DNA of 64,000 nt from Parasphingorhabdus sp. (GTDB lineage Bacteria; Pseudomonadota; Alphaproteobacteria; Sphingomonadales; Sphingomonadaceae): the NCBI RefSeq assembly GCF_965233695.1, contig NZ_OZ247497.1, forward strand, positions 2,495,277 through 2,559,276. The letters are read 5' to 3'. This document shows positions 1 through 64,000 of this stretch, piece by piece. The position numbers were made by a program, and so were the translations under genes. Numbering within the stretch: the first letter of the stretch is position 1; the number at the start of each line of letters is the position of its first letter. Under the pieces are notes generated by a model. It had not been told where the DNA came from and did not search any database. It saw only the letters and a list, made by a program, of their open reading frames with translations.

Positions 1-1051
<1,051 letters not shown>

Positions 1052-1122
1052 CTATCTGTTAGGTTCAGGGCACTTTGCAGGGTTTGACATAGTAGGTAAC
1101 TTCCAGTGTTGGCATTGACAAA

Positions 1123-1752
1123 TTGCGACTCCCCTCTCTTTATCGCGACGCAAATTTGGATTCGATAGGGCTTGTTTTGGCATCGGAAAAACACAACAAT
1201 TCTGGAAAATCGGGCGATGCTGGCGACGGCAATAGTCCTGATGAAGCCATGCCCGACAACGATCTTGCAGAGCTGTTTGCCCAGTTCAAACTGCCACTGG
1301 AGAAATATTTCCGCAAAAGAGTTTATAACCAGAACGAAGTCGAAGATCTTGTTCAGGATGTATTCTTTCGGCTGACATCGCGCGCCGACAATGCTGATCT
1401 GGAACGGCCAGAGGCGTTTATTTTCCAGATCGCGGCGAATTTGTTACGCGACAAGGCTCGGCGCGAAGCCACCAAACGCGCTTTTACGAAACAATTATCT
1501 GACCAAAATGAAAATGCTTTTGAGGAAATTTCTCCCGAGCGCGTCTTGCTAGGTAAAGAGAAAGTAGTGGCGCTGAAAAACGCATTGAACGAATTGCCTG
1601 AACGCACACGGACCGTATTCCTGCTGCACAGGTTTGAGGAGTTTAAATATCGTGAGATTGCGCAACAATTGGGTATATCGATGAGTTCAGTTGAAAAGCA
1701 TATGATGGATGCCATCAAACATCTTACGAAGCGGTTGGGGTCGTCCGAATGA
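1123..1752 (+). CDS. ECF RNA polymerase sigma factor, FecI-like (true start may be 1249)
   Basis: Region 2 (EVEDLVQDVFFRL, AFIFQIAANLLRD) and region 4 (LPERTRTVFLLHRFEEFKYREIAQQLGISMSSVEKHM); 4-bp overlap with the FecR gene. Confidence 0.92.
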   Translation: MRLPSLYRDANLDSIGLVLASEKHNNSGKSGDAGDGNSPDEAMPDNDLAELFAQFKLPLEKYFRKRVYNQNEVEDLVQDVFFRLTSRADNADLERPEAFIFQIAANLLRDKARREATKRAFTKQLSDQNENAFEEISPERVLLGKEKVVALKNALNELPERTRTVFLLHRFEEFKYREIAQQLGISMSSVEKHMMDAIKHLTKRLGSSE

Positions 1753-2816
1753 AAGATGCTGATCCCATGAGCCCCGCTGGCGGCAACAATGGCGTTGAGG
1801 AACAAGCGGCCTATTGGTTCGCGCGATTGCGTGCGGACAATGCCAGCAAGGGAGATCAGAGGCGCTTCAAGGGCTGGTTGGAAGAGTGTCCACAGCATGC
1901 CGAAGCATATGCTTTGCAGGAAGAAGTCTGGACGGCAATGCAGGACTGCGCGGTGGACGACGATATCATGGCGATGCGGCAAAATGCCTTGGCGCAAAAC
2001 CCGTCCGCTGCAAATAACAATGTCTGGCTAAAATATGGCGCGATTGCTGCTACACTTCTGGTCCTGGCCGTTTCTGTAGTGATGCTAAACCCATTCGCCA
2101 ATTGGGATGGTTCCGGGTCCACTGCTCCCGCAGATCAATTGGCTGAAGCAGGGGCTCAGGAATCTCCGATCTATCGAACGGGCGTTGGGCAGCGATCAAC
2201 GGTGAACCTGCCCGATGGATCCGTGGTTGAACTGAACACGGACAGTCTGATCCAAGTCAATTACAGCGAAGCAGGTCGAGACGTGATCTTGCTGCGCGGT
2301 GAAGCGCTTTTTGAGGTGGCAAAGGATGTCAACCGTCCCTTTGTGGTTGAGGCAGACGACAAGTTGATAACCGCTATTGGAACATCCTTTTCTGTCAGGC
2401 GGTCGGATGATGAAGTACGGGTCACACTAATAGAAGGCATTGTAACGGTCGACAAAGAAAGCGGTGACGATGCCAATGCCGTCAGCACAAAACAAATGCG
2501 GCCGGGAGAGCAGCTCGTCGCAGCTGGTGATTTGCCGTTCAAGGTCAATGTCATCAACACCGCTACGGTTACGAGTTGGAAAGACGGCAGGTTGATTTTC
2601 GACAATGAACCGCTGGGTATGATTGTTGATGAAGTGAACCGCTACTCCACACGCAAACTTGTGGTGGGTGATTCTGCATTGGCCGACATGCGGGTTAGCG
2701 GTATTTTTCAGGTCGGCTCAATAGACAGTTTCGCTGCTGCGTTAGAGGCTTCTTTCCCGGTAAAGAACAGCGCTCCTGCGGATGAAGGCGACATTGTTCT
2801 CGATTGGAAAGAGTGA
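1749..2816 (+). CDS. FecR-family anti-sigma factor / transmembrane sensor
   Basis: EQAAYWFARL N-terminal motif, single TM segment, YRTGVGQRSTVNLPDGSVVELNTDS FecR domain, C-terminal SWKDGRLIFDNEPL. Confidence 0.93.
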   Translation: MKDADPMSPAGGNNGVEEQAAYWFARLRADNASKGDQRRFKGWLEECPQHAEAYALQEEVWTAMQDCAVDDDIMAMRQNALAQNPSAANNNVWLKYGAIAATLLVLAVSVVMLNPFANWDGSGSTAPADQLAEAGAQESPIYRTGVGQRSTVNLPDGSVVELNTDSLIQVNYSEAGRDVILLRGEALFEVAKDVNRPFVVEADDKLITAIGTSFSVRRSDDEVRVTLIEGIVTVDKESGDDANAVSTKQMRPGEQLVAAGDLPFKVNVINTATVTSWKDGRLIFDNEPLGMIVDEVNRYSTRKLVVGDSALADMRVSGIFQVGSIDSFAAALEASFPVKNSAPADEGDIVLDWKE

Positions 2817-2900
2817 CATTTAGTCACTGAAAAATAAGACTTTTGTCTACCAACATCACTTAATATAATACGATTTTTTTCTCTCAATCCGAAAAGATTA

Positions 2901-2928
2901 TGAGGAAAGCAGATGCTCGCGCGTCTTA
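2901..2928 (+). promoter_or_regulatory. Putative ECF-sigma promoter, TGAGG-N16-CGTCTTA, upstream of the TonB receptor
   Basis: TGAGG at 2901-2905 and CGTCTTA at 2922-2928; same motif and spacing at 6699-6726; CGT is a typical ECF -10 core. Confidence 0.65.
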
Positions 2929-2993
2929 CTTTACATCGGGCCAGTTAGCGGATGACTGACGGCCTGCAGGGAAAGATAAGACAGGGGATCATA

Positions 2994-5900
2994 ATGCAAT
3001 CTCGTTCGTTTAAACTGCTGCAGGCAGCGATGCTTACCGGTGCGGCCAATATCGCAATTGTCGGGTCGGCGCAGGCGCAGGACCAAGCCATGTCCTTCAA
3101 CATGCCCAGCCAGCCTTTGTCCTCCGCTTTGAGGGATTATGCTCTCAAGACCGGGAAAAACCTGGTCTATCCACCCAGCATGGTCGCGAACAAAAGGGCC
3201 AACGCTGTGTCCGGTCGTCATACGCCAAAACAGGCTTTGCGTTTGTTATTGAGAGGAACGTCTATTTCCTTTCGCGAGCTTGAGGGCAATGTTCTAGCGC
3301 TCACCGTGATTGGCAATTCGCGGCTCCGCCAAAATGCGGCCAACCCGGCGACTGTTTCTCCGGCGGTCGTACAGAGCGCTTCGGCCACTAGCGCAATGCA
3401 AGCCGATCCCGGTATTGATGATGGCCCGACCGGAGTGGTTTCCGGTACCGTCGTGAACAGGAGCACCGGAGCGGCGTTAAAAGGGGCGCTGGTGCGTATC
3501 GATGGCACAAATCTCGAAACGGTCACTGATGACCGCGGGCAATATTATTTTCCCGCAGTTCCCCGCGGCCAGCGTGTTGTGCGCGTCGAATATCTGGGTG
3601 AACAGACGCAAACCGCAATCGTTTCGGTCACCGCTGGATCACGTGAGCAAGCGAATATAGAGCTCGGTGCCGCCAATCAGGATATTGTCGTCTTCGGCTA
3701 TCGCAGTTCTATCCAACAAGCGCTGAACAAACAGAAAAATGCGGATAACAATGCGACGATTGTGTCCTCGGATTTGCTTGGCGGATTTCCAGCGGAGACG
3801 GTTTCCGAAGCGCTACGGCGTGTGCCGGGCGTTGCTTTTGGGCGGGATGATGAAACCGGGGAAGGATCGCGTATCACAGTTCGCGGGTTCAGCTCGGAAG
3901 CGATTAACGTGCAACTTAACGGCCTGGAAGTGCAAGGCACAGGATTTGAACGCACCGTCGATCTGAGCGGATTCCTGACGGACAATATTTCTGAAATTAC
4001 CATCCACAAATCCTTGTTGCCCAGCCATGAAGGGACGGGTTCTGGTGGACTGGTCGAGATTGAGACCAAGTCGGGGCTCGATTACGGGGATTTCTCGCTC
4101 AATCTTTCTGTCGAGGGCGAAACCAATTTCGACCGCGCCTTTGGTGAGGAGTATCAGATCAATGGAACGGTCGCAAAGAAGTTGACCGACAATTTCGGGA
4201 TTGCGGCGTCGCTACAATATCGGAAAACGGATCGGTTGAATTATACGGCATCGGTGGTCGACGTTATTCCTTCGGTTTTTCCCGTCGGTGCGACTTCTCT
4301 TTTTAACACGCCGGCAAGTCTTGAATTTCCGTTTGATCCGGAACTCGATCAACAACGGCTTATTACGAGCGCGCAATATGCCCGTACCGATCGCGCGGAA
4401 GAGGCCATAGTGGGTTCGGTGAACCTCGCATGGGATGTCGCGGATCATACCCGCTTCCGTTTGGACTTTCAGCGCAATGAGTCGAATATAGTTAGCAGTA
4501 GATCTACCTCTACTATTGGATATTCGTCTTTTTCTACCGATATGCCCATTCCGGAGCTGGACAATGAAGTGCGTCGGCGCGTGACGTTAAGGTCGTTGAA
4601 TCCGCGCCTCATACTTACATCGACGGATGAACAGCGCACGAGCGATAGTATCAGTTTTCGGGGCGACACGGATGTCGGGCGTTGGGAATTTGAATATAAG
4701 GCCGGTTATGGACGGTCCGAGTTCAAGGGGGATAATAGTTTCGTTAATTTCAACGCTGTGGCAACAAATCTGACGGATCTTATTGATCCCGAAACTATTG
4801 TGATCAATCCTGATGATGACGCCGCTGCAACTCCGCGGGTAGTCAATGGCGGGTTCGTTACGGCTGGTAACGGATTAATCATCCCATCGCTAACGCAGGC
4901 CGGAATTGATTTTGTAAACGATCCTTCTAATTACAATTTTTTCAACGCTGTCATTAACCCGATCGAGAATGTGACTGAAACTTATACTGGGGAGTTTCAG
5001 GCGCGATATAACACGCCTCTGGATTTTCTTGAATATATGGAACTGGGCGGCAAATACCAACGCAACACTCGTACTACCAATGACAATCCGTCCAATCCTC
5101 GGACGATCGCAAGTCAGCGATACACAAGGATTGCGAGCCTTCCCACACCTGTAACATTGTTCAATAACGGCACATTTGACCAGGACGGTCTTGCGAAATT
5201 AGGTGTATCAGAATTTTCCATTCCGTTTCTAAGTCCCTCAAATACAAGCAATATTGTTGATCAACTGCCAGATTTCATAACCGATGACCCTGCTACAGAT
5301 TTCAATGAGGCAAGGTTCACTTTCTTGGACTTCGCGGCGCTGGATCCGCTTGTAACGGGCGCTGCCCTAATACCTACCAAAACCATTGAAGAAAGATTTT
5401 CCGGCTATCTGGAATCAAAGCTTACCGTTGGTGATTTCGATCTTATTGCTGGCGTTCGCTATGAGAGGGAGAAGCGGTCCGGCGTAACCATTACTTCGCA
5501 GAGTTTCGTTTTGAACGAGCCAGGCAGGCGCAGCGAGCCCCGTGAAACATTTGTGGAAGCAGGCCTGGTCAGTTTCGACAGCACTTCTGGTTCGGTGGAT
5601 ACATGGACGCCCAGCTTTCTGCTGACCTATCGCCCGATTGAAAATTTCACCGCACGCCTCGGATATTTCCGTTCCACTATCAATCCGGATTTCCGGTTGC
5701 TAAACCGATCCACCACTTTCAGCGTTGACCTTCGCCCCCAATTTGCGCGTGTGACGATATTGGAAGCCAATCCCAGTCTGAAGCCGTCGACGACCGACAA
5801 TTTCGACCTGGATATTGCTTATTATTTCGATGACTCCCCCGGCCTGGTTCGCGCAGGCTTCTTCTATAAAAAGATCAGCAACAATTTTACTAATGTGTCC

Positions 5901-6578
5901 TTCACGGCGGTCGATAACACAGATGTGCGTCAGAGATTTTTGGATCGGTACCAGCCGCTCGCCGCGACCCGGCCTGATCTCCTTGACCTTGACCCCGGCA
6001 CGGTATTCCTCGTCAATCGGCCTGAAAACGGTGAAGGTGGCACGATTTGGGGCATCGAGGGCGAGCTTATCCGGCGGCTGAACTTCTTACCCGGTTTTCT
6101 AAGTGACTTCGGGGTTCTCGCCAACGTGACCTATACTAACGGCGATTTTCCGACATTGGTTTCGGCCCGTGACGATGATGGCAATACCATTCAACTCAGC
6201 CTTGATCGCCCGTTACGTGATCAGGCGCGGTGGGTGTACAACCTGTCGCTCGATTATGAGCGGGATGGCTTCCAGGGGCGCGTCATCTACACCAGCCAGT
6301 CCGCGACAGTAGAAACTTTCGACGAATTTAACATCAATACGGTTATTCCGGGTTATGACACGCTCGACGCGCGTTTTTCCTATAGCTTTGAAAAAGCGGG
6401 GGGACTGTTCACTCTGTTTTTGGAAGGCGACGACTTACTGCGTGGTTCCAAAAAGCCGGACATACGACAAACGACCAGCTCGCAATTTGGTGATGGAAAT
6501 ACGTCGTTCAATTTCCCCGACACGTTTCAATTTAACGGCGGTCGCACCATCACGATGGGTATCCGTGCGAAATTTTAG
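2994..6578 (+). CDS. TonB-dependent transducer with N-terminal STN signalling domain and carboxypeptidase-regulatory-like domain
   Basis: RBS AGGGGA before ATG 2994; signal peptide; STN (FNMPSQPLSSAL...); GVVSGTVVN...GALVRIDGTNLETVTDDRGQY; plug (SEALRRVPGV, ITVRGF); terminal Phe (GIRAKF). Confidence 0.92.
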   Translation: MQSRSFKLLQAAMLTGAANIAIVGSAQAQDQAMSFNMPSQPLSSALRDYALKTGKNLVYPPSMVANKRANAVSGRHTPKQALRLLLRGTSISFRELEGNVLALTVIGNSRLRQNAANPATVSPAVVQSASATSAMQADPGIDDGPTGVVSGTVVNRSTGAALKGALVRIDGTNLETVTDDRGQYYFPAVPRGQRVVRVEYLGEQTQTAIVSVTAGSREQANIELGAANQDIVVFGYRSSIQQALNKQKNADNNATIVSSDLLGGFPAETVSEALRRVPGVAFGRDDETGEGSRITVRGFSSEAINVQLNGLEVQGTGFERTVDLSGFLTDNISEITIHKSLLPSHEGTGSGGLVEIETKSGLDYGDFSLNLSVEGETNFDRAFGEEYQINGTVAKKLTDNFGIAASLQYRKTDRLNYTASVVDVIPSVFPVGATSLFNTPASLEFPFDPELDQQRLITSAQYARTDRAEEAIVGSVNLAWDVADHTRFRLDFQRNESNIVSSRSTSTIGYSSFSTDMPIPELDNEVRRRVTLRSLNPRLILTSTDEQRTSDSISFRGDTDVGRWEFEYKAGYGRSEFKGDNSFVNFNAVATNLTDLIDPETIVINPDDDAAATPRVVNGGFVTAGNGLIIPSLTQAGIDFVNDPSNYNFFNAVINPIENVTETYTGEFQARYNTPLDFLEYMELGGKYQRNTRTTNDNPSNPRTIASQRYTRIASLPTPVTLFNNGTFDQDGLAKLGVSEFSIPFLSPSNTSNIVDQLPDFITDDPATDFNEARFTFLDFAALDPLVTGAALIPTKTIEERFSGYLESKLTVGDFDLIAGVRYEREKRSGVTITSQSFVLNEPGRRSEPRETFVEAGLVSFDSTSGSVDTWTPSFLLTYRPIENFTARLGYFRSTINPDFRLLNRSTTFSVDLRPQFARVTILEANPSLKPSTTDNFDLDIAYYFDDSPGLVRAGFFYKKISNNFTNVSFTAVDNTDVRQRFLDRYQPLAATRPDLLDLDPGTVFLVNRPENGEGGTIWGIEGELIRRLNFLPGFLSDFGVLANVTYTNGDFPTLVSARDDDGNTIQLSLDRPLRDQARWVYNLSLDYERDGFQGRVIYTSQSATVETFDEFNINTVIPGYDTLDARFSYSFEKAGGLFTLFLEGDDLLRGSKKPDIRQTTSSQFGDGNTSFNFPDTFQFNGGRTITMGIRAKF

Positions 6579-6602
6579 AACGAACCCGTTTCCCCCATCT
6601 GT

Positions 6603-6648
6603 TTCCTGAGGCCGTTCCCACCCCAACACCCCGCATCGGCCTCAGGAA
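6603..6648 (+). terminator. 12-bp stem-loop between receptor and protease genes; no U-tract
   Basis: TTCCTGAGGCCG (6603-6614) pairs with CGGCCTCAGGAA (6637-6648); 22-nt loop. Confidence 0.5.
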
Positions 6649-6698
6649 GCAGCACAAAGTCGTGGATTAGAACGGGGTGCAAATATCAAGTCATTTGT

Positions 6699-6726
6699 TG
6701 AGGGATTGGCGTTCCGGTGCGTCTTA
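6699..6726 (+). promoter_or_regulatory. Putative ECF-sigma promoter, TGAGG-N16-CGTCTTA, upstream of the M16 protease
   Basis: TGAGG at 6699-6703 and CGTCTTA at 6720-6726; matches the 2901-2928 copy. Confidence 0.65.
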
Positions 6727-6785
6727 TATAGTAATAGCCGTTAGCCAGTCCGAATGAACCCCCCTGATTCTCTGGAGACCTAGTA

Positions 6786-9686
6786 ATGCGACAGATATCC
6801 CGGTTGCGATTTCTCAATGCGCTGGTTGTCATATCCTGCTTATTCGTTGCAACTCCTGCATTGACACAGGCGAGCAATCAAAACGCCGGCTTCGCCCATG
6901 ACGGGAGTGACCTGAAACCAGATTCCCGGGTCATTTACGGGACACTCGACAATGGCCTGCGCTATGCGGTGATGAAGAACAGCACGCCCAGCGGGGTTGC
7001 AGCGTTGCGGATGCGGATAGCCACCGGTTCGCTGAACGAGACGGACGAGCAGCAGGGGATTGCTCATTTCCTTGAACATATGGCTTTTAACGGTTCCAAA
7101 AATGTTGCCGAAGGGGAAATGATCAAGCGGCTCGAGCGCTATGGTCTGTCCTTTGGCGCGGACACCAATGCCAGTACCGGTTTCAGCCAAACGACGTACA
7201 AGCTAAACCTGCCCACTGTCGGCGAAGAAATACTGAACGAAGCCTTTTTCCTCATGCGGGAAACAGCGCAAAACCTGACGCTTGATAAAGATGCCATCGA
7301 GCGCGAACGCGGCGTTATTGCTTCGGAAAAACGCAGCCGGGATTCGGTCAACTTTCAGGCATTGATTGCCAATATGGGTTTCCTGACCGAAGGCAGCGGA
7401 CTGGTTGATCGCTTGCCCATTGGCAAAGACGAAACCATCGCGACAATGCCGCGCTCAGAATTTGTCAAATATTATCGTGGTTATTACCATCCGGAAAACA
7501 CCTTCATCGCCTTTATCGGGGATGTGGACACCAATCTGGCAATCAAAAAGATCGAAACCTATTTTGGTAACTGGCAACCACCTTCGGCCCCTGCGCCCGC
7601 GGCGCAAATCCCGCCGGTAAATATCGTTCCTGGAAAAGTCGGCTATCATCAGAACGACGAGATATTGACCTTTGTTTCGCTTGGTATCAAGCATCCCTAT
7701 GAAAAGCGTCCGGATAATCTGGCGCGACGCAAAGAGGGCTTTCTGCGTGCGCTGGGGGCACAGATTGTCAATCGCCGCCTGGATCGCAAAGTCGATTCAG
7801 GTGACGCCCCCTATCTTGATGCGTCAATCTCCCGCTATGCACCGGAGGATACGGTGGACGCATGGGTCATCCGCATGCGCAGCAATCCGGAAAACTGGCG
7901 CGCAGCGCTGGCTGGGGGAGACCAGGAAATACGCCGCGCCTTTACCTATGGTTTTTCCCAATCGGAACTGGATGAAGCACTGGCGCGGTGGCGAAAAAGA
8001 CTGGAGGTGGCAGTTGACCGAAAAGCTACGCGCAAGACCTATGCGGGATTGGAGTATAACTATGCCAAGGAACTGGTCGATAGCTTCGCCAATGAGCGTG
8101 TTTTCACTGCGCCGGAAGATGATCTCGATCGGTTCGAAAAATTTGCTGCAGAGATATCATTGGCCGATGTCGAGAGGGTCTTTCGTGAACGCTGGACGGG
8201 AATTGAAAAACCATTTGTCTATCTTGCGACTAGCGCAAAGCTGGACAATCCCGAAGCGGAGATACGATCTGCTCTAGACGCATCACGTAAGATTGCGGTT
8301 TCACCTTTGGAGAGCGATCAGGCGAAAAAATTTGCCTACACCAATTTTGGCCAAAAGGGACTCGTGGTGAAGGAAGCTTATTTGCCTGATGCGGATGCTT
8401 ACTCGATACTATTTGCCAATAATGTGCGGCTTAATTTCAAACAGACCGATTTTGATGCCGATACCATTGGCATTCGAGTAAGAATTGGCAGTGGATTTCT
8501 CTCCATGCCACAAAAGGATGAAAGCTTGCGACGCCTGGCTGAAAACCTTTTAAATGGTAGCGGCGTTCAAGAGCATAGCGCAGATGAGCTGCATACGCTT
8601 TTTGCCGGTAAACGTGTCGGGACAAGAGTGCGTCTGCGTCCGGATAACGATGCGCTAGAAATTATCGGTGGAACCAACCGGGAGAACCTGTCCGATCAAC
8701 TCAATCTGATGACTGCCCATGTGACGGCTCCAGCCTATCGGGAGCAAACTGTTAGGCGCTATCATGACAAGATGAAAGCATGGTATCCGACACATGATGC
8801 GACGCCGCTGACCGTAGCAGAGAAGGAATTACCGCGCATGATAAGGTCCGGTGATCGTCGTTATGGATACGACGATTTGGAGAGCTTTCTAGCGCCTACG
8901 ATCGAGGATGTGCGCGACTGGATGGGGCCGCAACTCGAAAATGGTTTGATCGAAATCACAATCGTTGGCGATGTCGACCGAGCAACAACAATTGCTGAAG
9001 TTGCCCGGACCTTTGGTGCATTGAGCAAAAGAGCAGACAGCAAGGAAAAATATACCGATATGCGCAAGCTGGATTTCCCGGCGCCGCCAGCCGATCCGTT
9101 TGTTTATTATCATCAGGGCAATGCAGACCAGGCCGTCGTCCGGGTTTACTGGCCAGCACCCGATGCGTCGGATCCCGCCAGTATTTTTAAAATGCAAGTG
9201 TTGCGAAGCATTTTTCGTAACCAGCTGACAACGGTCCTCAGGGAGGAAATGGGGGCGACCTACTCGCCAGGCGCAGGTCTATTCGTCAACGATCTGTTCG
9301 AGGGCTATGGCTATATTTTTGCCAGCGTGATCGCAGCGCCGGATCAAGTCGATGCCGTGCGTCAGGCCATATTGGAGGTAGGACAGGATCTTGCGGGTGG
9401 AACCATTGATCAGGATATTTTCGGGCGCGCGTTGAAACCTATTGTCGATGATATTGACAGCACGCTGCAAAACAACAGCTATTGGCTTTCCGTGTTGGGC
9501 GATGCGCAGACCGAGGGGCACGGGATTGTCAGGCACCGACAGCGCGAGTCGGTTCTCAAGATGATGGCAGTTGAAGATATAAACGCCTTGGCAGCCGAGG
9601 TTTTTGTCGGGAAAAATGCTGTCGCTGCTTATGTTTTGCCGATCACGCAGCAAGAGGACATGATGGAAATGGTACAGCGACCATAA
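6786..9686 (+). CDS. Periplasmic M16 (insulinase/PqqL-like) zinc metalloprotease
   Basis: Signal peptide; inverted zincin motif IAHFLEHMAFNGS; GTLDNGLRY, ADTNAST, IERERGVI; about 966 aa two-half architecture. Confidence 0.92.
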   Translation: MRQISRLRFLNALVVISCLFVATPALTQASNQNAGFAHDGSDLKPDSRVIYGTLDNGLRYAVMKNSTPSGVAALRMRIATGSLNETDEQQGIAHFLEHMAFNGSKNVAEGEMIKRLERYGLSFGADTNASTGFSQTTYKLNLPTVGEEILNEAFFLMRETAQNLTLDKDAIERERGVIASEKRSRDSVNFQALIANMGFLTEGSGLVDRLPIGKDETIATMPRSEFVKYYRGYYHPENTFIAFIGDVDTNLAIKKIETYFGNWQPPSAPAPAAQIPPVNIVPGKVGYHQNDEILTFVSLGIKHPYEKRPDNLARRKEGFLRALGAQIVNRRLDRKVDSGDAPYLDASISRYAPEDTVDAWVIRMRSNPENWRAALAGGDQEIRRAFTYGFSQSELDEALARWRKRLEVAVDRKATRKTYAGLEYNYAKELVDSFANERVFTAPEDDLDRFEKFAAEISLADVERVFRERWTGIEKPFVYLATSAKLDNPEAEIRSALDASRKIAVSPLESDQAKKFAYTNFGQKGLVVKEAYLPDADAYSILFANNVRLNFKQTDFDADTIGIRVRIGSGFLSMPQKDESLRRLAENLLNGSGVQEHSADELHTLFAGKRVGTRVRLRPDNDALEIIGGTNRENLSDQLNLMTAHVTAPAYREQTVRRYHDKMKAWYPTHDATPLTVAEKELPRMIRSGDRRYGYDDLESFLAPTIEDVRDWMGPQLENGLIEITIVGDVDRATTIAEVARTFGALSKRADSKEKYTDMRKLDFPAPPADPFVYYHQGNADQAVVRVYWPAPDASDPASIFKMQVLRSIFRNQLTTVLREEMGATYSPGAGLFVNDLFEGYGYIFASVIAAPDQVDAVRQAILEVGQDLAGGTIDQDIFGRALKPIVDDIDSTLQNNSYWLSVLGDAQTEGHGIVRHRQRESVLKMMAVEDINALAAEVFVGKNAVAAYVLPITQQEDMMEMVQRP

Positions 9687-9948
9687 TTCTTCACTAATTG
9701 TTTCTGTGTCATTGCAGGGAATGTTGTGCGCAAAGCTTCCCGCTATTGCGACCAGCAAGCAGGCAGCACGAATCTGGCAAAGAACCTTTCCGTAGCGTAC
9801 GGAAAAACTCCTTGCCCAAAATTTCCAAGGCAGCTGCCATCGCAGCTTTGTTTCATCGGGCCTAAAACCTTGAGGCCAGGTTTTTCCTTGGAATATCCTG
9901 AAATTTCAATGTCGATCACCAGGAAGTGACGCCCTGTTCTATTTCCGT

Positions 9949-10002
9949 TTGACAGCCTTTCAGCCTTAACATTATAAGATAATGCGAATCATAATCATTA
10001 TC
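9949..10002 (+). promoter_or_regulatory. Sigma70-type promoter overlapped by two staggered Fur boxes
   Basis: TTGACA at 9949-9954 and TATAAG at 9973-9978. GATAATGCGAATCATAATCATTATC (9978-10002) holds two 19-mers offset by 6 bp, each matching 16/19 to GATAATGATAATCATTATC. Confidence 0.85.
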
Positions 10003-10022
10003 AATAATACCCAGGTGAACTT

Positions 10023-12275
10023 ATGAAACAGCTTTCATGCCGCAAGCGGCCTATCTTCGCGTGCAGCACGATTGCGCTATGCTTTTCTCAAGCGGTTTAT
10101 GCAGCGGATGATGTTGACGATGGGTTCGATGCGAATGAAGGCATAACCGTCACTGCAACCCGCGCACCTGTTGCTATTGAGGACGCGCCCGCAACGGTAA
10201 CGGTCATTGATGCAGAGCGGCTCGCAGATGAACTGGCAACTGACGTTCGCGACATTGTCCGTTTCGAACCGGGTATTTCCGTACGCCGTGCACCGGCGCG
10301 TTTTGGCGCGGCTTTGGGCTCCACGGGCAGGGCAGGGAATGAGGATTTCAACATTCGAGGCATCGGCGGCAACCGCGTGCTCATCCAGGTAGACGGCATT
10401 CGCTCGCCACAAGGATTTAGTTTTGGTGCGCAGGATGTCGGCCGCGGCAACGCAACAGATGTCGGTCTTATCAAATCGGTGGAGATCCTCCGCGGTCCAG
10501 CCTCGGCGCTCTACGGCAGCGATGGGCTGTCCGGTGTTGTCAGTTTTACGACATCTGACCCCGTTGATTTTATTGCAGGCGGTAATGCTGTCGGTGGTTT
10601 TGCGCGGGCACAATATAGTTCCGCGGATGAAGAATTTTCCGAGACAATCGCCATTGCCGGGCAGACGGGTGATTTTTCCGCCATGCTGGCTTACTCACGC
10701 CGTGATTTCAAGGAACTCGATAATCAGGGCACAAATGACGTCGAAGGTTCCGAACGGACGACGCCAAATCCACAAGACGGCCAGTCCGACGCGTTTCTGG
10801 GCAAGCTGGTCTGGAACAACGGTGGCCACCGTGTCCGATTGACCGGCGAATATCTGAAACGGGAAGTTTCGTCCAATGTGCTGTCCGGATTAGGACCGGT
10901 TTTTCTGTTTCCAGGACCGCCGAGCTGGATCGTCGATAGCTTGACCGCCGAAGACAGCACTGAACGGGTGCGTGCGTCGATTGACTGGACTTATGAAACT
11001 GAAGAAGATGGTGTCGGATTGATTGATTACGCGCATGTCGCTGCCTATTGGCAGGATGGCGAGGATGTTCAGTTCGCGAGCGAGGGGCGGATTGCAACCG
11101 GAGCAACGCCGCGGCCAGATCGCGAGCGCCTAAATACATTCAACAATCGCGTCTATGGCGTCGCTGCTGACTTCCGGTCAAGCTTCACTACCGGGCCAAT
11201 CAGGCACAATATCACCTATGGCGGTGACTATAGCATTACTCGGCAAGACGGCCTGCGCGATGGTTTGGTTCCGCCAACCGGTGAATTTTTCCCGTCCCGC
11301 GCTTTCCCTGTAACCGATTTTTCGCTGGGCGGTTTTTTCATCGGTAATGCAATGGAATTTGCCGACGGCATCTTCACGCTCTACCCGGCTCTGCGCTTCG
11401 ACTTCTACGACCTCAATCCTGAAGAAGACCCCCTGCTGCCGGGTTTTGTTCCAACCGGACAAGATGGATCAAAAATCTCGCCGAAAGTCGGCGCGGTCTG
11501 GAAATTGGGTGGTAATGTCCGCATGTTCGGCAATTATGCCCGCGGCTTTCGTGCACCTACGCCCAGTCAGGTCAATAATTTCTTCGAGAATCTAGCCTTT
11601 GGCTACACATCGGCACCAAATCCTGATCTGGACCCGGAAACGAGCGAAAGCTTTGAGGCCGGAATCCGGTATAATGCAGACGGAATTGATCTCGGCCTCA
11701 CAGTCTTCTCGGCAAACTATGACGACTTTATCAGTCAGGAAGTAATCGGGGGTTCCTTCACGCCTGCCGATCCGGCGGTATTCCAGTTTATCAATCTGAA
11801 CAGTGTCGATGTATATGGGATTGAGGCCCGCGCTTCTTATGAAGCCGAAAATGGTTTTCGCGCACGGTTTGCCATCGCCTTTGCGGACGGAACGGTGGAA
11901 GCGCCCGACACGACCGATATATCTTTATCGACGATTGATCCGCTCAATGCGATTCTGGGCGTGGGATATCGCGATCCCGGCAATCGGTTCGGCGGCGAGA
12001 TGATTATCTCTTACAATGCGCGCAAGGAAGCCAACGAAACCATTGGCGTGTGCAATGAGGTCTGTTTCCGTCCCGATGAGTCGGCAATTATCGATGCGAC
12101 CGCATTTTACCGGATCACAGACAATTTTACGATCCGGGCCGGCATATTCAACATTACTGACAAGAAATATGCGCTGTGGAGCGACGTTCGCGGATTGAGC
12201 GCATCATCCAGCATTACCGACGCTTTCACCCAGCCCGGACGGAATGCGAGCATTTCCATCAGCGCCAGCTTTTAA
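10023..12275 (+). CDS. TonB-dependent heme/hemoglobin-family receptor
   Basis: FRAP and NPDL motifs (GFRAPTP...APNPDLDPE); plug EILRGPASALYGSDGLSGVV; terminal Phe; Fur boxes upstream. Confidence 0.88.
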   Translation: MKQLSCRKRPIFACSTIALCFSQAVYAADDVDDGFDANEGITVTATRAPVAIEDAPATVTVIDAERLADELATDVRDIVRFEPGISVRRAPARFGAALGSTGRAGNEDFNIRGIGGNRVLIQVDGIRSPQGFSFGAQDVGRGNATDVGLIKSVEILRGPASALYGSDGLSGVVSFTTSDPVDFIAGGNAVGGFARAQYSSADEEFSETIAIAGQTGDFSAMLAYSRRDFKELDNQGTNDVEGSERTTPNPQDGQSDAFLGKLVWNNGGHRVRLTGEYLKREVSSNVLSGLGPVFLFPGPPSWIVDSLTAEDSTERVRASIDWTYETEEDGVGLIDYAHVAAYWQDGEDVQFASEGRIATGATPRPDRERLNTFNNRVYGVAADFRSSFTTGPIRHNITYGGDYSITRQDGLRDGLVPPTGEFFPSRAFPVTDFSLGGFFIGNAMEFADGIFTLYPALRFDFYDLNPEEDPLLPGFVPTGQDGSKISPKVGAVWKLGGNVRMFGNYARGFRAPTPSQVNNFFENLAFGYTSAPNPDLDPETSESFEAGIRYNADGIDLGLTVFSANYDDFISQEVIGGSFTPADPAVFQFINLNSVDVYGIEARASYEAENGFRARFAIAFADGTVEAPDTTDISLSTIDPLNAILGVGYRDPGNRFGGEMIISYNARKEANETIGVCNEVCFRPDESAIIDATAFYRITDNFTIRAGIFNITDKKYALWSDVRGLSASSSITDAFTQPGRNASISISASF

Positions 12276-12301
12276 TGCTATTAAGACGAGGAGAACCAAC
12301 G

Positions 12302-13312
12302 ATGAAACTGAGATATTATGCTGGCCTGCTGGCTGTAGCGATGGCTCCAACGCCGCTATGGGCGAGCCAACCCGCAACCATTCAAACCGAAACCACAAAG
12401 AACGCAGCCTTTGAACAAGACCGCGCAGATATTCTGGCGATGGCCGGGAACTATAAAGTGCGGTTTGATATGCAGGAATCAACCGCATGGCAGGAAGACT
12501 ATGAGCCTCGCGAGCGCAAGATTTCAGGCGGTAATGAAGTGGTGCGCGTAATTGAAGATACAGGCACCAAAATCATTCTCCAGCATTTGCTGGTGGTTGA
12601 TATGGGCGACGGCAAAGACTTCATTGTGAAGCATTGGCGTCAGGATTGGGAATATGAACCGCAGCATATTCTCGTATACTCCGACCGTCATCGCTGGTCA
12701 CTTGAACCTGTTCCGGCTCAGCAACGCAAGGGACAATGGTCTCAAACGGTATATCAGGTGGATGACAGCCCGCGCTATGCTGGGATCGGTGCATGGGAAA
12801 CCGAAGCCGGTATTCGGCGTTGGAGCTCCAACTGGACTTGGCGTCCGCTCGCCCGGCGCGATGCGGTACGTGATCCGGTTTACGATCGCTATTATGCGAT
12901 CAACCGGCACTCCCCGATGCCGAATGGCTGGATCCATTTTCAGGACAATACAAAAATGGGCATGATCGATGGCAAGCTGACGCCGATTGTTCAGGAATAT
13001 GTGCTGAACACCTACACCAAATTTGATGATTATAATGTCAAAGCGGCCGATGATTATTGGGCAAAGACCAAGGACTATTGGGCAGAGGTCCGGGCATCAT
13101 GGGACAAGGCCTTTGCCTCCCATCGCGGCGTAACCGTGGAAGAGGAAGCGCAGACAGGTACGGTGATCAGCGGCGAACTGCTCAGCATGGGAACGAAAAT
13201 TGCAGACGGAGAAATGGATGCCGGAGTGGCATCCGACAAAGCCAGAAGCCTTATTGCCCGAGCAACAAAGCCGGACGCTTTGAGAACGGCGACGAATAGC
13301 CAGGCACGCTAA
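12302..13312 (+). CDS. Secreted protein of unknown function, DUF6607-like
   Basis: RBS GAGGAG before ATG 12302; signal peptide; FEQDRADILAMAG, KHWRQDWEYE, WSQTVYQVDDSPRY and WRPLARRD motifs. Family assignment is from memory, not from a search. Confidence 0.65.
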   Translation: MKLRYYAGLLAVAMAPTPLWASQPATIQTETTKNAAFEQDRADILAMAGNYKVRFDMQESTAWQEDYEPRERKISGGNEVVRVIEDTGTKIILQHLLVVDMGDGKDFIVKHWRQDWEYEPQHILVYSDRHRWSLEPVPAQQRKGQWSQTVYQVDDSPRYAGIGAWETEAGIRRWSSNWTWRPLARRDAVRDPVYDRYYAINRHSPMPNGWIHFQDNTKMGMIDGKLTPIVQEYVLNTYTKFDDYNVKAADDYWAKTKDYWAEVRASWDKAFASHRGVTVEEEAQTGTVISGELLSMGTKIADGEMDAGVASDKARSLIARATKPDALRTATNSQAR

Positions 13313-13481
13313 ACCCATACCGGCCTTTGCCATATTGGGTCGTGGCTGGCCAAATATGTACTGTTGAAAATTTTTGCGTAGTAACTGGCTTATACTCTGT
13401 TAATGACATGGCGGCTGGCAGCGCTGTGGATTGTAGTTGGTCCAGTTCATGCGTCATATCCTAGCTAACAAGGAGCAATTC

Positions 13482-14519
13482 ATGCGTTTTGGTATCTTCG
13501 GTCTCGTCATAGCAATTCTGGGACTGTCCGCGTGCAGCGGCGGTGCGCCCGACGGTGCTGGTGCCTCTGAAGGGAAAGTGTTGGTTGTATTTTCGTCCCG
13601 CCACTATGATTCGGATTATGCGCTTTATGACGCTTTTGAAGAGGCGACCGGCGTTGATGTCCGCACGATTGAAGCCGACGGTGATCTTCTGGTCGAGCGC
13701 TTGAAAGCCGATGGCAAACGCAGCCCTGCCGATGTTATCGTGACAGTCGATGCCGGACGTCTCTGGCGGGCTGAACAGGAAGGGCTTTTCGCGCCTCTCG
13801 ATTCCGCTAAGCTGAATGAAGCTGTCCCGGCCGGCATGCGGCATCCTGATGGTCTCTGGTTTGGCCTAGCTAAACGCGCTCGCGTGCTGGTTTATGCCCC
13901 TGACCGGGTCGATGAAGCCAAGCTGACCGGATATGAATCGCTCGCCGATCCCGCTTTCAAGGGTAAGGTATGTGCGCGGTCATCCGGCAATATCTACAAT
14001 ATTTCTTTGCTGGCAGCATTGATCGACCGGTGGGGAACAGAAAAGGCGCAGGAATGGGCGACCAATGTCGCTGGCAATTTTGCCCGTGATCCTCTGGGCG
14101 GCGATACAGACCAGATCAAGGCGGTTGCCGCTGGCGAATGTGATATTGCGCTGGTCAATCACTATTATTTCGCTCGGCTGATGAACGATGAAAAAGACAA
14201 AGGCTTAGTCGAGAACCTGGCGGTTTACTGGCCGAACGCCGATGCCGGTGTTCACGTCAACCTTTCGGGGGCTGGCGTTGCCAAAAATGCGCCTAACCCG
14301 GAACTCGCGCGGCAGTTTATCGAATTTGCGATGACCGAACAGCCGCAGCGTTTTTTCGCTGAACTGACGAACGAATATCCAGTCGTACCGACAATCAAAT
14401 ATGAAAATGCCGCGCTGGAAAAACTGGGTGAGTTTAAAGAAGATCCGATAGCGCTTTCAAAACTGGGTGAAAATCAGGCGGAGGCTCAACGGCTGTTTGA
14501 TCGCGCCGGTTGGCCCTGA
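13482..14519 (+). CDS. Fe(3+) ABC transporter substrate-binding lipoprotein (FutA/FbpA-like)
   Basis: RBS AAGGAG; lipobox LSAC; SSRHY, SPADV, DAGRL and VNHYY motifs. Confidence 0.9.
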   Translation: MRFGIFGLVIAILGLSACSGGAPDGAGASEGKVLVVFSSRHYDSDYALYDAFEEATGVDVRTIEADGDLLVERLKADGKRSPADVIVTVDAGRLWRAEQEGLFAPLDSAKLNEAVPAGMRHPDGLWFGLAKRARVLVYAPDRVDEAKLTGYESLADPAFKGKVCARSSGNIYNISLLAALIDRWGTEKAQEWATNVAGNFARDPLGGDTDQIKAVAAGECDIALVNHYYFARLMNDEKDKGLVENLAVYWPNADAGVHVNLSGAGVAKNAPNPELARQFIEFAMTEQPQRFFAELTNEYPVVPTIKYENAALEKLGEFKEDPIALSKLGENQAEAQRLFDRAGWP

Positions 14520-14537
14520 TTCCCGATTTCGGTTAAT

Positions 14538-16148
14538 ATGGGGCAATATACGCAGCGAATTTGGCGCGGGATCAGCCCGACGCCCTTAGGCGTGATCGCG
14601 GCCCTTATCTGCACCTTGCCGGTCGTGGCCCTGATCCCACTAGGGCTAACTGGCGGTGGCAGTCACATGGGCCATTTGTGGGATACCCAGCTTGCCGATT
14701 ATGTCAGCAACTCGGCCGCTTTATTGGTCATTACTCTATTTGGAACCCTTTTGCTGGGCGTGCCTACCGCCTGGATGACCTCGCGCTTTGATTTTCCGGG
14801 TAGGCGGATATTGCTGGTCGCATTGCCGTTATCCCTCGCCATGCCCAGCTATGTTTCGGCCTATGCCTGGTTATCGATGACCGCTGTTGGAGGTCCTGTT
14901 TATGATGCCACGGCTGGTGCCATCCCCACTGTTAGTGGTCTTTTGGGAGCTGGCTTTGTTTTCTCGATATCCTTTTATCCCTATGTTTTTCTTCTCGCGC
15001 GGCAGGCTTTTGAAAGCAGCGGTACCAACAGTTTTGAAGCAGCGCGAACCCTAGGCGCGAGCCCGTTGCAGGCATTCTTCACCGTCTCCCTGCCGCTCGC
15101 ACGACCCGCGATAATGGCCGGGACAGCGCTGGTGGCCATGGAAACGCTGGCCGACTATGGCACCGTCGATTTTCTGGGTACGCCAACATTCACGGTGGGT
15201 ATTCTCCGGTCCTGGATTTCTTTCGGCGATCCGCAAGCTGCAGCGCGACTGGCTCTTATTCTGTTGTTGGTAACCTTGCTCATTTTCGGTGGAGAGCGGC
15301 TGGCGCGGCGCGGTGCCCGGGTCGCGGAAGCCGGCGGCCGGAACAAACCACAACACCGGGTCCAGTTGTCACGCTCTGCTACGCTGATTACGATCCTGCT
15401 CTGCGCCATACCGGTATTTTTTGGTCTGATCGCGCCCGGCGCTCATCTCGTTTCACTCGCTGTGGAAACGCAGCCCGTTCGCTCTCCGCTCGAAGCCTTT
15501 TGGGGCACGATAAAGGTTGCTTCTTTATCAGCGCTGGTTGCCGCCATTCTGGGCATGGGCGCAGCATATGCCGCCCGCACCGGAGGCTGGTTTGCGAACG
15601 CGGCGGTCCGCGCGGCCCATACGGGCTATGCCGTTCCCGGTGCCGTTGCCGCGCTCGGTGTAATCGCACTGATCTCTGCATCGCAGACCCTGCTGACCAC
15701 AATATCAGGGTCGGCAGCGCCGTTGATAGCGGGCGGTGGACTAGTTGCCCTGCTGTTTGCCTATCAGGCCCGCTTTGCAGCCGCCGCCATCAGTCCGTGT
15801 GAGACTGCGCTTGGCCGCATCACGCCATCAATGGATCAGGCTGCACGGTCGCTTGGTGCCAGCCCATGGGCGGTTATTGGCCGTATTCATTTGCCACTGG
15901 CGTTCAGCGGTATTGCCACAGCCGCGTTGTTGGTGTTTGTGGAAGTGATGAAAGAACTTCCCGCCACCATGATCTTGCGTCCGCTGGATTTCGAAACGCT
16001 GGCCGTCAGCGCACATCATTATGCTTCTGACGAGCGGCTATCCCAAGCGGCGCTGCCGTCCCTAATGCTTGTCGCAATCGGATTGCCAATCATGATGATC
16101 GTCAGCTGGCTCGTGTCGCGCGGCCAAACGGAAAGTGCAGGGGCATGA
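14538..16148 (+). CDS. Fe(3+) ABC transporter permease (FbpB-like)
   Basis: Two BPD_transp halves (EAARTLG, QAARSLG); METLADYG and MKELPAT motifs. Confidence 0.9.
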   Translation: MGQYTQRIWRGISPTPLGVIAALICTLPVVALIPLGLTGGGSHMGHLWDTQLADYVSNSAALLVITLFGTLLLGVPTAWMTSRFDFPGRRILLVALPLSLAMPSYVSAYAWLSMTAVGGPVYDATAGAIPTVSGLLGAGFVFSISFYPYVFLLARQAFESSGTNSFEAARTLGASPLQAFFTVSLPLARPAIMAGTALVAMETLADYGTVDFLGTPTFTVGILRSWISFGDPQAAARLALILLLVTLLIFGGERLARRGARVAEAGGRNKPQHRVQLSRSATLITILLCAIPVFFGLIAPGAHLVSLAVETQPVRSPLEAFWGTIKVASLSALVAAILGMGAAYAARTGGWFANAAVRAAHTGYAVPGAVAALGVIALISASQTLLTTISGSAAPLIAGGGLVALLFAYQARFAAAAISPCETALGRITPSMDQAARSLGASPWAVIGRIHLPLAFSGIATAALLVFVEVMKELPATMILRPLDFETLAVSAHHYASDERLSQAALPSLMLVAIGLPIMMIVSWLVSRGQTESAGA

Positions 16149-17185
16149 CCGATACCATGATGACCGGCCGCGGTCTGGTGAAATCGCATCGCGGACGGCG
16201 GGTACTTGATACCGTCGATATCGATCTCAAGCGAGGATGCATCACTGCCATTCTCGGCCCCTCGGGAGCAGGGAAATCAACTTTGCTGCGGGTCATGGCT
16301 GGCCTTGAAGATCTGGATTCCGGTGAAATCGCCGGATCAGGGCAACTGCTAACCAACGGCCAGGTCATCGTTCCGCCTGAAAAGCGCAGTGTTGGTCTGG
16401 TTTTTCAGGACTTTGCGCTGTTTCCGCATCTGACTGCACTGGGCAATGTCATGTTCGGATTGCGTTCCGGTCCGGCCGCATCCCGCCGCGAAATAGCAAT
16501 GGATCGATTGGCTGCGGTGCAGATGGATGACAGGGCGGATGCCTATCCACACACATTATCGGGGGGCGAGCAGCAGCGGGTTGCCTTGGCGCGTGCGCTT
16601 GCGCCCGAGCCGGAAATCGTTCTGCTCGATGAAGCATTTTCCGGATTGGATGCCCACCTGCGTTCCGAACTGCGTGATATGGCTGTGCGCGAACTGAAAA
16701 GGTCAGGCGCTGCTGTGCTGGTCGTGACACATGATGCTGAAGAAGCACTGTATATGGCGGATGAGCTTGCCTTGATGGTCGATGGCGCGATCATTCAGTC
16801 AGGCACACCGTCAGATGTATATCTCAAACCGCAATCACTTTCGGCGGCCCAGTTGCTGGGCGAAGTCAATATTTGGGCAGGTCGTGTTGCCAATGGTGTC
16901 CTCGAAAGTCCGTTCGGAACGGTGAACGCGGACCAGATAGATGATGGCGGTGAGGCCAGTTTATTGATCCGGCCTGAAGGTGTGATGCTGGATGATGCCA
17001 AACCGGATGGCCGGTTTTCAGTCGCGGAAGTCCATCCTCTCGGCGCCACCGCTACGGTCAAAGTGCAGGCGCTATCCGGAGAATGCTGGCAAGCCAGAGT
17101 GCCGACCTCGCGTAGGTTGAAAGCGGGCATGTTGGTGTCGATTGAACTGGATCCCTCTCTGGTCAGCGTCGTAGCGGAACTATAA
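16145..17185 (+). CDS. Fe(3+) ABC transporter ATP-binding protein (FbpC-like)
   Basis: Walker A GPSGAGKS, signature LSGGEQQR, Walker B LLDEAFS, FQDFALFPH; 4-bp overlap with the permease. Confidence 0.92.
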   Translation: MTDTMMTGRGLVKSHRGRRVLDTVDIDLKRGCITAILGPSGAGKSTLLRVMAGLEDLDSGEIAGSGQLLTNGQVIVPPEKRSVGLVFQDFALFPHLTALGNVMFGLRSGPAASRREIAMDRLAAVQMDDRADAYPHTLSGGEQQRVALARALAPEPEIVLLDEAFSGLDAHLRSELRDMAVRELKRSGAAVLVVTHDAEEALYMADELALMVDGAIIQSGTPSDVYLKPQSLSAAQLLGEVNIWAGRVANGVLESPFGTVNADQIDDGGEASLLIRPEGVMLDDAKPDGRFSVAEVHPLGATATVKVQALSGECWQARVPTSRRLKAGMLVSIELDPSLVSVVAEL

Positions 17186-17521
17186 AGCCAGCCTATCTCA
17201 CACGGTCAATTTGACAAGCGCGACCCAGTCTTTGTTTTTTGTTGCCGATGGCGCGGCCAGGTTCAGCCAAACGGTTTCTGAAAAGCTGAGCAACCCGCTT
17301 CGATCATAAGGTTTCAGTAAATGTGATTTCGATTAGAGCTGAATTGGAAAATGCTTTCCTACATCTTGGCACCTGTGCAATGGTCAGATTGCCCTATTGC
17401 AACCAAAATCCATGGCACATCGCATTTTGACCCGTAAAATCCGTGCGATTTTTTATCGATTCTGTGTCGAAGCTGTATAATCTTTATGTTGGGAGCCAGA
17501 AAGCTGAACGAATCACTTTGG

Positions 17522-18949
17522 CTATTTGCGATAATCGAGCGGCGGCTCGCGATCGCCGAGTAACGACTTGTAGACATAATCCGGCCCTCGCGCCTTGTCG
17601 AATTCGGCCTTGGCCTCTGCGCGCAATTCCGGATTGGTATAGAGTTCAATCGCGGCAAGGGTCAGTGTCTTGGCAGCAGCTTGCGTGCCCTTGAAGCCGA
17701 TCGACATGCCGCTGGCCGCCGATGACTGCCAGCTATGGGCAGAGGTGCCAGGTACCCATGTTGCGGTGCGCAGGCCGACGGTGGGCGTCGCATAAGACAC
17801 ATCACCGACATCGGTCGAGCCATAGCCCAGCGTAACTTCATAGGGCTGGATCTCTGCCTGGCTACCCAGCTCCAGTTCGGGGTTGTCAAAGCTGGCATAG
17901 ATAGTCTCGGCAAATTTCTGCTCTTCCGGAGAGTAGCTGATCCCACCGACCTGACGCAGTTTTGCGTCCATCATCTTGGCCAGCGGTTCGTTGACCAGCA
18001 GCGGATTGTTTCCGTGGATTACTTCCCAATCCACCTTGGTGCCGGTACCGAGCGCTGCGCCGCGCGCGGCATCTTCGAGGCGCTTCCAGATGGCGTCGAC
18101 ACCGTCGGGATCGGGATGGCGGACATAGTAAAAGACTTCGGCAAAATCCGGAACGACATTGGGCGCGGTGCCGCCGTCGGTAATTACATAGTGAATACGT
18201 GAATCCTGCGGCACATGTTCACGCATCATGTTGATCATGAGGTTGAACGCTTCTACTCCGTCAAGAGCGGAGCGGGCTTTTTCCGGAGCACCAGCCGCGT
18301 GGGCAGATACGCCGCGGAACCGAAATTTGGCAGAGCGGTTGGCCAATGTGGTTCTGGCTGCAGCGGAGTTTTCATCACCGGCATGCCAGTGCAAGGCAAA
18401 ATCAACATCGTCGAATAGCCCTGCGCGTACCATATAGACCTTGCCGCTACCGCCTTCTTCGGCCGGCGTACCATAAAGGCGGACACGACCGGGCGTGCCC
18501 GTTGCTTCCAGCCATTTCTTTACCGCAATAGCGGCCTCGAGCGACCCGGCGCCAAACAAGTTATGGCCACAGGCATGGGCCGCACTCTTGCCGGCAATGG
18601 GGGACCGCGTTGCGACAGCATCCTGATTTATGCCGGGCAGGGCGTCATATTCTGCCAATATGGCGATCACCGGGCCGCCCTTGCCATATTCCGCGACAAA
18701 GGCTGTGGGGATTTCGGCAACACCTGTGTCTATGTTAAATCCTTGCGCTCTCAACTGCTGCTGCAACAGGGCGCTGGCTTTTTCCTCCTGGTATCCAACT
18801 TCAGCCCAGTCCCATATCTGCCGTGCTACACCAGCTGTGTTGTTATAACGTGCATCTATATCTTGCAGGACTTTGATCTCTTGTGCGTCCTCGGCATGAA
18901 CAACAGATGGCATCGTGGTAAGCGCGAATAAGATGGCAAAGCGTTTCAT
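17522..18949 (-). CDS. Secreted M20-family amidohydrolase (AbgB-like)
   Basis: Signal peptide; LAEYDALPG, HACGHN, GTPAEEGG, GSTDVGDVS motifs. Confidence 0.88.
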   Translation of the reverse strand: MKRFAILFALTTMPSVVHAEDAQEIKVLQDIDARYNNTAGVARQIWDWAEVGYQEEKASALLQQQLRAQGFNIDTGVAEIPTAFVAEYGKGGPVIAILAEYDALPGINQDAVATRSPIAGKSAAHACGHNLFGAGSLEAAIAVKKWLEATGTPGRVRLYGTPAEEGGSGKVYMVRAGLFDDVDFALHWHAGDENSAAARTTLANRSAKFRFRGVSAHAAGAPEKARSALDGVEAFNLMINMMREHVPQDSRIHYVITDGGTAPNVVPDFAEVFYYVRHPDPDGVDAIWKRLEDAARGAALGTGTKVDWEVIHGNNPLLVNEPLAKMMDAKLRQVGGISYSPEEQKFAETIYASFDNPELELGSQAEIQPYEVTLGYGSTDVGDVSYATPTVGLRTATWVPGTSAHSWQSSAASGMSIGFKGTQAAAKTLTLAAIELYTNPELRAEAKAEFDKARGPDYVYKSLLGDREPPLDYRK

Positions 18950-19154
18950 AAATTTCCCCGATGTGGTGACGTGTCAGGGGAGGATGGCATAACAACATAT
19001 GATTGCGCAACAATATTACCGGCGACGGAGAATTGCCACAAACGCAAGTCAATTGCAAAAATGCAACTCGCAGGTGCAGCATTTCACATTGCAACTTACT
19101 TTTATGTAAGCATACTGATCCCGCAACCTCCCCACACCTGAATGGAGACTTATC

Positions 19155-19421
19155 ATGAACAAATTTGCTTCGATTATCCTCGCCGCAACAGCTCTATCCC
19201 TGACGACCCCCTCTGCTTTCGCGGCAGACGTACAGCGCAATGATCGCCTGTACGATGCTAACGGCTCCAGTGTCGCCAAAATCAGCCGCGTTGCTGAAGA
19301 CGGTGACGTACTGGTGATCTATAAGGGTAAGGTTCGCCGCATTCAGGCTGAAACCCTGTCCAACACCGATGGCAAGTTGATGACGACACTGACCAAAAAG
19401 GAATTGCGCCGTTTGAAGTAA
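19155..19421 (+). CDS. Small exported protein of unknown function
   Basis: RBS GGAGA; signal peptide ending SAFA; followed by an intrinsic terminator. Confidence 0.8.
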   Translation: MNKFASIILAATALSLTTPSAFAADVQRNDRLYDANGSSVAKISRVAEDGDVLVIYKGKVRRIQAETLSNTDGKLMTTLTKKELRRLK

Positions 19422-19458
19422 GCCGAACGGAAATATTTCGCCTTTGGCGATGACTAGG

Positions 19459-19490
19459 AGCCGGCGCACCCCCTCATGCGCCGGCTTTTT
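19459..19490 (+). terminator. Intrinsic terminator
   Basis: AGCCGGCGCA / TGCGCCGGCT stem followed by a T-run, between convergent genes. Confidence 0.85.
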
Positions 19491-20079
19491 ATTTTGAGCG
19501 CGATCTTTGGGCTTCAGCCTTGGCAAGATCGTCTGGCGTGTTGATATTCATGAACATCTCTTCATCCGGCCAGCTGACGAGCTGCGCATCGCATTGCCGC
19601 GCCAGCCAATGCAACGAGGGCGATTGCTCACCGATTTCATGGGTGCCGCGCACGCTGTTGAGAATGTCGCAGCGCCAATAGCCAAATACAGGATGCAGGC
19701 GTTCCGGTCCTTGCGCCACCGCACATCCGGCCACTGTTCCCAAGCGCTGGACGAGGTTATCGGGTGCGAACGGAGCGTCTACCGGAATGGTGATAAACCC
19801 GACCGCTTCGGGACAAAGTATTGGTAAATGGGCGGCGATGGTGAAAATTGCTCCCACAGGTCCACCGGGAGCATCGGGATCGTCGCTGATAATATCGATG
19901 CCCGTATCAAAATCGCTGGCCGCCGAGAGCCATATTCGATCGACAAGGGGGCGATATTTAGTAACAGCGCGATCAACAAGCCGCTCACCGTCAAGGGAGA
20001 TTGCAGCTTTGTCCTTACCCATTCGGCGGGATTGGCCGCCGGCCAGGATAACCAGACAGATCGGAGGGTTGTCATTCAT
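19489..20079 (-). CDS. mobA: Molybdenum cofactor guanylyltransferase
   Basis: LVILAGGQSRRMGKDKA, GGPVGAI, PVDAPF, FMNINTPDDL motifs. Confidence 0.9.
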   Translation of the reverse strand: MNDNPPICLVILAGGQSRRMGKDKAAISLDGERLVDRAVTKYRPLVDRIWLSAASDFDTGIDIISDDPDAPGGPVGAIFTIAAHLPILCPEAVGFITIPVDAPFAPDNLVQRLGTVAGCAVAQGPERLHPVFGYWRCDILNSVRGTHEIGEQSPSLHWLARQCDAQLVSWPDEEMFMNINTPDDLAKAEAQRSRSK

Positions 20080-20205
20080 CGCAATAGGCTCCGGCGCGAA
20101 GGGCGCTGGTCGCTATGTTGACTTCAGCTGCCCATTCTGTCCAGCAATTCCCCAATCAAATCAGTCAGCTGGGAATCTCGGCTCCGCAAATCTGTCGATT
20201 GCTCG

Positions 20206-20391
20206 CTATCCGCGACTTGCTCCAACGTCGATGTCTTCTGCGGCGGATTGCAAACATTGCGAGGCCGCCGGTTCCGCTGCTCTCGATATCGCGGGGAAAG
20301 CTATCGCCTGCAGCACCAGCAATATTGGAACGACTGACTGTCCCAGCCTCTTCAGAGCTGGCATGAAACCACGAGATTGACGCTTCTGCAT
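20206..20391 (-). CDS. Possible short exported hypothetical protein (doubtful)
   Basis: Hydrophobic signal-like stretch VVPILLVLQAIAFPAISRA; fills the recF-mobA gap; no other support. Confidence 0.25.
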   Translation of the reverse strand: MQKRQSRGFMPALKRLGQSVVPILLVLQAIAFPAISRAAEPAASQCLQSAAEDIDVGASRG

Positions 20392-20439
20392 AACAAGGCG
20401 CTTAGTAGAAAGGCCCGAATTGACTGCTAAAGCTTATGG

Positions 20440-21513
20440 TTAACGCTTTCTAACGGTTCCATTAGCGACGCAGAAATGGAGCGCGTCATCCGGTATATCG
20501 ACGAACAGGGCCGCTTCCGTTCCGGTCAACCAGACCTGACCACCTTTACTCGACAGCTTTTCGAACAGCGCGGCCCTTCGGACGGGATCGAGATGGGCAG
20601 CGACCTCATCGAGCAAGAGAATCGGGCGATTTCCCCGCTGTTCAGCGATAAGATCGGCATGTGCCAATATGATCGAAAATAGCAGCGCTTTCTGTTCACC
20701 GGTGGAGCATTTTTCTGCCGGTTGTTTCTTGCCTGCATGAACCACGCTAAGGTCGGCACGGTGCGGTCCCGTCAACGTCCGGCCAGCGCGGCGGTCCGCC
20801 TGGCGACCTTTTGCAAGTGCTTGATGCAATGCTGATTCGCTGCGGAGATCCTTGTCATCCAGATATAGTTTTGCCGCCGCGAACAAACCGTCGTCGGTCA
20901 TCGCCAGAGCGCTATTCAATCCCTCGGTAATGCGAAAGCGCGCTTCGGCAACGGCGCTGCCAAATCCGGCCAGCTGCCCGTCAAGCGCGTCCAGCCATTC
21001 GCTGTCCGGCATATATTCATCCGCCAATAGCCGGTTCCGCTCCCGCCGTGCGGCATCATAACGGGCGCAGTTTCTGGCATGTTCCGGCTCCAGCGCCGTG
21101 ACGAGGCGATCCAGAAAATTACGCCGTCCCGATGCGCCTTCCATGAATAACCGGTCCATCGCTGGCGTGAGCCATAATATCGAAAGCCATTGGGCCAGGT
21201 CATTTGTCGGTACCGCCGCGCCATTTATCCGTGTTTTGCGGCGTTCGGGATGTTCCGGGCTTGTCCCGGTCCCAAGTTGGATATCGTCCAGCTGCGCAGC
21301 AACAGCGAAATCACCGATGCTGTCTTCATGGGCCATGTCTTTCAGGGCTGCCCGCCTTAGCCCGCGCCCCGGAGATAAAAGCGATACCGCCTCCAGGATG
21401 TTGGTCTTCCCAGCACCATTATCGCCGCTCAGCACGACAAACCCTGGCGCGGCCTCCAGCCGCAGCTGCCGATAGTTCCGGAAATTTTGCAGGGTGAGCT
21501 GAGAGATCGTCAT
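20440..21513 (-). CDS. recF: DNA replication/repair protein RecF
   Basis: FRNY, Walker [41 protein letters not shown]. Confidence 0.96.
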
Positions 21514-21610
21514 AACAGGCTTTAAACTCTAGCCTTCCCCCAGAGGGATGAGAAGAAAATTCGCCGCGCTTGCCAATGTTGTTCATCTATCATTCATTAA
21601 ATGCTAAAAG

Positions 21611-21629
21611 TTAGTGAAAAGCGCTAACT
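21611..21629 (+). promoter_or_regulatory. Putative PspF-type upstream activator sequence
   Basis: TTAGTGAAAAGCGCTAACT matches 16/19 to the E. coli pspA UAS as I recall it (TTAGTGTAATTCGCTAACT). It lies about 75-90 bp upstream of a -24/-12 promoter that precedes pspC. Confidence 0.6.
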
Positions 21630-21701
21630 ATCAGTTTTACGCAATTTGACAATTGGCCAAAAAATTGACTAAATATCTGAATAATAACAATAATCAAAAA
21701 C

Positions 21702-21717
21702 TGGCACGGCCTGTGCA
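21702..21717 (+). promoter_or_regulatory. Sigma54 (RpoN) -24/-12 promoter
   Basis: TGGCACGGCCTGTGCA: GG (21703-21704) and GC (21715-21716) are separated by exactly 10 nt; TGGCACG half-site is consensus; AT-rich stretch upstream. Confidence 0.75.
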
Positions 21718-21780
21718 ATGTATGAGACATCTTCGGAAACACAACAACGAAGCCCAGTTTTAAAAGAAAAGGAAATCAAA

Positions 21781-21900
21781 ATGTTCACGAATGTCTCAAA
21801 CAATATCGCCGCCGCTTTCGCCGCTCTTGTCTCTGCCGCCGTATTTGTCGGTGCCAGCGTTGGACCAGCGATCAACAATGCCGGTTCTCTTGTAATCTAA
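21781..21900 (+). CDS. 39-aa hydrophobic microprotein, copy 1
   Basis: RBS AAGGAAAT; MFTNVSNNIAAAFAALVSAAVFVGASVGPAINNAGSLVI; paralog directly downstream. Confidence 0.8.
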   Translation: MFTNVSNNIAAAFAALVSAAVFVGASVGPAINNAGSLVI

Positions 21901-21930
21901 TCCCAACCCAATCCCCTGAAAGGAAATATC

Positions 21931-22050
21931 ATGACCTACGAACTTAAAAACAAATTTCTCGCTTCTTTCGCCGCTCTGTTCTCCGCCGCAATTTTTGTCA
22001 GCGCAAGCGTTGCTCCTGCAATGAACGCTGCTGGTTCGATGGTGATCTGA
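21931..22050 (+). CDS. 39-aa hydrophobic microprotein, copy 2 (not in ORF track)
   Basis: RBS AAGGAAAT; MTYELKNKFLASFAALFSAAIFVSASVAPAMNAAGSMVI; 23/39 identical to copy 1 without gaps. Confidence 0.8.
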   Translation: MTYELKNKFLASFAALFSAAIFVSASVAPAMNAAGSMVI

Positions 22051-22133
22051 TGGCAAACGAGAAAAAGACCACCCGTTCTACGCCAACCAGCTGGCCGGAA
22101 CCGATTTCATCTAACAAAAGGAAAAACAGCCCA

Positions 22134-22313
22134 GTGAAAAACAAACTGAAACTCGACAAAGCCAATGGCAAGCTGATGGGCGTATGTTCCGGCCTTGCAA
22201 ATTGGAGCGGCATGGACGCTAATTTGCTGCGGATAATCTTCGTACTTGCGACAATTTTCGGCTTTGGTTCTGCCATCATCATCTATCTTGCGATCGGCCT
22301 GATTGTTGACTGA
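22134..22313 (+). CDS. pspC: PspC-domain membrane protein
   Basis: RBS AAGGAA before GTG 22134; KLKLDKANGKLMGVCSGLA...LLRIIFV...IIYLAIGLIV is the PspC signature. Confidence 0.85.
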   Translation: MKNKLKLDKANGKLMGVCSGLANWSGMDANLLRIIFVLATIFGFGSAIIIYLAIGLIVD

Positions 22314-22437
22314 TTAAAGATCCAGTGTCGCATGAATGATATAACATACAGAAAACATTGAATAATAATCATAGACCGCTCTGATAAATCCGTGTATTTA
22401 GTGACAACTAGTCATTGAGTAATTTATCGGAGCGCAG

Positions 22438-23418
22438 ATGTCCGACGGGTCCAATCATAGTCACGATCACCACGGACATCATGGCCATCACGGTCATCTC
22501 TTTCACAGTCATCACGATCGCCATGGCCCGCACGGCCATATGCCGACTAATTTCAGTCGTGCCTTCGCCTTCGGTATCACGCTCAATATCATCTACATCA
22601 TCGTCGAAGTTACCTTTGGCCTGCTATCCGGCTCGATGGCGCTGCTCGCCGATGCCGGACATAATTTGTCAGACGTTCTCGGGCTGGCCGTTGCATGGGC
22701 AGGGGCCGAGCTTTCAAAACGGCCGCCCAGCAAACAGTTCACTTATGGCCTGGGCGGATCTTCCATTTTGGCAGCGCTGTTAAATGGACTCTTTCTGCTG
22801 GTGGCTTGCGGTGCCATTGCCTGGGAGGCGATCGAGCGATTTAGTGCGCCGAGCGAGGTGGCATCGACAACAATCATCATTGTGGCATCGGTCGGTATCG
22901 TGATTAACTTCGGCACCGCCATGCTGTTCCTGCGCGGTCAGAAAGAAGATATAAATATTCGCGGCGCCTTTTTGCACATGATGGCCGATGCCGCGGTCTC
23001 CGCCGGAGTGGTTCTGGGCGGCATACTGATTTTCTATACCGGCAAGAACTGGATCGACCCGCTCATCAGCCTGTTCATCGTTGCGCTCATTTTCTGGAGC
23101 ACCTGGGGCTTGCTGACCGAAGCCATCCGGATGTCGCTGGCCGGCGTACCGCGCAATATTGACGTCGAGGAAGTCTTTGAAGCGCTGTCCGGACTGCCGG
23201 GGGTTGAGACGGTTCATGATCTGCATGTCTGGCCAATGAGCACCAGCGAAACCGCAATGACGGCTCATCTTGTCATTCCCGGCGGCCATCCCGGCAAGGG
23301 ATTTCTCGCGGATGTTCAGGCGGATATGAAGAAGCGCTTTTCCATTCATCACATCACTATCCAGATTGAGCTGGAGGATGAAGAGGCCGAGCTTTGTCAG
23401 ACGGATTGTGGCTCATAA
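22438..23418 (+). CDS. Cation diffusion facilitator (CzcD/ZitB-like Zn/Co/Cd exporter)
   Basis: His-rich N-terminus; ALLADAGHNLSD, AFLHMMAD and VHDLHVW motifs. Confidence 0.93.
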   Translation: MSDGSNHSHDHHGHHGHHGHLFHSHHDRHGPHGHMPTNFSRAFAFGITLNIIYIIVEVTFGLLSGSMALLADAGHNLSDVLGLAVAWAGAELSKRPPSKQFTYGLGGSSILAALLNGLFLLVACGAIAWEAIERFSAPSEVASTTIIIVASVGIVINFGTAMLFLRGQKEDINIRGAFLHMMADAAVSAGVVLGGILIFYTGKNWIDPLISLFIVALIFWSTWGLLTEAIRMSLAGVPRNIDVEEVFEALSGLPGVETVHDLHVWPMSTSETAMTAHLVIPGGHPGKGFLADVQADMKKRFSIHHITIQIELEDEEAELCQTDCGS

Positions 23419-23434
23419 AAATCAGGAACAAATC

Positions 23435-23468
23435 GCCCATAGTTCCAATTTGCCCATAGTTCCAATTT
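23435..23468. repeat. 17-bp tandem duplication GCCCATAGTTCCAATTT x2
   Basis: Exact copies at 23435-23451 and 23452-23468. Confidence 0.9.
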
Positions 23469-23532
23469 GATAGCTACGAAGTTGACAAAGTGGACATAGT
23501 CCTTTGCATCGTTTCATTCTTGTATTCCGGGC

Positions 23533-23678
23533 CAAAGTTCACACAAATCACACAGGGTATCGATCTGGTGAATTCACGATGTGTGGGTGCAAAGTTCACA
23601 CAAATCACACCCCATTGGTCATATGGCATTGTTCCATCGGCATCGGAGGCCCCGATGCAAAGTTCACACAAGTCACAC
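23533..23678. repeat. Three 21-bp direct repeats CAAAGTTCACACAA(A/G)TCACAC
   Basis: Copies at 23533-23553, 23590-23610 and 23658-23678; spacers of 36 and 47 bp. Confidence 0.9.
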
Positions 23679-23919
23679 CGGTTCTCCTGCGCGATTCAAG
23701 CGATGCATTTATCAATATTCAGGGCTGAGAAAGAGCGGCGAAACATTATCATATTTCCACCTGTGTAGGAAAGAGCAGTTGCCTGATAGGACCCCCGCTG
23801 CGACGATCATCGCAACCATCGCGCCATTCATCCGAAAAACCGGCTTCGTTCAGCAACCGGACTGCCATCTGTGCCATTATAGCAGTGCTATGGGGGCAAG
23901 TAATCTCAGGAGTTTGGTC

Positions 23920-24216
23920 ATGCGACTATTTGCAAAGAAACTATCAATCCTTTCTGTCACCGCAGTCTCGGCATTATCCCTCTCGGCCTGCGCGGGAAAC
24001 TATGCTGGTGAAGGCGCGGCTGCCGGAGCGGCGACCGGCGCGATTATCGGTGCGGTAACCGGCGATACAGGTGATGCCTTAAAGGGCGCGGCCATTGGCG
24101 CTGCTGCTGGTGCAGCGGCAGGTTATTTCATCGACAAAGATGACGATTGTGACGGCTATAATGATGATGGCGAGCTTGACGATGATTGTCGCGGGGAACC
24201 CGGTTATCCGGATTAA
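23920..24216 (+). CDS. Glycine-zipper (YMGG-like) lipoprotein
   Basis: RBS AGGAG before ATG 23920; lipobox LSAC; GAAAGAATGAIIG...GAAIGAAAGAAAG; acidic tail with two Cys. Confidence 0.85.
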   Translation: MRLFAKKLSILSVTAVSALSLSACAGNYAGEGAAAGAATGAIIGAVTGDTGDALKGAAIGAAAGAAAGYFIDKDDDCDGYNDDGELDDDCRGEPGYPD

Positions 24217-24237
24217 TCGTCCGTCGTTTTGAATGTT

Positions 24238-24261
24238 TGGCCGCCGCTTGTGTGGCGGCCA
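24238..24261. terminator. Hairpin between convergent genes
   Basis: TGGCCGCC / GGCGGCCA stem. Confidence 0.55.
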
Positions 24262-24294
24262 GATTATCCGGCACGTCCTGACCGCGTCGGTGCC

Positions 24295-25077
24295 CTATGC
24301 TCCGGGAAGGCCCACGGCGCGGCGATAGAGATGCCATGTCGCGTGGCCGAGAACGGGCAGGACAATGAGGAGCCCGAGGAACAAGGGCAGCATGGCCACA
24401 AATAACGCGATCGCGATAATGAAAGCCCAGACCAGCAATATGAACTTGTTCGATCGCACCGTGGCAAGGCTCACAATGATGGCAGTAATGAAGTCGACCT
24501 GGCGATCGACCAGCATCGGCAGGCTGACGACCGTAATCGCATAAAAGGCCAGTGCCATAAGTCCGCCCACGACAGTGCCGACCAGCAGCATCATGATACC
24601 AGCGGTCGTGCGAAACAATGCGAGTGATTCTGATCCGATGCCGGATTCCGCCATGAAAACTGCAAAAATGCCATGGGCGACCATCAACCAGAATGCGAAA
24701 GCGACAAACAATATGACGCCCATGCTCAAAATCTGCTCATCGCCGCGCCCGCGCAATGCGCCGAGCACCGCGCGCCAACTCATTGGCATGCCGGCTTCCC
24801 GCCGACGGCTGACTTCATAAAGTCCGACGGCGACAAATGGCGCCAGCAACGGAAAGCCCGCCGCCGCCGGAACCAGCCATGCGATCTCGCCACGCTCGAA
24901 AAGTGCGAAATAGAGAAACATACCGGCAGCCACATAGATTGCGCCGAAAAACAGGCCGAATAGCGGATAGGCTCTGAAATCATTCCAACCCGCCGCCAAC
25001 GCGTCGCGAAGATCGCTCATGGTAAGATCGCTCGCGACCATCGCCGGTGCGATTTGCGCTTGCCCGCTCATGTTCAT
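24295..25077 (-). CDS. Integral membrane protein, DUF2189-like
   Basis: ALAAGWNDF, GFPLLAPFVAVGLYEVSRR, PVLGHATWHLYRR; multiple TM segments. Confidence 0.85.
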   Translation of the reverse strand: MNMSGQAQIAPAMVASDLTMSDLRDALAAGWNDFRAYPLFGLFFGAIYVAAGMFLYFALFERGEIAWLVPAAAGFPLLAPFVAVGLYEVSRRREAGMPMSWRAVLGALRGRGDEQILSMGVILFVAFAFWLMVAHGIFAVFMAESGIGSESLALFRTTAGIMMLLVGTVVGGLMALAFYAITVVSLPMLVDRQVDFITAIIVSLATVRSNKFILLVWAFIIAIALFVAMLPLFLGLLIVLPVLGHATWHLYRRAVGLPGA

Positions 25078-25277
25078 GACATTCCCTCCTGTGGAAACTT
25101 GATAGGATTATGCCGGAAATCGCACTTTACTACAACCAATTTGCCCCGCAGGCCTGCAACATAGCCATTATTGAGAGTTGTGTTTTTGGGCAGTAAAACG
25201 GCTTATGTTTGTCATGTGATTTAAAAAAGCACCGCAATTTTCAGTATGATCGCATGTCTTCGGGAGAGGAATATTAC

Positions 25278-26096
25278 ATGGCGCATATGTTGGTGGAGGC
25301 CCAAACAGACGAGACCGAACCTCATCTGGAAGAACTGCTGGAAAGCGTTTCCATTCGCGAGCCGAAAGATATTCGCCGGGCTGCTTGTAACCTTCATGAC
25401 ATAGCGCAACGAAGAGGGTTCAGAGTGGCTCTCTGCGCCGATATCTCATCCGGCAAGACGATGGAGGATGCAGAAGGCAATTGCGTGAATGCAGACGTTT
25501 TCGGCTGGGTAAAGCATTCGGAACTTTGGTGGAAAGATCCGCAATATGCATTGCACAGTCCTATTCCGCGGGCCTGCCGATATGAAAGCGAGCCCTTTTG
25601 GTGTGATGCGAGCGGCTTTCATGTCCATCCGCCCAACAGTTTTCTGGATGATATCGACCTGCAAAACTATTTTGCCGCGTTGAAAGGGCGATATAACGCG
25701 CTGATCGTCGTGCCGGTACATTTGCCCTTTGGCCAGGTGTCCGCCAACAGTTTTCCTGCCATAAACCCCCAAGCCGAAAGCTTTCCGGAAAGCTTTGCGA
25801 AATTTGGCCATCTGTTAGGCGCGCTCACGCGAAGGATTATATGCGGCTATGTATCCCTGTCGCGAAAATCAAAACATATCCCGTCGGACTGCGGTTTGTC
25901 GAAGCGGGAAGCGGAATGCATCCGCTGGGCGTCGGTAGGCAAGACCGATGAAGAGATAGGCGAGATTATTTCGGTCTGCCGGTCGACCGTGCGCTACCAT
26001 ATCAGCCGGGCTGGCGAAAAGCTGGAGGCGGTCAATCGCACCCAAACCGTATTCAAGGCCACGCAGCTCGGTTATCTGGGCAATAGTCATGGTTGA
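25278..26096 (+). CDS. LuxR-family transcriptional regulator (solo)
   Basis: RBS GGAGAGG; C-terminal HTH LSKREAECIRWASVGKTDEEIG...TVRYHI; autoinducer-domain-like N-terminus (EPFW). Confidence 0.88.
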   Translation: MAHMLVEAQTDETEPHLEELLESVSIREPKDIRRAACNLHDIAQRRGFRVALCADISSGKTMEDAEGNCVNADVFGWVKHSELWWKDPQYALHSPIPRACRYESEPFWCDASGFHVHPPNSFLDDIDLQNYFAALKGRYNALIVVPVHLPFGQVSANSFPAINPQAESFPESFAKFGHLLGALTRRIICGYVSLSRKSKHIPSDCGLSKREAECIRWASVGKTDEEIGEIISVCRSTVRYHISRAGEKLEAVNRTQTVFKATQLGYLGNSHG

Positions 26097-26381
26097 ATGG
26101 CCAGTATTTCGGCCGGCCGCTGACTCATTTCGTCCTTGATTTGGCCAGCGCTACACATCCGGTATTTTGCTGTACCATCGTATTTGGCGATTTTTGTAAA
26201 ATATAATGATGAATTGGTTGATTTGAACGTAACTAAATTACTTCAACCGTAAATTTCCTGACCTTTTGGCCAGTTGAGTCAACAGCCAGTGCGCGTCAGT
26301 CTCTCGCTACAACAATGCTGGGACACACCGGCAACGAGGATTGTCCGTTACCAATGTGACGGACGTAAATGGGAGAGAGCT

Positions 26382-28925
26382 ATGAACATGCGCGCACAAC
26401 GTTACGAATCCCGCTTGACCGCCAAATCTGTCAAGGCAGTTTTGATGGCAACGGTTGCCACATTCACTGTTTCAGGCTTCGCAAATCCGGCCTTCGCACA
26501 GGAAGCAGCGGAAGAAGAAGACAATGTGATCATTACCGTAACAGCGCGTAAGCAGACCGAGTCATTGCAAGAGGTGCCGGTAACGGTGACTGCAATTGGC
26601 GGGGATACGCTCGACAGATATCAGATCAACGAAGTCGCCGATGTTGTAAGCCGCGTCCCTGCACTAAACGTCCAGGTCGGTGGATCCGGTGCCGGAGGAC
26701 AGATCAGTTTGCGCGGGGTCGGAACGACCAATATTTCCGCCGCGTTTGACTCTGCCGTCGCCTTTGATTTTGATGGCGTACAGGTGAGCACGATGCGTCT
26801 GGTACAAGCGTCATTTTTTGACGTGGAGCAGATAGATATTCTCAAAGGCCCGCAATCCCTGTTCTTTGGCAAGAGCGCGACGGCGGGCGTTTTCTCGGTT
26901 CGATCGGCTAACCCCACGCCCAATTGGGAGGCGGGCGTCAAAGTCTCTCAGGAATTTGAGGAAAATGGCACCACCATCGGTGGCTATATCTCGGGACCGC
27001 TTAACGATACGCTGGGTATCAGGGTCGCCGGCCAATATCAGAATATCGAGAAATATGTGGAACTGGAGGCTGGTACGCCTTCGGTCTTTGCAAATTCGGG
27101 CAAGGGATTGGAAAATATTGTCGGCCGCGTGACCCTGCAATGGGATCCGACCGACAATTTCTCGGCGAACCTGAAGTTGAACTATAACCGCAACGAAGGC
27201 GACAGTTTGCTTGGGCATTCCGACATTGATTGTGGTGCCAATGGCGTCGCCGATCCGGTGTTTTTCGCGCTGACCGGAACCTTCTTTGAATCAAACAGCA
27301 GCTGCGACATTCAGGACGGCCTTTATCCGCACCCGGACGGCAATCCTGATCTGCTGGTGATTGCGCCCGGAACGACAGGCGCGGATCGCTATGTCGGGCA
27401 ATCTTATAACGAGACGGAAACATTCTTTGCCCGCCTCGCGATGGATCTGGAGCTTTCCGACACGCTGACATTGTCAACAGTGACCGGCTATCTCGATCTC
27501 GATAACGAGCATCTGGATCATTTCAGCTATGTCGGTATTCGAACCGATGGCCTGCCGGGCGGCGCTCCGGCTCCTTTTTCCGATGCGCTGGAGCAATTCA
27601 CGCAGGAAATTCGCCTAGCCAGTGATTTCGACGGGATGTTCAACTTTGTCGTGGGCGGTTTCTGGGAAAGCCGGAAGCAGCCGCTGGAAACCTCCCAAAA
27701 CGCGTTTCTTGGCACGTTCCTGTTCCCTGATTCCCGCGGAATTACCTATGACTGGGTTGCGCAGCGGACAACCAAAAGCGAGGCGCTATCTTTCTTCGCC
27801 AGCGGTACTCTGGATATCACGGATCAACTGGAACTGTCTGGCGGCGTGCGTTGGACCGATGAACAGAAGACCCACAGATCAAATTTCCCGTTCGTTCACA
27901 ACGCGCTGACATTCCTGAACCCGATCGTTGGCGGACTGGGTCTGGTTGTTCCCGAAGGCTTTAACACCGGGCCAATCAAATTTTCGGACAGCAATATTTC
28001 CCCGGAAATCACCTTGAAATATCAGGCGACACCTGATCTCAATTTCTACGCGTCTTACAAGACCGGATTCAAATCGGGCGGTATTGATAACAGCATCCTG
28101 CCAACCTCTTCGGTTCAGCTGGTTGTTCCGGGATTTGCCGAGCAGTTCCCGGCTCTGTTCCCTGATCCGGTGGCGGCTCGTGAAGCGGCGCTGGATTCGA
28201 TCATTTATGATTCCGAAACCGCCAAAGGCGGCGAGGTCGGGATGAAGGCCTTGCTGGGCGGCGGCGCTTTCCGCGTGAATACGTCGCTCTATTATTTCGT
28301 GTTCGATGATTTGCAGGTTCAGAATTTTGATGGCGCCAACACGCGCTTTCTGACCGTCAACGCCGGTGAGTTGACCACTCAAGGTTTCGACATTGACTGG
28401 TCATGGAGCACGCCGCTTGAGGGGCTGAACCTTTCGGGGACGCTGGGTTACACCGATGCCAAATTCACCGATACGTTCCTGGCAGATGCCGGACCTGACG
28501 GCGTGGGCGGGACTGCCGATGATATCGACATTGATGGTCGCCGCGCCGCGCGTGCACCAAAATGGTCGGGCAATATCGCGGTTGACTGGCTCATCCCCGT
28601 TGGTGATACTCTGGAATTCGGCCTGAGCGGTAATGCCGCCTACAGCGGTTCCTATTTCGCCGGAAACAACAATTTCGCTGATTTTGTGCAGGATGACTAT
28701 GTTTCGCTGGACGCGTCTGTGTCGATTGGTGATCAGGACGGCAAATGGAAATTGTCGCTTATCGGTGTCAATCTGACCGACGAAATCTGGGCCAATACCG
28801 TTGGCGATCGGCCATTCTTGGATGCCGGCAATGCCCTTGGTCGCGCGACCGGTGGCGGTGACGACCGGGTGGTCACACAAAACCGGGGCCGTCAAGTGTT
28901 CGTCGAGGCTGCATTCAAGTTCTGA
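26382..28925 (+). CDS. TonB-dependent receptor
   Basis: RBS GGAGAG; signal peptide; TVTARKQTESLQEVP, ILKGPQSLFFG; terminal Phe. Confidence 0.93.
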   Translation: MNMRAQRYESRLTAKSVKAVLMATVATFTVSGFANPAFAQEAAEEEDNVIITVTARKQTESLQEVPVTVTAIGGDTLDRYQINEVADVVSRVPALNVQVGGSGAGGQISLRGVGTTNISAAFDSAVAFDFDGVQVSTMRLVQASFFDVEQIDILKGPQSLFFGKSATAGVFSVRSANPTPNWEAGVKVSQEFEENGTTIGGYISGPLNDTLGIRVAGQYQNIEKYVELEAGTPSVFANSGKGLENIVGRVTLQWDPTDNFSANLKLNYNRNEGDSLLGHSDIDCGANGVADPVFFALTGTFFESNSSCDIQDGLYPHPDGNPDLLVIAPGTTGADRYVGQSYNETETFFARLAMDLELSDTLTLSTVTGYLDLDNEHLDHFSYVGIRTDGLPGGAPAPFSDALEQFTQEIRLASDFDGMFNFVVGGFWESRKQPLETSQNAFLGTFLFPDSRGITYDWVAQRTTKSEALSFFASGTLDITDQLELSGGVRWTDEQKTHRSNFPFVHNALTFLNPIVGGLGLVVPEGFNTGPIKFSDSNISPEITLKYQATPDLNFYASYKTGFKSGGIDNSILPTSSVQLVVPGFAEQFPALFPDPVAAREAALDSIIYDSETAKGGEVGMKALLGGGAFRVNTSLYYFVFDDLQVQNFDGANTRFLTVNAGELTTQGFDIDWSWSTPLEGLNLSGTLGYTDAKFTDTFLADAGPDGVGGTADDIDIDGRRAARAPKWSGNIAVDWLIPVGDTLEFGLSGNAAYSGSYFAGNNNFADFVQDDYVSLDASVSIGDQDGKWKLSLIGVNLTDEIWANTVGDRPFLDAGNALGRATGGGDDRVVTQNRGRQVFVEAAFKF

Positions 28926-28950
28926 TCAGCATCTCCCGTTGATCAAACAT

Positions 28951-28984
28951 GGCCGGAGTGGAGCAGTCCATTCCGGCCTTTTTT
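28951..28984 (+). terminator. Intrinsic terminator
   Basis: GGCCGGAGTGGA / TCCATTCCGGCC stem followed by TTTTTT. Confidence 0.85.
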
Positions 28985-29070
28985 GTAGGTTGGTGGCTAG
29001 CCAAACCGCCAATTTACACGGCAACTTACAGGTTTACGGTGATTGGCAATAATAGCTCGGGACAGGATGA

Positions 29071-29610
29071 TTGGCAAATATGGACAGACAAACGGAAATT
29101 GACCACGCGCTGGATAAGCTGGCCATCATGGAATTGCCCGGCCGATACATGCGCGGGCTGGATCGTCTCGACCGCGATCTGTTGCGGGCACAATTTTGGG
29201 ACGACGCCTATCTGGATTACGGCATTTACACCGGAGGAGCGGACGGGTTTGCAGATTTCTGCATGGACGCACTATCCAGCCATCTCGCGAACCATCATAT
29301 GATCGGTCAGAATAATGTCGAAATTCTCGGTGACGAGGCGTTCGGAGAGGTTTATTTCTATGCCTTTCACCGGGTCGTCGATGACTCTGGCGAGGCACGC
29401 GATGTCATGATCAACGGTCGCTATCTCGACCGCTATGAAAAGCGCGATGGCATCTGGAAATTTGCCTATCGGAGCGAAGTGGTCGACTGGTCCCGCGATG
29501 ATCCGGCTGCTGACCGGTTTCTCGAAGGATCGGGCAATATCCTCGGCACGCGCAAACCCGATGATCCACTTTATAATCGTGACAATATGCGCCGCCCGGA
29601 GGATCGTTGA
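29071..29610 (+). CDS. NTF2-like (SnoaL_4) protein
   Basis: YMRGLDRLDRDLL, FWDDAYLDYG, HHMIGQ, GRYLDRYEKRDGIWK. Confidence 0.85.
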   Translation: MANMDRQTEIDHALDKLAIMELPGRYMRGLDRLDRDLLRAQFWDDAYLDYGIYTGGADGFADFCMDALSSHLANHHMIGQNNVEILGDEAFGEVYFYAFHRVVDDSGEARDVMINGRYLDRYEKRDGIWKFAYRSEVVDWSRDDPAADRFLEGSGNILGTRKPDDPLYNRDNMRRPEDR

Positions 29611-29774
29611 TAGCGTCGCTTAGTGTATCGGCTCTCTCCCAAACCAATTTCCCCATTAAGGCCCGGCGGATATTCCCAAGCATCTTGACAAGGTTTCAAA
29701 TAGACTTAGGCCATCACAGTCAAAATACGGTTCTCCAGATGGTCCGTATTTGATCGATATAGGGAGGTTCCAAC

Positions 29775-30947
29775 ATGCGTGAAGCAGTCGTCGTATCTTA
29801 TGCCCGTACCGGGCTCGCTAAAGCCGGACGGGGTGGGTTTAACATCACACCGCCGATGACGATGGCAGCACACGCCATCAAGCACGCCGTTGCCAAATCG
29901 GGCGTCGAGAGTGATTTTGTCGACGACAGCCTGATGGGCAATGTCGCCCACGCTGCGCCCAATATCGGTCGTAATGCCGCGCTTCTCGCTGGGCTGCCCA
30001 AGTCCACCGCTGGTGCCACGATCAACCGTTTCTGTTCGTCGGGCATGCAGGCCATCGCCATGGCGGCCAACCATATTCGCGGCGATGGCGCGGATTGCGT
30101 TGTAGCAGGCGGCGTGGAAAGCATTTCAATGCAAGGACAGCGCGCGCCGGAAGGCAGCATCGATAACGAAATTCTGAAAATTGCACCCGATATCTTCATG
30201 CCCATGATCGATACCGCGGATATCGTGGCGGAGCGTTATAATGTCAGCCGCGAATATCAGGACGAATATTCCCTGCAATCGCAGCAGCGTATGGCCAAGG
30301 CTCAGGAAGCCGGGCTTTTCGCCGATGAGATCGTACCGATGCAGACGAAGATGAAAGTCGTCGACAAGGAAACCAAGGAAGAGAGCATTGTCGACTACAC
30401 CGTTGATCGCGACGAGTGCAATCGCCCGACCACGACCCTGGAAGGTCTTGCGAAATTGCAGCCGGTCATGGGCGAAGGCAAATATATCACTGCCGGCAAT
30501 GCCAGTCAGTTGTCCGATGGTGCCGCTGCGGTTCTATTGATGGAAGCCAAAGAGGCCGAACGACGCGGGCTGGAACCGCTGGGCCGTTTTGTGTCCTGGG
30601 CCGTCGCCGGATGTGAACCGGATGAAATGGGCATTGGTCCGGTCTTTGCCGTGCCGAAGCTGCTCGAACGGCAAGGCCTGACCGTCGATGATATCGATAT
30701 CTGGGAACTCAACGAAGCCTTTGCGAGCCAGTGCCTGTACAGCCGCGATCGTCTGGGCATTGATCCGGAAAAATATAACGTCAACGGCGGCTCGATTTCG
30801 ATTGGCCACCCCTTTGGCATGACCGGGGCGCGCTGTGCCGGGCATTTGTTGCAGGAAGGCCGCCGTCGTGGCGCCAAATGGGGCGTCGTCACCATGTGTA
30901 TCGGTGGCGGGCAGGGCGGAGCAGGCCTGTTCGAAATCTACCCCTGA
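29775..30947 (+). CDS. Acetyl-CoA C-acyltransferase (thiolase)
   Basis: NRFCSSG, NEAFA, GHPFG and TMCIGGG catalytic motifs. Confidence 0.95.
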   Translation: MREAVVVSYARTGLAKAGRGGFNITPPMTMAAHAIKHAVAKSGVESDFVDDSLMGNVAHAAPNIGRNAALLAGLPKSTAGATINRFCSSGMQAIAMAANHIRGDGADCVVAGGVESISMQGQRAPEGSIDNEILKIAPDIFMPMIDTADIVAERYNVSREYQDEYSLQSQQRMAKAQEAGLFADEIVPMQTKMKVVDKETKEESIVDYTVDRDECNRPTTTLEGLAKLQPVMGEGKYITAGNASQLSDGAAAVLLMEAKEAERRGLEPLGRFVSWAVAGCEPDEMGIGPVFAVPKLLERQGLTVDDIDIWELNEAFASQCLYSRDRLGIDPEKYNVNGGSISIGHPFGMTGARCAGHLLQEGRRRGAKWGVVTMCIGGGQGGAGLFEIYP

Positions 30948-30988
30948 ACTTTCGAGACAATACGCATATTTAAGGAATAGAAGCAGTT

Positions 30989-31918
30989 TTGGATCAACTA
31001 ACGGACGAACAAGTCGAACGCCGGCTTTCGGAAGCTTTGGCCAATCGCGCCTCCGTGTCTGCGGAGAAGCTGATAGCCGGATTGCTCCGCACCTTTAATC
31101 TTGCGGCAGACGGTGAAGACGAATTTGTCTTTCCGGCGCTCAATTCATCGGCGCGGGAGCGGATTTTTGGTGGTCAGGTGATTGCGCAAGCCATTGTCGC
31201 AGCGGATCGTACGGTCGATGCCGAGAAGAATATTCACTCGCTCCATTCCTATTTTCTGCGCGCGGGAGATGAAACAAAGCCGCTGCATTTTCGGGTGCAT
31301 CGCGACTTTGACGGCCGCAGCATTTCCAATCGCAGGGTCGTCGTTCGGCAGAATGACAAGGTTATTTTCAACCTGACGGCCTCTTTCCAAAAAGCGGCTG
31401 ACGGGCTGCAACATCAGATATCCATGCCGGATGTCATGCCGCCCGACCAGTGCATGAGCGCGATGGAGCAAATTGCCCGTAACCCGCAGGTATCGGACAA
31501 GCATATCGAACGGATGAGCATGCCGCGACCCTTTGATGTGCGCAGCTTTCGCCCCGAAGGCAAAAGCCCGGACGCGCGCCAGTATCAATGGTTCAAGACC
31601 GTAGCCCCACTGCCGGATGATCCGTTGATCCATCGCGCCACTTTGGCCTTTGCGTCCGACATGGGATTGCTCTCCACGTCAATGATACCTCATGGCCTGC
31701 ACTGGACCACGCCGGGTCTATTTTCGACCAGTCTTGATCATGCGATGTGGTTCCATGATGACTTTAGAATGGATCAATGGATCTGCTATGTGATGGACAG
31801 CGATTGGACCGGCCACACGCGCGGCCTCAATCGCGGCGCCCTCTATACGCAGGATGGCAAGCTGGTGGCGTCAGCTGTTCAGGAAGGCTTGATCCGACTG
31901 ACGCCCCAAAAAAGCTAA
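30989..31918 (+). CDS. tesB: Acyl-CoA thioesterase II
   Basis: IFGGQVIAQA, HSLHSYFLRAGD, RDFDGRS, LAFASD, SLDHAMWFH, QEGLIR. Confidence 0.9.
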   Translation: MDQLTDEQVERRLSEALANRASVSAEKLIAGLLRTFNLAADGEDEFVFPALNSSARERIFGGQVIAQAIVAADRTVDAEKNIHSLHSYFLRAGDETKPLHFRVHRDFDGRSISNRRVVVRQNDKVIFNLTASFQKAADGLQHQISMPDVMPPDQCMSAMEQIARNPQVSDKHIERMSMPRPFDVRSFRPEGKSPDARQYQWFKTVAPLPDDPLIHRATLAFASDMGLLSTSMIPHGLHWTTPGLFSTSLDHAMWFHDDFRMDQWICYVMDSDWTGHTRGLNRGALYTQDGKLVASAVQEGLIRLTPQKS

Positions 31919-31921
31919 ACG

Positions 31922-33664
31922 CTAGAAAAGCGATTTCAGATCGCGTTTCAGTATCTTGCCATTGGCATTACGCGGCAGGCTGTCGGCACTGAACAGGACT
32001 TTGACCGGCACTTTGAAATTTGCGAGACGGGCCCGTACCCACTCCTGCAATTCCGCTTCCGTGGCCGTTTGCCCCTGAACCAGATGCACAATTGCCGCCG
32101 GTTCTTCACCCAGGGTCTTGTGCTCAATACCGACAAGAGCGGCATCCATTACCGCGGGATGATCATAGAGGACATTCTCAACCTCGGACGAATAGATATT
32201 CTCCCCGCCGCGGATGATCATGTCTTTGGCGCGGTCGACAACATAGCAAAAACCCTCGTCATCCAGTCGCGCCAGATCGCCGGTGCGGACCCAGCCATCG
32301 ACGAAGGTTTCGGCGGTTGCGTCTGGCCGGTTCCAATAGCCCTTCACCACCATCGGGCCGCGTGCCCAAAGCTCGCCCACTTCGCCGATCGGCATTTCGT
32401 GGGCGCCATCCTCGCTCATGACTTTCAGGTCGGCTGCGGCGACGGGCGGGCCGCAGCTTGTCGGGCGATTGAGATAATCCTCGGCGCTATGCGATGTCAC
32501 CGTCGCCATGGTTTCGGTCATGCCCCAGCCATTGCCGGGAAGCGCGCCAAAGACTTCGTAGATTTTGCGGGCCAATTCGGGCGCAGAAGGCGCGCCACCA
32601 TAGCTGATCGCATCGATGGAACTCAGATCATATTGATCCCGCTCGGGATGTTCGATCAACTGCCAGGCAATAAACGGCACACCGCCGGTGGCATTGACCT
32701 TTTCCCGTTCGATAATCTCCATCGCCTTGACGGTATCCCACTTGTGCAGGAAGACCATCTTATGCCCCCCTTGAACGGTCGGCATCATGATCGCGGAGCA
32801 AGCGGTACAGTGGAACATCGGTACAACGGTAAGGCCAACCCGAACGGTCGGTTCCGGAACCTCATGGCCCCGGCGCAAGGCTGCCGCAGCGCCTGAATAA
32901 CCGACCGAAATGGCATTGGTGGTCAGATTGCGATGGGACCCCAGCGCGCCCTTGGGCTGGCCGGTCGTGCCGCTGGTGTAAAAAATCGTCGCCGGATCAT
33001 CAGGCGCCAGCTCGACCGCCGGCAAGTCCTGATCGGGAAGGCTCCCATAATCATTGGGCTTCCCGATACTATCTTCCAGCGCGCGGGCGGGTTCTGCCAA
33101 GGCGCCTGAACTGCGCGCCACAATGACATGGTGCAAGTCAGGCAAGTCCGCCCTGTGCGGAGAAATCCGGTCCCATCGCTCGGCATCACATAACAACACG
33201 CTGGTGCCGGAATTTGCGAGGCCAAAAACCAGCTCCTGATCCGTCCACCACGCGTTGAGCGGCACGACGATCGCGCCGATAGAGGCCGCTGCGAAGAAGA
33301 TCACCGGCCATTCCGGCAAATTGCGCATGGCGAGCGAAACCCGGTCGCCCTTCGATACACCGATATTCTGAAGCTCCACCGCCAGAGCCGCCACGGCGCG
33401 ATACCAGTTGGCATAGGTGACACGCTCGTCGGCAAATATCAGAAATTCGCTGTCGCCATGACCGCGCGCATGTTCCGCCATCGCCGCGAGCGTGGGCAGA
33501 GCATTTTTCCAGACACGGGTCGATACGCCATCGATATCGACCATTTCCATTTCAAACGGCTGCCCCGGCGCGCATAATAATGCGTCCACATCTTTGCGTG
33601 ATCGTACGGGCCATCCAGCAGGCGGTGTCCACTTTTCCAGTGGATCTATTGCTTCAGCTGACAA
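31922..33664 (-). CDS. Long-chain fatty-acid--CoA ligase (class I adenylate-forming)
   Basis: YTSGTTGQPKG, GWGMTET, RTGDL, DMIIRGGEN. Confidence 0.92.
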   Translation of the reverse strand: MSAEAIDPLEKWTPPAGWPVRSRKDVDALLCAPGQPFEMEMVDIDGVSTRVWKNALPTLAAMAEHARGHGDSEFLIFADERVTYANWYRAVAALAVELQNIGVSKGDRVSLAMRNLPEWPVIFFAAASIGAIVVPLNAWWTDQELVFGLANSGTSVLLCDAERWDRISPHRADLPDLHHVIVARSSGALAEPARALEDSIGKPNDYGSLPDQDLPAVELAPDDPATIFYTSGTTGQPKGALGSHRNLTTNAISVGYSGAAAALRRGHEVPEPTVRVGLTVVPMFHCTACSAIMMPTVQGGHKMVFLHKWDTVKAMEIIEREKVNATGGVPFIAWQLIEHPERDQYDLSSIDAISYGGAPSAPELARKIYEVFGALPGNGWGMTETMATVTSHSAEDYLNRPTSCGPPVAAADLKVMSEDGAHEMPIGEVGELWARGPMVVKGYWNRPDATAETFVDGWVRTGDLARLDDEGFCYVVDRAKDMIIRGGENIYSSEVENVLYDHPAVMDAALVGIEHKTLGEEPAAIVHLVQGQTATEAELQEWVRARLANFKVPVKVLFSADSLPRNANGKILKRDLKSLF

Positions 33665-33694
33665 ATTTTTCTCTCCTAATTGATGTTCGCGAAC

Positions 33695-35731
33695 CTATCC
33701 GTTGAACGTGCCGCCTGCAGCTGCCTTTTCCTGCAGCAGGTCTGCGACCGGTAGATTATGTTTTTTCAGGCCGGCGACAATATTGTCGAGCCCGACGGTG
33801 TCGGCCCAGAACATCGGACCGCCGGTATAAAGCGGCCAGCCATAGCCGTTGATCCAGACGACATCGATATCGCTCGCGCGCTGTGCCATGCCTTCTTCGA
33901 GGATTTTTGCCCCTTCGTTGACCATCGGATAGAGAAGCCGCTCGCGAATTTCATCTTTCGAAATGTCGCGCTGCTCCTTGCCGGCTTTGGCGGCGAATTC
34001 AGCGATAATCTGTTTCACTTCATCAGAGGGCGTGCGTTGCCGCGCTTCATCATAATCATAAAAGCCCTTGCCGACTTTCTGTCCCCAGCGACCAACAGCG
34101 CATAAAGCATCGCGCAATGTTTCGATGCGTTCGGGATCGCGATGCCATCCGATATCGACACCGGCCAGATCGGACATTTGGAACGGCCCCATCGGGAAAC
34201 CGAATTCCAGCAAGACGTCATCGACTTCCCAATAATTGGCGCCTTCCATGATCATCTGATTGGCTTGCTCCTGACGCGGGCTGAGCATCCGGTTGCCGAT
34301 AAAGCCGGGGCAAACGCCAGAGACGGCTGCGACCTTGCCGATCTTCTTCGACAGCTTCATCGCCGTCATCAGCACGTCATCGGCGGTCTTTTCACCGCGC
34401 ACGATTTCGAGCAATTTCATGACATTGGCCGGGGAGAAAAAGTGCAGGCCGAGCACATATTCCGGCCGCTTGGTGACTGCTGCAATCTCGTCAATATTCA
34501 GATAGCTGGTGTTACTGGCTAGGATCGCGCCCTGTTTCACGATGCCGTCGAGCTTGGCAAAGACTTCCTTTTTGACATCCATATTTTCAAATACCGCCTC
34601 GATCACCAGATCGCAGTCGGCCAGATCATCATAGGACAGGCTGGGCGTCAAAATGCTCATCGCGCCCTCGACTTGCTCTTCGGTCATCCGGCCGCGCTTG
34701 GCGGTATTCTCGTAATTTTTGCGGATCACATTGACGCCGCGGTCCAGCGCTTCTTCTTTCAGTTCGACAATGGTCACCGGGATGCCAGCCGACAGAAAGT
34801 TCATGCCAATGCCGCCGCCCATGGTGCCGGCCCCCAAAATGCCGACTTTCTTGATCGGGATCAGCTCGATTTTGGGATCAATGCCGTCAATCTTGTTCGC
34901 CGCGCGTTCGGCGAAGAAATAGTGGCGCATGGCGGCCGACTGGGTACCGGTCATCAGCTTTGTGAACAATTCCCGTTCTTTCGCGACGCCGTCTGCATAG
35001 GATAGTTCGCCTGCGGCTTTCACCGCCTGAATGCCGGCTTCGGGCGCATCAAAGCCACGGATTTTGCGGCCGTTTTTCTGACGGAACTCGTCAAATATGG
35101 CCGGGTTTTTGATGCCATCTTCATTGGCCGTGCCTTCGGACGAGCGTGGTGGCTCCTTGCCGATTTGTTCGCGCGCAAAGGCTATCGCATCCTCGGCGAG
35201 ACTATCCTCACCAACCAGCTTGTCGACCAGGCCAATGGAGTGCGCCTTTTTCGCGGAGATCGGATTGCCAATCACCACCATCGGCAATGCCGCCTCTGCG
35301 CCAACGACGCGCGGCAGGCGCTGGGTTCCGGCGGCACCGGGAATGAGGCCCAGCTTCACTTCGGGCAAGCCCATTTTAGCCGATGGTACCGCAACCCGGT
35401 AATGGCAGGCCAAGGCAACTTCACAGCCGCCGCCAAGCGCCGTCCCGTGGATCGCGGCAACAACCGGCTTGCTGCTGGCCTCCAACCGGTCAATGGCCTC
35501 ACCCAGATTGGGCCCCTGCATCGGTTTGCCAAATTCGGTAATATCTGCGCCGGCAAAGAAGGTACGCCCATCGCAGCGGATGACCACTGCCTCAACCGTA
35601 TCGTCAGACAGCGCCTCTTCTATGCCATCGACAAGTCCCTGGCGAACAGCCGCGCCAAGCGCGTTAACCGGTGGGTTGTTCGAGACGATGACCAAAATAT
35701 TATCATGTTTTTCAGTGGTAACGACAGACAT
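33695..35731 (-). CDS. Enoyl-CoA hydratase / 3-hydroxyacyl-CoA dehydrogenase multifunctional protein
   Basis: [49 protein letters not shown]; RBS AGGAG before ATG 35731. Confidence 0.94.
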
Positions 35732-36070
35732 TTTCTTCTCCTGCAAGATCATGCTTGGGCGGCAAGGAGATGCGGCGTGCATGAAGACCAGGCCCGGATA
35801 ACGAGCAAGCGAATGGGCTATCACAAACAATTGCGATTGGAAATCAGGCTTGTGAAGTTCTTGGAATTGATAATGCTGTCGCTGACCTCATTTGGAATGA
35901 TGAGATCACATTGATCCATCCGAAGTGCAGCTGGCTGCCTTGTTTTCTGTTTATAAGTTGCGATCAAACTTCTCTATGCGCACATCGCATCAATCCCACA
36001 TAACATGCAGGATGTGCGTCGTTTGTCACTTCTCTTAAGTTCTGAACGCAACGATTCTTGCCATGTCAAA

Positions 36071-36089
36071 CTATCCGATAGGCGGATAG
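36071..36089. promoter_or_regulatory. Palindromic operator candidate, site 1
   Basis: CTATCCG-ATAGG-CGGATAG, a perfect 7-5-7 palindrome upstream of the TonB receptor. Confidence 0.65.
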
Positions 36090-36217
36090 GGATTTAATTG
36101 AAGCAACATTCCGTGAAAATTTGAGCAAGTTTGAAGACGGTTCGGGAGCAACCGTCAAGATAGGCGCGTTGAAAATATAGCTTTTCCAAAAGGTTCAGAT
36201 TTCACGGAGGAAAAATA

Positions 36218-38557
36218 ATGCGCGTTCAAAAAGCGAGTCTAATAGCCCTTGCAGTAGCAAGCGGATTTGTAGTTCCAAGCGTTGCGGTTGCCCAAACATC
36301 TGAGGCTGCCGAAGCAGATGATGGCAATATCATTGTCGTAACAGCGCGTAATCGTGCTGAGAATATTCAGGAAGTGCCTCTCGCCATCACAGCGTTTGAC
36401 GCAGAAGACATATCCCGCCAGGCGATTCAGGAACTGGATGATGTTGCGCGCTTTACGCCAGGTTTCAGCTTTGAGGATTTCTCCGGCGGTATCGGCACAC
36501 CGGTTATTCGCGGACAGGCCCAAACACGCGTCACCGCTCTGGAATCGAATGTTTCAACCTTTTTGGACGGCATTTACATACCGCGCGCCTGGGCTGTGGA
36601 CCTCGGTACAACAAGTCTTCAGCGTATTGAGATCGTCAAGGGACCGCAAAGCGCGCGTTATGGACGCAACGCTTTTGCCGGCGCAATCAACTATATTCCA
36701 AGGAAAGCCGAGATTACGGGAGAGATTTCCGGCGAGATCGAGGGCACAATTGGGTCTGACGAGCGCTATGATATTGGCGGTTTTCTAAACTTCTCGGTCA
36801 ATGAATGGTTCGCCATTGCAGGTTCTTACGAATATTCATCGTTTGACGGCTCTTGGGAAAATGACCACCCGTTCGCCGACAGCCTGGACTTGGATCGCGG
36901 TACATCTGGCAATGTCGGTGGTCGGGACAATCAAGCCATTTCGGTTTCCGCAGCGTTCAAACCGTTGGACGGAGTACGCCTGGAAGCGTCCTACAATCAT
37001 TTTAACAGAAAAGAAGAAGCCCGCGCGAACCGCTATCTGGCGGAAGTTCTGGGTGATTTCAATTGTGGTTCCAATCGCAGCATTTTTGGCGTGGGCCCGA
37101 ATCCTGCGCTGATTTGCGGCGACTTGCCTGCACCGGGAGATTCAGTCATCGTCGACCCGCGGGCCTATGGTGTCCACTCAAAAACCGGCTTTTTCCGGGC
37201 CAATCTGGAAATTGACGTTTCTGATGCGCTGACATTCAGCTATTTGTTCGGCAACGTAAACGGCGATGTTGATATTGCGGTCAGCGGCGAACCGGAACCC
37301 ATCAATTGCGGAACGCTGGTTGCCGGGCGGTGTAATTTCCAGAATACACCGGTTGGCAGCATGGATTATGATTCCCATGAGGTACGGCTCAATTTTGACA
37401 ATTCGGGTCAGTTTCGTGGAGCAATCGGGATCTATTATTCCGATGGTACGGACATCACGACATTTACGAGCAACAATCTAAATCCGATTGTCAGTGCCGA
37501 TGATCCTTTTCCGGGCGATCCATTCGCCTTTCTTTTGGGAGACACCACCACCGACACCGAAATCAAATCGATTTTTGGTGAAATTCATTGGACATCGGCA
37601 AGTGGCGTGCTGCGCTTGGGCGCAGAAGGACGATATTCCGAGACCGAGATTACAGCAACGGACAATCGCAGAGCTTTAATATTGGGTGATACGTTTAAAG
37701 ATTTCGCGCCGCGCTTTACGGCCGAATATGATCTCAGTGATGAGAGTCTTCTTTTTGCCACGGTCGCAAAAGGGTCAAAGGCCGGTGGCTTCAACCCCAC
37801 AGCAATCGCTCCGGAGAACCAGGTTTTTGACAAAGAGACCAACTGGACCTTTGAAATTGGTTCCAAAAATACGTTTCTGGGCGGTGATCTTCGTCTCAAC
37901 GGATCGATATATTACACGGATTGGCGGGATGTGGTGATCAATTCTCCCGATCCGGATGCGACTGACCCGAATGCCACCGCAATTGCCCAAAATCTTGGTG
38001 GTGCGTCTATCTATGGTATCGAGCTTGATGCCTTTTATCAGATCACCGATAACCTGAGCATTGACGCGACTTTCTCGCATTCTGAAGCAACCTATGATGA
38101 TGGTACTATCGATCAGCGCTTTGCGCGGACACGTGGTACGCCGGGTACGCCCTTTTTCATCTCCGCACCTTGTGATGATGTGGTGTGTAACTCCAATGGC
38201 GATGTTGGCGGCAATGATATTGAACGTACGCCACCGACCCAGGCATCCTTTGGTATCCAGTGGGAGGGAGAAATCGGTTCCGGAGATAGCAATTATTATC
38301 TGCGGACGGATTTCAGCTATCAAAGCGACTTTTTCGCATCGACGGCCAATGTCGGGACAATTCCGGACCGCTTTCTGGTCAATGGCAGTGCAGGCGTTAC
38401 CTTCGGAAACTTTTCTGTAAATGCCTGGATACGCAATGCTTTTGACAAAAAATATGTGTCCAATGCTTTCGTTGTGGTTCTGCCCTTCGGTACCACCTAT
38501 GGTGAATTTTTCGGTGAGCGGCGCACATTTGGCCTGACAGGCAAAGTTAATTTCTAA
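36218..38557 (+). CDS. TonB-dependent receptor
   Basis: RBS GGAGG; signal peptide; VTARNRAENIQEVP, IVKGPQSARYGRNA; terminal Phe. Confidence 0.93.
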   Translation: MRVQKASLIALAVASGFVVPSVAVAQTSEAAEADDGNIIVVTARNRAENIQEVPLAITAFDAEDISRQAIQELDDVARFTPGFSFEDFSGGIGTPVIRGQAQTRVTALESNVSTFLDGIYIPRAWAVDLGTTSLQRIEIVKGPQSARYGRNAFAGAINYIPRKAEITGEISGEIEGTIGSDERYDIGGFLNFSVNEWFAIAGSYEYSSFDGSWENDHPFADSLDLDRGTSGNVGGRDNQAISVSAAFKPLDGVRLEASYNHFNRKEEARANRYLAEVLGDFNCGSNRSIFGVGPNPALICGDLPAPGDSVIVDPRAYGVHSKTGFFRANLEIDVSDALTFSYLFGNVNGDVDIAVSGEPEPINCGTLVAGRCNFQNTPVGSMDYDSHEVRLNFDNSGQFRGAIGIYYSDGTDITTFTSNNLNPIVSADDPFPGDPFAFLLGDTTTDTEIKSIFGEIHWTSASGVLRLGAEGRYSETEITATDNRRALILGDTFKDFAPRFTAEYDLSDESLLFATVAKGSKAGGFNPTAIAPENQVFDKETNWTFEIGSKNTFLGGDLRLNGSIYYTDWRDVVINSPDPDATDPNATAIAQNLGGASIYGIELDAFYQITDNLSIDATFSHSEATYDDGTIDQRFARTRGTPGTPFFISAPCDDVVCNSNGDVGGNDIERTPPTQASFGIQWEGEIGSGDSNYYLRTDFSYQSDFFASTANVGTIPDRFLVNGSAGVTFGNFSVNAWIRNAFDKKYVSNAFVVVLPFGTTYGEFFGERRTFGLTGKVNF

Positions 38558-38592
38558 TCGCTTGTGTCACAAAGCCTTTGGCTTCGTCACGC

Positions 38593-38626
38593 ATTGCCGG
38601 GCACCTTGGGGGAGGTGTCCGGCAAT
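38593..38626. terminator. Hairpin between convergent genes
   Basis: ATTGCCGGGCACCT / AGGTGTCCGGCAAT stem with one G-U pair. Confidence 0.7.
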
Positions 38627-38658
38627 TTGATTCTGATTTCTTGTTTCCGCGATTGTGC

Positions 38659-40998
38659 TCAACCCAAAAATAACTCAGCCGCTGCATCGATAATCGCGTT
38701 CTCGTCTATCCGGTAGGCATTGTAGAGATCAGGCAAGTCTCCGGTCTGGCCAAAGCGATCGGTGCCGAGAGGACTGACCTTCATGCCTCGCACAGCACCC
38801 AGCCAGGACAGGGCTGAAGGAGAGCCATCCAGAACCGTGATCAAGCCTGCATCCGGTGACAATTCGTCCAGCATTAGCTTGGCATGACAGGCCTCTTTAT
38901 CTTTGCCTTGCCAGCGCGCGGCACATTGGTCTGACCATCCGCGATGGAGCAGGTCGGGTGATGTCACGTTGAGCAATCCCAGCCCGGGGATATCCGTGAC
39001 CAGACTGTCATAAGCCTGCAGCACTTCCGGCGCTATCGCTCCGGTAAAGGCAATGGCTGCCTCCGCGCCTTTGGTGGGTCTGCGTAACCAATAGGCACCC
39101 TTGAGTGCGTCCGCTTCCCAGCTGTCATTGTCACGCTCTATTTGCGCGATCGATCGTGTGCTGAGGCGCAAATAAACGGAACTGCCGTCTTCGCGCTGCA
39201 TATGATCAAAGGCCCAGCGCATCATCAACGCCACTTCGTCAGCCCAGACCGGCTCGAAATAGACCAGGCCAGGTTGCCCCATCCCGATCAATGGTGTGTT
39301 GATCGATTGATGGGCGCCGCCCTCCGGCCCTAGTGTCAGGCCGGACGGTGTCCCGACCAGCAGAAAACGCGCGTCCTGATAACAGCCATAGTTTAGCGCA
39401 TCGAGGCCGCGGGCGATGAAGGGATCATAGACCGTCCCCACCGGCAGTAAACGCGTTCCGAAATGCGGGGCCGTCAGTCCCATCGACGTGAGCATCAGGA
39501 AGAAATTATTCTCCGCTATGCCCAATTCGATATGCTGACCTGCGCCATGCGCGGACCATTTTTGCGCGGAAGGAATTTTGGCTTGTTGGAAAACATCGGC
39601 TACTTCCTGACGCCGAAAAAGACCGCGCTGGTTCACAAAGGCACCGAGATTGGTTGTCTGGGTAACGTCGGGAGCCGTCGTAACGATCCGGTCGCCGATT
39701 TCTTCTCCCGATTTTGCAAGATCCAGAAGAACTTTGCCAAACGCAGCCTGGGTGGATTGTTCCGCACCCGCTGGTACTTCGAACCGATCCGGGACGACGA
39801 CCGGAGCGGCCTTTGGCTCCGGTTTCTGCCTTGCAAGCGCGCTTTTTTCGACGAAAGCTTTCAGTTGTGCTGCCGCATTGTCGCCCAGTCCGCCATAGGC
39901 TTCCCACTCAGCGCCTTGCTCGATTCCCAGGCTGTTGCGATAACCCTCCATCTGCGTCGGGTTCATCATGCCGGAATGATTGTCTTTGTGACCCGCCAAG
40001 GGCAGGCCAAAGCCCTTCACGGTATAGGCAATGAACAGTGTTGGTCGCTCATCATCACAGGCATCAAATGCATCCGACAGCGTTTCGACACAGTGACCGC
40101 CGAGATTGGTCATCAGATCGGCAAGTGCATCATCATCGAAACCGGCGAGCAGCTTTTTCACATTGGGCTTGCCGCCGATATCGTCAATCAGCCGCTTGCG
40201 CCATGCTTCGCCACCTTGATAGGTCAGCGCGGCAAAATCCGCATTGGGACAATTGTCTATCCATTGTTCGAGTGTCTTGCCGCCGGGTTTCTTGAATGCC
40301 GCCTGTTGCCGCTTGCCGTATTTCAAGGTGACCACGCGCCAGCCGCAGGTTTCGAAAATGTCATCAAACCGGCGGAACATGCGGTCTGCGGTCGTGCTGT
40401 CCAGCGACTGCCGGTTGTAATCCACAACCCACCAGCAATTGCGGATATCATGCTTGTAGGCCTCGATCAGGCACTCATAGATATTGCCTTCGTCCAGCTC
40501 GGCATCACCCATCAGGGCGATCATCCGGCCGGCATCGCTTTCTTCCATTTGCCCATGGGCGATCAGATAATCTTGCATCAAACTGGAAAAAGCGGTCACC
40601 GCCACACCAAGGCCGACCGACCCGGTGGAAAAATCGACCGGGATGGTGTCTTTGGTCCGCGACGGGTAGCTTTGCACACCGCCGAGGCCGCGAAAGCGTT
40701 CCAGCTTTTCCTGACTCTGATTGCCGAGCAGATAGTGGATGGCATGGAGCACAGGGCCAGCATGGGGCTTGACCGCGACTTTGTCCTGCGGTCGCAACGC
40801 ATGAAAATATAGCGCCGCCATGATCGCGGTTATCGAGGAACAGCTCGCCTGATGACCGCCGACTTTCAGCCCGTCACGCTTTTCCCGGATGTGATTGGCA
40901 TTGTGCACCGTCCATGACGACAGCCACCGCAACCGTGATTCCAGCAGTTCCAGCATCTGCATTTCATTTGATATCTTACTGTTCGTTTTTGTGGTCAT
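38659..40998 (-). CDS. AceE-like / transketolase-like ThDP-dependent 2-oxoacid dehydrogenase E1
   Basis: KVGGHQAS, STGSVGLG, ThDP motif GDAELDEG, ELGIAENN, EGGAHQS. Confidence 0.85.
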   Translation of the reverse strand: MTTKTNSKISNEMQMLELLESRLRWLSSWTVHNANHIREKRDGLKVGGHQASCSSITAIMAALYFHALRPQDKVAVKPHAGPVLHAIHYLLGNQSQEKLERFRGLGGVQSYPSRTKDTIPVDFSTGSVGLGVAVTAFSSLMQDYLIAHGQMEESDAGRMIALMGDAELDEGNIYECLIEAYKHDIRNCWWVVDYNRQSLDSTTADRMFRRFDDIFETCGWRVVTLKYGKRQQAAFKKPGGKTLEQWIDNCPNADFAALTYQGGEAWRKRLIDDIGGKPNVKKLLAGFDDDALADLMTNLGGHCVETLSDAFDACDDERPTLFIAYTVKGFGLPLAGHKDNHSGMMNPTQMEGYRNSLGIEQGAEWEAYGGLGDNAAAQLKAFVEKSALARQKPEPKAAPVVVPDRFEVPAGAEQSTQAAFGKVLLDLAKSGEEIGDRIVTTAPDVTQTTNLGAFVNQRGLFRRQEVADVFQQAKIPSAQKWSAHGAGQHIELGIAENNFFLMLTSMGLTAPHFGTRLLPVGTVYDPFIARGLDALNYGCYQDARFLLVGTPSGLTLGPEGGAHQSINTPLIGMGQPGLVYFEPVWADEVALMMRWAFDHMQREDGSSVYLRLSTRSIAQIERDNDSWEADALKGAYWLRRPTKGAEAAIAFTGAIAPEVLQAYDSLVTDIPGLGLLNVTSPDLLHRGWSDQCAARWQGKDKEACHAKLMLDELSPDAGLITVLDGSPSALSWLGAVRGMKVSPLGTDRFGQTGDLPDLYNAYRIDENAIIDAAAELFLG

Positions 40999-41074
40999 GA
41001 TCTCGGCGTTCCAGATGAGTTGCAACTACACATAGACATCATGGTCTTTATGCACCAGCTTAGGAATTGCACCC

Positions 41075-41091
41075 TGTCCATCTGATGGACA
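41075..41091. promoter_or_regulatory. Palindromic operator candidate, site 2
   Basis: TGTCCATC-T-GATGGACA, a perfect palindrome in the divergent E1/ALDH intergenic region. Confidence 0.6.
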
Positions 41092-41202
41092 AAATCAATT
41101 GTGCATGTTTCGGTTGGCGCGAAGCTATCTATTGTCACTTTTCGGAATGGCGCTTTCTCGCGGCGGATGCCATTTCTGGTCACCAGAAATTGAGGATATT
41201 AT

Positions 41203-42717
41203 ATGCAAGAGATCAATCTTTCCATCCCCCGGCCTGGTCCGGCTGCGACAAAGTTTCTGGAAAAAGGCATATATTCCAATCTGGTAAATGGCGAATGGCT
41301 GTCCTGCCAAAGCGGTGAAACCTTTGATACGCTCGATCCCGCAACCGGTGAAGTGATCGGAAAGCTTCAGAGATCGGGGGCAGGGGATGTCGAAAAGGCG
41401 GTCCGCGCGGCGCGCAACGCTTTTGACAACGGATCATGGTCCAAAATAACCCCGATGGAACGCAGCCGGATCCTCTGGAAAATAGCGGACCTGTTGGAAG
41501 CCAATATTGACGAACTGGCGGAACTGGAAACGCTGGATCAGGGAAAAGCGCTATATGTCGGGCGCTGGGCAGAAATTCCCGGTGCAGTGAACCAGTTTCG
41601 ATATTTTGCCGGCCTGGCGACCAAGATCGAGGGCGCAACCATTCCCACGTCGATCAATTACCAGCCCGAGGGCAAGGAGGTTTTCGCCTATACCCAGAAA
41701 GAACCGGTGGGCGTGGTCGGTGCGATTGTACCGTGGAATTCGCCTCTGGTTCTCACCGCAATGAAGCTCGCTCCTGCCCTGGCGGCCGGGTGTACGGTGG
41801 TGCTGAAGCCGGCGGAGAATACATCACTGACAGCAGTAAGGCTGGTTGAACTGATGCAGGAAGCCGGGCTGCCCGACGGCGTGATAAATCTGGTAACGGG
41901 ATTCGGGCATGAGGCCGGCGCTGCTTTGGCCGAACATAAGGATGTCGATAAAATCGCGTTTACCGGTTCGACGCAAACCGGTCGCGCCATCATGAATGCG
42001 GCGCAAGGCAATTTGAAACGGATAACATTGGAGCTCGGCGGAAAGTCGCCGGTCATCATCATGCCTGATGCCGATATTGATGCGGCTATTCAAGGCGCTG
42101 CCAATGCGATATTCTTCAATGGCGGACAGGTGTGTATCGCCGGATCCCGCCTATACTGCCACCGCTCGATCATGGATAAAGTGGCCGAGGGGATTGCTGC
42201 GATTGGCGGACAGATCAAGCTCGGCCACGGTCTTGATCCGGAAACGCAAATGGGGCCGTTGGTGTCGAAAGAACATAGCGCCAAAGTTGCCGCCTATATT
42301 GCGGACGGCAAATCGGCTGGCGCCTCGATATTGTCGGGGGGCGAAACAGGTGGTCCCAATCAGAGTTTTGTCGAACCGACCGTGATCACGGATGTGACGC
42401 CGGATATGCGGATTGTCCGCGAAGAAATTTTCGGTCCAGTGGTCGTTGTGACCCCGTTTGACGATACAGAGGAAGTTGTCGCTGCTGCGAACGATAGCGA
42501 CTATGCGCTGGCAGCTGGCGTCTGGACCGAAGGCCTTTCGAACGGCATGCGTATGGCTAATCGCCTGAAAGCCGGAACGGTCTGGGTCAATGGCCATGCC
42601 ATGTACGATGCGTCGCTTCCCATTGGCGGGATGAAACAGTCGGGCTGGGGCCGCGATAGTGGGCAGGCTGCTCTGGAAAACTATCTGGAGCTAAAGACCG
42701 TCTGCGCGATCATCTGA
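41203..42717 (+). CDS. NAD(+)-dependent aldehyde dehydrogenase
   Basis: PWNSP, KPAENT, FTGS, LELGGKS, catalytic Cys in GQVCIAG, EEIFGP. Confidence 0.95.
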   Translation: MQEINLSIPRPGPAATKFLEKGIYSNLVNGEWLSCQSGETFDTLDPATGEVIGKLQRSGAGDVEKAVRAARNAFDNGSWSKITPMERSRILWKIADLLEANIDELAELETLDQGKALYVGRWAEIPGAVNQFRYFAGLATKIEGATIPTSINYQPEGKEVFAYTQKEPVGVVGAIVPWNSPLVLTAMKLAPALAAGCTVVLKPAENTSLTAVRLVELMQEAGLPDGVINLVTGFGHEAGAALAEHKDVDKIAFTGSTQTGRAIMNAAQGNLKRITLELGGKSPVIIMPDADIDAAIQGAANAIFFNGGQVCIAGSRLYCHRSIMDKVAEGIAAIGGQIKLGHGLDPETQMGPLVSKEHSAKVAAYIADGKSAGASILSGGETGGPNQSFVEPTVITDVTPDMRIVREEIFGPVVVVTPFDDTEEVVAAANDSDYALAAGVWTEGLSNGMRMANRLKAGTVWVNGHAMYDASLPIGGMKQSGWGRDSGQAALENYLELKTVCAII

Positions 42718-42721
42718 CTCT

Positions 42722-43639
42722 TCAGCCGAGTTGTTCCGGAAAATGGGCTTCGTGATTGTCGGCATACCAGTCAGCAATTTCTTCTCTTGTCGCCCACCAT
42801 ATGCCGTCCAGCCCCTGCGCATATTCAATAAATTCTCGCAAGGCGCGGATGGTATAGGCGCGGCCCGATACGTGCGGATGCAGGCCAACATTCATGATCC
42901 GTCCGGTTGTTGCGCCTTCCTTGTGCAGCACTGTCAGCTCTTCAATCAGCAGGTCGCGATACTCATCGGTGGTGCGGGCGTTGCGGGTCAATATGGTGAA
43001 GTCGTTGATGACATTGGAATAGGGCGTCGCGACTATCGGCCCTGCATCCGTGCGGATCATATAGGGCTGATCATCATTCATGATATCGCAGTAAAATTTG
43101 AAGCCTTCCTCGACCAATATGGTGGGCGTATTCAATGTTCCGCGTAGCGAGGAGGACAGCCAACCTGTGGGTCGTTTGCCCGTATGCTTTTCATACATCT
43201 CGACCGACCGGCGAATAATGTCGCGTTCGGCATCAATATCATCATGAAAATCCGTCAGCAGTTCGCCCTGCTCATGATTATGGGCAATCAGTTCCCAGCC
43301 GCGCTCCAGACAGGCATCGGTCATGGCCTTGCGCCGCTCAAAGGTTACCGCATTGGTGGTGCATCCTGCTTTGGCGCCAAGTTCGTCAAAAAGATCAAAC
43401 ATGCGCCAGATACCGACGCGCTGGCCATATTCGCGCCAGCTATAGTTCGGATAATCGGGTATCCGCCCGGCCAGTGCATTGGGCAGCAAGGCAGGGCCAC
43501 CGGCATAATAGGGCTGGTCCGTATCTTTCACGAGATCCCAGGTTTCCAGATTGAAGGTAAACATCAATGCCACTTTTGCGCCGTTCGGCCACTTCAGCGG
43601 CGCACGCTCTGGCAGCGGGACATAATCATAATCAAACAT
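42722..43639 (-). CDS. Polysaccharide-deacetylase-fold amidohydrolase (PuuE/allantoinase-like)
   Basis: WPNGAKVA, NLETW, EYGQRVGIWR, IAHNH, DDQPY, LHPHVSG. Confidence 0.85.
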   Translation of the reverse strand: MFDYDYVPLPERAPLKWPNGAKVALMFTFNLETWDLVKDTDQPYYAGGPALLPNALAGRIPDYPNYSWREYGQRVGIWRMFDLFDELGAKAGCTTNAVTFERRKAMTDACLERGWELIAHNHEQGELLTDFHDDIDAERDIIRRSVEMYEKHTGKRPTGWLSSSLRGTLNTPTILVEEGFKFYCDIMNDDQPYMIRTDAGPIVATPYSNVINDFTILTRNARTTDEYRDLLIEELTVLHKEGATTGRIMNVGLHPHVSGRAYTIRALREFIEYAQGLDGIWWATREEIADWYADNHEAHFPEQLG

Positions 43640-43652
43640 CTGTATGTCTTTC

Positions 43653-44432
43653 CTAAAATTCTTCCATCAGGCGGCCGAATCCGCTGACCTGATCGGTAAT
43701 GCCATTTTGGCGCAGCGCATTCCAATAGGTTGCGGTGTTGATCGCGATGACGGGCTTGCCCAGATACATTTCTGCTGCTGCCGCCAAGCGCGTCATAGAC
43801 AGGTTGGTTCCAACCTGGACGAGTGCATCAACATCATCGCCATCAAGAGCCCGCAATTCTTCTCGCAATGTCTCTGTTGGTACTTGCGCAATCGAAGTCC
43901 AGCTGGGACAGCGCAGGCAAGTGTCTCGGACGACTTCAACACCATGATCGGCCATGAAATGGGCAACATGCGCATTGGCTGACGGGTAGTAAGGTGACAG
44001 CACCACAATCTTTTTGATCCCGCCATAGGCTTTGAAAGCCTCGATCAGCGATTGGGATCCCGTGCATAATTTCAGACCCGCCTCGCTCTCGATATTCTCG
44101 CGCCATTTCTGCGCGCCTTCGGCCCCACCGTAAAAGGTGACGGCGGACATGCCCATGACCAGATAGTCGGGATTGCAGGTCAGGACACCGCGTACAGCAT
44201 CCAGCGTGTTGCGGGAAATTTCCAGCGTGCCTGCCATGAAAGTTTCGTCCGAGATTGCCTGCGCGTCTTCCACGACAATTCGGCTATAGTGATTGGTCAC
44301 ACCGCGCACACGCAAATCATCAAAATCCGGCTGGACGACAGTGTTGGTAGACGGCCCCAGAACCCCGAACAATCTGCGATAGCCAAGAGCGTCGGGATCA
44401 GGGCGGGGTTTTGGATTAGACTTCAGGGGCAT
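43653..44432 (-). CDS. Asp/Glu racemase superfamily protein (maleate isomerase / arylmalonate decarboxylase-like) lacking both catalytic Cys
   Basis: GPSTNTVVQPD, LSPY, KPVIAINTA; GMSA and VGTNL at the usual Cys positions. Confidence 0.82.
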   Translation of the reverse strand: MPLKSNPKPRPDPDALGYRRLFGVLGPSTNTVVQPDFDDLRVRGVTNHYSRIVVEDAQAISDETFMAGTLEISRNTLDAVRGVLTCNPDYLVMGMSAVTFYGGAEGAQKWRENIESEAGLKLCTGSQSLIEAFKAYGGIKKIVVLSPYYPSANAHVAHFMADHGVEVVRDTCLRCPSWTSIAQVPTETLREELRALDGDDVDALVQVGTNLSMTRLAAAAEMYLGKPVIAINTATYWNALRQNGITDQVSGFGRLMEEF

Positions 44433-45637
44433 CAGGCGACCAGTTTTTCCTGTTCCAGACTTTCAATCATCGATTGCCGCAACAGGAAGCCTTCGCGCGC
44501 TTCCGGGTCACTGTGGACACGCTGCATTTCTTCTTTGCGGCGCTTATGCTCTTCGCTCTCGCCTCCAGCCAGATATTGCATGTTTCTAATCGTCTGTGCC
44601 TGAATAAAATCATGGGTTGTTTTATGGCGTTGCCGTTCGAAAATGCCCAGCGCTTCGTCGGCATCCGCACCCTTGTTATATATACGCGCAAATTTGTCGC
44701 ACAGATTAAACGCATCGTGAATGCCGCTGTTCATGCCAAAACCCCCAATCGGGTTATTAAGATGCGCTGCATCGCCAATAATCGCAACCCGGTCATGCAT
44801 GAACTGCTTCGCCACCCGCTGATGCACGCGGTATATGGTACGATGCGCGGTCTCGACATTTTCCCCATTGCCAACCAGCCGATCAAACACGTCATTCTTC
44901 TTCTCTTCGGCGAGCAGCTCGTCATCCGGCTGTTCTTCCTTGGCAGGAACGAGCACGCGCCAGAGCGATGGCACTCTTAGGAGAACCATCCATTCTTTTG
45001 GATCCGACACATAATTGACATGGCATAGATTCGGCAGTTTCTGTTCCAACGGCTCAGTGGTGGTGTAACAGAGAAACTTTTCCGGATAGGTGAAACCATC
45101 AAAATCCGTATCAAGCCATTTGCGGATGATGCTGTTCGATCCATCAGCTCCGATCAGATAGTCCGCACGAATCTGGACAATCTCTTGCGGATTTTCGGCA
45201 TAGACATCGACTCCGGTCTGATCCTGGTCAAATCCGACCACGCGGTGTGCGAAGCGCACGTCTGCTCCGGGCAGGTTGCGTACGCTGTCTGACAACATGC
45301 GCGAGAGATGATATTGCTCGCACTGGACGCGATAGGGAAAGGGCGTGTGGTCAGAAATCTCGCCCATGTCAAAGTCGATGACCTCGCCCGTCTGGCGCTC
45401 CCGAAAATGATAAATCGGTGCTTTCAAGCCTTTTTCGATCAGTTTTTCGGTTATCCCGAACTGATCCAGCATCTCCAGAGTTGGTGGATGAAAGGTGGAG
45501 GCGCGCAAATCCAGCGCGCAATCGCCACCGGATTCCAACAGGATAACGTCTATGCCTTTATTCGCTAGGAAATAGGCCGCGACGCTCCCGACAGGTCCTG
45601 CACCCGCGATTACGATCTGTGTTTTCAGATGCTGCAT
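44432..45637 (-). CDS. FAD-dependent monooxygenase (MhpA-like)
   Basis: GAGPVG, GADGSNS, GDAAHLNNPIGGFGMNSG. Confidence 0.9.
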   Translation of the reverse strand: MQHLKTQIVIAGAGPVGSVAAYFLANKGIDVILLESGGDCALDLRASTFHPPTLEMLDQFGITEKLIEKGLKAPIYHFRERQTGEVIDFDMGEISDHTPFPYRVQCEQYHLSRMLSDSVRNLPGADVRFAHRVVGFDQDQTGVDVYAENPQEIVQIRADYLIGADGSNSIIRKWLDTDFDGFTYPEKFLCYTTTEPLEQKLPNLCHVNYVSDPKEWMVLLRVPSLWRVLVPAKEEQPDDELLAEEKKNDVFDRLVGNGENVETAHRTIYRVHQRVAKQFMHDRVAIIGDAAHLNNPIGGFGMNSGIHDAFNLCDKFARIYNKGADADEALGIFERQRHKTTHDFIQAQTIRNMQYLAGGESEEHKRRKEEMQRVHSDPEAREGFLLRQSMIESLEQEKLVA

Positions 45638-45746
45638 ATGTATTGCTGCTCCAGCGTTTGTGTGTCTGGCGCCATAAGGAATTATCCGGGGCGCGGAGCG
45701 CTGTTCTGTTCTACTATTCGCACTGCGGTAACGCCGTTGCCAAAAC

Positions 45747-45763
45747 TATCCGTCGAGTGGATA
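45747..45763. promoter_or_regulatory. Palindromic operator candidate, site 3
   Basis: TATCC-GTCGAGT-GGATA; shares the 10-mer AAACTATCCG with site 1; divergent intergenic region. Confidence 0.62.
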
Positions 45764-45836
45764 TTGATCCCTCTTTAAACCCAGATCCGAGTCTTGTTGT
45801 TTATAGGAAGGCTGAATTGACAGAGGACAGAATATC

Positions 45837-46799
45837 ATGGCTTTGAACAAACGCCCGCTTCGCGAGGTCACTCAACAGGATATCGACGACTATGCGAGAG
45901 ATGGTGTCGTCTGTCTACGCAGTGTGCTGGACCGCGACTGGATTGACCTGCTCGAACCGATTGCGAGAGAGGTCATAATCGACAAAAAGGACGTTGGCTT
46001 GCTGCCAACTATTCCGGGCCGCTATATGGCGCGTTGTATCGAGGAATATCGGCGTTTCGTTTTTGAATCACCGATTGCGGAGGTTGCTGGCAAAGTCATG
46101 CAGTCAAAGGAAATCCGGTTTTTCTTCGATGAATTTTTCGCCAAGCCACCGCAATCCGACGCCAAGACCCTGTGGCATTGTGACCGGATGGGCTGGCCGG
46201 TTAAAGGCAACATGGTGCCCTCTATCTGGATACCATTGACGCCGATTGTGAAAGCAAACTGCCTCGAAGTTCTGGCCGGCACGCAGCATGATGACGTGCC
46301 TTACTGGCTGTTTTCACCCAACGCCCGAAAGATGATCAAACCGGATGACCGGGTGCCGCATCCGGAAATCGAGAGCAAGCGCGGCGATCCGGATTTGCGT
46401 TTTCTGTCATGGGATATGGACCCGGGTGATCTGCTGATTGTGCATCCATGGGTGCTGCATTACTCCGCTGGTAATCCGACTGACGACTGGCGTGTTGCCA
46501 TCTCGGAACGGGTTTTCGGTGATGATATCCGCTGGGCACCCCGTCCGGATTGTGTAAATCTGGCTGGTGTCAGTTTTGACGAAATGCTCGAAGGCGAAAA
46601 GCCCGAGGGCTCCCACTTCCCGCTTTTATGGTCTGAAGATGGCCGTGCGGATGGCGATGCGCATTTCCCGCGAGGCTTTGCGACGCGCTGGCCAAAGCAG
46701 GAAATGGCCGGGGTGAATGAATATAAAGCATTCAAGGAACTGAAGGTCAAAGAAGATGCCGGGGAACTTTCCCGCAAAGACAGGGCGCCTGTGAACTGA
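45837..46799 (+). CDS. Fe(II)/2-oxoglutarate dioxygenase, PhyH family
   Basis: DGVVCLR, WHCD (HxD), distal His in HPWVLH, Arg in WRVAIS. Confidence 0.87.
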   Translation: MALNKRPLREVTQQDIDDYARDGVVCLRSVLDRDWIDLLEPIAREVIIDKKDVGLLPTIPGRYMARCIEEYRRFVFESPIAEVAGKVMQSKEIRFFFDEFFAKPPQSDAKTLWHCDRMGWPVKGNMVPSIWIPLTPIVKANCLEVLAGTQHDDVPYWLFSPNARKMIKPDDRVPHPEIESKRGDPDLRFLSWDMDPGDLLIVHPWVLHYSAGNPTDDWRVAISERVFGDDIRWAPRPDCVNLAGVSFDEMLEGEKPEGSHFPLLWSEDGRADGDAHFPRGFATRWPKQEMAGVNEYKAFKELKVKEDAGELSRKDRAPVN

Positions 46800-46807
46800 A
46801 GCCCGCG

Positions 46808-47632
46808 GTGACTCTGGCCAAAAAATTGCGCACACGATTGCAGCAACGAGAAATTCTCGTCGCTCCGGGCGTATATGATGCCTTCAGCGCCTATCGGGCG
46901 GAAGTCGCTGGCTTTGAGGCGATATTTGTTTCCGGTTCTGCGCTCGCCGCTGCGCATTTGGCACGCCCCGATATCGGGTTGCTCTCCGCGAGCGAGACAG
47001 CTGACATTGCCGCGCGCATTGCCGATCGCATCGGGATTCCGATGCTGGTTGATGCAGATCAGGGCTTCGGCAATGCCTTTGCGGTTGGCCGTACCGTCAG
47101 GATGCTGGAGCGGGCCGGAGCCTCTGCCATTCAAATTGAAGACCAGCAGGAAATAAAGCCGGCCGACAGCCCGCTTTCCCGCCCCCTTATTCTTCAGGAC
47201 GCCATGGTTGATAAAATCAAGGCGGCCCGCGATGCGCTAACCGATGCGGACGTAATGATCAGCGCGCGCAGCGATGCCATGGCCACAGAAGGGTTTGAGC
47301 GCGCATTGGAACGTGCCCATGCCTATGTCGAAGCGGGCGCTGATATGATCTTCGCGGAATCTTTGACCACGCGGGCACAGATGGCAGAATTTGTCCGGCA
47401 GATGGACGGCAAAGCTCCCTTGCTGCATAACCTGCTCCGCGACACGGATGAAGTGACCGACGCTCACATGGCGCAGCAGATTGGATATAGCGTCGCGCTA
47501 TTCCCTGGCACTGCGCTCGGCGCCGTCGGTGCGGCATTGGACCGGGCTTTTGCGGATCTCAAAAGCGCGCCGGAACTGCTTGGAGGTGAACCAAAAATCG
47601 ATCGCATCGGCGCGGATGCCTATTTGAAATAG
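46808..47632 (+). CDS. Isocitrate lyase / PEP mutase superfamily protein lacking the catalytic CGH loop
   Basis: APGVYDAFSA, VDADQGFG, IEDQ, ARSDA, AGADMIFAE; no Cys in the protein. Confidence 0.87.
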   Translation: MTLAKKLRTRLQQREILVAPGVYDAFSAYRAEVAGFEAIFVSGSALAAAHLARPDIGLLSASETADIAARIADRIGIPMLVDADQGFGNAFAVGRTVRMLERAGASAIQIEDQQEIKPADSPLSRPLILQDAMVDKIKAARDALTDADVMISARSDAMATEGFERALERAHAYVEAGADMIFAESLTTRAQMAEFVRQMDGKAPLLHNLLRDTDEVTDAHMAQQIGYSVALFPGTALGAVGAALDRAFADLKSAPELLGGEPKIDRIGADAYLK

Positions 47633-47641
47633 AGGAAGATA

Positions 47642-48379
47642 TTGATCATGAAACTTTTTTACTCCCCGTTTCACAGCTTCATTCACAAGGTTCTGGTCAC
47701 CGCACATGAGTGTGGGCATTGGGACGATATTGACTTTGTTCCAACCTTTCCGTTCAAGAATCTGGATGGGGAAGATCAGGGCGATGCTTACAGTATCGCT
47801 GCGCTCAACCCGCTCGACAAGGTGCCGACGCTTGCTACAGACACCGGTCAGGTCATCTATGGCAGCCAGGCGATCTGCGAATATTTCGATGCCAATAGCA
47901 AGGCACGCAAAATGTATCCGGCGTCGGGCCCGGCACGCTGGGATGCGATCACCCGGCTGGCTCTGGGAGACACGATTTTTGAAACGACGGTGCAAATGGT
48001 GGCCGAGCAATGGCAGGAGCCCGAGCAATGGAATATGCGGGTTTTTGAATCCTTATGGCCGAAATATATCCGCGCCCTCGATGGGCTCGAGCAACAGGCG
48101 GGCAGCTGGACGGATTTTGATATCGGCCATGCGTCGCTGCTGCACGCGATCAGCTATCTCGGTTTTCGCGCGGAATTTTATGAAGCCAAAGATCCGATCC
48201 ATCCCGATTTCCGGTGGCGCGATGGTCGTCCGGCGCTTTCGGACTGGTTTGATGCGGCGATCGAACGCCCTTCCGTACAGTCGCATTACAACAAGGATTT
48301 TGAAGGCGATACCAGTGCCAAACGCTGCCAGCGGGCGGTGCAGGACATACTCGCCTTGCAGAAGGAACATGCCAAATGA
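47642..48379 (+). CDS. Glutathione S-transferase family protein
   Basis: MKLFYS, NPLDKVPTL, GSQAICEY; C-terminal RPALSDWF...RPSV. Confidence 0.82.
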   Translation: MIMKLFYSPFHSFIHKVLVTAHECGHWDDIDFVPTFPFKNLDGEDQGDAYSIAALNPLDKVPTLATDTGQVIYGSQAICEYFDANSKARKMYPASGPARWDAITRLALGDTIFETTVQMVAEQWQEPEQWNMRVFESLWPKYIRALDGLEQQAGSWTDFDIGHASLLHAISYLGFRAEFYEAKDPIHPDFRWRDGRPALSDWFDAAIERPSVQSHYNKDFEGDTSAKRCQRAVQDILALQKEHAK

Positions 48380-49062
48380 TCGACTTCTATTACTGGCCGA
48401 CGCCCAACGGGCACAAAATATCGATCGCGCTCGAGGAATTTGCACTCGATTACCAGACCAAATCCATCAATATACTGACGGGTGAACAACATACGCCGGA
48501 ATTTCTGGCAATCAGCCCCAATAACCGTGTGCCCGCGATAGTCGATCATGACGGTCCAGACGGCCAGCCGCATGCGGTCTTTGAATCGGGGGCGATATTT
48601 CTCTATTTTGCGCAAAAGACCGGGAAATTCTGGCCGGAAGATCCGGTGCAGCAATCCATCGTAACGCAATGGCTGTTTTTCCAGAATGCCAGCGTTGGTC
48701 CGATGTTCGGGCAATGCGGCTATTTTAACGGCTATGCGAAAGAGCGCGTGGAGCACGGAATTCAGCGCTATTGCGGCGAAACCAAGCGGCTTTATGGCGT
48801 GATCGACAAGCGGCTGGGAGAGCAGGAATATCTGGCGGGCAGCGACTATTCCCTGGCTGATATGTCGACCTTTCCCTGGATGACCGAAAAACAGCAAAAT
48901 TTGCACGGCGTTGATGTCACCGCATTTTCGAATGTAGAGCGCTGGCTAGCCACTGTCGGTGCCCGTCCCGCGGTTCAGCGCGGCATGGCGGTCATGGAAG
49001 ACGACCTCAAAGTTGGCAATCCGACAGAGGAATCGTTCAAAGCCATGTTTGGTCAGGAGTGA
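48376..49062 (+). CDS. Glutathione S-transferase, YfcG-like
   Basis: YYWPTPNGHKI, SPNNRVPAI, FESGAI, YSLADM. Confidence 0.9.
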   Translation: MIDFYYWPTPNGHKISIALEEFALDYQTKSINILTGEQHTPEFLAISPNNRVPAIVDHDGPDGQPHAVFESGAIFLYFAQKTGKFWPEDPVQQSIVTQWLFFQNASVGPMFGQCGYFNGYAKERVEHGIQRYCGETKRLYGVIDKRLGEQEYLAGSDYSLADMSTFPWMTEKQQNLHGVDVTAFSNVERWLATVGARPAVQRGMAVMEDDLKVGNPTEESFKAMFGQE

Positions 49063-49069
49063 CCGCGTC

Positions 49070-50266
49070 TCAGCGGGATAGGCCATTCAGTATCAGGTTG
49101 ACGATTTTCGCGTCGTCATAGGCGAAATTCACCTGGCCTGTGCGGACGATGGTCAACCCGCTGGATGGAACGACATAGACACGCTGTCCGCCGAACCCGT
49201 CAAAGAACAGCACATCTTCGGCCAGATAGGGCGCGCCATGGGTCACCGCTAACGGGTTTTGTTGGCTATAGCGGCGTTTGGCAACATAAGGCGATCCCCG
49301 CCAGACATGCAGGCCATAATTGGGATTGGTCGGTGCTGGCTCTGCCATGGCCTTGATCCATTCGGCAGAGATGATTTGTTTGCCCTGCAATAGGCCCTGA
49401 TTGCGGATCAGTTCACCGATCCGGGCCCAGTTGTGCGGGTTTGTGAACAGGCCGGAATAATAATGCGGAGCGCCGCCTTCCCGGTCGAGCCACAGCCTGG
49501 CTGTGTCATTGCCGACCGGACACCAGAGCTTTTGTTCCAGATAACCGGCATAGCTGTCATAGCCTTTTGCCTGAAGCGCGCGATCCAAGGCGATGCCAGC
49601 GATCTGGCTGTTCACATTATTATAGCGAAACTCTGCACCGGGACCATCGGCCAGCGGATAGTCCAGTGCCACCGCATTGATATCGGCTGCCAAAAGCAGT
49701 TCCCGTGATTTCCCGCCGGGATCGGAAAAGCTGTAAAGTTTCAGCCCGCTTTCCATATGCAGCAGCTGCCTCAGCGTAATCTGGCCGCGCGGATCATCTT
49801 TCCATTCGCTGATATATTGTCCCGCGCGATCATCCAGCGATCCGATAATGCCTTCATCAATGGCAATCCCGTACACCAGTGCAAGGACGGATTTGTGCAT
49901 GGAGTAGCTGTCAGTCGGGGTCGCCGCACCGGCATCGCCAGCATAGCTTTCATGCAATATCTTTCCGTCTTTCAGAATGACGAGGCCCACGCCGTTTTCC
50001 GCCTTGGAATAGCTATCGGCTTGCGCAATGGCGGCGGCAAGACGGGCCGACATCGCGTCCCCGGTCGTGGGCAGCTTCTGTTCGTCACATTTTTCGCCGA
50101 TGGTGACCGTTGGCTGGAACAGGTCGACATCCAGAACGGTCGCGCCTGTTAAGGCTTCGGATGCGGCGGCTATATCACGTTGCGGAACGGCGCTGGTCGC
50201 CGGTGCCATGCAGGCGGCCAGCGATGAAAGCAATGCGCCTGCTATGCTGATTTGTATGGTTCGCAT
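49070..50266 (-). CDS. Serine hydrolase lipoprotein (beta-lactamase fold, NylB-like)
   Basis: Lipobox LAAC; SxxK (SMHK); YNN; GFGGQ. Confidence 0.87.
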   Translation of the reverse strand: MRTIQISIAGALLSSLAACMAPATSAVPQRDIAAASEALTGATVLDVDLFQPTVTIGEKCDEQKLPTTGDAMSARLAAAIAQADSYSKAENGVGLVILKDGKILHESYAGDAGAATPTDSYSMHKSVLALVYGIAIDEGIIGSLDDRAGQYISEWKDDPRGQITLRQLLHMESGLKLYSFSDPGGKSRELLLAADINAVALDYPLADGPGAEFRYNNVNSQIAGIALDRALQAKGYDSYAGYLEQKLWCPVGNDTARLWLDREGGAPHYYSGLFTNPHNWARIGELIRNQGLLQGKQIISAEWIKAMAEPAPTNPNYGLHVWRGSPYVAKRRYSQQNPLAVTHGAPYLAEDVLFFDGFGGQRVYVVPSSGLTIVRTGQVNFAYDDAKIVNLILNGLSR

Positions 50267-50269
50267 GCT

Positions 50270-51217
50270 CTAGTCCTTTGTGACTTCAACGCCGGATAAT
50301 GGCTCCGGGCCTTCTGCAACCTTTCCTGGCTTCAGATGCAGGTCGAGAAACTGTATGGTCGTTGCAATTGCATGGTCGAAGCGCTTTGCGATTTCCGGCC
50401 GGATGGATCCGCCCCGCCCGAAAAGCCCGTCAAAATAATGATCGACATCATCCCCGACCCACAGCCACCGCGCGCCTTTGGGGGTGGCTTCATAAGCCGC
50501 TTTATGGAGCCGCCAGTCGTCGATAAAACCCGGCAGGATATCCGCAGTTCCGGTCACCGTCAGACTTGGTACGTCAATAGTCGACCAGCCCTTGGCATCG
50601 ATCATCTTTGCAAGCGGACCGGGCGGGGAATAGGCCACGAGTGCAGCGACATTTTCGATTTTGCGATTGGGGCGCGAGCCATCGGGCTCCGTTGCAATCG
50701 CTCCGGCGCCAATCTGAGCTATCAGCGCGCCATAGCTATGCCCCATTATTGCGATCCGGTTTGCATCGATAGTGAATCCACGTCTTTTGAGCCGCGCAAC
50801 CATCGGATCAGGGGCTGCGGCAAGATGCGCGATCTCGTCATTGCGCGTCGTCCAAACGGTTTCAGACTTGGGCTTGGGATCCAGCGCCAATATCTCTGCA
50901 TCCAAATGGGTTGGCGCGAGAATAATATATCCCGCCTCAGCAATCGGCTGGAGCATATTAAGGTAGCGGTCCGGGCTTGAAAAAGCACCGGTTGAGAACA
51001 CGATCAGCGGAAAGGTGCCTGATCTGTCTGGTGCGAATATCGTAACAGGGAATTCGTGGCCGCTTTTGGTTGTCAACATTGTCTGAATTTCGGTGACGAC
51101 AAGCTTTGGGGGTGCATTCGGAATCGTCGACGTGGTCTGCATCGCCAGCGCGGCACCACTTGCCAAACCCAATAAGAGCAATGCTACGCTTCGGAGCAGA
51201 CGACGCCAATGAATCAT
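50270..51217 (-). CDS. Secreted alpha/beta hydrolase (PAF-acetylhydrolase / chlorophyllase-like fold)
   Basis: Signal peptide; PLIVFSTGAFSS, GYIILAPTH, nucleophile elbow GHSYG, GTAD, DHY. Confidence 0.8.
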   Translation of the reverse strand: MIHWRRLLRSVALLLLGLASGAALAMQTTSTIPNAPPKLVVTEIQTMLTTKSGHEFPVTIFAPDRSGTFPLIVFSTGAFSSPDRYLNMLQPIAEAGYIILAPTHLDAEILALDPKPKSETVWTTRNDEIAHLAAAPDPMVARLKRRGFTIDANRIAIMGHSYGALIAQIGAGAIATEPDGSRPNRKIENVAALVAYSPPGPLAKMIDAKGWSTIDVPSLTVTGTADILPGFIDDWRLHKAAYEATPKGARWLWVGDDVDHYFDGLFGRGGSIRPEIAKRFDHAIATTIQFLDLHLKPGKVAEGPEPLSGVEVTKD

Positions 51218-51504
51218 TCTGCGCCCGTCAGATCACCGATAATGGTTTTGACAATCGCGCCAGTGCGTTGATCCAACCGGCTCTGCAGCGTTTCATCGGG
51301 CTGATAATTTTCAACCGCCTCTGTAACGTCGATGCCTTTGTCCGCCAGTATTTTTTCCAGCACCATCTGCCGGTCGGTCAGCACGCAGATTTCCCGGGTC
51401 AGACTGATCAGGGCCCGACCGAGATTGTCGACTTGTTCGGGATGCAGCAGCTTGCCTTCGGGGAAGTTAAAGCTGGTAGGCGTGTCGCGATCCGGACCGC
51501 TCAT
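51214..51504 (-). CDS. Small hypothetical helical protein
   Basis: 4-bp overlaps with both neighbours; DNLGRALISLTREICVLTDRQMVLE. Confidence 0.75.
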   Translation of the reverse strand: MSGPDRDTPTSFNFPEGKLLHPEQVDNLGRALISLTREICVLTDRQMVLEKILADKGIDVTEAVENYQPDETLQSRLDQRTGAIVKTIIGDLTGAE

Positions 51505-52541
51505 GCCGGTTTGCGCCCTTTAACGACATGCGGATACATGCCGTCGGCACTGACATCTACAAAGCCTACTTTTCTGGCGATTTCGGCCAGGTCAAGGCTG
51601 GCGGTTTCGCGCCAGAAGGGCTCACCGCCATATTTGGCACTGCGATCGGCTTTCCATACGCTCAGCTTGTCCAGATCGGCATAGCGGGTGGCATCCGACA
51701 TGATCATGTCGCCGCCGGGTTCGAGCACGCGGAAGGCTTCCGCAAAAACCTGCTCGACGACGTCAGCAGGAATTTCGTGGATCAGGATATAGGACGCGAC
51801 AAGATCAAAGCTGGCATCCTCAAAATCTGTATTTTCGGCCGCCCGCTGATAGAGTTTCCAGTTCCAGCCATTGGCATTGGCCGTGCGATGGGCATGTTCC
51901 AGCATCCGCGCTGACAATTCGACACCGGTAATCTGTGCATCCGGATAGGTTTTGGCGAGCGCGGTGGTGAAGTGCCCGCTCGAACAACCCATGTCGAGTA
52001 TCCGCTCATAGCTGTCCCGCGGGGCCATTTCCGCAACATTTTGCCTTTGCTTGAATATCCCACCAGGGAAGAAACGCGCGACCATTTTCTTGTGGATAAT
52101 TTCGCCATGGACATAGCCCATATGCTCATGCGCATCCCAGCCGCCCTCCGTGCGGTGAAAATGGACGCCCTCCCAATAAGCAGGAAGCTTAAGCTCCGGG
52201 TCAAGTACAAGGCTTGCCGGTCCCTTGGTGGTTGCATCCAGAACGGGCTGCAATTCCGGTTTGATTTCTTCAAAGGCTTCCCATGAAATCCGGCCATGGC
52301 TGCGGCTGTGCCAATCCCCCATCAGGCGCTGGGTCGCGAAAGCGGTGGAGTCCGACAACGCGTTGTCGATTGCCTCTTCCCGTTCATCCAGATCATCCGG
52401 CAAGTTATCAACGTCCAGTCGGTCGCTAATTTCAGACGTCACTTTTTGCGACACCGGCGCAGAAGCCACACCCAATTGCGCCAGAAAATCGAGCGAGGCG
52501 CGGCCACGTTGTTTTAACTTGGGATCTTGCAATTCCATCAT
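51501..52541 (-). CDS. Class I SAM-dependent methyltransferase with N-terminal extension
   Basis: ILDMGCSSG, ITGVELS, SFDLVASYILIHE, LEPGG. Confidence 0.88.
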   Translation of the reverse strand: MMELQDPKLKQRGRASLDFLAQLGVASAPVSQKVTSEISDRLDVDNLPDDLDEREEAIDNALSDSTAFATQRLMGDWHSRSHGRISWEAFEEIKPELQPVLDATTKGPASLVLDPELKLPAYWEGVHFHRTEGGWDAHEHMGYVHGEIIHKKMVARFFPGGIFKQRQNVAEMAPRDSYERILDMGCSSGHFTTALAKTYPDAQITGVELSARMLEHAHRTANANGWNWKLYQRAAENTDFEDASFDLVASYILIHEIPADVVEQVFAEAFRVLEPGGDMIMSDATRYADLDKLSVWKADRSAKYGGEPFWRETASLDLAEIARKVGFVDVSADGMYPHVVKGRKPA

Positions 52542-53965
52542 GATTTCTCCTGTTTATTCGCTTCATTTTGGGCACTGTTCTGTGCGCCGGAAGCCTGCAA
52601 TTCCTGTTCGGTTAACTTATAGCCCGATAAAATCCAGATGGCGACGAGCCCAAATAGGGCAGGGAGCCAGCTCACTGAAAATAGCAGGGCGGTGTCGACA
52701 TTGCCACCTTGCGGCACGTCAAAGGGCAGCTTGTTGTTAAACCCGGCGAAGGACAGCGCGAAGCCCACGATCAGCGGGCCGACCGCGCCGGTCAGCTTCT
52801 CCACGAAACTATATAGCGCAGTAAATGCGCCCTCGCGCCGCACGCCGGTGCGGTTGGCATCGGCATTGATGATATCGGTCAGCATCGACATCGCCATGAC
52901 CACATTACCGGTAAACGCAATCCCGACGAATGCGGCGCGCACCACGATTGACCATAAAGGCTCGCCCTCGCTGGCCAGGGACCAGCTCAGCGCGTATAAA
53001 ATATTGACGCCGGCCGCCAGATAATAGGCGTTCTTTTTCCCGTATCGCTGGGAGAATTTCACGAGCAGCGGCGCGAAGATAATCGTCGAAATTGTCACTG
53101 TCGTCCCGAAGATCGCCAGAATGTTGAAATCCCGGCCAAGGCTTTGGACGAAAAAATAGGCAAAAGCGGCGCCTGCGGTTTGCACGCCCATCAGTTGTGC
53201 AAATTTCACGCTAATCAGGCGCAGAAAATGCTTGTTGCTGCGGACCGCGTTAAATTCTTGTACCACTTGAGCTGCGTTGCTTTTGGTGCTTTTCTGCGCG
53301 CCCTGCGTGAACCGGGCAGAAGAGGTAGTGAAATAGGCGATCATGGTGCTGATCAGGATGAGTACCGCACAACCGACGCCGACAATGGCATAGCTTGATG
53401 GTTCGGTTTTGCCGAGTGCTTCGAGTACCACCTTCACTCCGGCTGTTGCCACGAAAGAACCGAGCGAGATAAAAACCATGCGATAGGCATGGATCGAGGA
53501 GCGTTCATGATAATTATCGGTCATTTCCGCCGGCATCGACATATAGGGAATATTGTAGATCGTGTAGGCGATGGCGTAAAAGCTCAGGACTATGAAAATG
53601 TAAAAGGCCGTCAGATACTGGTTCTCGAATGACGGCGAGGTAAAGATCAGAGCAAAGCTGATCGCGCCGGTAATCGAGCCCCAGAACAGAAAGGGCCTGC
53701 GCCGTCCCTTGGCCGATTCAAATCGGTCGCTCCACACGCCAACGATCGGATCTGTAACAACGTCAATCAGTTTGGCCAGAAATATGACAAGCCCGGCAAG
53801 CCACGGCTCGATTTGCAAAATACTGGCCGTGAACAGCAGGATCAGGCCGGAAACACCATTCATCAGCAGCGCGACGCCAAATGCACCGGAGCCCCAGCCG
53901 AGTTTCAGGGAAGCGGGAAGAGCCTGTTTGGTCCTGACGTCGGATGCTTCGGCTAAGGTGGCCAT
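52538..53965 (-). CDS. MFS transporter, GPH/MelB-like
   Basis: DVVTDPIVGVWSDR, GRRRPF, IPYMSMPAEMT, RREGAF. Confidence 0.88.
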   Translation of the reverse strand: MATLAEASDVRTKQALPASLKLGWGSGAFGVALLMNGVSGLILLFTASILQIEPWLAGLVIFLAKLIDVVTDPIVGVWSDRFESAKGRRRPFLFWGSITGAISFALIFTSPSFENQYLTAFYIFIVLSFYAIAYTIYNIPYMSMPAEMTDNYHERSSIHAYRMVFISLGSFVATAGVKVVLEALGKTEPSSYAIVGVGCAVLILISTMIAYFTTSSARFTQGAQKSTKSNAAQVVQEFNAVRSNKHFLRLISVKFAQLMGVQTAGAAFAYFFVQSLGRDFNILAIFGTTVTISTIIFAPLLVKFSQRYGKKNAYYLAAGVNILYALSWSLASEGEPLWSIVVRAAFVGIAFTGNVVMAMSMLTDIINADANRTGVRREGAFTALYSFVEKLTGAVGPLIVGFALSFAGFNNKLPFDVPQGGNVDTALLFSVSWLPALFGLVAIWILSGYKLTEQELQASGAQNSAQNEANKQEKS

Positions 53966-53971
53966 GAACTG

Positions 53972-55261
53972 CTATTTCCCTTCTTGCGGCACGGGTTGCG
54001 GTTCGTCAGGCCCCCGCTTGATCGCATTGATAACAAGATTGGGAATGTAGCTGTTGTCCCATGGCTTGTCTTTCGGTGGACGGTCGCCTGTTCGCACAAT
54101 GATCAATCTTTGCGAGGGGACAATATAGACCACCTGATTGCCATTGCCGTCAAACAGGAACAGATCCCTGTCGGCATAGGGCTCGCTGTGCAGCGTTTTG
54201 CCGGCTTCCATTGACGGATGCAGCGGCCCGCGGCTTTCGACATAGTCACCGGCAACCCAGACGCCGAGGCCGGCATGCGGATTTTCTTTGGTCGGGGTTC
54301 GCATGGCATTGACATAGCCATCCGGAAGCAGTCTTTCGCCCTCCCAGACCCCGTCATTCAGCAACAAAATACCCAGCCTGACCCATGTTTGCCCGGGCAG
54401 TTGAATGCAGCATCCGGCATGGGCAACACCACCGGGCCGGTTGACCCAGACCGTCCCACCCTGAGCGCCAATGGGGATCAGCAACGCGTCGCTGACATAA
54501 TCGTGATAGCGTTGTCCGGTCGCGCGCTCGATAACCGGCGCGACCAGTTCGGAATTGGCATTGGCATATTCGTACCGGCTGCCCGGTTCGTTCACCAGGG
54601 GATATTCATTGATGATCACTTCGTCATGGCGGGGGTGGAGATAGGCGCGGTTCAGCACATTTTCCGGGCCGCCTCCAAAACCCTGCGGCAACAACCCGCT
54701 GCGCATGTCGAGCAGGTGGCGGATCAGGATTTTGGATTTGCCGGGATCGCTTTTCCATTCGGTGATGAAGTCTGCAACCGGCTGGTCGAGCGATTTAATA
54801 TGCCCCTGCTGGATAGCGCGGCCGACGATGATCGCGGTCAATGGCTTGGCCAGCGATTTCGCATTGATGAGATAATCGCGATCCGCCTCGCCAAAATAGC
54901 TTTCCTGGACCAGCGCCCCGTCATGCCAGACCAGAAAGGCGGAACTGTTGCGCTCCCGGGCAAATTGCTCTGCCTTTTGCAGGGGCGATGCATCGATGCG
55001 TGCTGGTCCTACCGGTAGCGGCTGATAGGGCGACGCGCCGCGGACCGGCTCCAGCGGGTCGTAGGCGGGCAGGCCGCCACCGGCGATGGCGGCCTTCTGT
55101 TGTGCTTCGTAACGCTGCATGTAGAGCGCTTCGTCGGCCGCGCCGGTGCTTGCGGCGCTATCAGGCGGTGCGGCTGCTCCAACTTCCGTGTTCATGGTGC
55201 ATCCGCCAATCGCCATGGCAAGCGGCAGGATGAAGTGCGCGGTTCTAGTCCATAAGGTCAA
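53972..55261 (-). CDS. Serine hydrolase lipoprotein (beta-lactamase fold)
   Basis: TTG start at 55261 after AAGGGA gives the signal peptide MTLWTRTAHFILPLAMAIGGC; SxxK (SLAK); YAN; GNGNQ. Confidence 0.85.
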   Translation of the reverse strand: MTLWTRTAHFILPLAMAIGGCTMNTEVGAAAPPDSAASTGAADEALYMQRYEAQQKAAIAGGGLPAYDPLEPVRGASPYQPLPVGPARIDASPLQKAEQFARERNSSAFLVWHDGALVQESYFGEADRDYLINAKSLAKPLTAIIVGRAIQQGHIKSLDQPVADFITEWKSDPGKSKILIRHLLDMRSGLLPQGFGGGPENVLNRAYLHPRHDEVIINEYPLVNEPGSRYEYANANSELVAPVIERATGQRYHDYVSDALLIPIGAQGGTVWVNRPGGVAHAGCCIQLPGQTWVRLGILLLNDGVWEGERLLPDGYVNAMRTPTKENPHAGLGVWVAGDYVESRGPLHPSMEAGKTLHSEPYADRDLFLFDGNGNQVVYIVPSQRLIIVRTGDRPPKDKPWDNSYIPNLVINAIKRGPDEPQPVPQEGK

Positions 55262-56228
55262 CGGTAATCCCCTTGTTTTCGGCCTCGGCCATCCGCCAGA
55301 TCGCATGCGCGGCGGCGAGATCCTGCGAGGCGACACCGAGTGATTTGTACATCGTAATCTGGTCATCATTCTGACGGTCTGGAGCGTTGCCATTGATCAC
55401 TTCGCCGATTTCACCGACAATATGAGCATCCGTTATAACACCCCGCTCAATCGCACCGAGCAATTCACCGGCTGCTGCCATCGCTGCGTCACGATAGTCG
55501 ACGTAGAAGCGTGATTTGGAAACTGCTCCGTCATCAACTTCAGCAGTCGTGGGAATGGCGGAGCCGACGAGATTAATATGCTGGCCGGCCTTTAAATCGG
55601 CTGCAAACAGAACTGCCGTCTTGGCAGAAGTGGTGGTGCAGATAATGTCCGCATCCGCCGCGGTCTCGGCGACCGTTTTCCACGCAATCGTCTCTACGCC
55701 GGTCTCATCAGCTACCTTGGCGGCAAAGGCACTGGCGCGCTCTGTATCACGGCCCCAGACATTGATATTATCAATGTCCCGCACCGCCCGCATGGCATGC
55801 ACATGGCGCATAGCCTGTTCGCCGTTGCCGATAATCGCCAGTCTGGTTGCGTTCTTGCGCGCCAGAATGTCCGTTGCGAGCGCGCTTGCTGCGGAGGTCC
55901 GGATCGCAGTTAGCGAGGACCCCTCGATCATCGCCAGCGGAATGCCCTTGACGCTATCAAATAGCATCACCATCCCGACATGGGTGCCGAGCGGGTCGTC
56001 ATGCGGGCGATCATATTTGCAAACCAGCTTGATACCAAAGCAAGCGGGTTCTCCCAATGTACCGGGCATGATAGCCAGTTTTCCGGGCGCATCGGGGATC
56101 GGCATGAATTGCCGGATCGGAAGGGAGACGTTGCGGCGGGAGGTCGCGGACATCGCTTGTCGCATAACGTCGACACAGGGCCTAACCGGCAAAAGCCGCT
56201 CAACATCGGATTGAGTAACAATCCGCAT
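55245..56228 (-). CDS. Ornithine cyclodeaminase / mu-crystallin family protein (imine reductase-like)
   Basis: GIKLV, LTAIRTSAASA, IIGNGEQA, ADIICTTT, YKSLGVASQDL. Confidence 0.9.
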   Translation of the reverse strand: MRIVTQSDVERLLPVRPCVDVMRQAMSATSRRNVSLPIRQFMPIPDAPGKLAIMPGTLGEPACFGIKLVCKYDRPHDDPLGTHVGMVMLFDSVKGIPLAMIEGSSLTAIRTSAASALATDILARKNATRLAIIGNGEQAMRHVHAMRAVRDIDNINVWGRDTERASAFAAKVADETGVETIAWKTVAETAADADIICTTTSAKTAVLFAADLKAGQHINLVGSAIPTTAEVDDGAVSKSRFYVDYRDAAMAAAGELLGAIERGVITDAHIVGEIGEVINGNAPDRQNDDQITMYKSLGVASQDLAAAHAIWRMAEAENKGITVDLMD

Positions 56229-56728
56229 CAGCCCGGATTTCTTGGCGGCAGGAACCGCATCTTGTCCATCACCTCCTGGACATTGTCGGGCCGGTCAAAT
56301 GGTTCCGGCATAGCGTCACCCGGTTTGCGGTCCTTGCCAATGGCATAGAACCAGTCTTCCAGTCCGGGCGGGAAGAAGACCCAGAACATTTTCATGTCGA
56401 TATCGCCGGTATTCTTGATCCAGTGGGTGCAGTTGCGGGCAAACAGGATTGTCGTTCCGGGAACGAATTTTGACACTTTGCCATCAATATCGACCTCACC
56501 CGTTCCTTCATAAACAAAAACCAGTTCGTGATTTTGTTTATGACCATGCTCGCGCACCATACAGCCGGGCGGCAATAACTGAATCCCGCTGGAAAAGGTG
56601 TCATAAGGCATGTTGTCGGGCGTGAGATTGACATCGACATAGCCGCGCGAGGGCATGGGTTGCCATAGGGAACGACCTTCATCGGGCCCGACAATGACCG
56701 ATTGTCCCTTGGTGATGTCGTCCGCCAT
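56228..56728 (-). CDS. Cupin-domain protein
   Basis: REHGHKQNHE motif 1; ARNCTHWIKN motif 2. Confidence 0.85.
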   Translation of the reverse strand: MADDITKGQSVIVGPDEGRSLWQPMPSRGYVDVNLTPDNMPYDTFSSGIQLLPPGCMVREHGHKQNHELVFVYEGTGEVDIDGKVSKFVPGTTILFARNCTHWIKNTGDIDMKMFWVFFPPGLEDWFYAIGKDRKPGDAMPEPFDRPDNVQEVMDKMRFLPPRNPG

Positions 56729-56737
56729 GACAGCCTC

Positions 56738-57547
56738 CTATTGCGCCAAGAATTCCAGTACGCGTTTGTTATAGATCTCGGTCGATACAATCGGGCTGAA
56801 GTGCCCGCCGCGGTCGAGCAGGTGGGTCTCCGCTCCCTGGATCAAATCGCCCATTTCCTGGGTAAAACCGGGCGGTGTGATTTGATCATCCATGGACCCG
56901 ATGCATAATGTCGGTGTGGCAATCTCATGCAGACGGCTGCGCAAGTCATGCGTGTAGACTGCGTTAATTCGCGACAATTCCACTTCCAATCCCGGAAATG
57001 CCGCAAGCCGTTCTTCCATAAAAGCTCGTGCCGATGTCATTTGCGGCTGCAAATGAGAACTCGGCATGGCGAGATAAGTGCCCATAGTGAGATAAGCGAG
57101 CGGCCCGCAGCTTATCAGTATCTCTCGCCGCGTCCGGAAAAGCTCGGTCAAATAAGTGTCAGGACCGGCCCAGCTGCATGAAAGCACGAGCTTTGTAAGC
57201 CGCGCCGGTTGATCAAGTGCGATATGCTGTCCGATTGCACCGCCAGTGGAATGGCCAACAAGGCTTGCTTTCTTGATCTCCATGGCATCCATCAATGCGA
57301 GCACATCTTGCGCCATATGTTCGGCACCATAGACAACCTTGTCGGGCGTGCTGTTACCGCAACCGCGATGGTCGAACGTGATAACCCGAAAATCTTTGGC
57401 AAAGTCCTGGACCTGATTGTTCCAGAAGGCTCCGCGCCCTCCTAGGCCGGCAACCAGCAAGAGGTCTGGCCCATTGCCGGTGATCTCGACGTGAATTTCC
57501 GCGTCACCGACATCAATGTGCTGTATATCGGTCGGGATCACACTCAT
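56738..57547 (-). CDS. Alpha/beta hydrolase, RutD-like, with Ser nucleophile
   Basis: ATG at 57547 overlaps the ALDH stop; GLGGRGAFW, FDHRGCG, GHSTGG, GGH. Confidence 0.85.
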   Translation of the reverse strand: MSVIPTDIQHIDVGDAEIHVEITGNGPDLLLVAGLGGRGAFWNNQVQDFAKDFRVITFDHRGCGNSTPDKVVYGAEHMAQDVLALMDAMEIKKASLVGHSTGGAIGQHIALDQPARLTKLVLSCSWAGPDTYLTELFRTRREILISCGPLAYLTMGTYLAMPSSHLQPQMTSARAFMEERLAAFPGLEVELSRINAVYTHDLRSRLHEIATPTLCIGSMDDQITPPGFTQEMGDLIQGAETHLLDRGGHFSPIVSTEIYNKRVLEFLAQ

Positions 57548-59025
57548 AGGGCAGTGAATACCGTTTTGGTGTTGAGGTAGTTTTCCAGGCCGTCTTTGCC
57601 GTTTTCCCGGCCAATGCCTGACTGTTTGTAACCACCGAGCGGCACATCCCAATCCGCTCCCATGACCGCGTTGATACACATGATACCGGCTTTGATCTTG
57701 CCGACCATACGGTGCGCGGTAGAGATATTTTGCGTCCATACGGCTCCGGCCAGACCGTATTGGGTGTCGTTGGCTAAGGCGAGCGCTTCTTCCTCAGTCT
57801 TGAAACTCTGAGCCACCACCACCGGGCCAAAGATTTCTTCCTGAACAATTTTCATGTCATTTCTGGTCTGATCGATAACCGTTGGCTCAAGGAAATAACC
57901 GCTTTCGCCATGACGCACGCCGCCCGATGCAATATGTGCACCTTCTTTTTGGCCTTGTTCGATATAGGCGCTGACCCGCTCGAACTGTTTGGCGGATACC
58001 AAGGGGCCCATGGTGCTCTCTTCATCCAGACCGTTGGTAAGATTCATCGATTTACCTACGGCGGCGATGCCATTGACAACTTCGTCCTTAATATCTTCAT
58101 GCACATAGATGCGTGAGGGTGCGGTACAGGTCTGACCGCTGTTGAAGAATATGCCCATGGCAGATGCTGGAATGGCTTTTTCAAGGTCCGCATCGGGCAT
58201 GATGATGTTGGGCGATTTTCCGCCAAGCTCCAGCGTGACTTTCGTCAGGTTCTCGGCCGCCGCATGGGCGATAATTTTGCCTGTTGTGGTAGAGCCGGTA
58301 AATGCAATTTTATCAATACCGGGATGATTGATCAGACTATTGCCAACCGTATGGCCGTATCCGGTCACGATATTCAATACGCCTTCGGGAAGACCCGCTT
58401 CCAATGCCAGTTCCCCCAAGCGCAGTGCAGAAAGCGATGTGTCTTCGGCCGGTTTCAATATGGCGGTACAACCAGCGGCCAATGCAGGACCAAGTTTCAT
58501 GGCCGCCATCACCAACGGGTAATTCCACGGTACAATCAGTGCAACTACACCAACAGGCTCCTTCAGCGTGTAGACGTGATGATCGCCCGGCAAATTTATG
58601 GTGTGGGTTGTTCCCTGAATTTTGTCGGCCCAGCCCGCATAATAGCGGAAGGCCCCGATGGAGGCAAAAACATCACCGCGGGCAAAGTTAATCGGCTTGC
58701 CATTATCGAGTGTTTCCAGCTGCGCCAGTTCTTCGGCATGCGCCTCCATCAAATCCGCGATCTTGTGAATTATGCGTGAGCGCTCGCCAGGCTTCATCTC
58801 CGGCCAGGCGCCGCTTTCAAATGCCTCTCGTGCGGTCGAAACGGCCTCGTCAATATCGGCATCGCTCGCATTGCCAATTCCGGAAATCCGATGGCCATCG
58901 GCAGGGTTTATGACGTCAATCAGCGCGTCACTGCCAGCGTCCTTCCACTGACCGCCAATTAGTAATTTCTGGTCCCTGGCGATGAATGATGTTGTTTCGG
59001 ATGCGAGGGTGATCACGGCCATCAA
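57544..59025 (-). CDS. NAD(+)-dependent aldehyde dehydrogenase
   Basis: PWNYP, KPAEDT, FTGS, LELGGKS, GQTCTA, EEIFGP. Confidence 0.95.
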   Translation of the reverse strand: MMAVITLASETTSFIARDQKLLIGGQWKDAGSDALIDVINPADGHRISGIGNASDADIDEAVSTAREAFESGAWPEMKPGERSRIIHKIADLMEAHAEELAQLETLDNGKPINFARGDVFASIGAFRYYAGWADKIQGTTHTINLPGDHHVYTLKEPVGVVALIVPWNYPLVMAAMKLGPALAAGCTAILKPAEDTSLSALRLGELALEAGLPEGVLNIVTGYGHTVGNSLINHPGIDKIAFTGSTTTGKIIAHAAAENLTKVTLELGGKSPNIIMPDADLEKAIPASAMGIFFNSGQTCTAPSRIYVHEDIKDEVVNGIAAVGKSMNLTNGLDEESTMGPLVSAKQFERVSAYIEQGQKEGAHIASGGVRHGESGYFLEPTVIDQTRNDMKIVQEEIFGPVVVAQSFKTEEEALALANDTQYGLAGAVWTQNISTAHRMVGKIKAGIMCINAVMGADWDVPLGGYKQSGIGRENGKDGLENYLNTKTVFTAL

Positions 59026-60410
59026 AAAGACTCCATTTCGGTTTTCTGTATCATTTTGCGATAGGGTTTGAGCGCGAAACAGACCAAAACCAAGCCAATA
59101 ATCATTGTGGCAGGTGGCGCGAGTGCTAGCGACTGATCAATGGCGGCGGGTGATCCGAAAACATAATCAGTCAACCACGCGACCAATAGCGGTCCGGCAG
59201 AATAGCCGAGCAAATTGGCAATCAGCAGATAGACGGCAATGACCTGCGCCCGCATGCGGTTGGGGGTGATCAACGGGAATGTTGCAACACCGGCTCCAAA
59301 GGGAACAGTTCCGAAGAACAAGACTAGGGCTAGCAGAGCCAGCGCAACCCATGGTGACGATACTAACGGAAAAGCTATTGCGAAGGGTAAAGCGCACAAT
59401 ATCGCGATGATCGGCAACCGCAAAGTAGCGTCCTTTATTCCGGAAGCCAGCATTTTCTCTGCTGCAAAACCGCCTGCGACAACGCCTGTGACGCCGCCAA
59501 ACATCACTACTGGTCCAAAAAATTGACCGACCTCCAATTGAGTCCATTCATGAACCCGAATGAAATAGCTTGGTGCCCATGCGCCGATACCAAACTGGGC
59601 CGCTGCAAAACAGGAGAAGCCGAAGAAAAGCGGAAAGAACACAAGGGCATTGCTACGGATAAAGCTCAATATTTCCAGAGCTGGCGGAGCGTCATCATCG
59701 GAAAGAACGACATTACCATCTTTGCGGGCGGGTTCGCGAATCAGCAACAGGCAAAAGAAAACCGGAACACTGAGTAGGGATACCGTAAAAAAAGTTATCT
59801 GCCACGGTTTGAACGTCCCGAAAGGCAGCGTTATCGGTCCTATCGCTTCCAATTGAGCGTAAAGATAACCGCCGATCACAAGAGCCAGACCCGATCCAAT
59901 AAAGCCCGTTCCGGTAAAAACACCGATAGCGGCGGGTAGTTTTTCTTTGGGAAAATAGTCGCTGATCATCGAAAAACCGGCAGGCGACAGGGTTGCCTCG
60001 CCGATCCCGACGAACATCCTTGCGAAAAATAGAAAAACAAAGCCCATGGCGAGGCCGCTGCCGAATGTTGCAGCAGACCAGCAGATGAGGCCGCCCAATA
60101 TTACCCATTTCCTGTTATATCGATCTGCGATCCAGGCCAGTGGAATAGCCATGACTGCGTAAAGCAACGCGAAGGAAAAGCCTTGCAACAAGCTGATCTG
60201 GACATCGGTAAGGCCAAGATCGATCTTGATCGGATCCACCAACAGATTGATAATTTGTCGATCAATATAACTTACAATTGCGGCAAAAGAGAGCGCTGCC
60301 ACGACCAACCAAGAACGCAAGGGGGAATGAGCGGTATCCTCTGGTGATACCGATGGAGTGGCTGGTTCCAAATCAATTGCAGGTGAAATTGAAGTCATTG
60401 GATGTGACAC
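59022..60410 (-). CDS. MFS transporter (spinster-like); start may be 60398
   Basis: SYIDRQIINLLVDPIK, ADRYNRK, ARMFVGIGEA, SMISDYFP. Confidence 0.9.
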   Translation of the reverse strand: MSHPMTSISPAIDLEPATPSVSPEDTAHSPLRSWLVVAALSFAAIVSYIDRQIINLLVDPIKIDLGLTDVQISLLQGFSFALLYAVMAIPLAWIADRYNRKWVILGGLICWSAATFGSGLAMGFVFLFFARMFVGIGEATLSPAGFSMISDYFPKEKLPAAIGVFTGTGFIGSGLALVIGGYLYAQLEAIGPITLPFGTFKPWQITFFTVSLLSVPVFFCLLLIREPARKDGNVVLSDDDAPPALEILSFIRSNALVFFPLFFGFSCFAAAQFGIGAWAPSYFIRVHEWTQLEVGQFFGPVVMFGGVTGVVAGGFAAEKMLASGIKDATLRLPIIAILCALPFAIAFPLVSSPWVALALLALVLFFGTVPFGAGVATFPLITPNRMRAQVIAVYLLIANLLGYSAGPLLVAWLTDYVFGSPAAIDQSLALAPPATMIIGLVLVCFALKPYRKMIQKTEMESF

Positions 60411-60450
60411 TATGATACTGTTGCCAAAAGCGCAGCATGAGATGCAGGTT

Positions 60451-60467
60451 TAACCGTCAGCCGGATA
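60451..60467. promoter_or_regulatory. Palindromic operator candidate, site 4 (one mismatch)
   Basis: TAACCG-TCAGC-CGGATA in the divergent MFS / oxidoreductase intergenic region. Confidence 0.55.
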
Positions 60468-60523
60468 AGAAGTTTTGCTGCCCTCGTCATTTCCCTCGCG
60501 CTATCGCACAAAAGGGAATGAAT

Positions 60524-62104
60524 ATGGATGCCGACATAGCAAAAGGACAAGAAAGGCAAGGCTACAATGGCCTGGCTGCCATTTGTGGTACGGATGCGGT
60601 GACTACCGATGAAGCCCGCCTGCGCTACTTTTCGCAGGACCTGTTTTTTGAAGGTATCCTGCCGCTTGCAATTGTGAGTCCGGCAACCACCGATATGGTT
60701 GTCAGGATAGTTCAGTTCTGCCGAGCACAGGGTTGTGCAATTTTTCTGCGCGGTGGAGGCATGTCTTACACAAAGGCTTTCCAGCCTACATCTGCAAACG
60801 CCATCATGCTTGATTTTTCCAGGCTATCAGCCATTCGTGAGATATCGGTTGAGGATGGCCACGTCACGGTGGAAGCGGGCTGCACATGGGCTGCACTGGA
60901 TGAAGCACTTGCCAAGCATGACAGGCGCGCACGGTTTTGGGGACCCATGTCGGGGCGATCGGCAACAATTGGTGGCTCCATGAGTCAAGGGACTGTGACT
61001 TTTGGCTCTGGCACCAATGGTGCTTCGGCGAATGCCGTCAAAAGCTTCGAGGTGGTGACCGGTGCCGGTGAGCTGTTACACAGCGGCTCCGATGGTACGA
61101 CAGGAACACGGCCATTTAACCGCAATTTCGGGCCGGATTTGACGGGTATATTCGCCAATGATGCCGGGGCGCTGGGAATCAAGACAGCGGTGACCCTCGA
61201 AATTGAACCACGCCCGGCGCAGGTTAGCGGTCTGTCCTTTGCCTATGATGATTTCGATGCCATGGCGCAGCTGTTTTCCGATCTGTCCATGCGCCGTCTG
61301 TCATCGGAGATGATTGCAATGGATGGCGACGTCGCGCGACAAAATTCGGGCGCGCCTGATCTCTTGGAAGACGCAAAAGCGATGTGGCGTATTGGCAAGG
61401 CGGCCGGAAATCCATTGTCAGCCGTCGGCCGAATGTTTCGCATTGCAATGAGTGGGCGGCGATTTCTGGACAAGGCAAAATATACTGCGCATTTTGTGGT
61501 GGAAGGCCGGGACAAAGCAGAGCTTGAAAGCCGGATAAATGCCATTCGCGGATTTGCCAAATCAGGGGAGGAGATCGTCAATACCGTGCCGTTGATGACG
61601 CGCGCCGATCCGTTTCCGGTTCTGCCAGTGACGCATCCTGACGGCCGCCGGATGTTGCCGATCCATGGGGTGTTTCCTCAATCAGCATTGCAAGGTTTTC
61701 ATCAGGATTACCTATCCCTCAAGGCCAGTTTTGCCGAACGGATGACAGAGACGAACGTCACTATTGCGGAATTTTTTGCCGGTGTGGCGGGCATTGGATT
61801 GCTTTACGAACCCGTATTCTACTGGCCCGACAGCCTGTACGAATATCATAACCGCCTTACGCCTGATTATCTTGAAGGAAAAATGCCGGAGTTTCCGGAA
61901 AACCTGACGGCGCGGGAATTGGTCGGGGAGTTCGTGTCGGCTTTCAATGCGTTGGTGCATCAGCACGGCGGAACCCATTTTCAGATCGGGCGGCTCTACC
62001 CCTATACGGAAAATCGCGAAAGCGGTGCAGCCATGTTGCTTCGCGATCTCAAAACGTCACTGGATCCGGATAACATTATCAATCCGGGAGCGTTGGGCTT
62101 GTGA
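60524..62104 (+). CDS. FAD-binding oxidoreductase (PCMH/VAO-type, GlcD-like)
   Basis: RBS AAGGGA; RGGGMSY, ATIGG, VVTGAG, PDLTG, C-terminal LDPDNIINPG. Confidence 0.87.
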   Translation: MDADIAKGQERQGYNGLAAICGTDAVTTDEARLRYFSQDLFFEGILPLAIVSPATTDMVVRIVQFCRAQGCAIFLRGGGMSYTKAFQPTSANAIMLDFSRLSAIREISVEDGHVTVEAGCTWAALDEALAKHDRRARFWGPMSGRSATIGGSMSQGTVTFGSGTNGASANAVKSFEVVTGAGELLHSGSDGTTGTRPFNRNFGPDLTGIFANDAGALGIKTAVTLEIEPRPAQVSGLSFAYDDFDAMAQLFSDLSMRRLSSEMIAMDGDVARQNSGAPDLLEDAKAMWRIGKAAGNPLSAVGRMFRIAMSGRRFLDKAKYTAHFVVEGRDKAELESRINAIRGFAKSGEEIVNTVPLMTRADPFPVLPVTHPDGRRMLPIHGVFPQSALQGFHQDYLSLKASFAERMTETNVTIAEFFAGVAGIGLLYEPVFYWPDSLYEYHNRLTPDYLEGKMPEFPENLTARELVGEFVSAFNALVHQHGGTHFQIGRLYPYTENRESGAAMLLRDLKTSLDPDNIINPGALGL

Positions 62105-63285
62105 ACCAGGGACGCATGATTGATGCAAACACCAAAATTGCGATTGTTGGCGGCGGTATTGGGGGATTGGTGGCTGGTATCGCGCTTCAGAAAGCCGGGT
62201 TTAATCCAGTCATATATGAACGTGCGCCGGAATTTGGCGAAGTGGGGGCAGGTATTTCCATCTCACCCAATGCGACGCTCGGTTTGGAATCTCTCGGCTT
62301 CACTGATTATTTGAATGCCAATGCCAATGAGCCCTTGGAACAGCGTCTGTATCATGGCGAAACCGGGGAATTGCTCAAGACATTTGACCGCCGGGATTGC
62401 CGTGAGACATACAAAGCTGCCTATTGTCAGCTACACCGGGCTGACTTGCTCAATATGTTGATAGATGCGTTTGGCCGAAGCAATTGCGCAATGAATCACG
62501 GGCTTGCGGACGTTTATAGCCGCGTAGATGGTGTCATTCTGACCTTTGAAGATGGCAGCACCGCTGAAGCGGATATTGTCATCGCCGCAGATGGATTGCG
62601 GTCGGTCATCCGTGACAGCCTATTCGATTCCGAACCACCGGAATTTAGCGGGCATGTCGCCTGGCGCGCATTGGTGCCAGCGGAGAAACTGGGACCGAAA
62701 TCCGTCGAAAGGCTGAATATAAATCATCTGGGTACGGGGCGGAACATTGTCAGCTATCCCGTGCGCGGGACTGAACTGGTCAATATTGTGGCGCTGACCA
62801 AAGCTGAAGACTGGGCTGAAGAAAGCTGGAACGCGAAGGCGGAGAAGAGCGAGTTGGCGGCGCATTATGAAGGTTGGACGGACTATGTGATGGAGCTGTT
62901 GGAGGCTATACCCGGAGATGCTCTATATCGCTGGGGCCTGTTCATTCGTAAACCGCTTGAGAATTGGGTTAGCGGCCGGACCGCTTTGCTGGGCGATGCT
63001 GCCCACCCGATGCTCCCCTATATGGGGCAGGGCGCATCCTGTGCGATTGAAGATGGAGTCATTCTCGGTCGCGCTTTTGCGGTTGCGGAAACACCGGGCC
63101 AGGCACTGAAAATATATGCCGAGAGCCGAATAGAACGCGCTTCTCTCCTGCAATCAGAATCCAATCTCGGCGGCGATCGGTTGCAAGCCATTGATCCCTA
63201 TGCCTTTCGAGATACCCCGATCAAGAATGAGGACGCACTGGGTATTTTTGCTTATGATCCCGCCACCGTACCCCTGATAAAATAG
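62101..63285 (+). CDS. Group A FAD-dependent monooxygenase (salicylate hydroxylase / 6-hydroxynicotinate monooxygenase-like)
   Basis: GGGIGG, EVGAGI, HRADL, ADGLRS, GDAAHPMLPYMGQGA. Confidence 0.9.
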   Translation: MNQGRMIDANTKIAIVGGGIGGLVAGIALQKAGFNPVIYERAPEFGEVGAGISISPNATLGLESLGFTDYLNANANEPLEQRLYHGETGELLKTFDRRDCRETYKAAYCQLHRADLLNMLIDAFGRSNCAMNHGLADVYSRVDGVILTFEDGSTAEADIVIAADGLRSVIRDSLFDSEPPEFSGHVAWRALVPAEKLGPKSVERLNINHLGTGRNIVSYPVRGTELVNIVALTKAEDWAEESWNAKAEKSELAAHYEGWTDYVMELLEAIPGDALYRWGLFIRKPLENWVSGRTALLGDAAHPMLPYMGQGASCAIEDGVILGRAFAVAETPGQALKIYAESRIERASLLQSESNLGGDRLQAIDPYAFRDTPIKNEDALGIFAYDPATVPLIK

Positions 63286-63287
63286 AT

Positions 63288-64000
63288 TCAGACCGGCTTG
63301 GTCGCGATCAGGGATTGCAGAAAGTCATTGGAAACCGCTGGCCCCTGTTTCACTTCGAAACCGGCCGCTTCCAATATCCCTTTGAAATCGCTTGCGACAA
63401 AAGCGGGTGAATAAGGTTCGCAATTATCGCGACTGTCATTGTCGATCATGAATCGATAGCCGGCGGGCACCTGGCCTTTGTCGTTATTGGGAAATTCAAA
63501 GATCGAGAACACACCGCCGGGTCGTATGATCCGGAATAGCTCGGAGATAATTTCTTTCATCTTTTTGACTGGCACTTCATGGAACAGGATATAGGCCAGC
63601 ACCATATCGAAATGGTCATCGGGATAGCCGCTATCTTCCGCGAGCGCCTGCTTGAAATGAACATCCTTGCCACGTTGAACAGCGCGCATGTGGGCATAGC
63701 GGATAAGCGGCAGGCCCACGTCAAGACCCCAAACTTCTGCGTCCGGATAGAGATCTTTCAAGACCGTTGTGGACTGTCCGATGCTGCAGCCTACATCCAG
63801 AATGCGCTCGATTTTTCCGTCGGCAGGCCTGGTCGTTTTCTCGGCATGCTCGGTATGCATCTCGTCCTGGTCATTAAAACCTTCGTAGAAAATTTTGGTG
63901 CCGTAATGAAAGACAGCGCCGCCCAATGGATCATCGGTGTAGCCGCCCGGCTGACAATGAATTTCACAGCGGGTATAAGTAGGTGGTTCGAACGATGGAT
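63288..64000 (-). CDS. Class I SAM-dependent methyltransferase; 5' end outside the window
   Basis: Open frame to the window edge (PSFEPPTYTRCEIHCQPGGY...); ILDVGCSIG, AYILFHE, IRPGG. Confidence 0.87.
   Translation of the reverse strand, partial: PSFEPPTYTRCEIHCQPGGYTDDPLGGAVFHYGTKIFYEGFNDQDEMHTEHAEKTTRPADGKIERILDVGCSIGQSTTVLKDLYPDAEVWGLDVGLPLIRYAHMRAVQRGKDVHFKQALAEDSGYPDDHFDMVLAYILFHEVPVKKMKEIISELFRIIRPGGVFSIFEFPNNDKGQVPAGYRFMIDNDSRDNCEPYSPAFVASDFKGILEAAGFEVKQGPAVSNDFLQSLIATKPV

What the first reader, a model, noticed from the sequence alone, without database searches (positions are those of the whole stretch)
21781..22050. Twin 39-aa paralogous hydrophobic microproteins
Seen: two ORFs of exactly 120 nt, each behind AAGGAAAT, 23/39 identical with no gaps. 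Conservation is concentrated in FAALxSAAxFVxASVxPAxNxAGSxVI while the N-termini diverge, which points to protein-level selection. The second is missed by the ORF track. Inference: single-pass, small-residue-rich membrane peptides that may oligomerise or partner PspC; a signal-peptide-like or processed-peptide role is also possible.
Basis: partly seen in the sequence, partly recalled or inferred. Interest (0 to 1): 0.72.

Follow-up and report, generated by a model that had tools for sequence, protein, structure and literature searches.

The report
Stress-promoter-driven twin membrane microproteins beside PspC
Two real, conserved 39-residue membrane-helix genes sit in front of a small PspC-domain gene behind a sigma-54 promoter whose enhancer resembles that of the E. 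coli phage-shock operon, so they look like unannotated small components of an envelope-stress system in marine sphingomonads.

Summary
Gene A (21781-21900) and gene B (21931-22050) each encode 39 aa and are 23/39 identical without gaps. Both sit behind AAGGAAAT.

They are real genes. Every one of about 30 related loci in Sphingorhabdus/Parasphingorhabdus and allies carries 2-3 tandem copies of 38-40 codons. A-type and B-type copies form separate orthologue clades. pN/pS is about 0.25, and variation falls mainly on third codon positions.

All loci share the same fixed-spacing layout:
- a dyad enhancer (window GTTAG-N9-CTAAC, 17/20 identical to the E. coli pspA site);
- an IHF-like site;
- a near-consensus sigma-54 promoter (TGGCACGGCCTGTGCA, 21702-21717);
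- a 5'-terminal mRNA hairpin.

Gene B's stop overlaps the pspC start (TGATG), as pspB/pspC do in E. coli. Contigs from four biofilm RNA-seq runs cover A-B-pspC but hardly touch recF.

Best reading: these are sigma-54-dependent, probably PspF-type, stress-induced single-pass microproteins that work with the minimal PspC protein. The family also occurs as stand-alone operons without pspC. No Pfam, NCBIfam, PDB or named homologue exists. Neither the activator gene nor translation was shown.

The parts
21610..21628 (.). Dyad-symmetric upstream activator site (enhancer), GTTAGTGAAAAGCGCTAAC, i.e. GTTAG-N9-CTAAC
   Evidence: It lies at a fixed, gap-free distance (about 84 nt from dyad centre to the -24 GG) in 23 loci from both genomic contexts. 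With its 3' flanking T (21610-21629) it is 17/20 identical to the E. coli pspA enhancer GTTAGTGTAATTCGCTAACT. A PWM built without the window ranks the E. coli pspA site first in 7 kb.
21670..21682 (-). IHF-like site at the conserved position (promoter start -32); 2 mismatches to WATCAANNNNTTR in the window
   Evidence: The same position carries 0-1 mismatches in most related loci, e.g. TATCAATAACTTA in L003, L005 and L011. The E. coli pspA promoter has AATCAGATCTTTA at -33.
21702..21717 (+). Sigma-54 (-24/-12) promoter TGGCACGGCCTGTGCA
   Evidence: It is the only match in the 64 kb window; 0.03 are expected by chance. An equivalent element is found at the same distance from gene A in 17 of 18 genome loci by the strict pattern and in L017 by a relaxed one. 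It is also present in L024-L030.
21731..21752 (+). 5'-terminal mRNA stem-loop (CTTCG...CGAAG), starting about 4 nt after the predicted +1 (about 21728)
   Evidence: A hairpin is predicted at the same offset in all 20 loci folded. Distant lineages have different stems: CAGGC/GCCUG in L027, UCCGG/CCGGA in L028, GGAGCGG/CCGCCC in L029. RNA-seq contigs in 3 of 4 runs begin at 21742, inside its loop.
21781..21900 (+). Microprotein gene A (39 aa, uncharged), with SD-like AAGGAAAT at 21769-21776
   Evidence: It has an A-type orthologue clade.
21931..22050 (+). Microprotein gene B (39 aa, basic N-terminus), with SD-like AAGGAAAT at 21920-21927; its stop overlaps the pspC start
22050..22313 (+). Minimal PspC-domain protein (87 aa), translationally coupled to B (TGATG)
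   Evidence: Pfam PF04024, E = 2.4e-15. It scores below the TIGR02978 equivalog cut-off, 52.7 against 104. The junction is shown.

Best explanation
A and B are genuine paralogous genes. Each encodes a single-pass, small-residue-rich membrane helix.

They are the first two genes of an operon, A-B-pspC, transcribed from a sigma-54 promoter. That promoter needs an enhancer-binding activator bound to a dyad site about 108 nt upstream of the predicted start, with IHF-assisted looping. The enhancer, the IHF position and the promoter match the E. coli pspA promoter. The activator is therefore most likely a PspF-type protein, and the operon is most likely switched on by inner-membrane or proton-motive-force stress.

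A hairpin at the mRNA 5' end probably stabilises the transcript. B is translationally coupled to the minimal PspC-domain protein, at the position pspB holds relative to pspC in E. coli. The proposed mechanism is that A and B pack through their Ala/Ser/Gly faces with each other and with the PspC transmembrane helix. The resulting small membrane complex would stabilise or tune PspC, or itself act on the stressed membrane.

Shown here: the coding status, purifying selection, the conserved promoter architecture, transcript coverage and the gene coupling. Inferred: the identity of the activator, the inducing signal, membrane insertion, oligomerisation and contact with PspC.
For: Coding:
- 38-40-codon ORFs with an SD-like AAGGAA occur in all loci.
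- pN/pS is about 0.25, with variation mainly on third codon positions.
- A and B form separate orthologue clades.
- 34 and 31 small homologues turned up in two database-wide searches.

Promoter:
- The sigma-54 element is unique in the window and conserved.
- The enhancer and the IHF-like site keep a fixed spacing.
- The window enhancer is 17/20 identical to the E. coli pspA site.
- A PWM built without the window picks the E. coli pspA enhancer as the top hit in 7 kb. It also picks a site upstream of pspG as the top hit in 6 kb. Background for such scores is 10-68 per Mb.

Transcription: contigs from four biofilm RNA-seq runs cover 21742 to about 22500. recF and most neighbouring genes are not covered.

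Coupling: the TGATG overlap is conserved, and E. coli pspB/pspC overlap as TAATG. In Erythrobacteraceae a single 43-aa hydrophobic ORF overlaps pspC behind the same promoter type.

Helix: AF2 and hydropathy both indicate one helix.

Background: a psp cluster exists in Zymomonas, a member of the Sphingomonadales (PMC3495753), and PspFABC occurs in some Alphaproteobacteria (PMC11237479).
Against: - No pspF, pspA or rpoN gene was located. None lies in the window or in any fetched flank, and whole genomes could not be searched.
- The enhancer half-sites vary among species (TTAG/TTGG/ATGG). The close match of this particular window to E. coli is therefore partly luck.
- The family also occurs without any adjacent pspC.
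- The RNA 5' boundary (21742) lies 13-15 nt downstream of the predicted +1.
- The RNA runs are stored as contigs, are unstranded, come from 95-99% identical relatives, and may contain DNA.
- There is no evidence of translation.
Confidence: 0.55

Rival explanations
1. The microproteins are real and sigma-54-dependent, but a different enhancer-binding protein with another signal controls them. They act on their own as general membrane-modulating proteolipids, and the link to PspC is secondary.
For: Stand-alone twin or triplet operons with the same promoter lie between unrelated genes: MAPEG-like and phosphomannomutase genes in L015, SNase in L024. The window's own organism carries a second, unlinked triplet locus. 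The activator gene was not found.
Against: The enhancer matches the PspF sites of E. coli better than anything else in 13 kb of E. coli DNA. The IHF position is the same as in the pspA promoter. Coupling to pspC recurs in at least four divergent lineages.
Confidence: 0.25
2. A and B are self-toxic, membrane-depolarising peptides of the type I toxin or holin kind. PspC or the Psp response buffers their effect.
For: They are very short, very hydrophobic peptides produced in tandem under a stress-type promoter.
Against: No antisense RNA or Rfam element was found. No conserved antisense promoter or terminator was found. The genes are fixed in the core genome next to recF across genera and are under purifying selection. 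The transcript is readily detected in environmental RNA.
Confidence: 0.08
3. The ORFs encode exported precursors. The hydrophobic stretch is a signal peptide cut near ASV|GPA, releasing a peptide of 10-13 residues.
For: Small residues sit at A25 and S26 before the invariant P29, and the C-terminal tail is conserved.
Against: Gene A has no basic n-region and no charged residue at all. The hydrophobic core is 19-20 residues, which is transmembrane length. The helix region is at least as conserved as the tail. No processing or export genes lie nearby.
Confidence: 0.07
4. The ORFs are not translated, and the conservation reflects an RNA or DNA element.
For: No direct evidence of translation is available.
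Against: Substitutions follow codon positions with pN/pS about 0.25. ORF length and the SD are conserved over about 30 loci despite synonymous divergence up to 0.7. There is no Rfam match.
Confidence: 0.03

Closest known systems
E. coli PspF regulon promoters (pspABCDE and pspG)
   Same: The order is the same: dyad enhancer, IHF site about 32-33 nt upstream of the -24 element, then a sigma-54 promoter. The enhancer sequence is 17/20 identical. A pspC-domain gene lies in the operon. The small upstream gene overlaps pspC by one base.
   Different: There is no pspA and no divergent pspF at the locus; recF is the divergent neighbour. Only one enhancer dyad was recognised, against two at pspA. The PspC here is a minimal 87-aa domain-only protein that scores below the PspC equivalog cut-off.
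PspB (74-aa single-pass partner of PspC)
   Same: It is a small single-pass membrane protein encoded immediately upstream of pspC and overlapping it, under the same promoter.
   Different: There is no sequence similarity; the Pfam scan returned nothing at E <= 1. A and B are half the length, lack PspB's cytoplasmic helical domain, and are duplicated.
PspG / PspD (small membrane effectors of the PspF regulon)
   Same: They are small hydrophobic proteins under PspF/sigma-54 control. pspG is a stand-alone operon with one enhancer (PMC3709507), like the stand-alone twin loci.
   Different: There is no similarity to the Pfam PspG or PspD models. A and B are 39 aa against 73-80 aa.
Small regulatory membrane proteins of enterobacteria (AcrZ, KdpF, MgtS, YohP)
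   Same: They are stress-induced single-helix proteins under 50 aa that act by binding larger membrane proteins or the bilayer (YohP: PMC12719787, PMC12542507; the others from general knowledge).
   Different: They are unrelated in sequence. None is known as a conserved paralogous pair behind a sigma-54 promoter.

Membership tests
PspF/sigma-54 (phage-shock) regulon | -24/-12 sigma-54 promoter | tested here: met
   TGGCACGGCCTGTGCA at 21702-21717 is unique in the window, with 0.03 expected by chance. It is conserved in related loci.
PspF/sigma-54 (phage-shock) regulon | Enhancer resembling known PspF binding sites | tested here: met
   The window site is 17/20 identical to the E. coli pspA site. 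An independent PWM ranks the pspA site first in 7 kb, and a site upstream of pspG first in 6 kb. This is similarity of motif only; binding was not shown.
PspF/sigma-54 (phage-shock) regulon | IHF site between enhancer and promoter | tested here: inconclusive
   Matches to the consensus with 0-1 mismatch lie at a fixed position in most loci. The window has 2 mismatches there.
PspF/sigma-54 (phage-shock) regulon | pspF (and pspA) present in the genome | not testable with these tools
   No GAFTGA-type activator lies in the window or in any flank. Whole genomes were not searchable. The literature places psp clusters in Zymomonas (PMC3495753) and in some Alphaproteobacteria (PMC11237479).
PspF/sigma-54 (phage-shock) regulon | Induction by inner-membrane stress | not testable with these tools
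   The only expression data are biofilm metatranscriptome contigs.
PspB / PspD / PspG protein families | Match to the Pfam family model | tested here: not met
   The Pfam scan of A and B at E <= 1 returned no family. NCBIfam gave only noise.
PspC (neighbouring gene 22050-22313) | PspC domain; equivalog score | tested here: met
   PF04024, E = 2.4e-15, is met. The TIGR02978 equivalog cut-off is not reached (52.7 against 104). It is therefore a PspC-domain protein and not a canonical PspC.
Sec signal peptide / exported precursor | Basic n-region, 7-15-residue h-region, AXA cleavage site | tested here: not met
   Gene A has 0 charged residues. The h-region is 19-20 residues. Only a weak A-S-V motif is present. 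No predictor was run.
Type I toxin-antitoxin | Overlapping or adjacent antisense RNA | tested here: not met
   There is no Rfam hit and no antisense promoter or terminator. The RNA contigs are unstranded, so this test is weak.
Two-peptide (class IIb) or leaderless bacteriocins | Double-glycine leader or cationic peptides; transporter and immunity genes | tested here: not met
   There is no GG leader, and the peptides are neutral or carry +1. The neighbours are recF, pspC and czcD, or unrelated housekeeping genes.

The most novel reading that the evidence does not exclude
The microproteins and the 87-aa PspC-domain protein form a minimal, PspA-independent phage-shock-like module. In it, hetero-oligomers of Ala/Ser-zipper helices are both the sensor and the membrane-sealing effector. 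They stand in for PspA and PspB and are amplified by gene duplication; the window's organism has five paralogues in two sigma-54 operons. This would be a new class of sigma-54-controlled stress proteolipids.
Probability: 0.25. Interest if true: 0.78.

Novelty: new variant of a known kind. Interest (0 to 1): 0.62.

Why it matters
Psp envelope-stress systems are well understood only in enterobacteria. Outside them, the role of stand-alone PspC-domain proteins is an open question (PMC11237479, PMC9239133).

This locus offers a clean, conserved and testable case. It is a PspF-like sigma-54 promoter driving a minimal PspC together with one to three previously unrecognised microproteins. Those microproteins occupy the place of PspA and PspB.

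The locus also adds a well-supported family to the poorly charted set of bacterial proteins under 50 aa. Genome annotation mostly misses them: zero of three copies are called in the complete P. halotolerans genome. Finally, it suggests that the PspF recognition motif is conserved between Gamma- and Alphaproteobacteria.

Tried and rejected
- Rfam scan of 21400-22500 at E <= 1: nothing.
- Pfam, NCBIfam, PADLOC and PHROGs scans and a PDB profile search of A and B: nothing meaningful. The best was a PHROG of unknown function at E = 0.028.
It was solved with an alignment query.
- Search for an enhancer-binding protein (GAFTGA / ESELFGH signatures) in the window and in all flanks: none.
- tblastn of E. 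coli PspA against plasmids, hoping for a sphingomonad psp locus: only enterobacterial hits were useful.
- Homologue search with the 43-aa Erythrobacteraceae ORF: one close hit only. Its profile-profile comparison with the family was not significant, at probability 3%. Its homology to A and B therefore remains positional only.
- MAFFT plus RNAalifold on the 5'UTR gave no counted compensatory pairs because L027 was misaligned. Per-sequence folding showed the hairpin instead.
- A sigma-70-like promoter at 21665-21694 was rejected as the main promoter. It is not conserved, and RNA coverage starts only at 21742.
- NorR-type (GT-N7-AC) and NtrC-type enhancers were considered from memory and rejected. 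The conserved bases are the outer TTRG/CYAA, not the inner GT/AC.
- A PWM hit at window 477 (13.2 bits) lies inside a coding region with no sigma-54 promoter nearby, and was treated as chance.

Full report
**1. The observation**

The window holds two ORFs of 120 nt (39 codons plus a stop) at 21781-21900 (A) and 21931-22050 (B). Each starts 5-6 nt after an AAGGAAAT. The products are 23/39 identical without gaps (E = 5e-8). Identity is concentrated in residues 11-39.

The longer 60-aa reading of A, from an ATG at 21718, is an artefact. That ATG lies inside the promoter, upstream of the RNA boundary. The extension is closed by stop codons in related loci.

The neighbours are recF (20440-21513, minus strand), an 87-aa PspC-domain gene (22050-22313) and a CDF-type cation efflux gene (22438-23418).

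**2. They are genes**

A profile search of 5.8 billion proteins found 34 relatives. An exhaustive HMM search of 1.84 billion cluster representatives found 31. All are essentially 32-41 aa; the longer ones are miscalled starts. None carries a name or a Pfam domain.

A scan of one genome per species returned 18 loci. All come from Sphingorhabdus, Parasphingorhabdus, or MAGs labelled Sphingomonadaceae, Sphingomonadales or only Pseudomonadota. Every locus has at least two tandem copies, and some have three. All copies are 38-40 codons long and carry an SD-like AAGGAA.

Among nine syntenic orthologues, summed pN/pS is 0.26 for A and 0.25 for B. Synonymous divergence reaches 0.7. Variable sites by codon position are 20/2/27 for A and 19/8/31 for B.

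A neighbour-joining tree separates A-type from B-type copies across the recF-linked Sphingorhabdus loci. The duplication is therefore older than those species.

The invariant or near-invariant residues are N7, A11, A12, F13, A14, A15, S18, A19, A25, S26, V27, P29 and A30. Their spacing would place many of the small residues along one side of a helix.

**3. Genomic contexts**

Two contexts exist.
- **recF-linked.** L001-L009, L011 and L018 share recF | A | B | pspC | czcD with the window. So do L026 (the complete P. halotolerans genome, three copies, none annotated) and L030.
- **Stand-alone.** L010 and L012-L017 have no recF or pspC by tblastn. In L015 the pair lies between a MAPEG-like gene and a phosphomannomutase gene. 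L024 is followed by an SNase gene.

L010 is a second locus in the same genome as L005. The window's own organism (runs X1 and X2, which hold the window at 100%) has an L010-like triplet on another 49.7-kb contig at about 89% identity. That organism therefore carries five paralogues.

More distant cases:
- L025 has a twin followed by a PspC-like gene that appears truncated or frameshifted, and then a cytochrome P460 gene.
- L028 has a divergent twin followed by a 58-aa PspC beside recF.
- In two Erythrobacteraceae genomes (A. xixiisoli L027, P. namhicola L029) the recF-pspC interval holds a single 43-aa hydrophobic ORF whose stop overlaps pspC as ATGA. Its sequence relationship to the family is not demonstrable (hhalign probability 3%). 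I treat it as a positional counterpart.

**4.

The 280 nt upstream of gene A were aligned across all loci and both contexts. Four elements appear at fixed spacing.

*(a) A dyad enhancer.* The consensus is (A/T)T(G/A)G-N9-C(C/T)A(A/T). In the window it is GTTAGTGAAAAGCGCTAAC at 21610-21628.

*(b) An IHF-like site.* It lies 32 nt upstream of the promoter start. Most loci match WATCAANNNNTTR there with 0-1 mismatch; the window has 2.

*(c) A near-consensus sigma-54 promoter.* In the window it is TGGCACGGCCTGTGCA at 21702-21717. This is the only such match in 64 kb, with 0.03 expected by chance.

*(d) A stem-loop.* It starts about 4 nt after the predicted +1 (about 21728). It is predicted in all 20 loci folded, and three distant lineages use different stem sequences. 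A hairpin this close to the 5' end is the classic arrangement of an mRNA stabiliser (general knowledge), but that role is inferred here.

**5. Which activator?**

The E. coli pspF-pspA intergenic region was read from MG1655. It has the same order of elements. The enhancer is GTTAGTGTAATTCGCTAACT. An IHF-like site (AATCAGATCTTTA) lies 33 nt upstream of TTGGCACGCAAATTGTAT. The window's enhancer is 17/20 identical to it, with the same GTTAG-N9-CTAAC dyad.

To avoid circularity I built a PWM from 19 sphingomonad sites, leaving out the window and its three closest relatives.
- In 7 kb around the E. coli psp operon its top hit is that pspA enhancer, at 12.9 bits. The next unrelated hit scores 6.4.
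- In 6 kb around pspG its top hit (13.8 bits) lies about 165 nt upstream of the pspG sigma-54 promoter. A second hit, ranked fourth, lies about 62 nt upstream.
- Scores of at least 12.9 occur 10 times per Mb in an E. coli-like background and 68 times per Mb in an intergenic-composition background. That gives roughly 0.002-0.01 expected in the 166-bp pspF-pspA spacer.

PspF-dependent promoters with IHF-assisted looping and one or two enhancers are documented (PMC3709507). A psp gene cluster is reported in Zymomonas, a member of the Sphingomonadales (PMC3495753). PspFABC occurs in some Alphaproteobacteria (PMC11237479).

No activator gene lies in the window or in any flank, and I could not search whole genomes. 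'PspF-type activator' therefore remains an inference from the motif. I give it about 0.6.

**6. Transcription**

Four plastic-biofilm runs labelled RNA-Seq are held as assembled contigs from strains 95-99% identical to the window. All four have contigs covering A, B and pspC and running on to about 22500-22620. In the surrounding 19 kb, recF is touched once and most genes are not covered.

In three of the four runs the contig begins at exactly 21742. That is 13-15 nt downstream of the predicted +1 and inside the hairpin loop. Two explanations fit: loss of the extreme 5' end during library preparation, or processing in the loop. I cannot tell which.

These data show presence and an upstream boundary. 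They do not show strand, induction or translation.

**7. The proteins**

A has no charged residue. B has E4, K6 and K8. In each pair the second copy tends to carry one or two basic residues at the N-terminus, which suggests an N-in orientation for B.

The best 19-residue hydrophobic window is residues 9-27 in both proteins, and 16-17 of 39 residues are Ala, Gly or Ser. AlphaFold2, run with the family alignment, predicts one helix over residues 3-36 (mean pLDDT 76).

B's stop overlaps the pspC start by one base (TGATG) in every recF-linked Sphingorhabdus-type locus checked. E. coli pspB/pspC overlap in the same way as TAATG. Such overlaps usually indicate translational coupling and matched production of partners (general knowledge).

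**8. Interpretation**

The best-supported model has three parts.
- An envelope-stress operon of the phage-shock type is driven by sigma-54 and a PspF-like activator.
- Its products are one to three tiny single-pass helices and a minimal PspC-domain protein.
- The microproteins sit where pspA and pspB sit in E. coli, and B is coupled to PspC as PspB is.

I propose that they pack with each other and with the PspC transmembrane helix through their small-residue face. The complex would stabilise or tune PspC, or act directly on the stressed bilayer. The stand-alone operons would be additional regulon members, analogous to pspG.

The rivals, scored in their own section, are: a different activator with PspC-independent function; self-toxic peptides; exported precursors; and non-coding conservation.

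**9. Comparison and novelty**

The regulatory logic is that of the known PspF regulon. The proteins belong to no described family: Pfam, NCBIfam, PADLOC, PHROGs and PDB searches were all negative. They fail the PspB, PspD and PspG membership test.

I therefore rate this as a new variant of a known kind of system, containing a new microprotein family restricted to a subclade of the Sphingomonadales.

Noticed in passing
window 21742: Contigs from three of four independent RNA-seq runs begin at exactly this base. It lies in the loop of the 5'UTR hairpin, 13-15 nt downstream of the predicted sigma-54 start. It could be a processing site or a library-preparation effect.
   Followed up: partly
window 21665-21694: A sigma-70-like promoter (TTGACT-18-AATAAT, 10/12) overlaps the IHF-like region. 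It is not conserved in related loci.
   Followed up: partly
window 475-501: The sequence AAATTGGTTTTTTTCACCAGAAAAG scores 13.2 bits with the enhancer PWM, almost as high as the real site. It lies inside a coding region and has no sigma-54 promoter nearby, so it is probably chance.
   Followed up: partly
window 61009-61024: A second, weaker sigma-54-like motif (TGGCACCAATGGTGCT) has no family-type enhancer 94 nt upstream.
   Followed up: no
window 23473-23640: The intergenic stretch after czcD contains a short repeated element. The 35-nt segment 23473-23507 matches several other contigs of the same genome at raised depth, and the six-frame translations repeat. It looks like a dispersed REP-like repeat.
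   Followed up: no
window 23920-24216 (about 98 aa; also L019 11989-12285 and L024 11795-12172): A glycine-zipper (YMGG / Rick_17kDa) small protein gene lies a few genes from the microprotein locus in two different genomic contexts. Another small-residue membrane protein recurring nearby may be coincidence.
   Followed up: no
window 19155-19421: An 88-aa ORF with a signal-peptide-like N-terminus and no Pfam hit is covered by RNA contigs in two of the biofilm runs (19138-19379). It appears to be an expressed, unannotated small secreted protein.
   Followed up: no
window 22314-22620: RNA contigs run from pspC across the 124-nt spacer into the start of czcD, and no terminator was detected. There may be read-through, or czcD may have its own promoter (a sigma-70-like site lies at 22341-22369).
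   Followed up: no
L026 7542-8485, L028 7396-8321, L030 4514-5453, L024 10229-10699: A PilZ-domain gene followed by an SNase gene, or the SNase gene alone, recurs just downstream of the microprotein/pspC module in several genomes.
   Followed up: no
L025 1786-2073: The PspC-like gene after the twin loses PspC similarity after about 35 residues. It is likely a frameshift, a pseudogene or an assembly error in this MAG.
   Followed up: no

Follow-up and report, generated by a model that had tools for sequence, protein, structure and literature searches.

Four similar palindromes lie in promoter DNA of a multi-operon gene cluster within a 64-kb stretch of DNA from a marine Parasphingorhabdus (64,000 nucleotides, herein referred to as the window), raising the question of whether a single protein reads all of them and, if so, where that protein is encoded. 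The original prediction held that one regulator encoded outside the window, possibly IclR-like, coordinates the whole cluster, and our sequence comparisons support this idea. The four palindromes are probably operators of one IclR-family transcription factor coordinating a catabolic and uptake cluster of ~37 kb, and the protein most likely to bind them would be an IclR-family regulator whose gene, in close relatives, stands ~7 kb past the point where the window ends. The genes and sites concerned are collected in table 1.

Table 1. Transcription units and palindromic sites of the cluster (positions in the window).
Feature	Coordinates	Strand	Basis or detail
Site 1, TATCCG-ATAGG-CGGATA	36072..36088	.	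exact consensus match; independent-matrix score 24.9, rank 1
TonB-dependent receptor gene, putative site 1 target	36218..38557	+	Pfam Plug + TonB_dep_Rec_b-barrel
Homodimeric E1-like (AceE/transketolase-like) 2-oxoacid dehydrogenase component, putative site 2 target	38659..40998	-	Pfam, NCBIfam
Site 2, TGTCCA-TCTGA-TGGACA	41075..41091	.	exact consensus match; independent-matrix score 17.3
Aldehyde dehydrogenase, divergent from E1-like gene, putative site 2 target	41203..42717	+	Pfam Aldedh
Operon of FAD monooxygenase, Asp/Glu-racemase-type protein and PuuE-like deacetylase, putative site 3 target	42722..45637	-	
Site 3, TATCCG-TCGAG-TGGATA	45747..45763	.	exact consensus match; independent-matrix score 24.8
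Operon of PhyH-family Fe/2OG dioxygenase, PrpB/PEP-mutase-like lyase and two GSTs, putative site 3 target	45837..49062	+	
Eleven-gene operon, putative site 4 target	49070..60398	-	
Site 4, TAACCG-TCAGC-CGGATA	60451..60467	.	one consensus mismatch; independent-matrix score 14.8, rank 4
Operon of VAO-type FAD oxidase and group-A flavin monooxygenase, putative site 4 target	60518..63285	+	
Methyltransferase-like gene MT2, extends off window end	63288..64000	-	homology to L098 MT2

Every palindrome listed in the original prediction was found at its given coordinates, and the accompanying consensus, TRTCCR-N5-YGGAYA, describes the sites at 36072, 41075 and 45747 exactly, whereas site 4 (TAACCGTCAGCCGGATA) departs from it at position 3. 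The consensus has three exact matches in the 64 kb versus 0.02 expected (100 shuffles) and seven at one mismatch or fewer versus 1.6 expected, site 4 appearing only at the latter setting. An independent 21-bp matrix, trained solely on sites from metagenome relatives of 61–72% identity and from regions beyond the window, nevertheless places the four sites at ranks 1–4 of the 64 kb, and the best-scoring position after them (12.5) falls within coding sequence. Shuffles predict 0.2 matches of at least 14.75, and real sphingomonad DNA (1.11 Mb) gives an expectation of 0.23 per 64 kb; the motif is hence not as frequent in random DNA, with ~0.2 expected and four found.

The arrangement of the sites is equally regular. 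Only four divergent intergenic regions exist between 36 and 61 kb (909 bp in total), and each holds one site. Site centres lie upstream of the start codons, by 138 nt for the TonB-dependent receptor (site 1) and, at site 2, by 85 nt for the E1-like gene (ATG 40998) and 120 nt for the aldehyde dehydrogenase. Site 4 occupies the middle of a 119-bp divergent region, with 59 nt separating it from the start of the VAO-type oxidase and 61 nt from that of the MFS gene (60398). Site 3 separates the FAD monooxygenase operon (-) from the PhyH operon (+) and falls within a sigma-70-like match (TTGCCA-17-GATATT, 45737-45765), although the region has no more matches of this kind than chance predicts. All four sites are intergenic as described, including site 4 once the start of the VAO-type oxidase is set correctly: the longest ORF (ATG 60437) covers the site, but the real start is ATG 60518, since AAGGGA precedes this codon and the closest relative (L098) has a 526-aa product beginning at the matching position.

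Although the flanking DNA diverges, the sites persist at orthologous positions throughout Parasphingorhabdus and the Erythrobacter/Altererythrobacter group, and this conservation reaches relatives with protein identity as low as 61%. In L001 and L002, the conserved DNA ahead of the receptor has its 5′ boundary exactly at the retained site 1 palindrome and extends from there toward the TonB-dependent receptor; neither the divergent partner of site 1 (a fadB-like gene) nor the upstream TTGCCA is conserved in either locus. The description of the sites as lying in divergent promoters is not supported for site 1 on its fadB side. In L082 and L094, the matrix gives weaker matches (12.3 and 13.6) upstream of the orthologous receptor genes. 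L001, L002 and L008–L011 keep the footprint of site 2 upstream of their E1-like genes, with diverging flanks, and a degenerate copy in L006 and L007 aligns elsewhere in the E1-like upstream region. Site 3 is conserved in L001 and L002, a single arm change in the latter yielding a perfect palindrome. Across 12 orthologous intergenic regions around site 4, mean column identity is 38%, and the motif holds eight of the ten invariant columns plus one that is nearly invariant (T, near-invariant A, CCG, then GGA.A); a CA ~17 nt upstream accounts for the remaining two invariant columns. Orthologues of PrpB-GST-GST are likewise preceded by a TGTCCA-N5-TGGACA site in L015 and L019.

Beneath this positional conservation, it is the identity of the half-site (TATCCG, TGTCCA, TATCCA or TAACCG) that is conserved, rather than the complementarity of the arms, which indicates a protein dimer site and not a hairpin. 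Indeed, each half of the compiled sites (n = 35) is one of a few fixed hexamers, and the arms are fully complementary in only seven. Site 2 and its orthologues are consistently TGTCCA/TGGACA and the remaining sites mainly TATCCG/YGGATA; hybrids of one TATCCG and one TGTCCA half account for seven of the 35 and stand at other promoters in relatives, and their frequency implies that the two half-site types are interchangeable inside one site. The central five bases are variable and contain G+C (ATAGG, TCTGA, TCGAG, TCAGC), differing among orthologues too.

Where might the regulator be encoded? A search of all ORFs with Pfam and NCBIfam bears out the earlier statement that 36-64 kb contains no transcription factor, and the only regulators in the window are an ECF sigma/FecR pair (1123-2816) and a LuxR/GerE protein (25209-26096). 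The window is colinear with L098 through to its last base, and MT2 shares 99% identity with L098 MT2 (residues 129-363), staying in frame up to that base. Past MT2, relatives carry a 112-aa ORF, a fifth site, an operon of ACS, PEP-mutase, ADH and FAD genes, and an IclR gene. All eight related loci that extend past the window's end (L082, L090, L093, L094 and L097-L100) encode this IclR-family protein (261-272 aa) within the same syntenic cluster, where its gene is the only one with a DNA-binding domain; in P. cellanae and isolate 245, the two closest relatives, it spans 6.9–7.7 kb beyond the FMO2 stop. The proteins carry both PF09339 (N-terminal HTH_IclR) and PF01614 (C-terminal effector domain), and their PDB relatives are all IclR-family. 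Their best curated score is against MhpR-type models (PRK09834; 156 bits, E 9e-46). Assignment to the MhpR equivalogs (NF007339, NF007341, NF007342) fails at 143-156 bits, under cutoffs of 251-299 bits, as does assignment to the PcaR/PcaU/PobR subfamily (TIGR02431) at 89 bits versus a cutoff of 284.75. The check proposed with the original prediction, for an IclR/GntR/TetR gene past 64 kb bearing the same site, succeeds in relatives: in six of the eight loci the palindrome immediately precedes the IclR gene (in L097 and L098, for example, TATCCGTCAGGCGGATA lies 14-30 nt ahead of the start codon), and none was detected there in the other two (L082, L100).

Two alternatives dispense with a binding protein altogether. 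The window contains 21 perfect 6-N5-6 palindromes and the consensus was derived from the sites themselves, so unrelated palindromes might resemble one another by chance; this explanation is barely credible and is effectively refuted by the matrix ranks, the expected counts and the site 4 alignment, as well as by the confinement of all four sites to 909 bp of promoter DNA and their persistence in distant relatives. A role for the palindromes as RNA or DNA hairpins, whether terminators, attenuators or processing sites, is also highly improbable. Site 1 is flagged as terminator-like (a 7-bp stem, then a weak T-rich tail), but in 28 of the 35 compiled sites one or more arm positions are not Watson-Crick, and in 16 a pair is unable to form even G-U, while the fixed hexamers are kept, and the same sequence recurs at non-homologous promoters, upstream of genes and not after them.

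The remaining alternatives concern which protein binds. A regulator of another family (LysR, TetR, MarR or GntR) encoded elsewhere could bind the palindromes, the IclR neighbour being coincidental. LysR boxes follow an ATC-N9-GAT or T-N11-A rule, and TATCCG-N5-CGGATA does include ATC-N9-GAT; however, neither 36-64 kb of the window nor the extended clusters of the eight relatives contain a LysR, TetR, MarR or GntR gene, and membership among LysR boxes was rejected for want of an adjacent LysR gene in that range. With the motif agreeing position by position with an IclR operator consensus (see below) and recurring directly before most of the IclR genes, we consider this reading quite unlikely. 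We likewise think it unlikely, with some residual chance, that two regulators of overlapping specificity divide the sites, the cluster IclR at sites 1, 3 and 4 and a second, paralogous IclR-type factor at site 2. The uniform TGTCCA/TGGACA arms of site 2, of its best-kept orthologues (L001, L002, L010) and of the PrpB site (L015, L019) speak for such a division, as does the independent history of the E1-like gene, whose counterpart in other sphingomonads is controlled by an Lrp/AsnC neighbour. Against it stand the hybrid sites described above and P. marina, which has both an E1-upstream site and the IclR cluster.

Under the preferred reading of a single IclR-family regulator, the cluster-encoded protein would bind each 17-bp site as a dimer (or dimer of dimers), one winged-helix domain contacting each TRTCCR half-site. 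If the window continues like its nearest relatives, the regulator gene should lie ~6.9-7.7 kb past the FMO2 end, at roughly coordinate 70-71 kb. The regulator may repress its own gene, as suggested by a site centre at about -22 from its start codon, and its C-terminal IclR domain would bind a pathway substrate or intermediate, thereby switching expression of the window's seven transcription units and of one or more further divergent pairs past its end. Whether the catabolic promoters would be repressed or activated is about equally likely: the overlap of site 3 with a -35/-10-like match favours repression, whereas most regulators of the MhpR and PcaR/PobR types, the closest HMM relatives, are activators and, in addition, repressors of their own genes. 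Some or all of the sites could be bound by a paralogous IclR protein of similar specificity (e.g., of PcaR type) encoded elsewhere in the genome. As a mechanism this is ordinary bacterial gene control, to which the locus adds nothing unexpected.

The regulon may be of greater interest for what it encloses. The eleven-gene operon, whose synteny is maintained in L081-L100, encodes an MFS transporter, an aldehyde dehydrogenase, an alpha/beta hydrolase, a cupin, an OCD/mu-crystallin protein, a beta-lactamase-like esterase, an MFS_2 transporter, a methyltransferase, orf96, a chlorophyllase-like hydrolase and a further beta-lactamase-like esterase. The cluster as a whole thereby combines uptake (the TonB receptor and two MFS transporters) with esterases, VAO-type and group-A flavin oxygenases, a MysH-like Fe/2OG dioxygenase, an OCD-type imine-acting enzyme, the cupin, PuuE-like and maleate-isomerase-like enzymes (the latter being the Asp/Glu-racemase-type protein, which resembles maleate isomerase and arylmalonate decarboxylase), and methyltransferase-like proteins with paralogous small partners. 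Of 21 cluster proteins compared with NCBIfam (19 encoded in the window and 2 in L098), none attains a curated cutoff, from which it follows that the pathway may be new, although its control logic is textbook. We tentatively suggest that the IclR regulon delimits a conserved ~37 kb cluster for an undescribed catabolic pathway in alga-associated marine Sphingomonadales, with the E1-like gene rewired into it; a possible substrate is an N-containing ring compound of algae, for instance a mycosporine-like amino acid or N-heterocyclic osmolyte. The E1-like gene, with 76-99% identical orthologues in 80 Sphingomonadales loci and Lrp control elsewhere, would on this reading have joined the regulon within the window's clade. 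The motif is a practical handle on an uncharacterised multi-operon cluster: it defines gene membership (no fewer than seven transcription units inside the window, with others past its end) and names a likely sensor protein, whose ligand would reveal the substrate and, once in hand, could make the regulator-operator pair an inducible switch or biosensor.

Among known systems, the sites most closely resemble the IclR group 1 operator subgroup TGT-11-ACA, with consensus TGTYCRYW3RYGRACA (Suvorova and Gelfand 2021, PMC8222616). They share its 17-bp odd-length palindrome, its half-site (K-T-Y-C-R in group 1, with a common core T-R-T-Y-C-R), its 11-bp spacing of outer triplets and its placement (mostly -20 to -300 from the start codon; here, site centres at -49 to -138), and the regulator-gene site in relatives is centred near -22, the most frequent position in the family (PMC8222616). 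Site 2 agrees with this consensus at all specified positions except the central W3; sites 1, 3 and 4 have A for G at position 2 (hence more often TAT-11-ATA), site 4 being off at position 3 as well. Group 1 differs in its A/T-rich centre, which none of the four sites has, and no tandem second site at 18-22 nt was found beside them. Group 1 regulons also include or adjoin a cognate IclR-family gene, usually with a site of its own; eight related loci show such a gene and six of these the site, at a position that would fall past the end of the window.

Particular members of the family are alike in different respects. The group 1 PobR site (TTGTCCGATSATCGGACAR, TGTCCG-N5-CGGACA; PMC8222616) and the PcaU and PcaR operators have nearly identical half-sites (TGTCCG, TATCCG, TAACCG) in the same 6-N5-6 geometry, control catabolic genes and stand at the regulators' own genes; however, these operators, the predicted sphingomonad PcaR/CatR sites among them (TGTCCGATTATCGGATA and TAACCGATtATCGGACt; PMC8222616), have a conserved CCGAT-W-ATCGG centre, PcaU and PobR use a third direct-repeat box, and the content of the present regulon is unrelated to the beta-ketoadipate pathway. 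The MhpR operator (GGTGCACCTGGTGCACA) is also a 17-bp palindrome but has another half-site sequence, and the present cluster has no mhp genes. The comparison with GenR of Corynebacterium glutamicum made in the original prediction is correct (ATTCC-N7(5)-GGAAT; PMC8222616), the likeness being one of operator and regulon: this actinobacterial IclR-family protein controls an aromatic catabolic cluster through several operators of TCC-N7-GGA geometry, with outer bases ATTCC instead of the TATCC/TGTCC found here. Finally, PheR of Sphingobium sp. SHPJ-2 is an IclR-family repressor of a phenanthrene catabolic operon that is released by substrate (PMC13273656), and the title of that report also credits it with regulating uptake. 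PheR differs in its recognition element (GCAACG in a 44-bp footprint), its single promoter and its experimental characterisation; it nonetheless offers a plausible working model for the present regulon.

The four palindromes are present at 36072, 41075, 45747 and 60451 (sites 1–4), and the consensus given for them in the original prediction, TRTCCR-N5-YGGAYA, is exact at the first three; site 4 (TAACCGTCAGCCGGATA) deviates at position 3 and is recovered only with one mismatch allowed. The consensus has three exact matches in 64 kb versus 0.02 expected from shuffled sequences, and a one-mismatch search of the window returns seven versus 1.6 expected. Because this consensus came from the same four sites, we built an independent 21-bp scoring matrix, trained on 18 sites solely from distant relatives or regions beyond the window. 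Its top four positions in the whole window are the same four sites (24.9, 24.8, 17.3 and 14.8), and the next-best match scores 12.5, within coding sequence. The motif is hence not equally common by chance: four sites reach a score of at least 14.75, versus 0.2 expected per window from shuffles and 0.23 per 64 kb across 1.11 Mb of natural sphingomonad sequence. The 12.5 match, at 29098, was rejected as a fifth site, as it lies inside a SnoaL-like coding sequence (codons EIDHALDKL) and scores within the shuffle range. Two weak matches (45681–45701 and 45713–45733), at distances of exactly 64 and 32 nt from site 3 and so 32 nt apart, were rejected as secondary sites; each retains the left half-site alone (TATCCG and TATTCG), and since neither is kept in the related locus L002 they are probably non-functional. 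No tandem partner site at 18–22 nt spacing was found around the window sites. These data directly show a set of conserved, promoter-restricted palindromes of the IclR type, defined by their half-sites, confirming the initial observation with small corrections.

Transcription units of the surrounding stretch were called with Pfam and NCBIfam annotation (see table). The only divergent intergenic regions between 36 and 64 kb are 35831–36217, 40999–41202, 45638–45836 and 60399–60517 (909 bp in total), and each of the four contains one site and no more. The intergenic, divergent placement stated in the original prediction therefore holds for all four sites, with the qualification that the fadB-like partner of site 1 is incidental. 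Indeed, the DNA upstream of the TonB-dependent receptor gene in three genomes (the window, L001 and L002) is unalignable up to exactly the palindrome and then conserved to the start codon, so site 1 belongs to the receptor promoter. The longest open reading frame over site 4 begins at ATG 60437 and thus spans the site; we assign the true start of the VAO-type oxidase to ATG 60518 because AAGGGA precedes it and because this start agrees with the 526-aa product called in L098 (isolate 245), the closest relative. A strong hairpin with a 15-bp stem (38593–38626), between the convergent receptor and E1-like genes, is likely a bidirectional terminator.

Transcription units of the 36–64 kb stretch (window coordinates).
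Unit	Position	Strand	Basis
TonB-dependent receptor	36218–38557	+	Pfam/NCBIfam
Homodimeric E1-like 2-oxoacid dehydrogenase component	38659–40998	-	Pfam/NCBIfam
Aldehyde dehydrogenase	41203–42717	+	Pfam/NCBIfam
FAD monooxygenase / maleate-isomerase-like / PuuE-like operon	42722–45637	-	Pfam/NCBIfam
PhyH-type dioxygenase / PrpB-like / GST / GST operon	45837–49062	+	Pfam/NCBIfam
Eleven-gene operon, MFS transporter through beta-lactamase-like esterase	49070–60398	-	Pfam/NCBIfam
VAO-type oxidase / flavin monooxygenase (FMO2) pair	60518–63285	+	Pfam/NCBIfam
MT2, methyltransferase-like, extends off the window end	63288–64000	-	Alignment to L098

The sites are conserved in relatives to differing depths. 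Querying genomes with the E1-like protein gave 80 Sphingomonadales loci, the nearest being L001 (an uncultured Sphingomonadaceae isolate, 99%) and L002 (93%), which places the window in Parasphingorhabdus; in FMO2, a group-A flavin monooxygenase, the nearest relatives are 94% (P. cellanae, the best homologue) and 93% identical. Sites 1–3 are retained in L001 and L002, where single arm changes remain within the same few half-site hexamers. In L001, L002 and L008–L011, site 2 is recognizably conserved ahead of the E1-like gene, in a region with a mean column identity of 37%, and L006 and L007 carry a degenerate copy that aligns elsewhere within the same upstream region. No transcription-factor gene adjoins site 2 in L006 or L008–L011, where the neighbors are isochorismatase, cytochrome c, DUF and response-regulator/Hpt genes only. 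At site 4, a metagenome scan with the VAO-type oxidase recovered 16 loci (45–72% identity) with the same gene order wherever the locus is long enough to reveal neighbors. Among the MFS/oxidase intergenic regions of 12 orthologues (38% mean column identity), the motif holds eight of the ten invariant columns and one near-invariant column (together T, A, CCG and GGA.A), the remaining two invariant columns being a CA approximately 17 nt upstream. Additional sites occur in relatives at other orthologous promoters, upstream of the OCD, receptor and PrpB genes. Three further loci (L003–L005, at ~9840–9930; Sphingorhabdus sp. EL138 and two uncultured relatives with 92–93% E1 identity) have no palindrome, and in them a tRNA-like 3' end, recognized by eye, lies immediately upstream of the E1-like gene. 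An isochorismatase-family hydrolase gene adjoins a palindrome in several relatives (L006 9168–9800, L009 9150–9854, L011 9119–9751 and L093 17266–17913), where it diverges from the E1-like gene or lies shortly before the IclR gene; it is probably a further regulon member there, and has no counterpart in the annotated 31–64 kb of the window.

The original prediction placed a single regulator outside the window, possibly an IclR-type gene carrying the same site beyond 64 kb, and the relatives support this. MT2 was called as a complete ORF of 212 aa, but on alignment to L098 it proves to be the C-terminal part (235 residues) of a protein of 363 aa whose reading frame runs on past the window end. 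The fragment is 99% identical to the L098 protein and in frame through the last window base, so synteny is intact as far as it can be traced. Eight loci reach past the equivalent of the window end (P. cellanae L097, isolate 245, P. marina L099, Altererythrobacter sp. BO-6 L100, and the metagenome loci L082, L090, L093 and L094), and the cluster continues in all eight. The three Parasphingorhabdus loci (L097–L099) share the order MT2, a 112-aa ORF, a palindrome-bearing divergent promoter, an acyl-CoA synthetase/PEP-mutase-like/ADH/FAD-enzyme operon and an IclR-family gene (263–265 aa); the other five keep MT2, the divergent promoter, the PEP-mutase-like gene and the IclR gene (261–272 aa), with local differences. 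This IclR gene is the sole gene with a DNA-binding domain in the continued clusters, and in L097 and L098 it lies 6.9–7.7 kb past the FMO2 stop, equivalent to approximately 70–71 kb in window coordinates. The matrix finds exactly three matches in 21 kb of each Parasphingorhabdus locus: the MFS/oxidase site, which shares its entire 17-bp core with site 4; a site in the acyl-CoA synthetase promoter; and a perfect palindrome immediately ahead of the start codon of the IclR gene (TATCCGTCAGGCGGATA, 14–30 nt upstream of the start, in L097 and L098; TATCCGACCAGCGGATA in L099). A site upstream of the regulator gene is present in six of the eight loci. The 112-aa ORF beside MT2 (L098 12293–12631, -) has a paralogue in the window, orf96 (51214–51504, -; 45% identity over 67 aa, E 8e-15); both lack Pfam matches, and the position of each next to a SAM-methyltransferase-like gene of 346–363 aa suggests a conserved module of two proteins.

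Alternative readings of the palindromes concern both the element and its reader. An inverted repeat could be kept as a hairpin; among 35 compiled sites, however, arm complementarity is not what is conserved, as full complementarity between the arms is seen in only seven, and 16 include a pair that not even G-U pairing can accommodate. Changes in L002 go both ways, that at site 3 making the arms perfectly complementary and that at site 1 introducing a mismatch. The half-sites of the compilation belong to a small set of hexamers (TATCCG 32, TGTCCA 13, TATCCA 9 and TAACCG 4); together with the non-complementary arms, this is what would be expected of a dimeric DNA-binding protein and argues against a structural RNA or DNA element, and the hairpin reading was rejected. 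Sites mixing TATCCG and TGTCCA are common, which argues for a single factor that reads site 2, of the TGTCCA type, as well as the sites of the TATCCG type. A LysR-box reading was rejected on gene content, no LysR gene being found in 36–64 kb or in the extended clusters of the relatives. As stated in the original prediction, no DNA-binding-domain protein is found by Pfam or NCBIfam in 36–64 kb, and the sole regulators of the window, an ECF sigma/FecR pair (1123–2816) and a LuxR/GerE protein (25209–26096), lie far upstream, have no site near them and share no synteny with the cluster, and were rejected as cognate regulators. Each belongs to a setting of its own without a link to the palindrome: a classical cell-surface signaling unit of ECF sigma factor, FecR-like anti-sigma factor and STN-domain TonB-dependent transducer (1123–6578), and a LuxR/GerE-type regulator upstream of another TonB-dependent receptor (25209–28925).

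We infer, with good support from the comparative genomics, that the palindromes are bound by a cluster-encoded IclR protein that would also control its own gene; the proposal of one operator and one outside regulator is supported on the same grounds. As for the sign of control at the catabolic promoters, where repression and activation are about equally likely, most of the nearest characterized IclR relatives activate their targets and repress their own genes. Site 3 sits within a TTGCCA-17-GATATT match, which would suit a repressor, a weak hint, and promoter and terminator scans gave match counts, including those of this type, not above shuffles.

The E1-like gene looks like a case of rewiring from one regulon into another. 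An GCAAGGAC(ATG) element, preceded by A/T-rich GCATAATCTGCCAA-like boxes, is conserved ~60 nt before its start codon in 40 of the 80 loci (for example L044 9393–9958 and L019 9410–9958, among L012–L080), and most of the 40 also show the beginning of a divergent gene there. The divergent gene encodes an Lrp/AsnC-family regulator in both loci checked by Pfam (L044 and L019), and in L019 an E2 gene follows E1. The window's clade (window 38659–41202) lacks this regulator and the boxes, and has the IclR-type palindrome instead.

The interest of the system lies mainly in the uncharacterized pathway that the sites delimit, and less in the regulatory mechanism. None of 21 cluster proteins (19 from the window and two from L098) reaches an NCBIfam curated cutoff, and NCBIfam and PDB sequence searches for the substrate gave no equivalog-level match. 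Weak leads are a 3-hydroxybenzoate-6-monooxygenase/HpxO-like flavoprotein, a RutD/PcaD-like hydrolase, an OCD/imine-reductase-like enzyme, a maleate-isomerase/arylmalonate-decarboxylase-like protein, the isochorismatase-family gene beside sites in several relatives, and a PhyH-family Fe/2OG dioxygenase (45837–46799, +) whose only PDB relatives are MysH (E 2e-25), an enzyme of the mycosporine-like amino acid pathway. Searching the literature for a cluster that degrades mycosporine-like amino acids turned up nothing relevant. Public runs containing the window sequence include several coded organisms and algal, phycosphere, biofilm and sediment metagenomes. A reasonable guess, though no more than a guess, is that the substrate is an algal compound with a nitrogen-containing ring.

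Compared with known systems, the feature would be an IclR-family operator set and regulon, a well-known kind of control. IclR-family operators fall into two classes in the survey of Suvorova and Gelfand, with group 1 defined as GKTYCRYW3-4RYGRAMC and its subgroup (i) as TGTYCRYW3RYGRACA (PMC8222616). Leaving aside the central W3, site 2 agrees with subgroup (i) at all specified positions; the main deviation of the other window sites is an A in place of G at position 2, and the window sites differ from group 1 in their variable, non-A/T centers and in having no tandem partner at 18–22 nt. The PobR site (TTGTCCGATSATCGGACAR) and the GenR site, ATTCC-N7(5)-GGAAT, are both listed in Table 1 of that survey, the latter being correctly cited in the original prediction as ATTCC-N7-GGAAT, and the predicted sphingomonad PcaR/CatR sites in its supplement (TGTCCGATTATCGGATA and TAACCGATtATCGGACt) have half-sites essentially the same as those of the window (PMC8222616). 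The site before the IclR gene is centered near -22, the commonest site-center position in the family (PMC8222616). The best models for the relatives' IclR protein are of the MhpR type (156 bits) and the PcaR/PobR subfamily (89 bits), both below curated cutoffs, so it is classed by its profile scores as an IclR-family member outside the named equivalog groups. A functional analogue would be PheR, a sphingomonad IclR protein that represses the phenanthrene catabolic operon until the substrate releases it (PMC13273656).

Follow-up and report, generated by a model that had tools for sequence, protein, structure and literature searches.

A Parasphingorhabdus gene cluster that is probably the larger part of one IclR-controlled catabolic regulon

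TrlE, the nearest solved relative of one of the flavoenzymes of the locus analysed here, is an ipso-hydroxylating decarboxylase, and its chemistry has been described (PMC11110157). The clades of the two flavin monooxygenases of the locus also contain enzymes that act on phenols (PnpA and the vanillate and 4-hydroxybenzoate 1-hydroxylases). The homarine operon, described recently, differs from the locus in its gene composition. A sequence-only reading of the window (the whole 64-kb stretch of DNA that was analysed) had described positions 36218-64000 as a 28-kb catabolic cluster of about 24 genes, matching no complete known pathway. This last statement stands, given the different make-up of the homarine operon, the purely generic names of the cluster proteins in the source, and an NCBIfam search of the window genes in which none of the cluster's proteins reaches an equivalog cut-off. 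For this reason, labels such as 'RutD-like' and 'PuuE-like' denote a fold or family and not a function.

Gene content and the coupled operon

An ORF listing combined with Pfam scans gives 24 genes, in the families that had been named, and the observation of the cluster is confirmed. As several of the longest ORFs are over-extended at their 5' ends, the likely starts of ABH (57547), PCMH (60524), MFS1 (60398) and E1 (40998) were set from gene calls in relatives. Eleven genes form the minus-strand operon that had been called translationally coupled, and the sequence bears this out: neighbours overlap by 1-17 nt or are separated by 3-9 nt. The eleventh gene is a 96-aa ORF with a 4-nt ATGA overlap on either side. 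In the order of transcription, with the junction to the next gene given last, the operon consists of:

59022..60398 (-): MFS1, MFS_1 carrier of the anion:cation symporter type, 458 aa (start ATG 60398; ORF from GTG 60410); overlap
57544..59025 (-): ALDH2, aldehyde dehydrogenase by family matches, 493 aa; ATGA
56738..57547 (-): ABH, RutD/PcaD-like alpha/beta hydrolase, 269 aa from Met65, GHSTG motif; 9-nt gap with GGAGG
56228..56728 (-): monocupin (Cupin_2), 166 aa, HxH...E...H metal motif; TGATG
55245..56228 (-): OCD, ornithine cyclodeaminase/mu-crystallin family, 327 aa (best match PRK08618, 252 bits, cut-off 417); overlap of about 17 nt if Blac1 starts at TTG 55261
53972..55261 (-): Blac1, beta-lactamase-fold serine hydrolase, lipobox IGGC, SxxK and YxN (start uncertain: TTG 55261, ATG 55306 or ATG 55393); 6-nt gap
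52538..53965 (-): MFS2, MFS_2/GPH-family cation symporter, 475 aa (MFS_2 275 bits; TIGR00792 214 bits, cut-off 231); ATGA
51501..52541 (-): MT346, class I SAM methyltransferase, 346 aa, with a helical N-terminal domain and an invariant motif; ATGA
51214..51504 (-): small96, 96-aa helical-hairpin protein; ATGA
50270..51217 (-): DLH, chlorophyllase/dienelactone-hydrolase-like alpha/beta hydrolase, 315 aa, exported (Sec signal peptide), GHSYG; 3-nt gap
49070..50266 (-): Blac2, beta-lactamase-fold serine hydrolase, 398 aa, lipoprotein (LAAC lipobox), SxxK and YxN

The remaining genes are:

36218..38557 (+): TBDR, TonB-dependent outer-membrane receptor, 779 aa, signal peptide, plug and beta-barrel domains
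38659..40998 (-): E1, homodimeric-type ThDP E1/transketolase-family (transketolase/PDH-E1-like) protein, 779 aa from Met10, its family matches well short of the aceE cut-off
41203..42717 (+): ALDH1, aldehyde dehydrogenase, 504 aa (Aldedh 592 bits)
42722..43639 (-): PuuE-like polysaccharide-deacetylase-fold hydrolase, 305 aa (PuuE domain 140 bits, cut-off 425)
43653..44432 (-): Amdase/EutA/maleate-isomerase-superfamily protein (Asp/Glu-racemase fold), 259 aa (Amdase in Pfam; EutA 76 bits, cut-off 318)
44432..45637 (-): FMO1, group-A flavin monooxygenase (PF01494), 401 aa, PnpA/HspB-like by PDB matches
45837..46799 (+): PhyH, PhyH-family Fe(II)/2-oxoglutarate dioxygenase, 320 aa, MysH-like by PDB match
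46808..47632 (+): PEP-mutase/isocitrate-lyase-fold protein (PEPmut), 274 aa (prpB 227 bits, cut-off 354)
47642..48379 (+): GST1, glutathione S-transferase by family matches, 245 aa
48376..49062 (+): GST2, YfcG/YghU-like glutathione S-transferase, 228 aa (PRK13972 193 bits, cut-off 332)
60524..62104 (+): PCMH, FAD_binding_4 (VAO/PCMH/GlcD superfamily) flavoprotein, 526 aa, start from relatives' gene calls
62101..63285 (+): FMO2, group-A flavin monooxygenase (PF01494), 394 aa, in a clade of decarboxylative ipso-hydroxylases
63288..64000 (-): MT2, paralogue of MT346, C-terminal two-thirds, cut by the window end

Both of the methyltransferases that had been counted are present, the second one incomplete: its frame is open to base 64000, and full-length homologues have 363 aa.

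Operator sites and the extent of the probable regulon

The genes are tied together by an operator, the degenerate palindrome TRTCCR-N5-YGGAYA. Three exact matches are present in the 64 kb, where 0.02 are expected, and no exact match occurs in the window outside three cluster promoter regions. A near match occupies a fourth one.

36072..36088 (no strand): operator O1 TATCCGATAGGCGGATA, exact, FadB/TBDR divergent region, 146 nt 5' of the TBDR ATG
41075..41091 (no strand): operator O2 TGTCCATCTGATGGACA, exact, E1/ALDH1 divergent region
45747..45763 (no strand): operator O3 TATCCGTCGAGTGGATA, exact, FMO1/PhyH divergent region, overlapping the promoter-like TTGCCA-17-GATATT at 45737-45765
60451..60467 (no strand): operator O4 TAACCGTCAGCCGGATA, one mismatch to the core, MFS1/PCMH divergent region
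38593..38626 (no strand): hairpin with a 15-bp stem between the convergent TBDR and E1, the best terminator-like site in the scan and likely a bidirectional terminator

The related loci (1.47 Mb) and the window together contain 40 core sites with at most one mismatch, against a chance expectation of about 3 by our own arithmetic. Nearly all of them, including those of Hyphomonadaceae, lie in the promoter regions of PhyH/FMO1, PCMH/MFS1 and Amdase/ALDH1/PEPmut or 5' of TBDR. Counterparts of O3 (differing from the core at one position at most) are found 72-89 nt 5' of PhyH in 21 related loci, eight of the 21 having the exact degenerate pattern, and the O4 site is kept in loci L001-L003, L016, L039, L076, L079 and L080.

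The cluster is longer than the 28 kb first given to it, as close relatives carry about 7-8 kb more past the right end at 64000, with a small ORF, the missing part of MT2, an operon of ACS, lyase, ADH and flavoprotein genes, and the gene of an IclR regulator. The lyase has the motif K-I-C-G-H, and the ligase is propionate/acetate-CoA-ligase-like. In a congener (L080), where the IclR gene lies just beyond the window, the operator stands 31 nt 5' of this gene and again in the ACS/small-ORF region. The operator 5' of the IclR gene therefore argues for one regulon that extends off the right end of the window. Porphyrobacter, Novosphingobium and Algimonas also have IclR orthologues in the flanks of the cluster. 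The best scores of the regulator, still short of the cut-offs, are with PRK09834-type models and those of PcaR/PcaU/PobR. Binding of IclR to the operator is predicted, and the cluster is probably the larger part of one catabolic regulon under IclR-family control, which would span about 36 kb and comprise over 30 genes.

Around MT346, cluster genes recur in shuffled orders in 76 genome loci from four lineages: Sphingomonadales, Hyphomonadaceae, Halieaceae and sponge-symbiont Gammaproteobacteria. This co-conservation across orders and classes, together with an operator in four promoter regions that is unique in the window, speaks for a single functional unit and not a chance neighbourhood. The earlier reading would have been refuted by a lack of co-conservation or co-induction, and neither the recurrence of the genes nor, as a sign of co-regulation, the operator common to the four promoter regions refutes it.

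The membership of E1 is doubtful, because 78-93% identity is kept in all Sphingomonadales and because another Parasphingorhabdus (L081) has the gene without the cluster. It adjoins PEPmut-GST-GST/OCD-cupin-ABH in Sphingorhabdus sp. 109 and DLH-MT346 in a further locus (L043), but may be a backbone gene and not a cluster gene.

Gene products and their nearest relatives

A conjugated substrate is indicated by the TonB receptor, the three exported serine hydrolases and the two MFS carriers. NCBIfam matches of the receptor are all sub-threshold; its homologues in 25 related loci have 44-59% identity and vary in position. The substrate had been called large, which is not established, as TonB receptors of sphingomonads are used for small aromatics too.

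Against the PDB, FMO1 matches PnpA (174 bits) and HspB (163 bits), the next best match having 98 bits, and FMO2 matches TrlE (8rqh, 218 bits), NicC (181), vanillate 1-hydroxylase (175) and 4-hydroxybenzoate 1-hydroxylase (174). These nearest solved relatives suggest that both flavoenzymes may carry out ipso-hydroxylation to a para-diol. MysH (9c9n) matches PhyH with E 2.4e-25 and 92 bits, the next match having E 0.006; HxD and the distal His line up, and this relationship suggests an oxidative N-dealkylation. PhyH conservation is outstanding (96-97% in most congeners, 61-65% in the gammaproteobacterial sponge/Foliamicus loci). The alignment of PCMH to solved structures is confined to the FAD domain. 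For both ALDHs the closest family by score is phenylacetaldehyde dehydrogenase (for ALDH1, StyD in NCBIfam, 622 bits, cut-off 850).

Candidate functions can be assigned to several of the other enzymes from their family matches. The PuuE-like hydrolase (PDB 1z7a 109 bits, PuuE 3cl6 103 bits; 88-92% identity in most Erythrobacter/Altererythrobacter loci) is a candidate cyclic amide/imide or amide hydrolase. OCD (241 bits to the Pyr2C/Pip2C reductase PRK06141, cut-off 322) is a candidate cyclic-imine reductase or cyclodeaminase. The monocupin, 86-95% identical across Sphingomonadales, is a candidate ring-cleaving dioxygenase by weak PDB matches to 5-nitrosalicylate 1,2-dioxygenase (E 1e-5) and gentisate dioxygenases (E 1e-3). 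ABH scores 179 bits with RutD (cut-off 238) and 137 bits with PcaD (cut-off 256), and GST2 scores 47 bits with maiA (cut-off 171). The Amdase-like protein matches maleate isomerases and arylmalonate decarboxylases equally weakly (35-38 bits). Lyases of the PEP-mutase/isocitrate-lyase fold have a KRCGH (K-x-C-G-H) catalytic Cys motif; the cluster protein of this fold, which matches methylisocitrate lyase with 149 bits, has EDQQEIKPADS in its place.

The hallmark of the cluster is its two unusual paralogous pairs of a methyltransferase and a helical-hairpin protein. In MT346 the N-terminal 160 aa form a conserved helical domain, and a His-rich motif, HFHRT...YVHGEIIH, is invariant; in Foldseek the AF2 model of the protein (pLDDT 92) matches generic class I methyltransferases only. 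MT2 is 29% identical to MT346. Small96, the presumed partner of MT346, has no match in Pfam; its AF2 model (pLDDT 86.5) consists of two long helices and has no Foldseek match. Its relatives comprise 153 representatives (E<=1e-3) among 1.84 billion proteins. Most of the 76 loci have a recognisable homologue next to MT346 (37 by clustering of called ORFs), and a paralogous copy sits 5' of MT2.

A proposed route and its alternatives

By combining these observations, it is possible to outline one catabolic regulon with a flow from TonB import to central metabolism, the explanation we favour with a probability of about one half. An ester- or amide-linked conjugate of algal or sponge origin would be taken across the outer membrane by the TonB receptor. 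It would then be deconjugated in the periplasm by the three serine hydrolases, in which a signal peptide or lipoboxes and catalytic motifs are visible, and the pieces would enter the cell by the GPH-type and anion-type MFS carriers. PCMH, followed by the two aryl-aldehyde-type ALDHs, would oxidise the side chain. The ipso-substituting PnpA/HspB-like and TrlE/NicC-like monooxygenases would turn the ring into a para-diol resembling hydroquinone or 2,5-dihydroxypyridine, and the MysH-like dioxygenase would remove an N-substituent by oxidative dealkylation. The monocupin might open the ring, and unsaturated nitrogen-bearing fission products would be passed to the GSTs and to the RutD/PcaD-like, PuuE-like, Amdase/EutA-like and OCD-like proteins. 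The lyase, alcohol dehydrogenase, TcuA-like flavoprotein and short-chain acyl-CoA ligase encoded just beyond the window would complete the path to central metabolism. The two methyltransferase/hairpin pairs might methylate an intermediate, either placing a transient carboxyl or O-methyl 'handle' that an esterase takes off later or N-methylating a compound for later removal by the dioxygenase.

The receptor, exported hydrolases, importers, ALDHs and ring-hydroxylating flavoenzymes fit a catabolic role. Against the proposed route, the enzyme assignments are all under family cut-offs, the link of the cupin to ring-cleaving dioxygenases is weak, and the model has no need of SAM-dependent methylation, an unusual step in catabolism. 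That the substrate is a nitrogen heterocycle, as had been proposed, is plausible, as it agrees with the PuuE-, OCD- and MysH-like proteins and with hydroxylases close to NicC and HspB. These hydroxylase clades, however, take phenols as well, and no defining 2,5-dihydroxypyridine enzyme is present. The earlier interpretation as a whole is partly supported.

It is possible, although unlikely, that the locus is instead a catabolic island of separate pathways for linked substrates (an ester/MT 'core' and OCD-cupin-hydrolase, PuuE/FMO1 and PhyH/GST modules, for example), which are neighbours with a common regulator for convenience only. Sphingorhabdus sp. 109 has PEPmut-GST-GST and OCD-cupin-ABH with no MT or esterases in the 18-kb stretch seen. 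Within ±10 kb, the window genes recognisable in Novosphingobium loci are the core alone (TBDR, esterases, MT, small protein, MFS, IclR), and therefore the core may function self-contained. The gammaproteobacterial loci combine MT pairs with PCMH, FMO2 and PhyH without esterases; the cupin, FMO1 and GSTs were not found within ±10 kb there, and therefore the para-diol route is not the whole story in these bacteria. However, the common operator precedes every transcription unit, here and in other genera, and the modules rejoin repeatedly in unrelated gene orders across classes. A modular route for one compound family would give the same picture.

An improbable alternative is non-catabolic: a compound would be imported, freed from its conjugate and methylated or hydroxylated, yielding something useful (a quinone-like cofactor, a methylated lipid head group) or harmless (an O-methylated halophenol, tropolone or quinolone). 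The best family matches of the methyltransferases (UbiE/MenG, RquA, BioC, arsenite and phosphoethanolamine/PE N-methyltransferases), the UbiH family among the matches of FMO1, the Novosphingobium core with no recognisable downstream catabolic enzymes within reach, and the possibility that the MFS transporters export would agree with this. Yet the system includes a pair of ALDHs, a lyase and an acyl-CoA ligase, along with GSTs and hydrolases of the kind typical for ring-fission routes, a core biosynthetic enzyme is absent, and the IclR-type regulation is of the aromatic-catabolism kind.

Least probable is a non-aromatic cyclic amidine or enaminone substrate, a mycosporine-like amino acid (MAA) or ectoine-like solute from which the MysH-like enzyme would strip an N-carboxymethyl group before an EctC-like cupin, EutC-like OCD and EutA-like protein open and reduce the ring: MysH is the sole significant solved relative of PhyH, the cupin matches Ectoine_synth weakly, EutA is the best NCBIfam match of the Amdase-like protein, OCD scores 178 bits with EutC, algae and sponges are rich in MAAs, and a literature search found no MAA catabolic pathway, but every Eut match is far under its cut-off, a DoeA/EutD-type hydrolase is absent, the regulator resembles those of aromatic catabolism, and two ipso-hydroxylating aromatic monooxygenases and aryl-aldehyde-type ALDHs would have no role on such rings.

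The favoured catabolic regulon probably serves marine bacteria on algae and in sponges in the import and breakdown of a conjugated aromatic or nitrogen-ring compound. Near-identical DNA is present in runs labelled as algae, phycosphere, biofilm and sediment metagenomes, and distant orthologues are found in sponge-symbiont MAGs.

Gene content and conservation of the cluster

The segment from 36218 to 64000 carries 24 genes, as judged from an ORF map and Pfam scans. Together with the reading of the gene junctions, these analyses reproduced the gene list of the sequence-only reading and its 11-gene operon. The genes and sites that are referred to below by name are the following.

36072..36088: O1, operator in the region between FadB and the TonB-dependent receptor
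38659..40998: E1, gene of the ThDP-dependent E1/transketolase family
44432-45637, minus strand: FMO1, PF01494 flavin monooxygenase
46808-47632, plus strand: PEP-mutase/ICL-fold protein
51214-51504, minus strand: small96, 96-aa ORF
51501-52541, minus strand: MT346, 346-aa methyltransferase
60524-62104, plus strand: PCMH, FAD_binding_4 flavoprotein
62101-63285, plus strand: FMO2, PF01494 flavin monooxygenase
63288-64000: MT2, second methyltransferase, cut by the window end

Besides the TonB-dependent receptor, E1 (a transketolase/PDH-E1-like protein), the aldehyde dehydrogenase ALDH1 and MT2, the set comprises a coupled minus-strand trio (FMO1, Amdase-like, PuuE-like), a coupled plus-strand quartet (PhyH, PEP-mutase-like and two GSTs), a plus-strand pair (the PCMH oxidase and FMO2) and the 11-gene minus-strand operon. 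The latter encodes MFS1, ALDH2, an alpha/beta hydrolase, a cupin, OCD (ornithine cyclodeaminase family), beta-lactamase-like protein 1, MFS2, MT346, small96, a hydrolase similar to dienelactone hydrolase (DLH) and beta-lactamase-like protein 2, and its junctions are ATGA or TGATG overlaps or else gaps of 3-9 nt. Three of the hydrolases are exported, one with a Sec signal peptide and two with lipoboxes, and serine-hydrolase motifs are kept in all three. None of the 24 proteins, nor of several neighbours from related loci, reached an NCBIfam equivalog cut-off, and the 90% clusters of ten proteins bear generic family names only. Scans of the window found no Rfam families and no tRNAs.

Conservation was followed in 76 genome loci, which were gathered with 10-kb flanks around MT346 as an anchor in the middle of the region and onto which all window proteins were mapped. 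The closest named relatives are Parasphingorhabdus species: MT346 of P. marina is 87% identical, and P. cellanae has the same gene order as the window. Every gene within reach is retained in seven Parasphingorhabdus-like genomes. Erythrobacter, Altererythrobacter, Porphyrobacter and some Novosphingobium retain most genes in differing orders, with the TonB receptor placed variously, for example within the operon or following the PuuE-like gene. The Hyphomonadaceae retain the receptor, the esterases, MT346, the small ORF, MFS2, the PuuE-like and Amdase-like genes and one ALDH. On a Halieaceae contig MFS2, MT346, the small ORF and PCMH adjoin a five-gene unit of OCD, cupin, alpha/beta hydrolase, ALDH2 and MFS1. 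MAGs of Gammaproteobacteria, for the most part sponge-associated and with Ca. Foliamicus among them, retain both methyltransferases, PCMH, FMO2, PhyH, an ALDH, the alpha/beta hydrolase and MFS1. The sequence-only reading would have been refuted by a lack of co-conservation, but the genes are co-conserved across the 76 loci in rearranged orders. Such re-association across classes is what a functional link predicts, and the cluster is likely a single catabolic system.

Several families absent from the window travel with these genes. A flavocytochrome-c/TcuA-like FAD_binding_2 protein occurs in 20 loci; others include SDRs, CoA-transferases and regulators of the LysR or IclR type.

Between Parasphingorhabdus and Erythrobacter, the PuuE-like and Amdase-like proteins (42722-44432) and the cupin (56228-56728) are 85-92% identical, far above the 42-52% of the esterases or small96; the PuuE-like copy of P. 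marina is more divergent (71%). The high identity hints, at the level of sequence, at strong constraint or at gene exchange between the genera.

The gene set has a broad distribution, from marine Sphingomonadales, Hyphomonadaceae and Halieaceae to sponge symbionts, and sequencing runs labelled as algae, phycosphere, biofilm and sediment metagenomes contain near-identical DNA. This distribution suggests that the system probably handles a common but uncharted constituent of marine dissolved organic matter. In RNA-seq data, about 10% of the words were found, in two plastic-biofilm metatranscriptomes only.

The operator, its candidate regulator and the borders of the probable regulon

On reading the intergenic regions, one palindrome stood out both ahead of the receptor gene and in the FMO1-PhyH interval. 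The motif TRTCCR-N5-YGGAYA has three exact matches in the 64-kb window (36072, 41075 and 45747), where 0.02 would be expected, and all three fall in promoter regions of the cluster. The match at 45747 overlaps a promoter-like element. A site with one mismatch is found at 60451, in the fourth divergent region, between MFS1 and PCMH. The related loci and the window together (1.47 Mb) contain 40 sites with at most one mismatch to TATCCG-N5-CGGATA, where by our arithmetic about 3 would be expected by chance. Nearly all of them, those of Hyphomonas and Ponticaulis included, lie in the PhyH-FMO1 and PCMH-MFS1 regions, upstream of the receptor, or in the regions between Amdase and ALDH1 or the PEP-mutase gene. 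Co-induction had been expected of these genes; on sequence grounds, they share a cis-element at four promoter regions.

The reading frame of MT2 is open through base 64000, and its homologues at full length have 363 aa. The right flank was read from two relatives that reach beyond the window, a contig with 98% identity and a Parasphingorhabdus MAG with 83% identity (L079, L080). In both, an ORF of 90-111 aa precedes MT2, and the operon diverging from MT2 encodes an acetate/propionate-CoA-ligase-like protein, a second PEP-mutase/ICL-fold protein carrying the K-I-C-G-H lyase motif, a Zn-alcohol dehydrogenase and a TcuA-like FAD_binding_2 flavoprotein. An IclR gene comes next after this operon in the MAG L080, whose contig extends further. 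The cluster thus does not end at 64000, where the sequence-only reading had placed its right border. Orthologues of the IclR gene adjoin the cluster in Porphyrobacter, Novosphingobium (as tandem copies) and Algimonas; the loci of Novosphingobium mangrovi, N. profundi and strain BW1 (L027, L028, L031, L033) have two such genes in tandem.

In L080 operators are located 31 nt upstream of the IclR start, between the ligase and the small ORF, and between PCMH and MFS1. An IclR regulon would be expected to have a palindrome common to the regulated promoters and to the gene of the regulator itself, and the operators are positioned in this way. These sequences are most simply read as a regulon of about 36 kb under an IclR protein that also controls its own gene; the left four-fifths of it would lie in the window. 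Through the operator and the candidate IclR regulator, the substrate is open to a direct test.

The system is probably a TonB-linked, IclR-controlled catabolic regulon, a familiar kind, with uncharacterised components. As in the TonB-linked aromatic regulons of sphingomonads and the IclR regulons of the Pca, Pob and Mhp type, an organic substrate would enter through a dedicated outer-membrane TonB receptor and an inner-membrane MFS carrier, and an IclR-type regulator would act at a palindromic operator in divergent promoters, its own included. The known regulons differ in their enzymes, in the sequence of the operator and in the presumed effector.

The regulon contains two PEP-mutase/ICL-fold paralogues. 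The copy in the window (46808-47632) lacks the lyase cysteine, whereas its paralogue (L080:6742-7614) keeps the cysteine of the K-x-C-G-H motif. The copy without cysteine accompanies two GSTs, in Sphingorhabdus sp. 109 as well.

On the left side, the membership of E1 in the cluster is uncertain, as E1 occurs both with and without the cluster across lineages. The protein is 78-93% identical throughout the Sphingomonadales. In Sphingorhabdus sp. 109 E1 and then E2 lie beside PEP-mutase-GST-GST and OCD-cupin-alpha/beta hydrolase, and in a Hyphomicrobiales MAG E1 adjoins the DLH-like gene and MT346. In a Sphingobium E1 accompanies beta-oxidation genes, and another Parasphingorhabdus has E1 close to the thiolase-thioesterase-ligase-FadB block that the window also contains, with the cluster absent. 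The earlier interpretation of the region as one catabolic system holds as likely; its right border was wrong, and its inclusion of E1 is doubtful. E1 (of the homodimeric type) has no adjoining E2 in the window, whereas E2 comes directly after it in Sphingorhabdus sp. 109 and in a Sphingobium.

The upstream genes for FadB, acyl-CoA ligase, thiolase and thioesterase (29.7-35.8 kb) were weighed as possible cluster members and rejected for want of proof: in other genomes they do not accompany the cluster, and they belong to the genus backbone, together with E1, in the Parasphingorhabdus whose E1 neighbourhood has no cluster. Operator O1 nonetheless lies within the divergent FadB-receptor region. 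The segment 25209-35830 (a LuxR-family regulator, a second TonB receptor of 883 aa, thiolase, acyl-CoA thioesterase II, acyl-CoA ligase and FadB) looks like a beta-oxidation block for lipids or side chains. Further left, 10023-17185 (a TonB receptor, a DUF6607 protein and an ABC transporter with solute-binding protein, fused permease and ATPase) has the look of an independent TonB-plus-ABC uptake system, with iron as a possible substrate. The genes at 1123-9686 (an ECF sigma factor, a FecR-like anti-sigma factor, a 1208-aa TonB receptor with STN and CarboxypepD_reg domains, and a 966-aa M16 peptidase) are a cell-surface-signalling uptake locus with no relation to the cluster.

Predicted chemistry and comparison with known pathways

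The nearest relatives of the enzymes give some indication of the chemistry. The relatives nearest to FMO1 are clearly PnpA (p-nitrophenol 4-monooxygenase, 174 bits) and HspB (6-hydroxy-3-succinoylpyridine 3-monooxygenase, 163 bits), and those nearest to FMO2 are TrlE (218 bits), NicC (181 bits) and the decarboxylative vanillate and 4-hydroxybenzoate 1-hydroxylases. These enzymes exchange a para substituent for a hydroxyl, producing para-diols. TrlE is an ipso-substituting hydroxylase-decarboxylase (PMC11110157). The single significant solved relative of the PhyH protein is MysH (E 2.4e-25, 92 bits over about 230 residues); the WHCD of its iron triad (HxD...H) aligns with WHND of MysH, as does the distal His. 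MysH converts disubstituted mycosporine-like amino acids (MAAs) into palythines, an oxidative N-dealkylation.

For both ALDHs the best-scoring model is phenylacetaldehyde dehydrogenase. OCD matches the generic family model best and the Pyr2C/Pip2C reductase next, the alpha/beta hydrolase scores to RutD and PcaD, and the PuuE-like protein matches the allantoinase PuuE. The monocupin keeps its metal motif and has weak links to salicylate/gentisate-type dioxygenases. Together with the regulator, which resembles PcaR/PobR-type proteins, these relationships point to a conjugated para-hydroxy-aromatic or hydroxypyridine compound as the putative substrate, degraded via a para-diol, with extra C-N chemistry present. 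The adjectives "large" and "nitrogen-heterocyclic", applied to the substrate earlier, are guesses.

Two known routes were tried as the identity of the pathway, and neither matched feature by feature. The first is the 2,5-dihydroxypyridine-maleamate pathway of nicotinate and nicotine (NicC/HspB, NicX/Hpo, NicD/Nfo, NicF/Ami, NicE/Iso). Both of its hydroxylase types have homologues here, though FMO2 and FMO1 score higher to TrlE and PnpA than to NicC and HspB, and an alpha/beta hydrolase, an amide-hydrolase candidate and a maleate-isomerase-superfamily protein are likewise present in coupled operons. The genes directly after FMO1 are isomerase-like and amidase-like, which recalls the hspB-iso-ami layout, and there is an anion-type MFS carrier like NicT. 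However, Pfam and NCBIfam scans found no NicX/Hpo-type 2,5-dihydroxypyridine 5,6-dioxygenase domain in the 24 proteins, whose candidate dioxygenases are the monocupin and the PhyH protein only; Pfam found no isochorismatase-family protein of the maleamate amidase type at 36-64 kb, and a molybdenum hydroxylase is missing. The isomerase-like protein reaches 35-38 bits with maleate isomerases, no better than with arylmalonate decarboxylase, and has VGTN at what we take to be the place of the second catalytic Cys of a two-cysteine maleate isomerase. The methyltransferases, esterases, GSTs and MysH-like enzyme are foreign to this pathway.

The second comparison is with the para-diol routes (p-nitrophenol/hydroquinone with PnpA, pentachlorophenol with PcpB/PcpC, gentisate, homogentisate). 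They share with the cluster an ipso-hydroxylase producing a para-diol, GSTs alongside ring chemistry, a cupin-fold candidate for ring opening, a fission-product hydrolase and an IclR-type regulator. The cupin here, however, is a 166-aa monocupin (E 1e-3 to gentisate dioxygenases) and neither a bicupin gentisate 1,2-dioxygenase of about 350 aa nor HmgA, the GSTs score 47 and 28 bits to the maleylpyruvate/maleylacetoacetate isomerase model maiA (cut-off 171), Pfam found no FAH-family domain among the cluster proteins, and maleylacetate reductase is missing.

MysH belongs to a cyanobacterial biosynthetic cluster with MysA-D, whereas the context here is catabolic; MAA genes (DDGS/EEVS, MysB-type O-methyltransferase, ATP-grasp, NRPS-like) were not found in the window or the related loci examined. 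The MysH-like dioxygenase, outside any MAA biosynthetic context, is an enzyme without a characterised counterpart. For ectoine utilisation (Eut/Doe), EutA and EutC score 76 and 178 bits against cut-offs of 318 and 472, and NCBIfam found no EutB, DoeA or DoeB among the cluster proteins. For the Rut pathway, RutD scores 179 bits (cut-off 238.5), and RutA, RutB, RutC, RutE and RutF were not found by NCBIfam. The homarine operon homABCDER (the FAD protein HomA, HomB, the peptidase HomC, the ALDH-like HomD, HomR) has, in its published description (PMC13236597), a composition unlike that of the cluster. A literature search on MAA catabolism, tropone monooxygenases in catabolism and similar sphingomonad clusters yielded only the biochemistry of TrlE and MysH as relevant. 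The cluster does not map onto a known pathway, in agreement with the first reading.

The methyltransferase pairs

MT346 is, from its sequence and model, a class I SAM-dependent methyltransferase, for which O-, N-, C- or S-methylation are all possible. The assignment is based on Methyltransf_25/11/31 Pfam matches, an AF2 model with pLDDT 92 and Foldseek probabilities of 1.0 to many methyltransferases. The SAM motif (LDMGCSSG) is intact and is accompanied by a 160-aa helical N-terminal domain and by an invariant His-rich motif. Foldseek of the model returned generic class I methyltransferases only (3dtn, CysG/BelI, DsyB, SgvM, PEAMT), with no substrate clue.

small96 is translationally coupled to MT346, and a homologue is recognisable beside MT346 in most of the 76 loci (37 by clustering of called ORFs). 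It matches no Pfam family and has 153 distant representatives among 1.84 billion proteins; its AF2 model is a helical hairpin, for which Foldseek finds no structural relative. MT2 and the small ORF upstream of it are paralogues of MT346 (29% identical) and of small96 (38-50% identical), respectively. Some loci contain extra copies of the triad MFS2-methyltransferase-small protein. From the coupling and co-duplication we infer that the methyltransferase and the small protein may form a heteromeric enzyme; the paired proteins have no characterised counterpart.

Two methylations in a degradative system are the main unexplained point, and this keeps alive the alternative that the system serves scavenging, tailoring or detoxification. 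Within the catabolic reading, methylation could be compared to the methyl-ester "handle" of biotin synthesis (BioC/BioH), the trans-aconitate methyltransferase Tam and the fungal methoxyhydroquinone route with its methyl-ester esterase. In the cluster, SAM methyltransferases are co-encoded with several esterases. The cluster has weak matches to BioC, Tam and BioH, but the likeness is one of logic alone, as no sequence membership was found.

It is possible to describe such a catabolic route in some detail, although we give it only about one chance in five. In this "methylate-to-degrade" scheme, a class I methyltransferase with a His-rich helical N-terminal domain would be bound to a helical-hairpin protein of about 100 aa, and two specialised pairs of this kind would activate or protect an abundant algal or sponge metabolite by SAM-dependent methylation. 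The MysH-like dioxygenase or the esterases would later take off the methyl or alkyl group. Examples of such a metabolite might be MAAs, (halo)phenolic conjugates and compounds of the pyridine or pyridinium type. If true, the route would be a previously unknown one.

Two or three MT346-type copies are present in some Novosphingobium and Hyphomonas loci (L027, L028, L031, L033, L038, L046), each copy adjoining its own MFS2-like carrier or small ORF. The multiple copies per locus suggest a family of related substrates.
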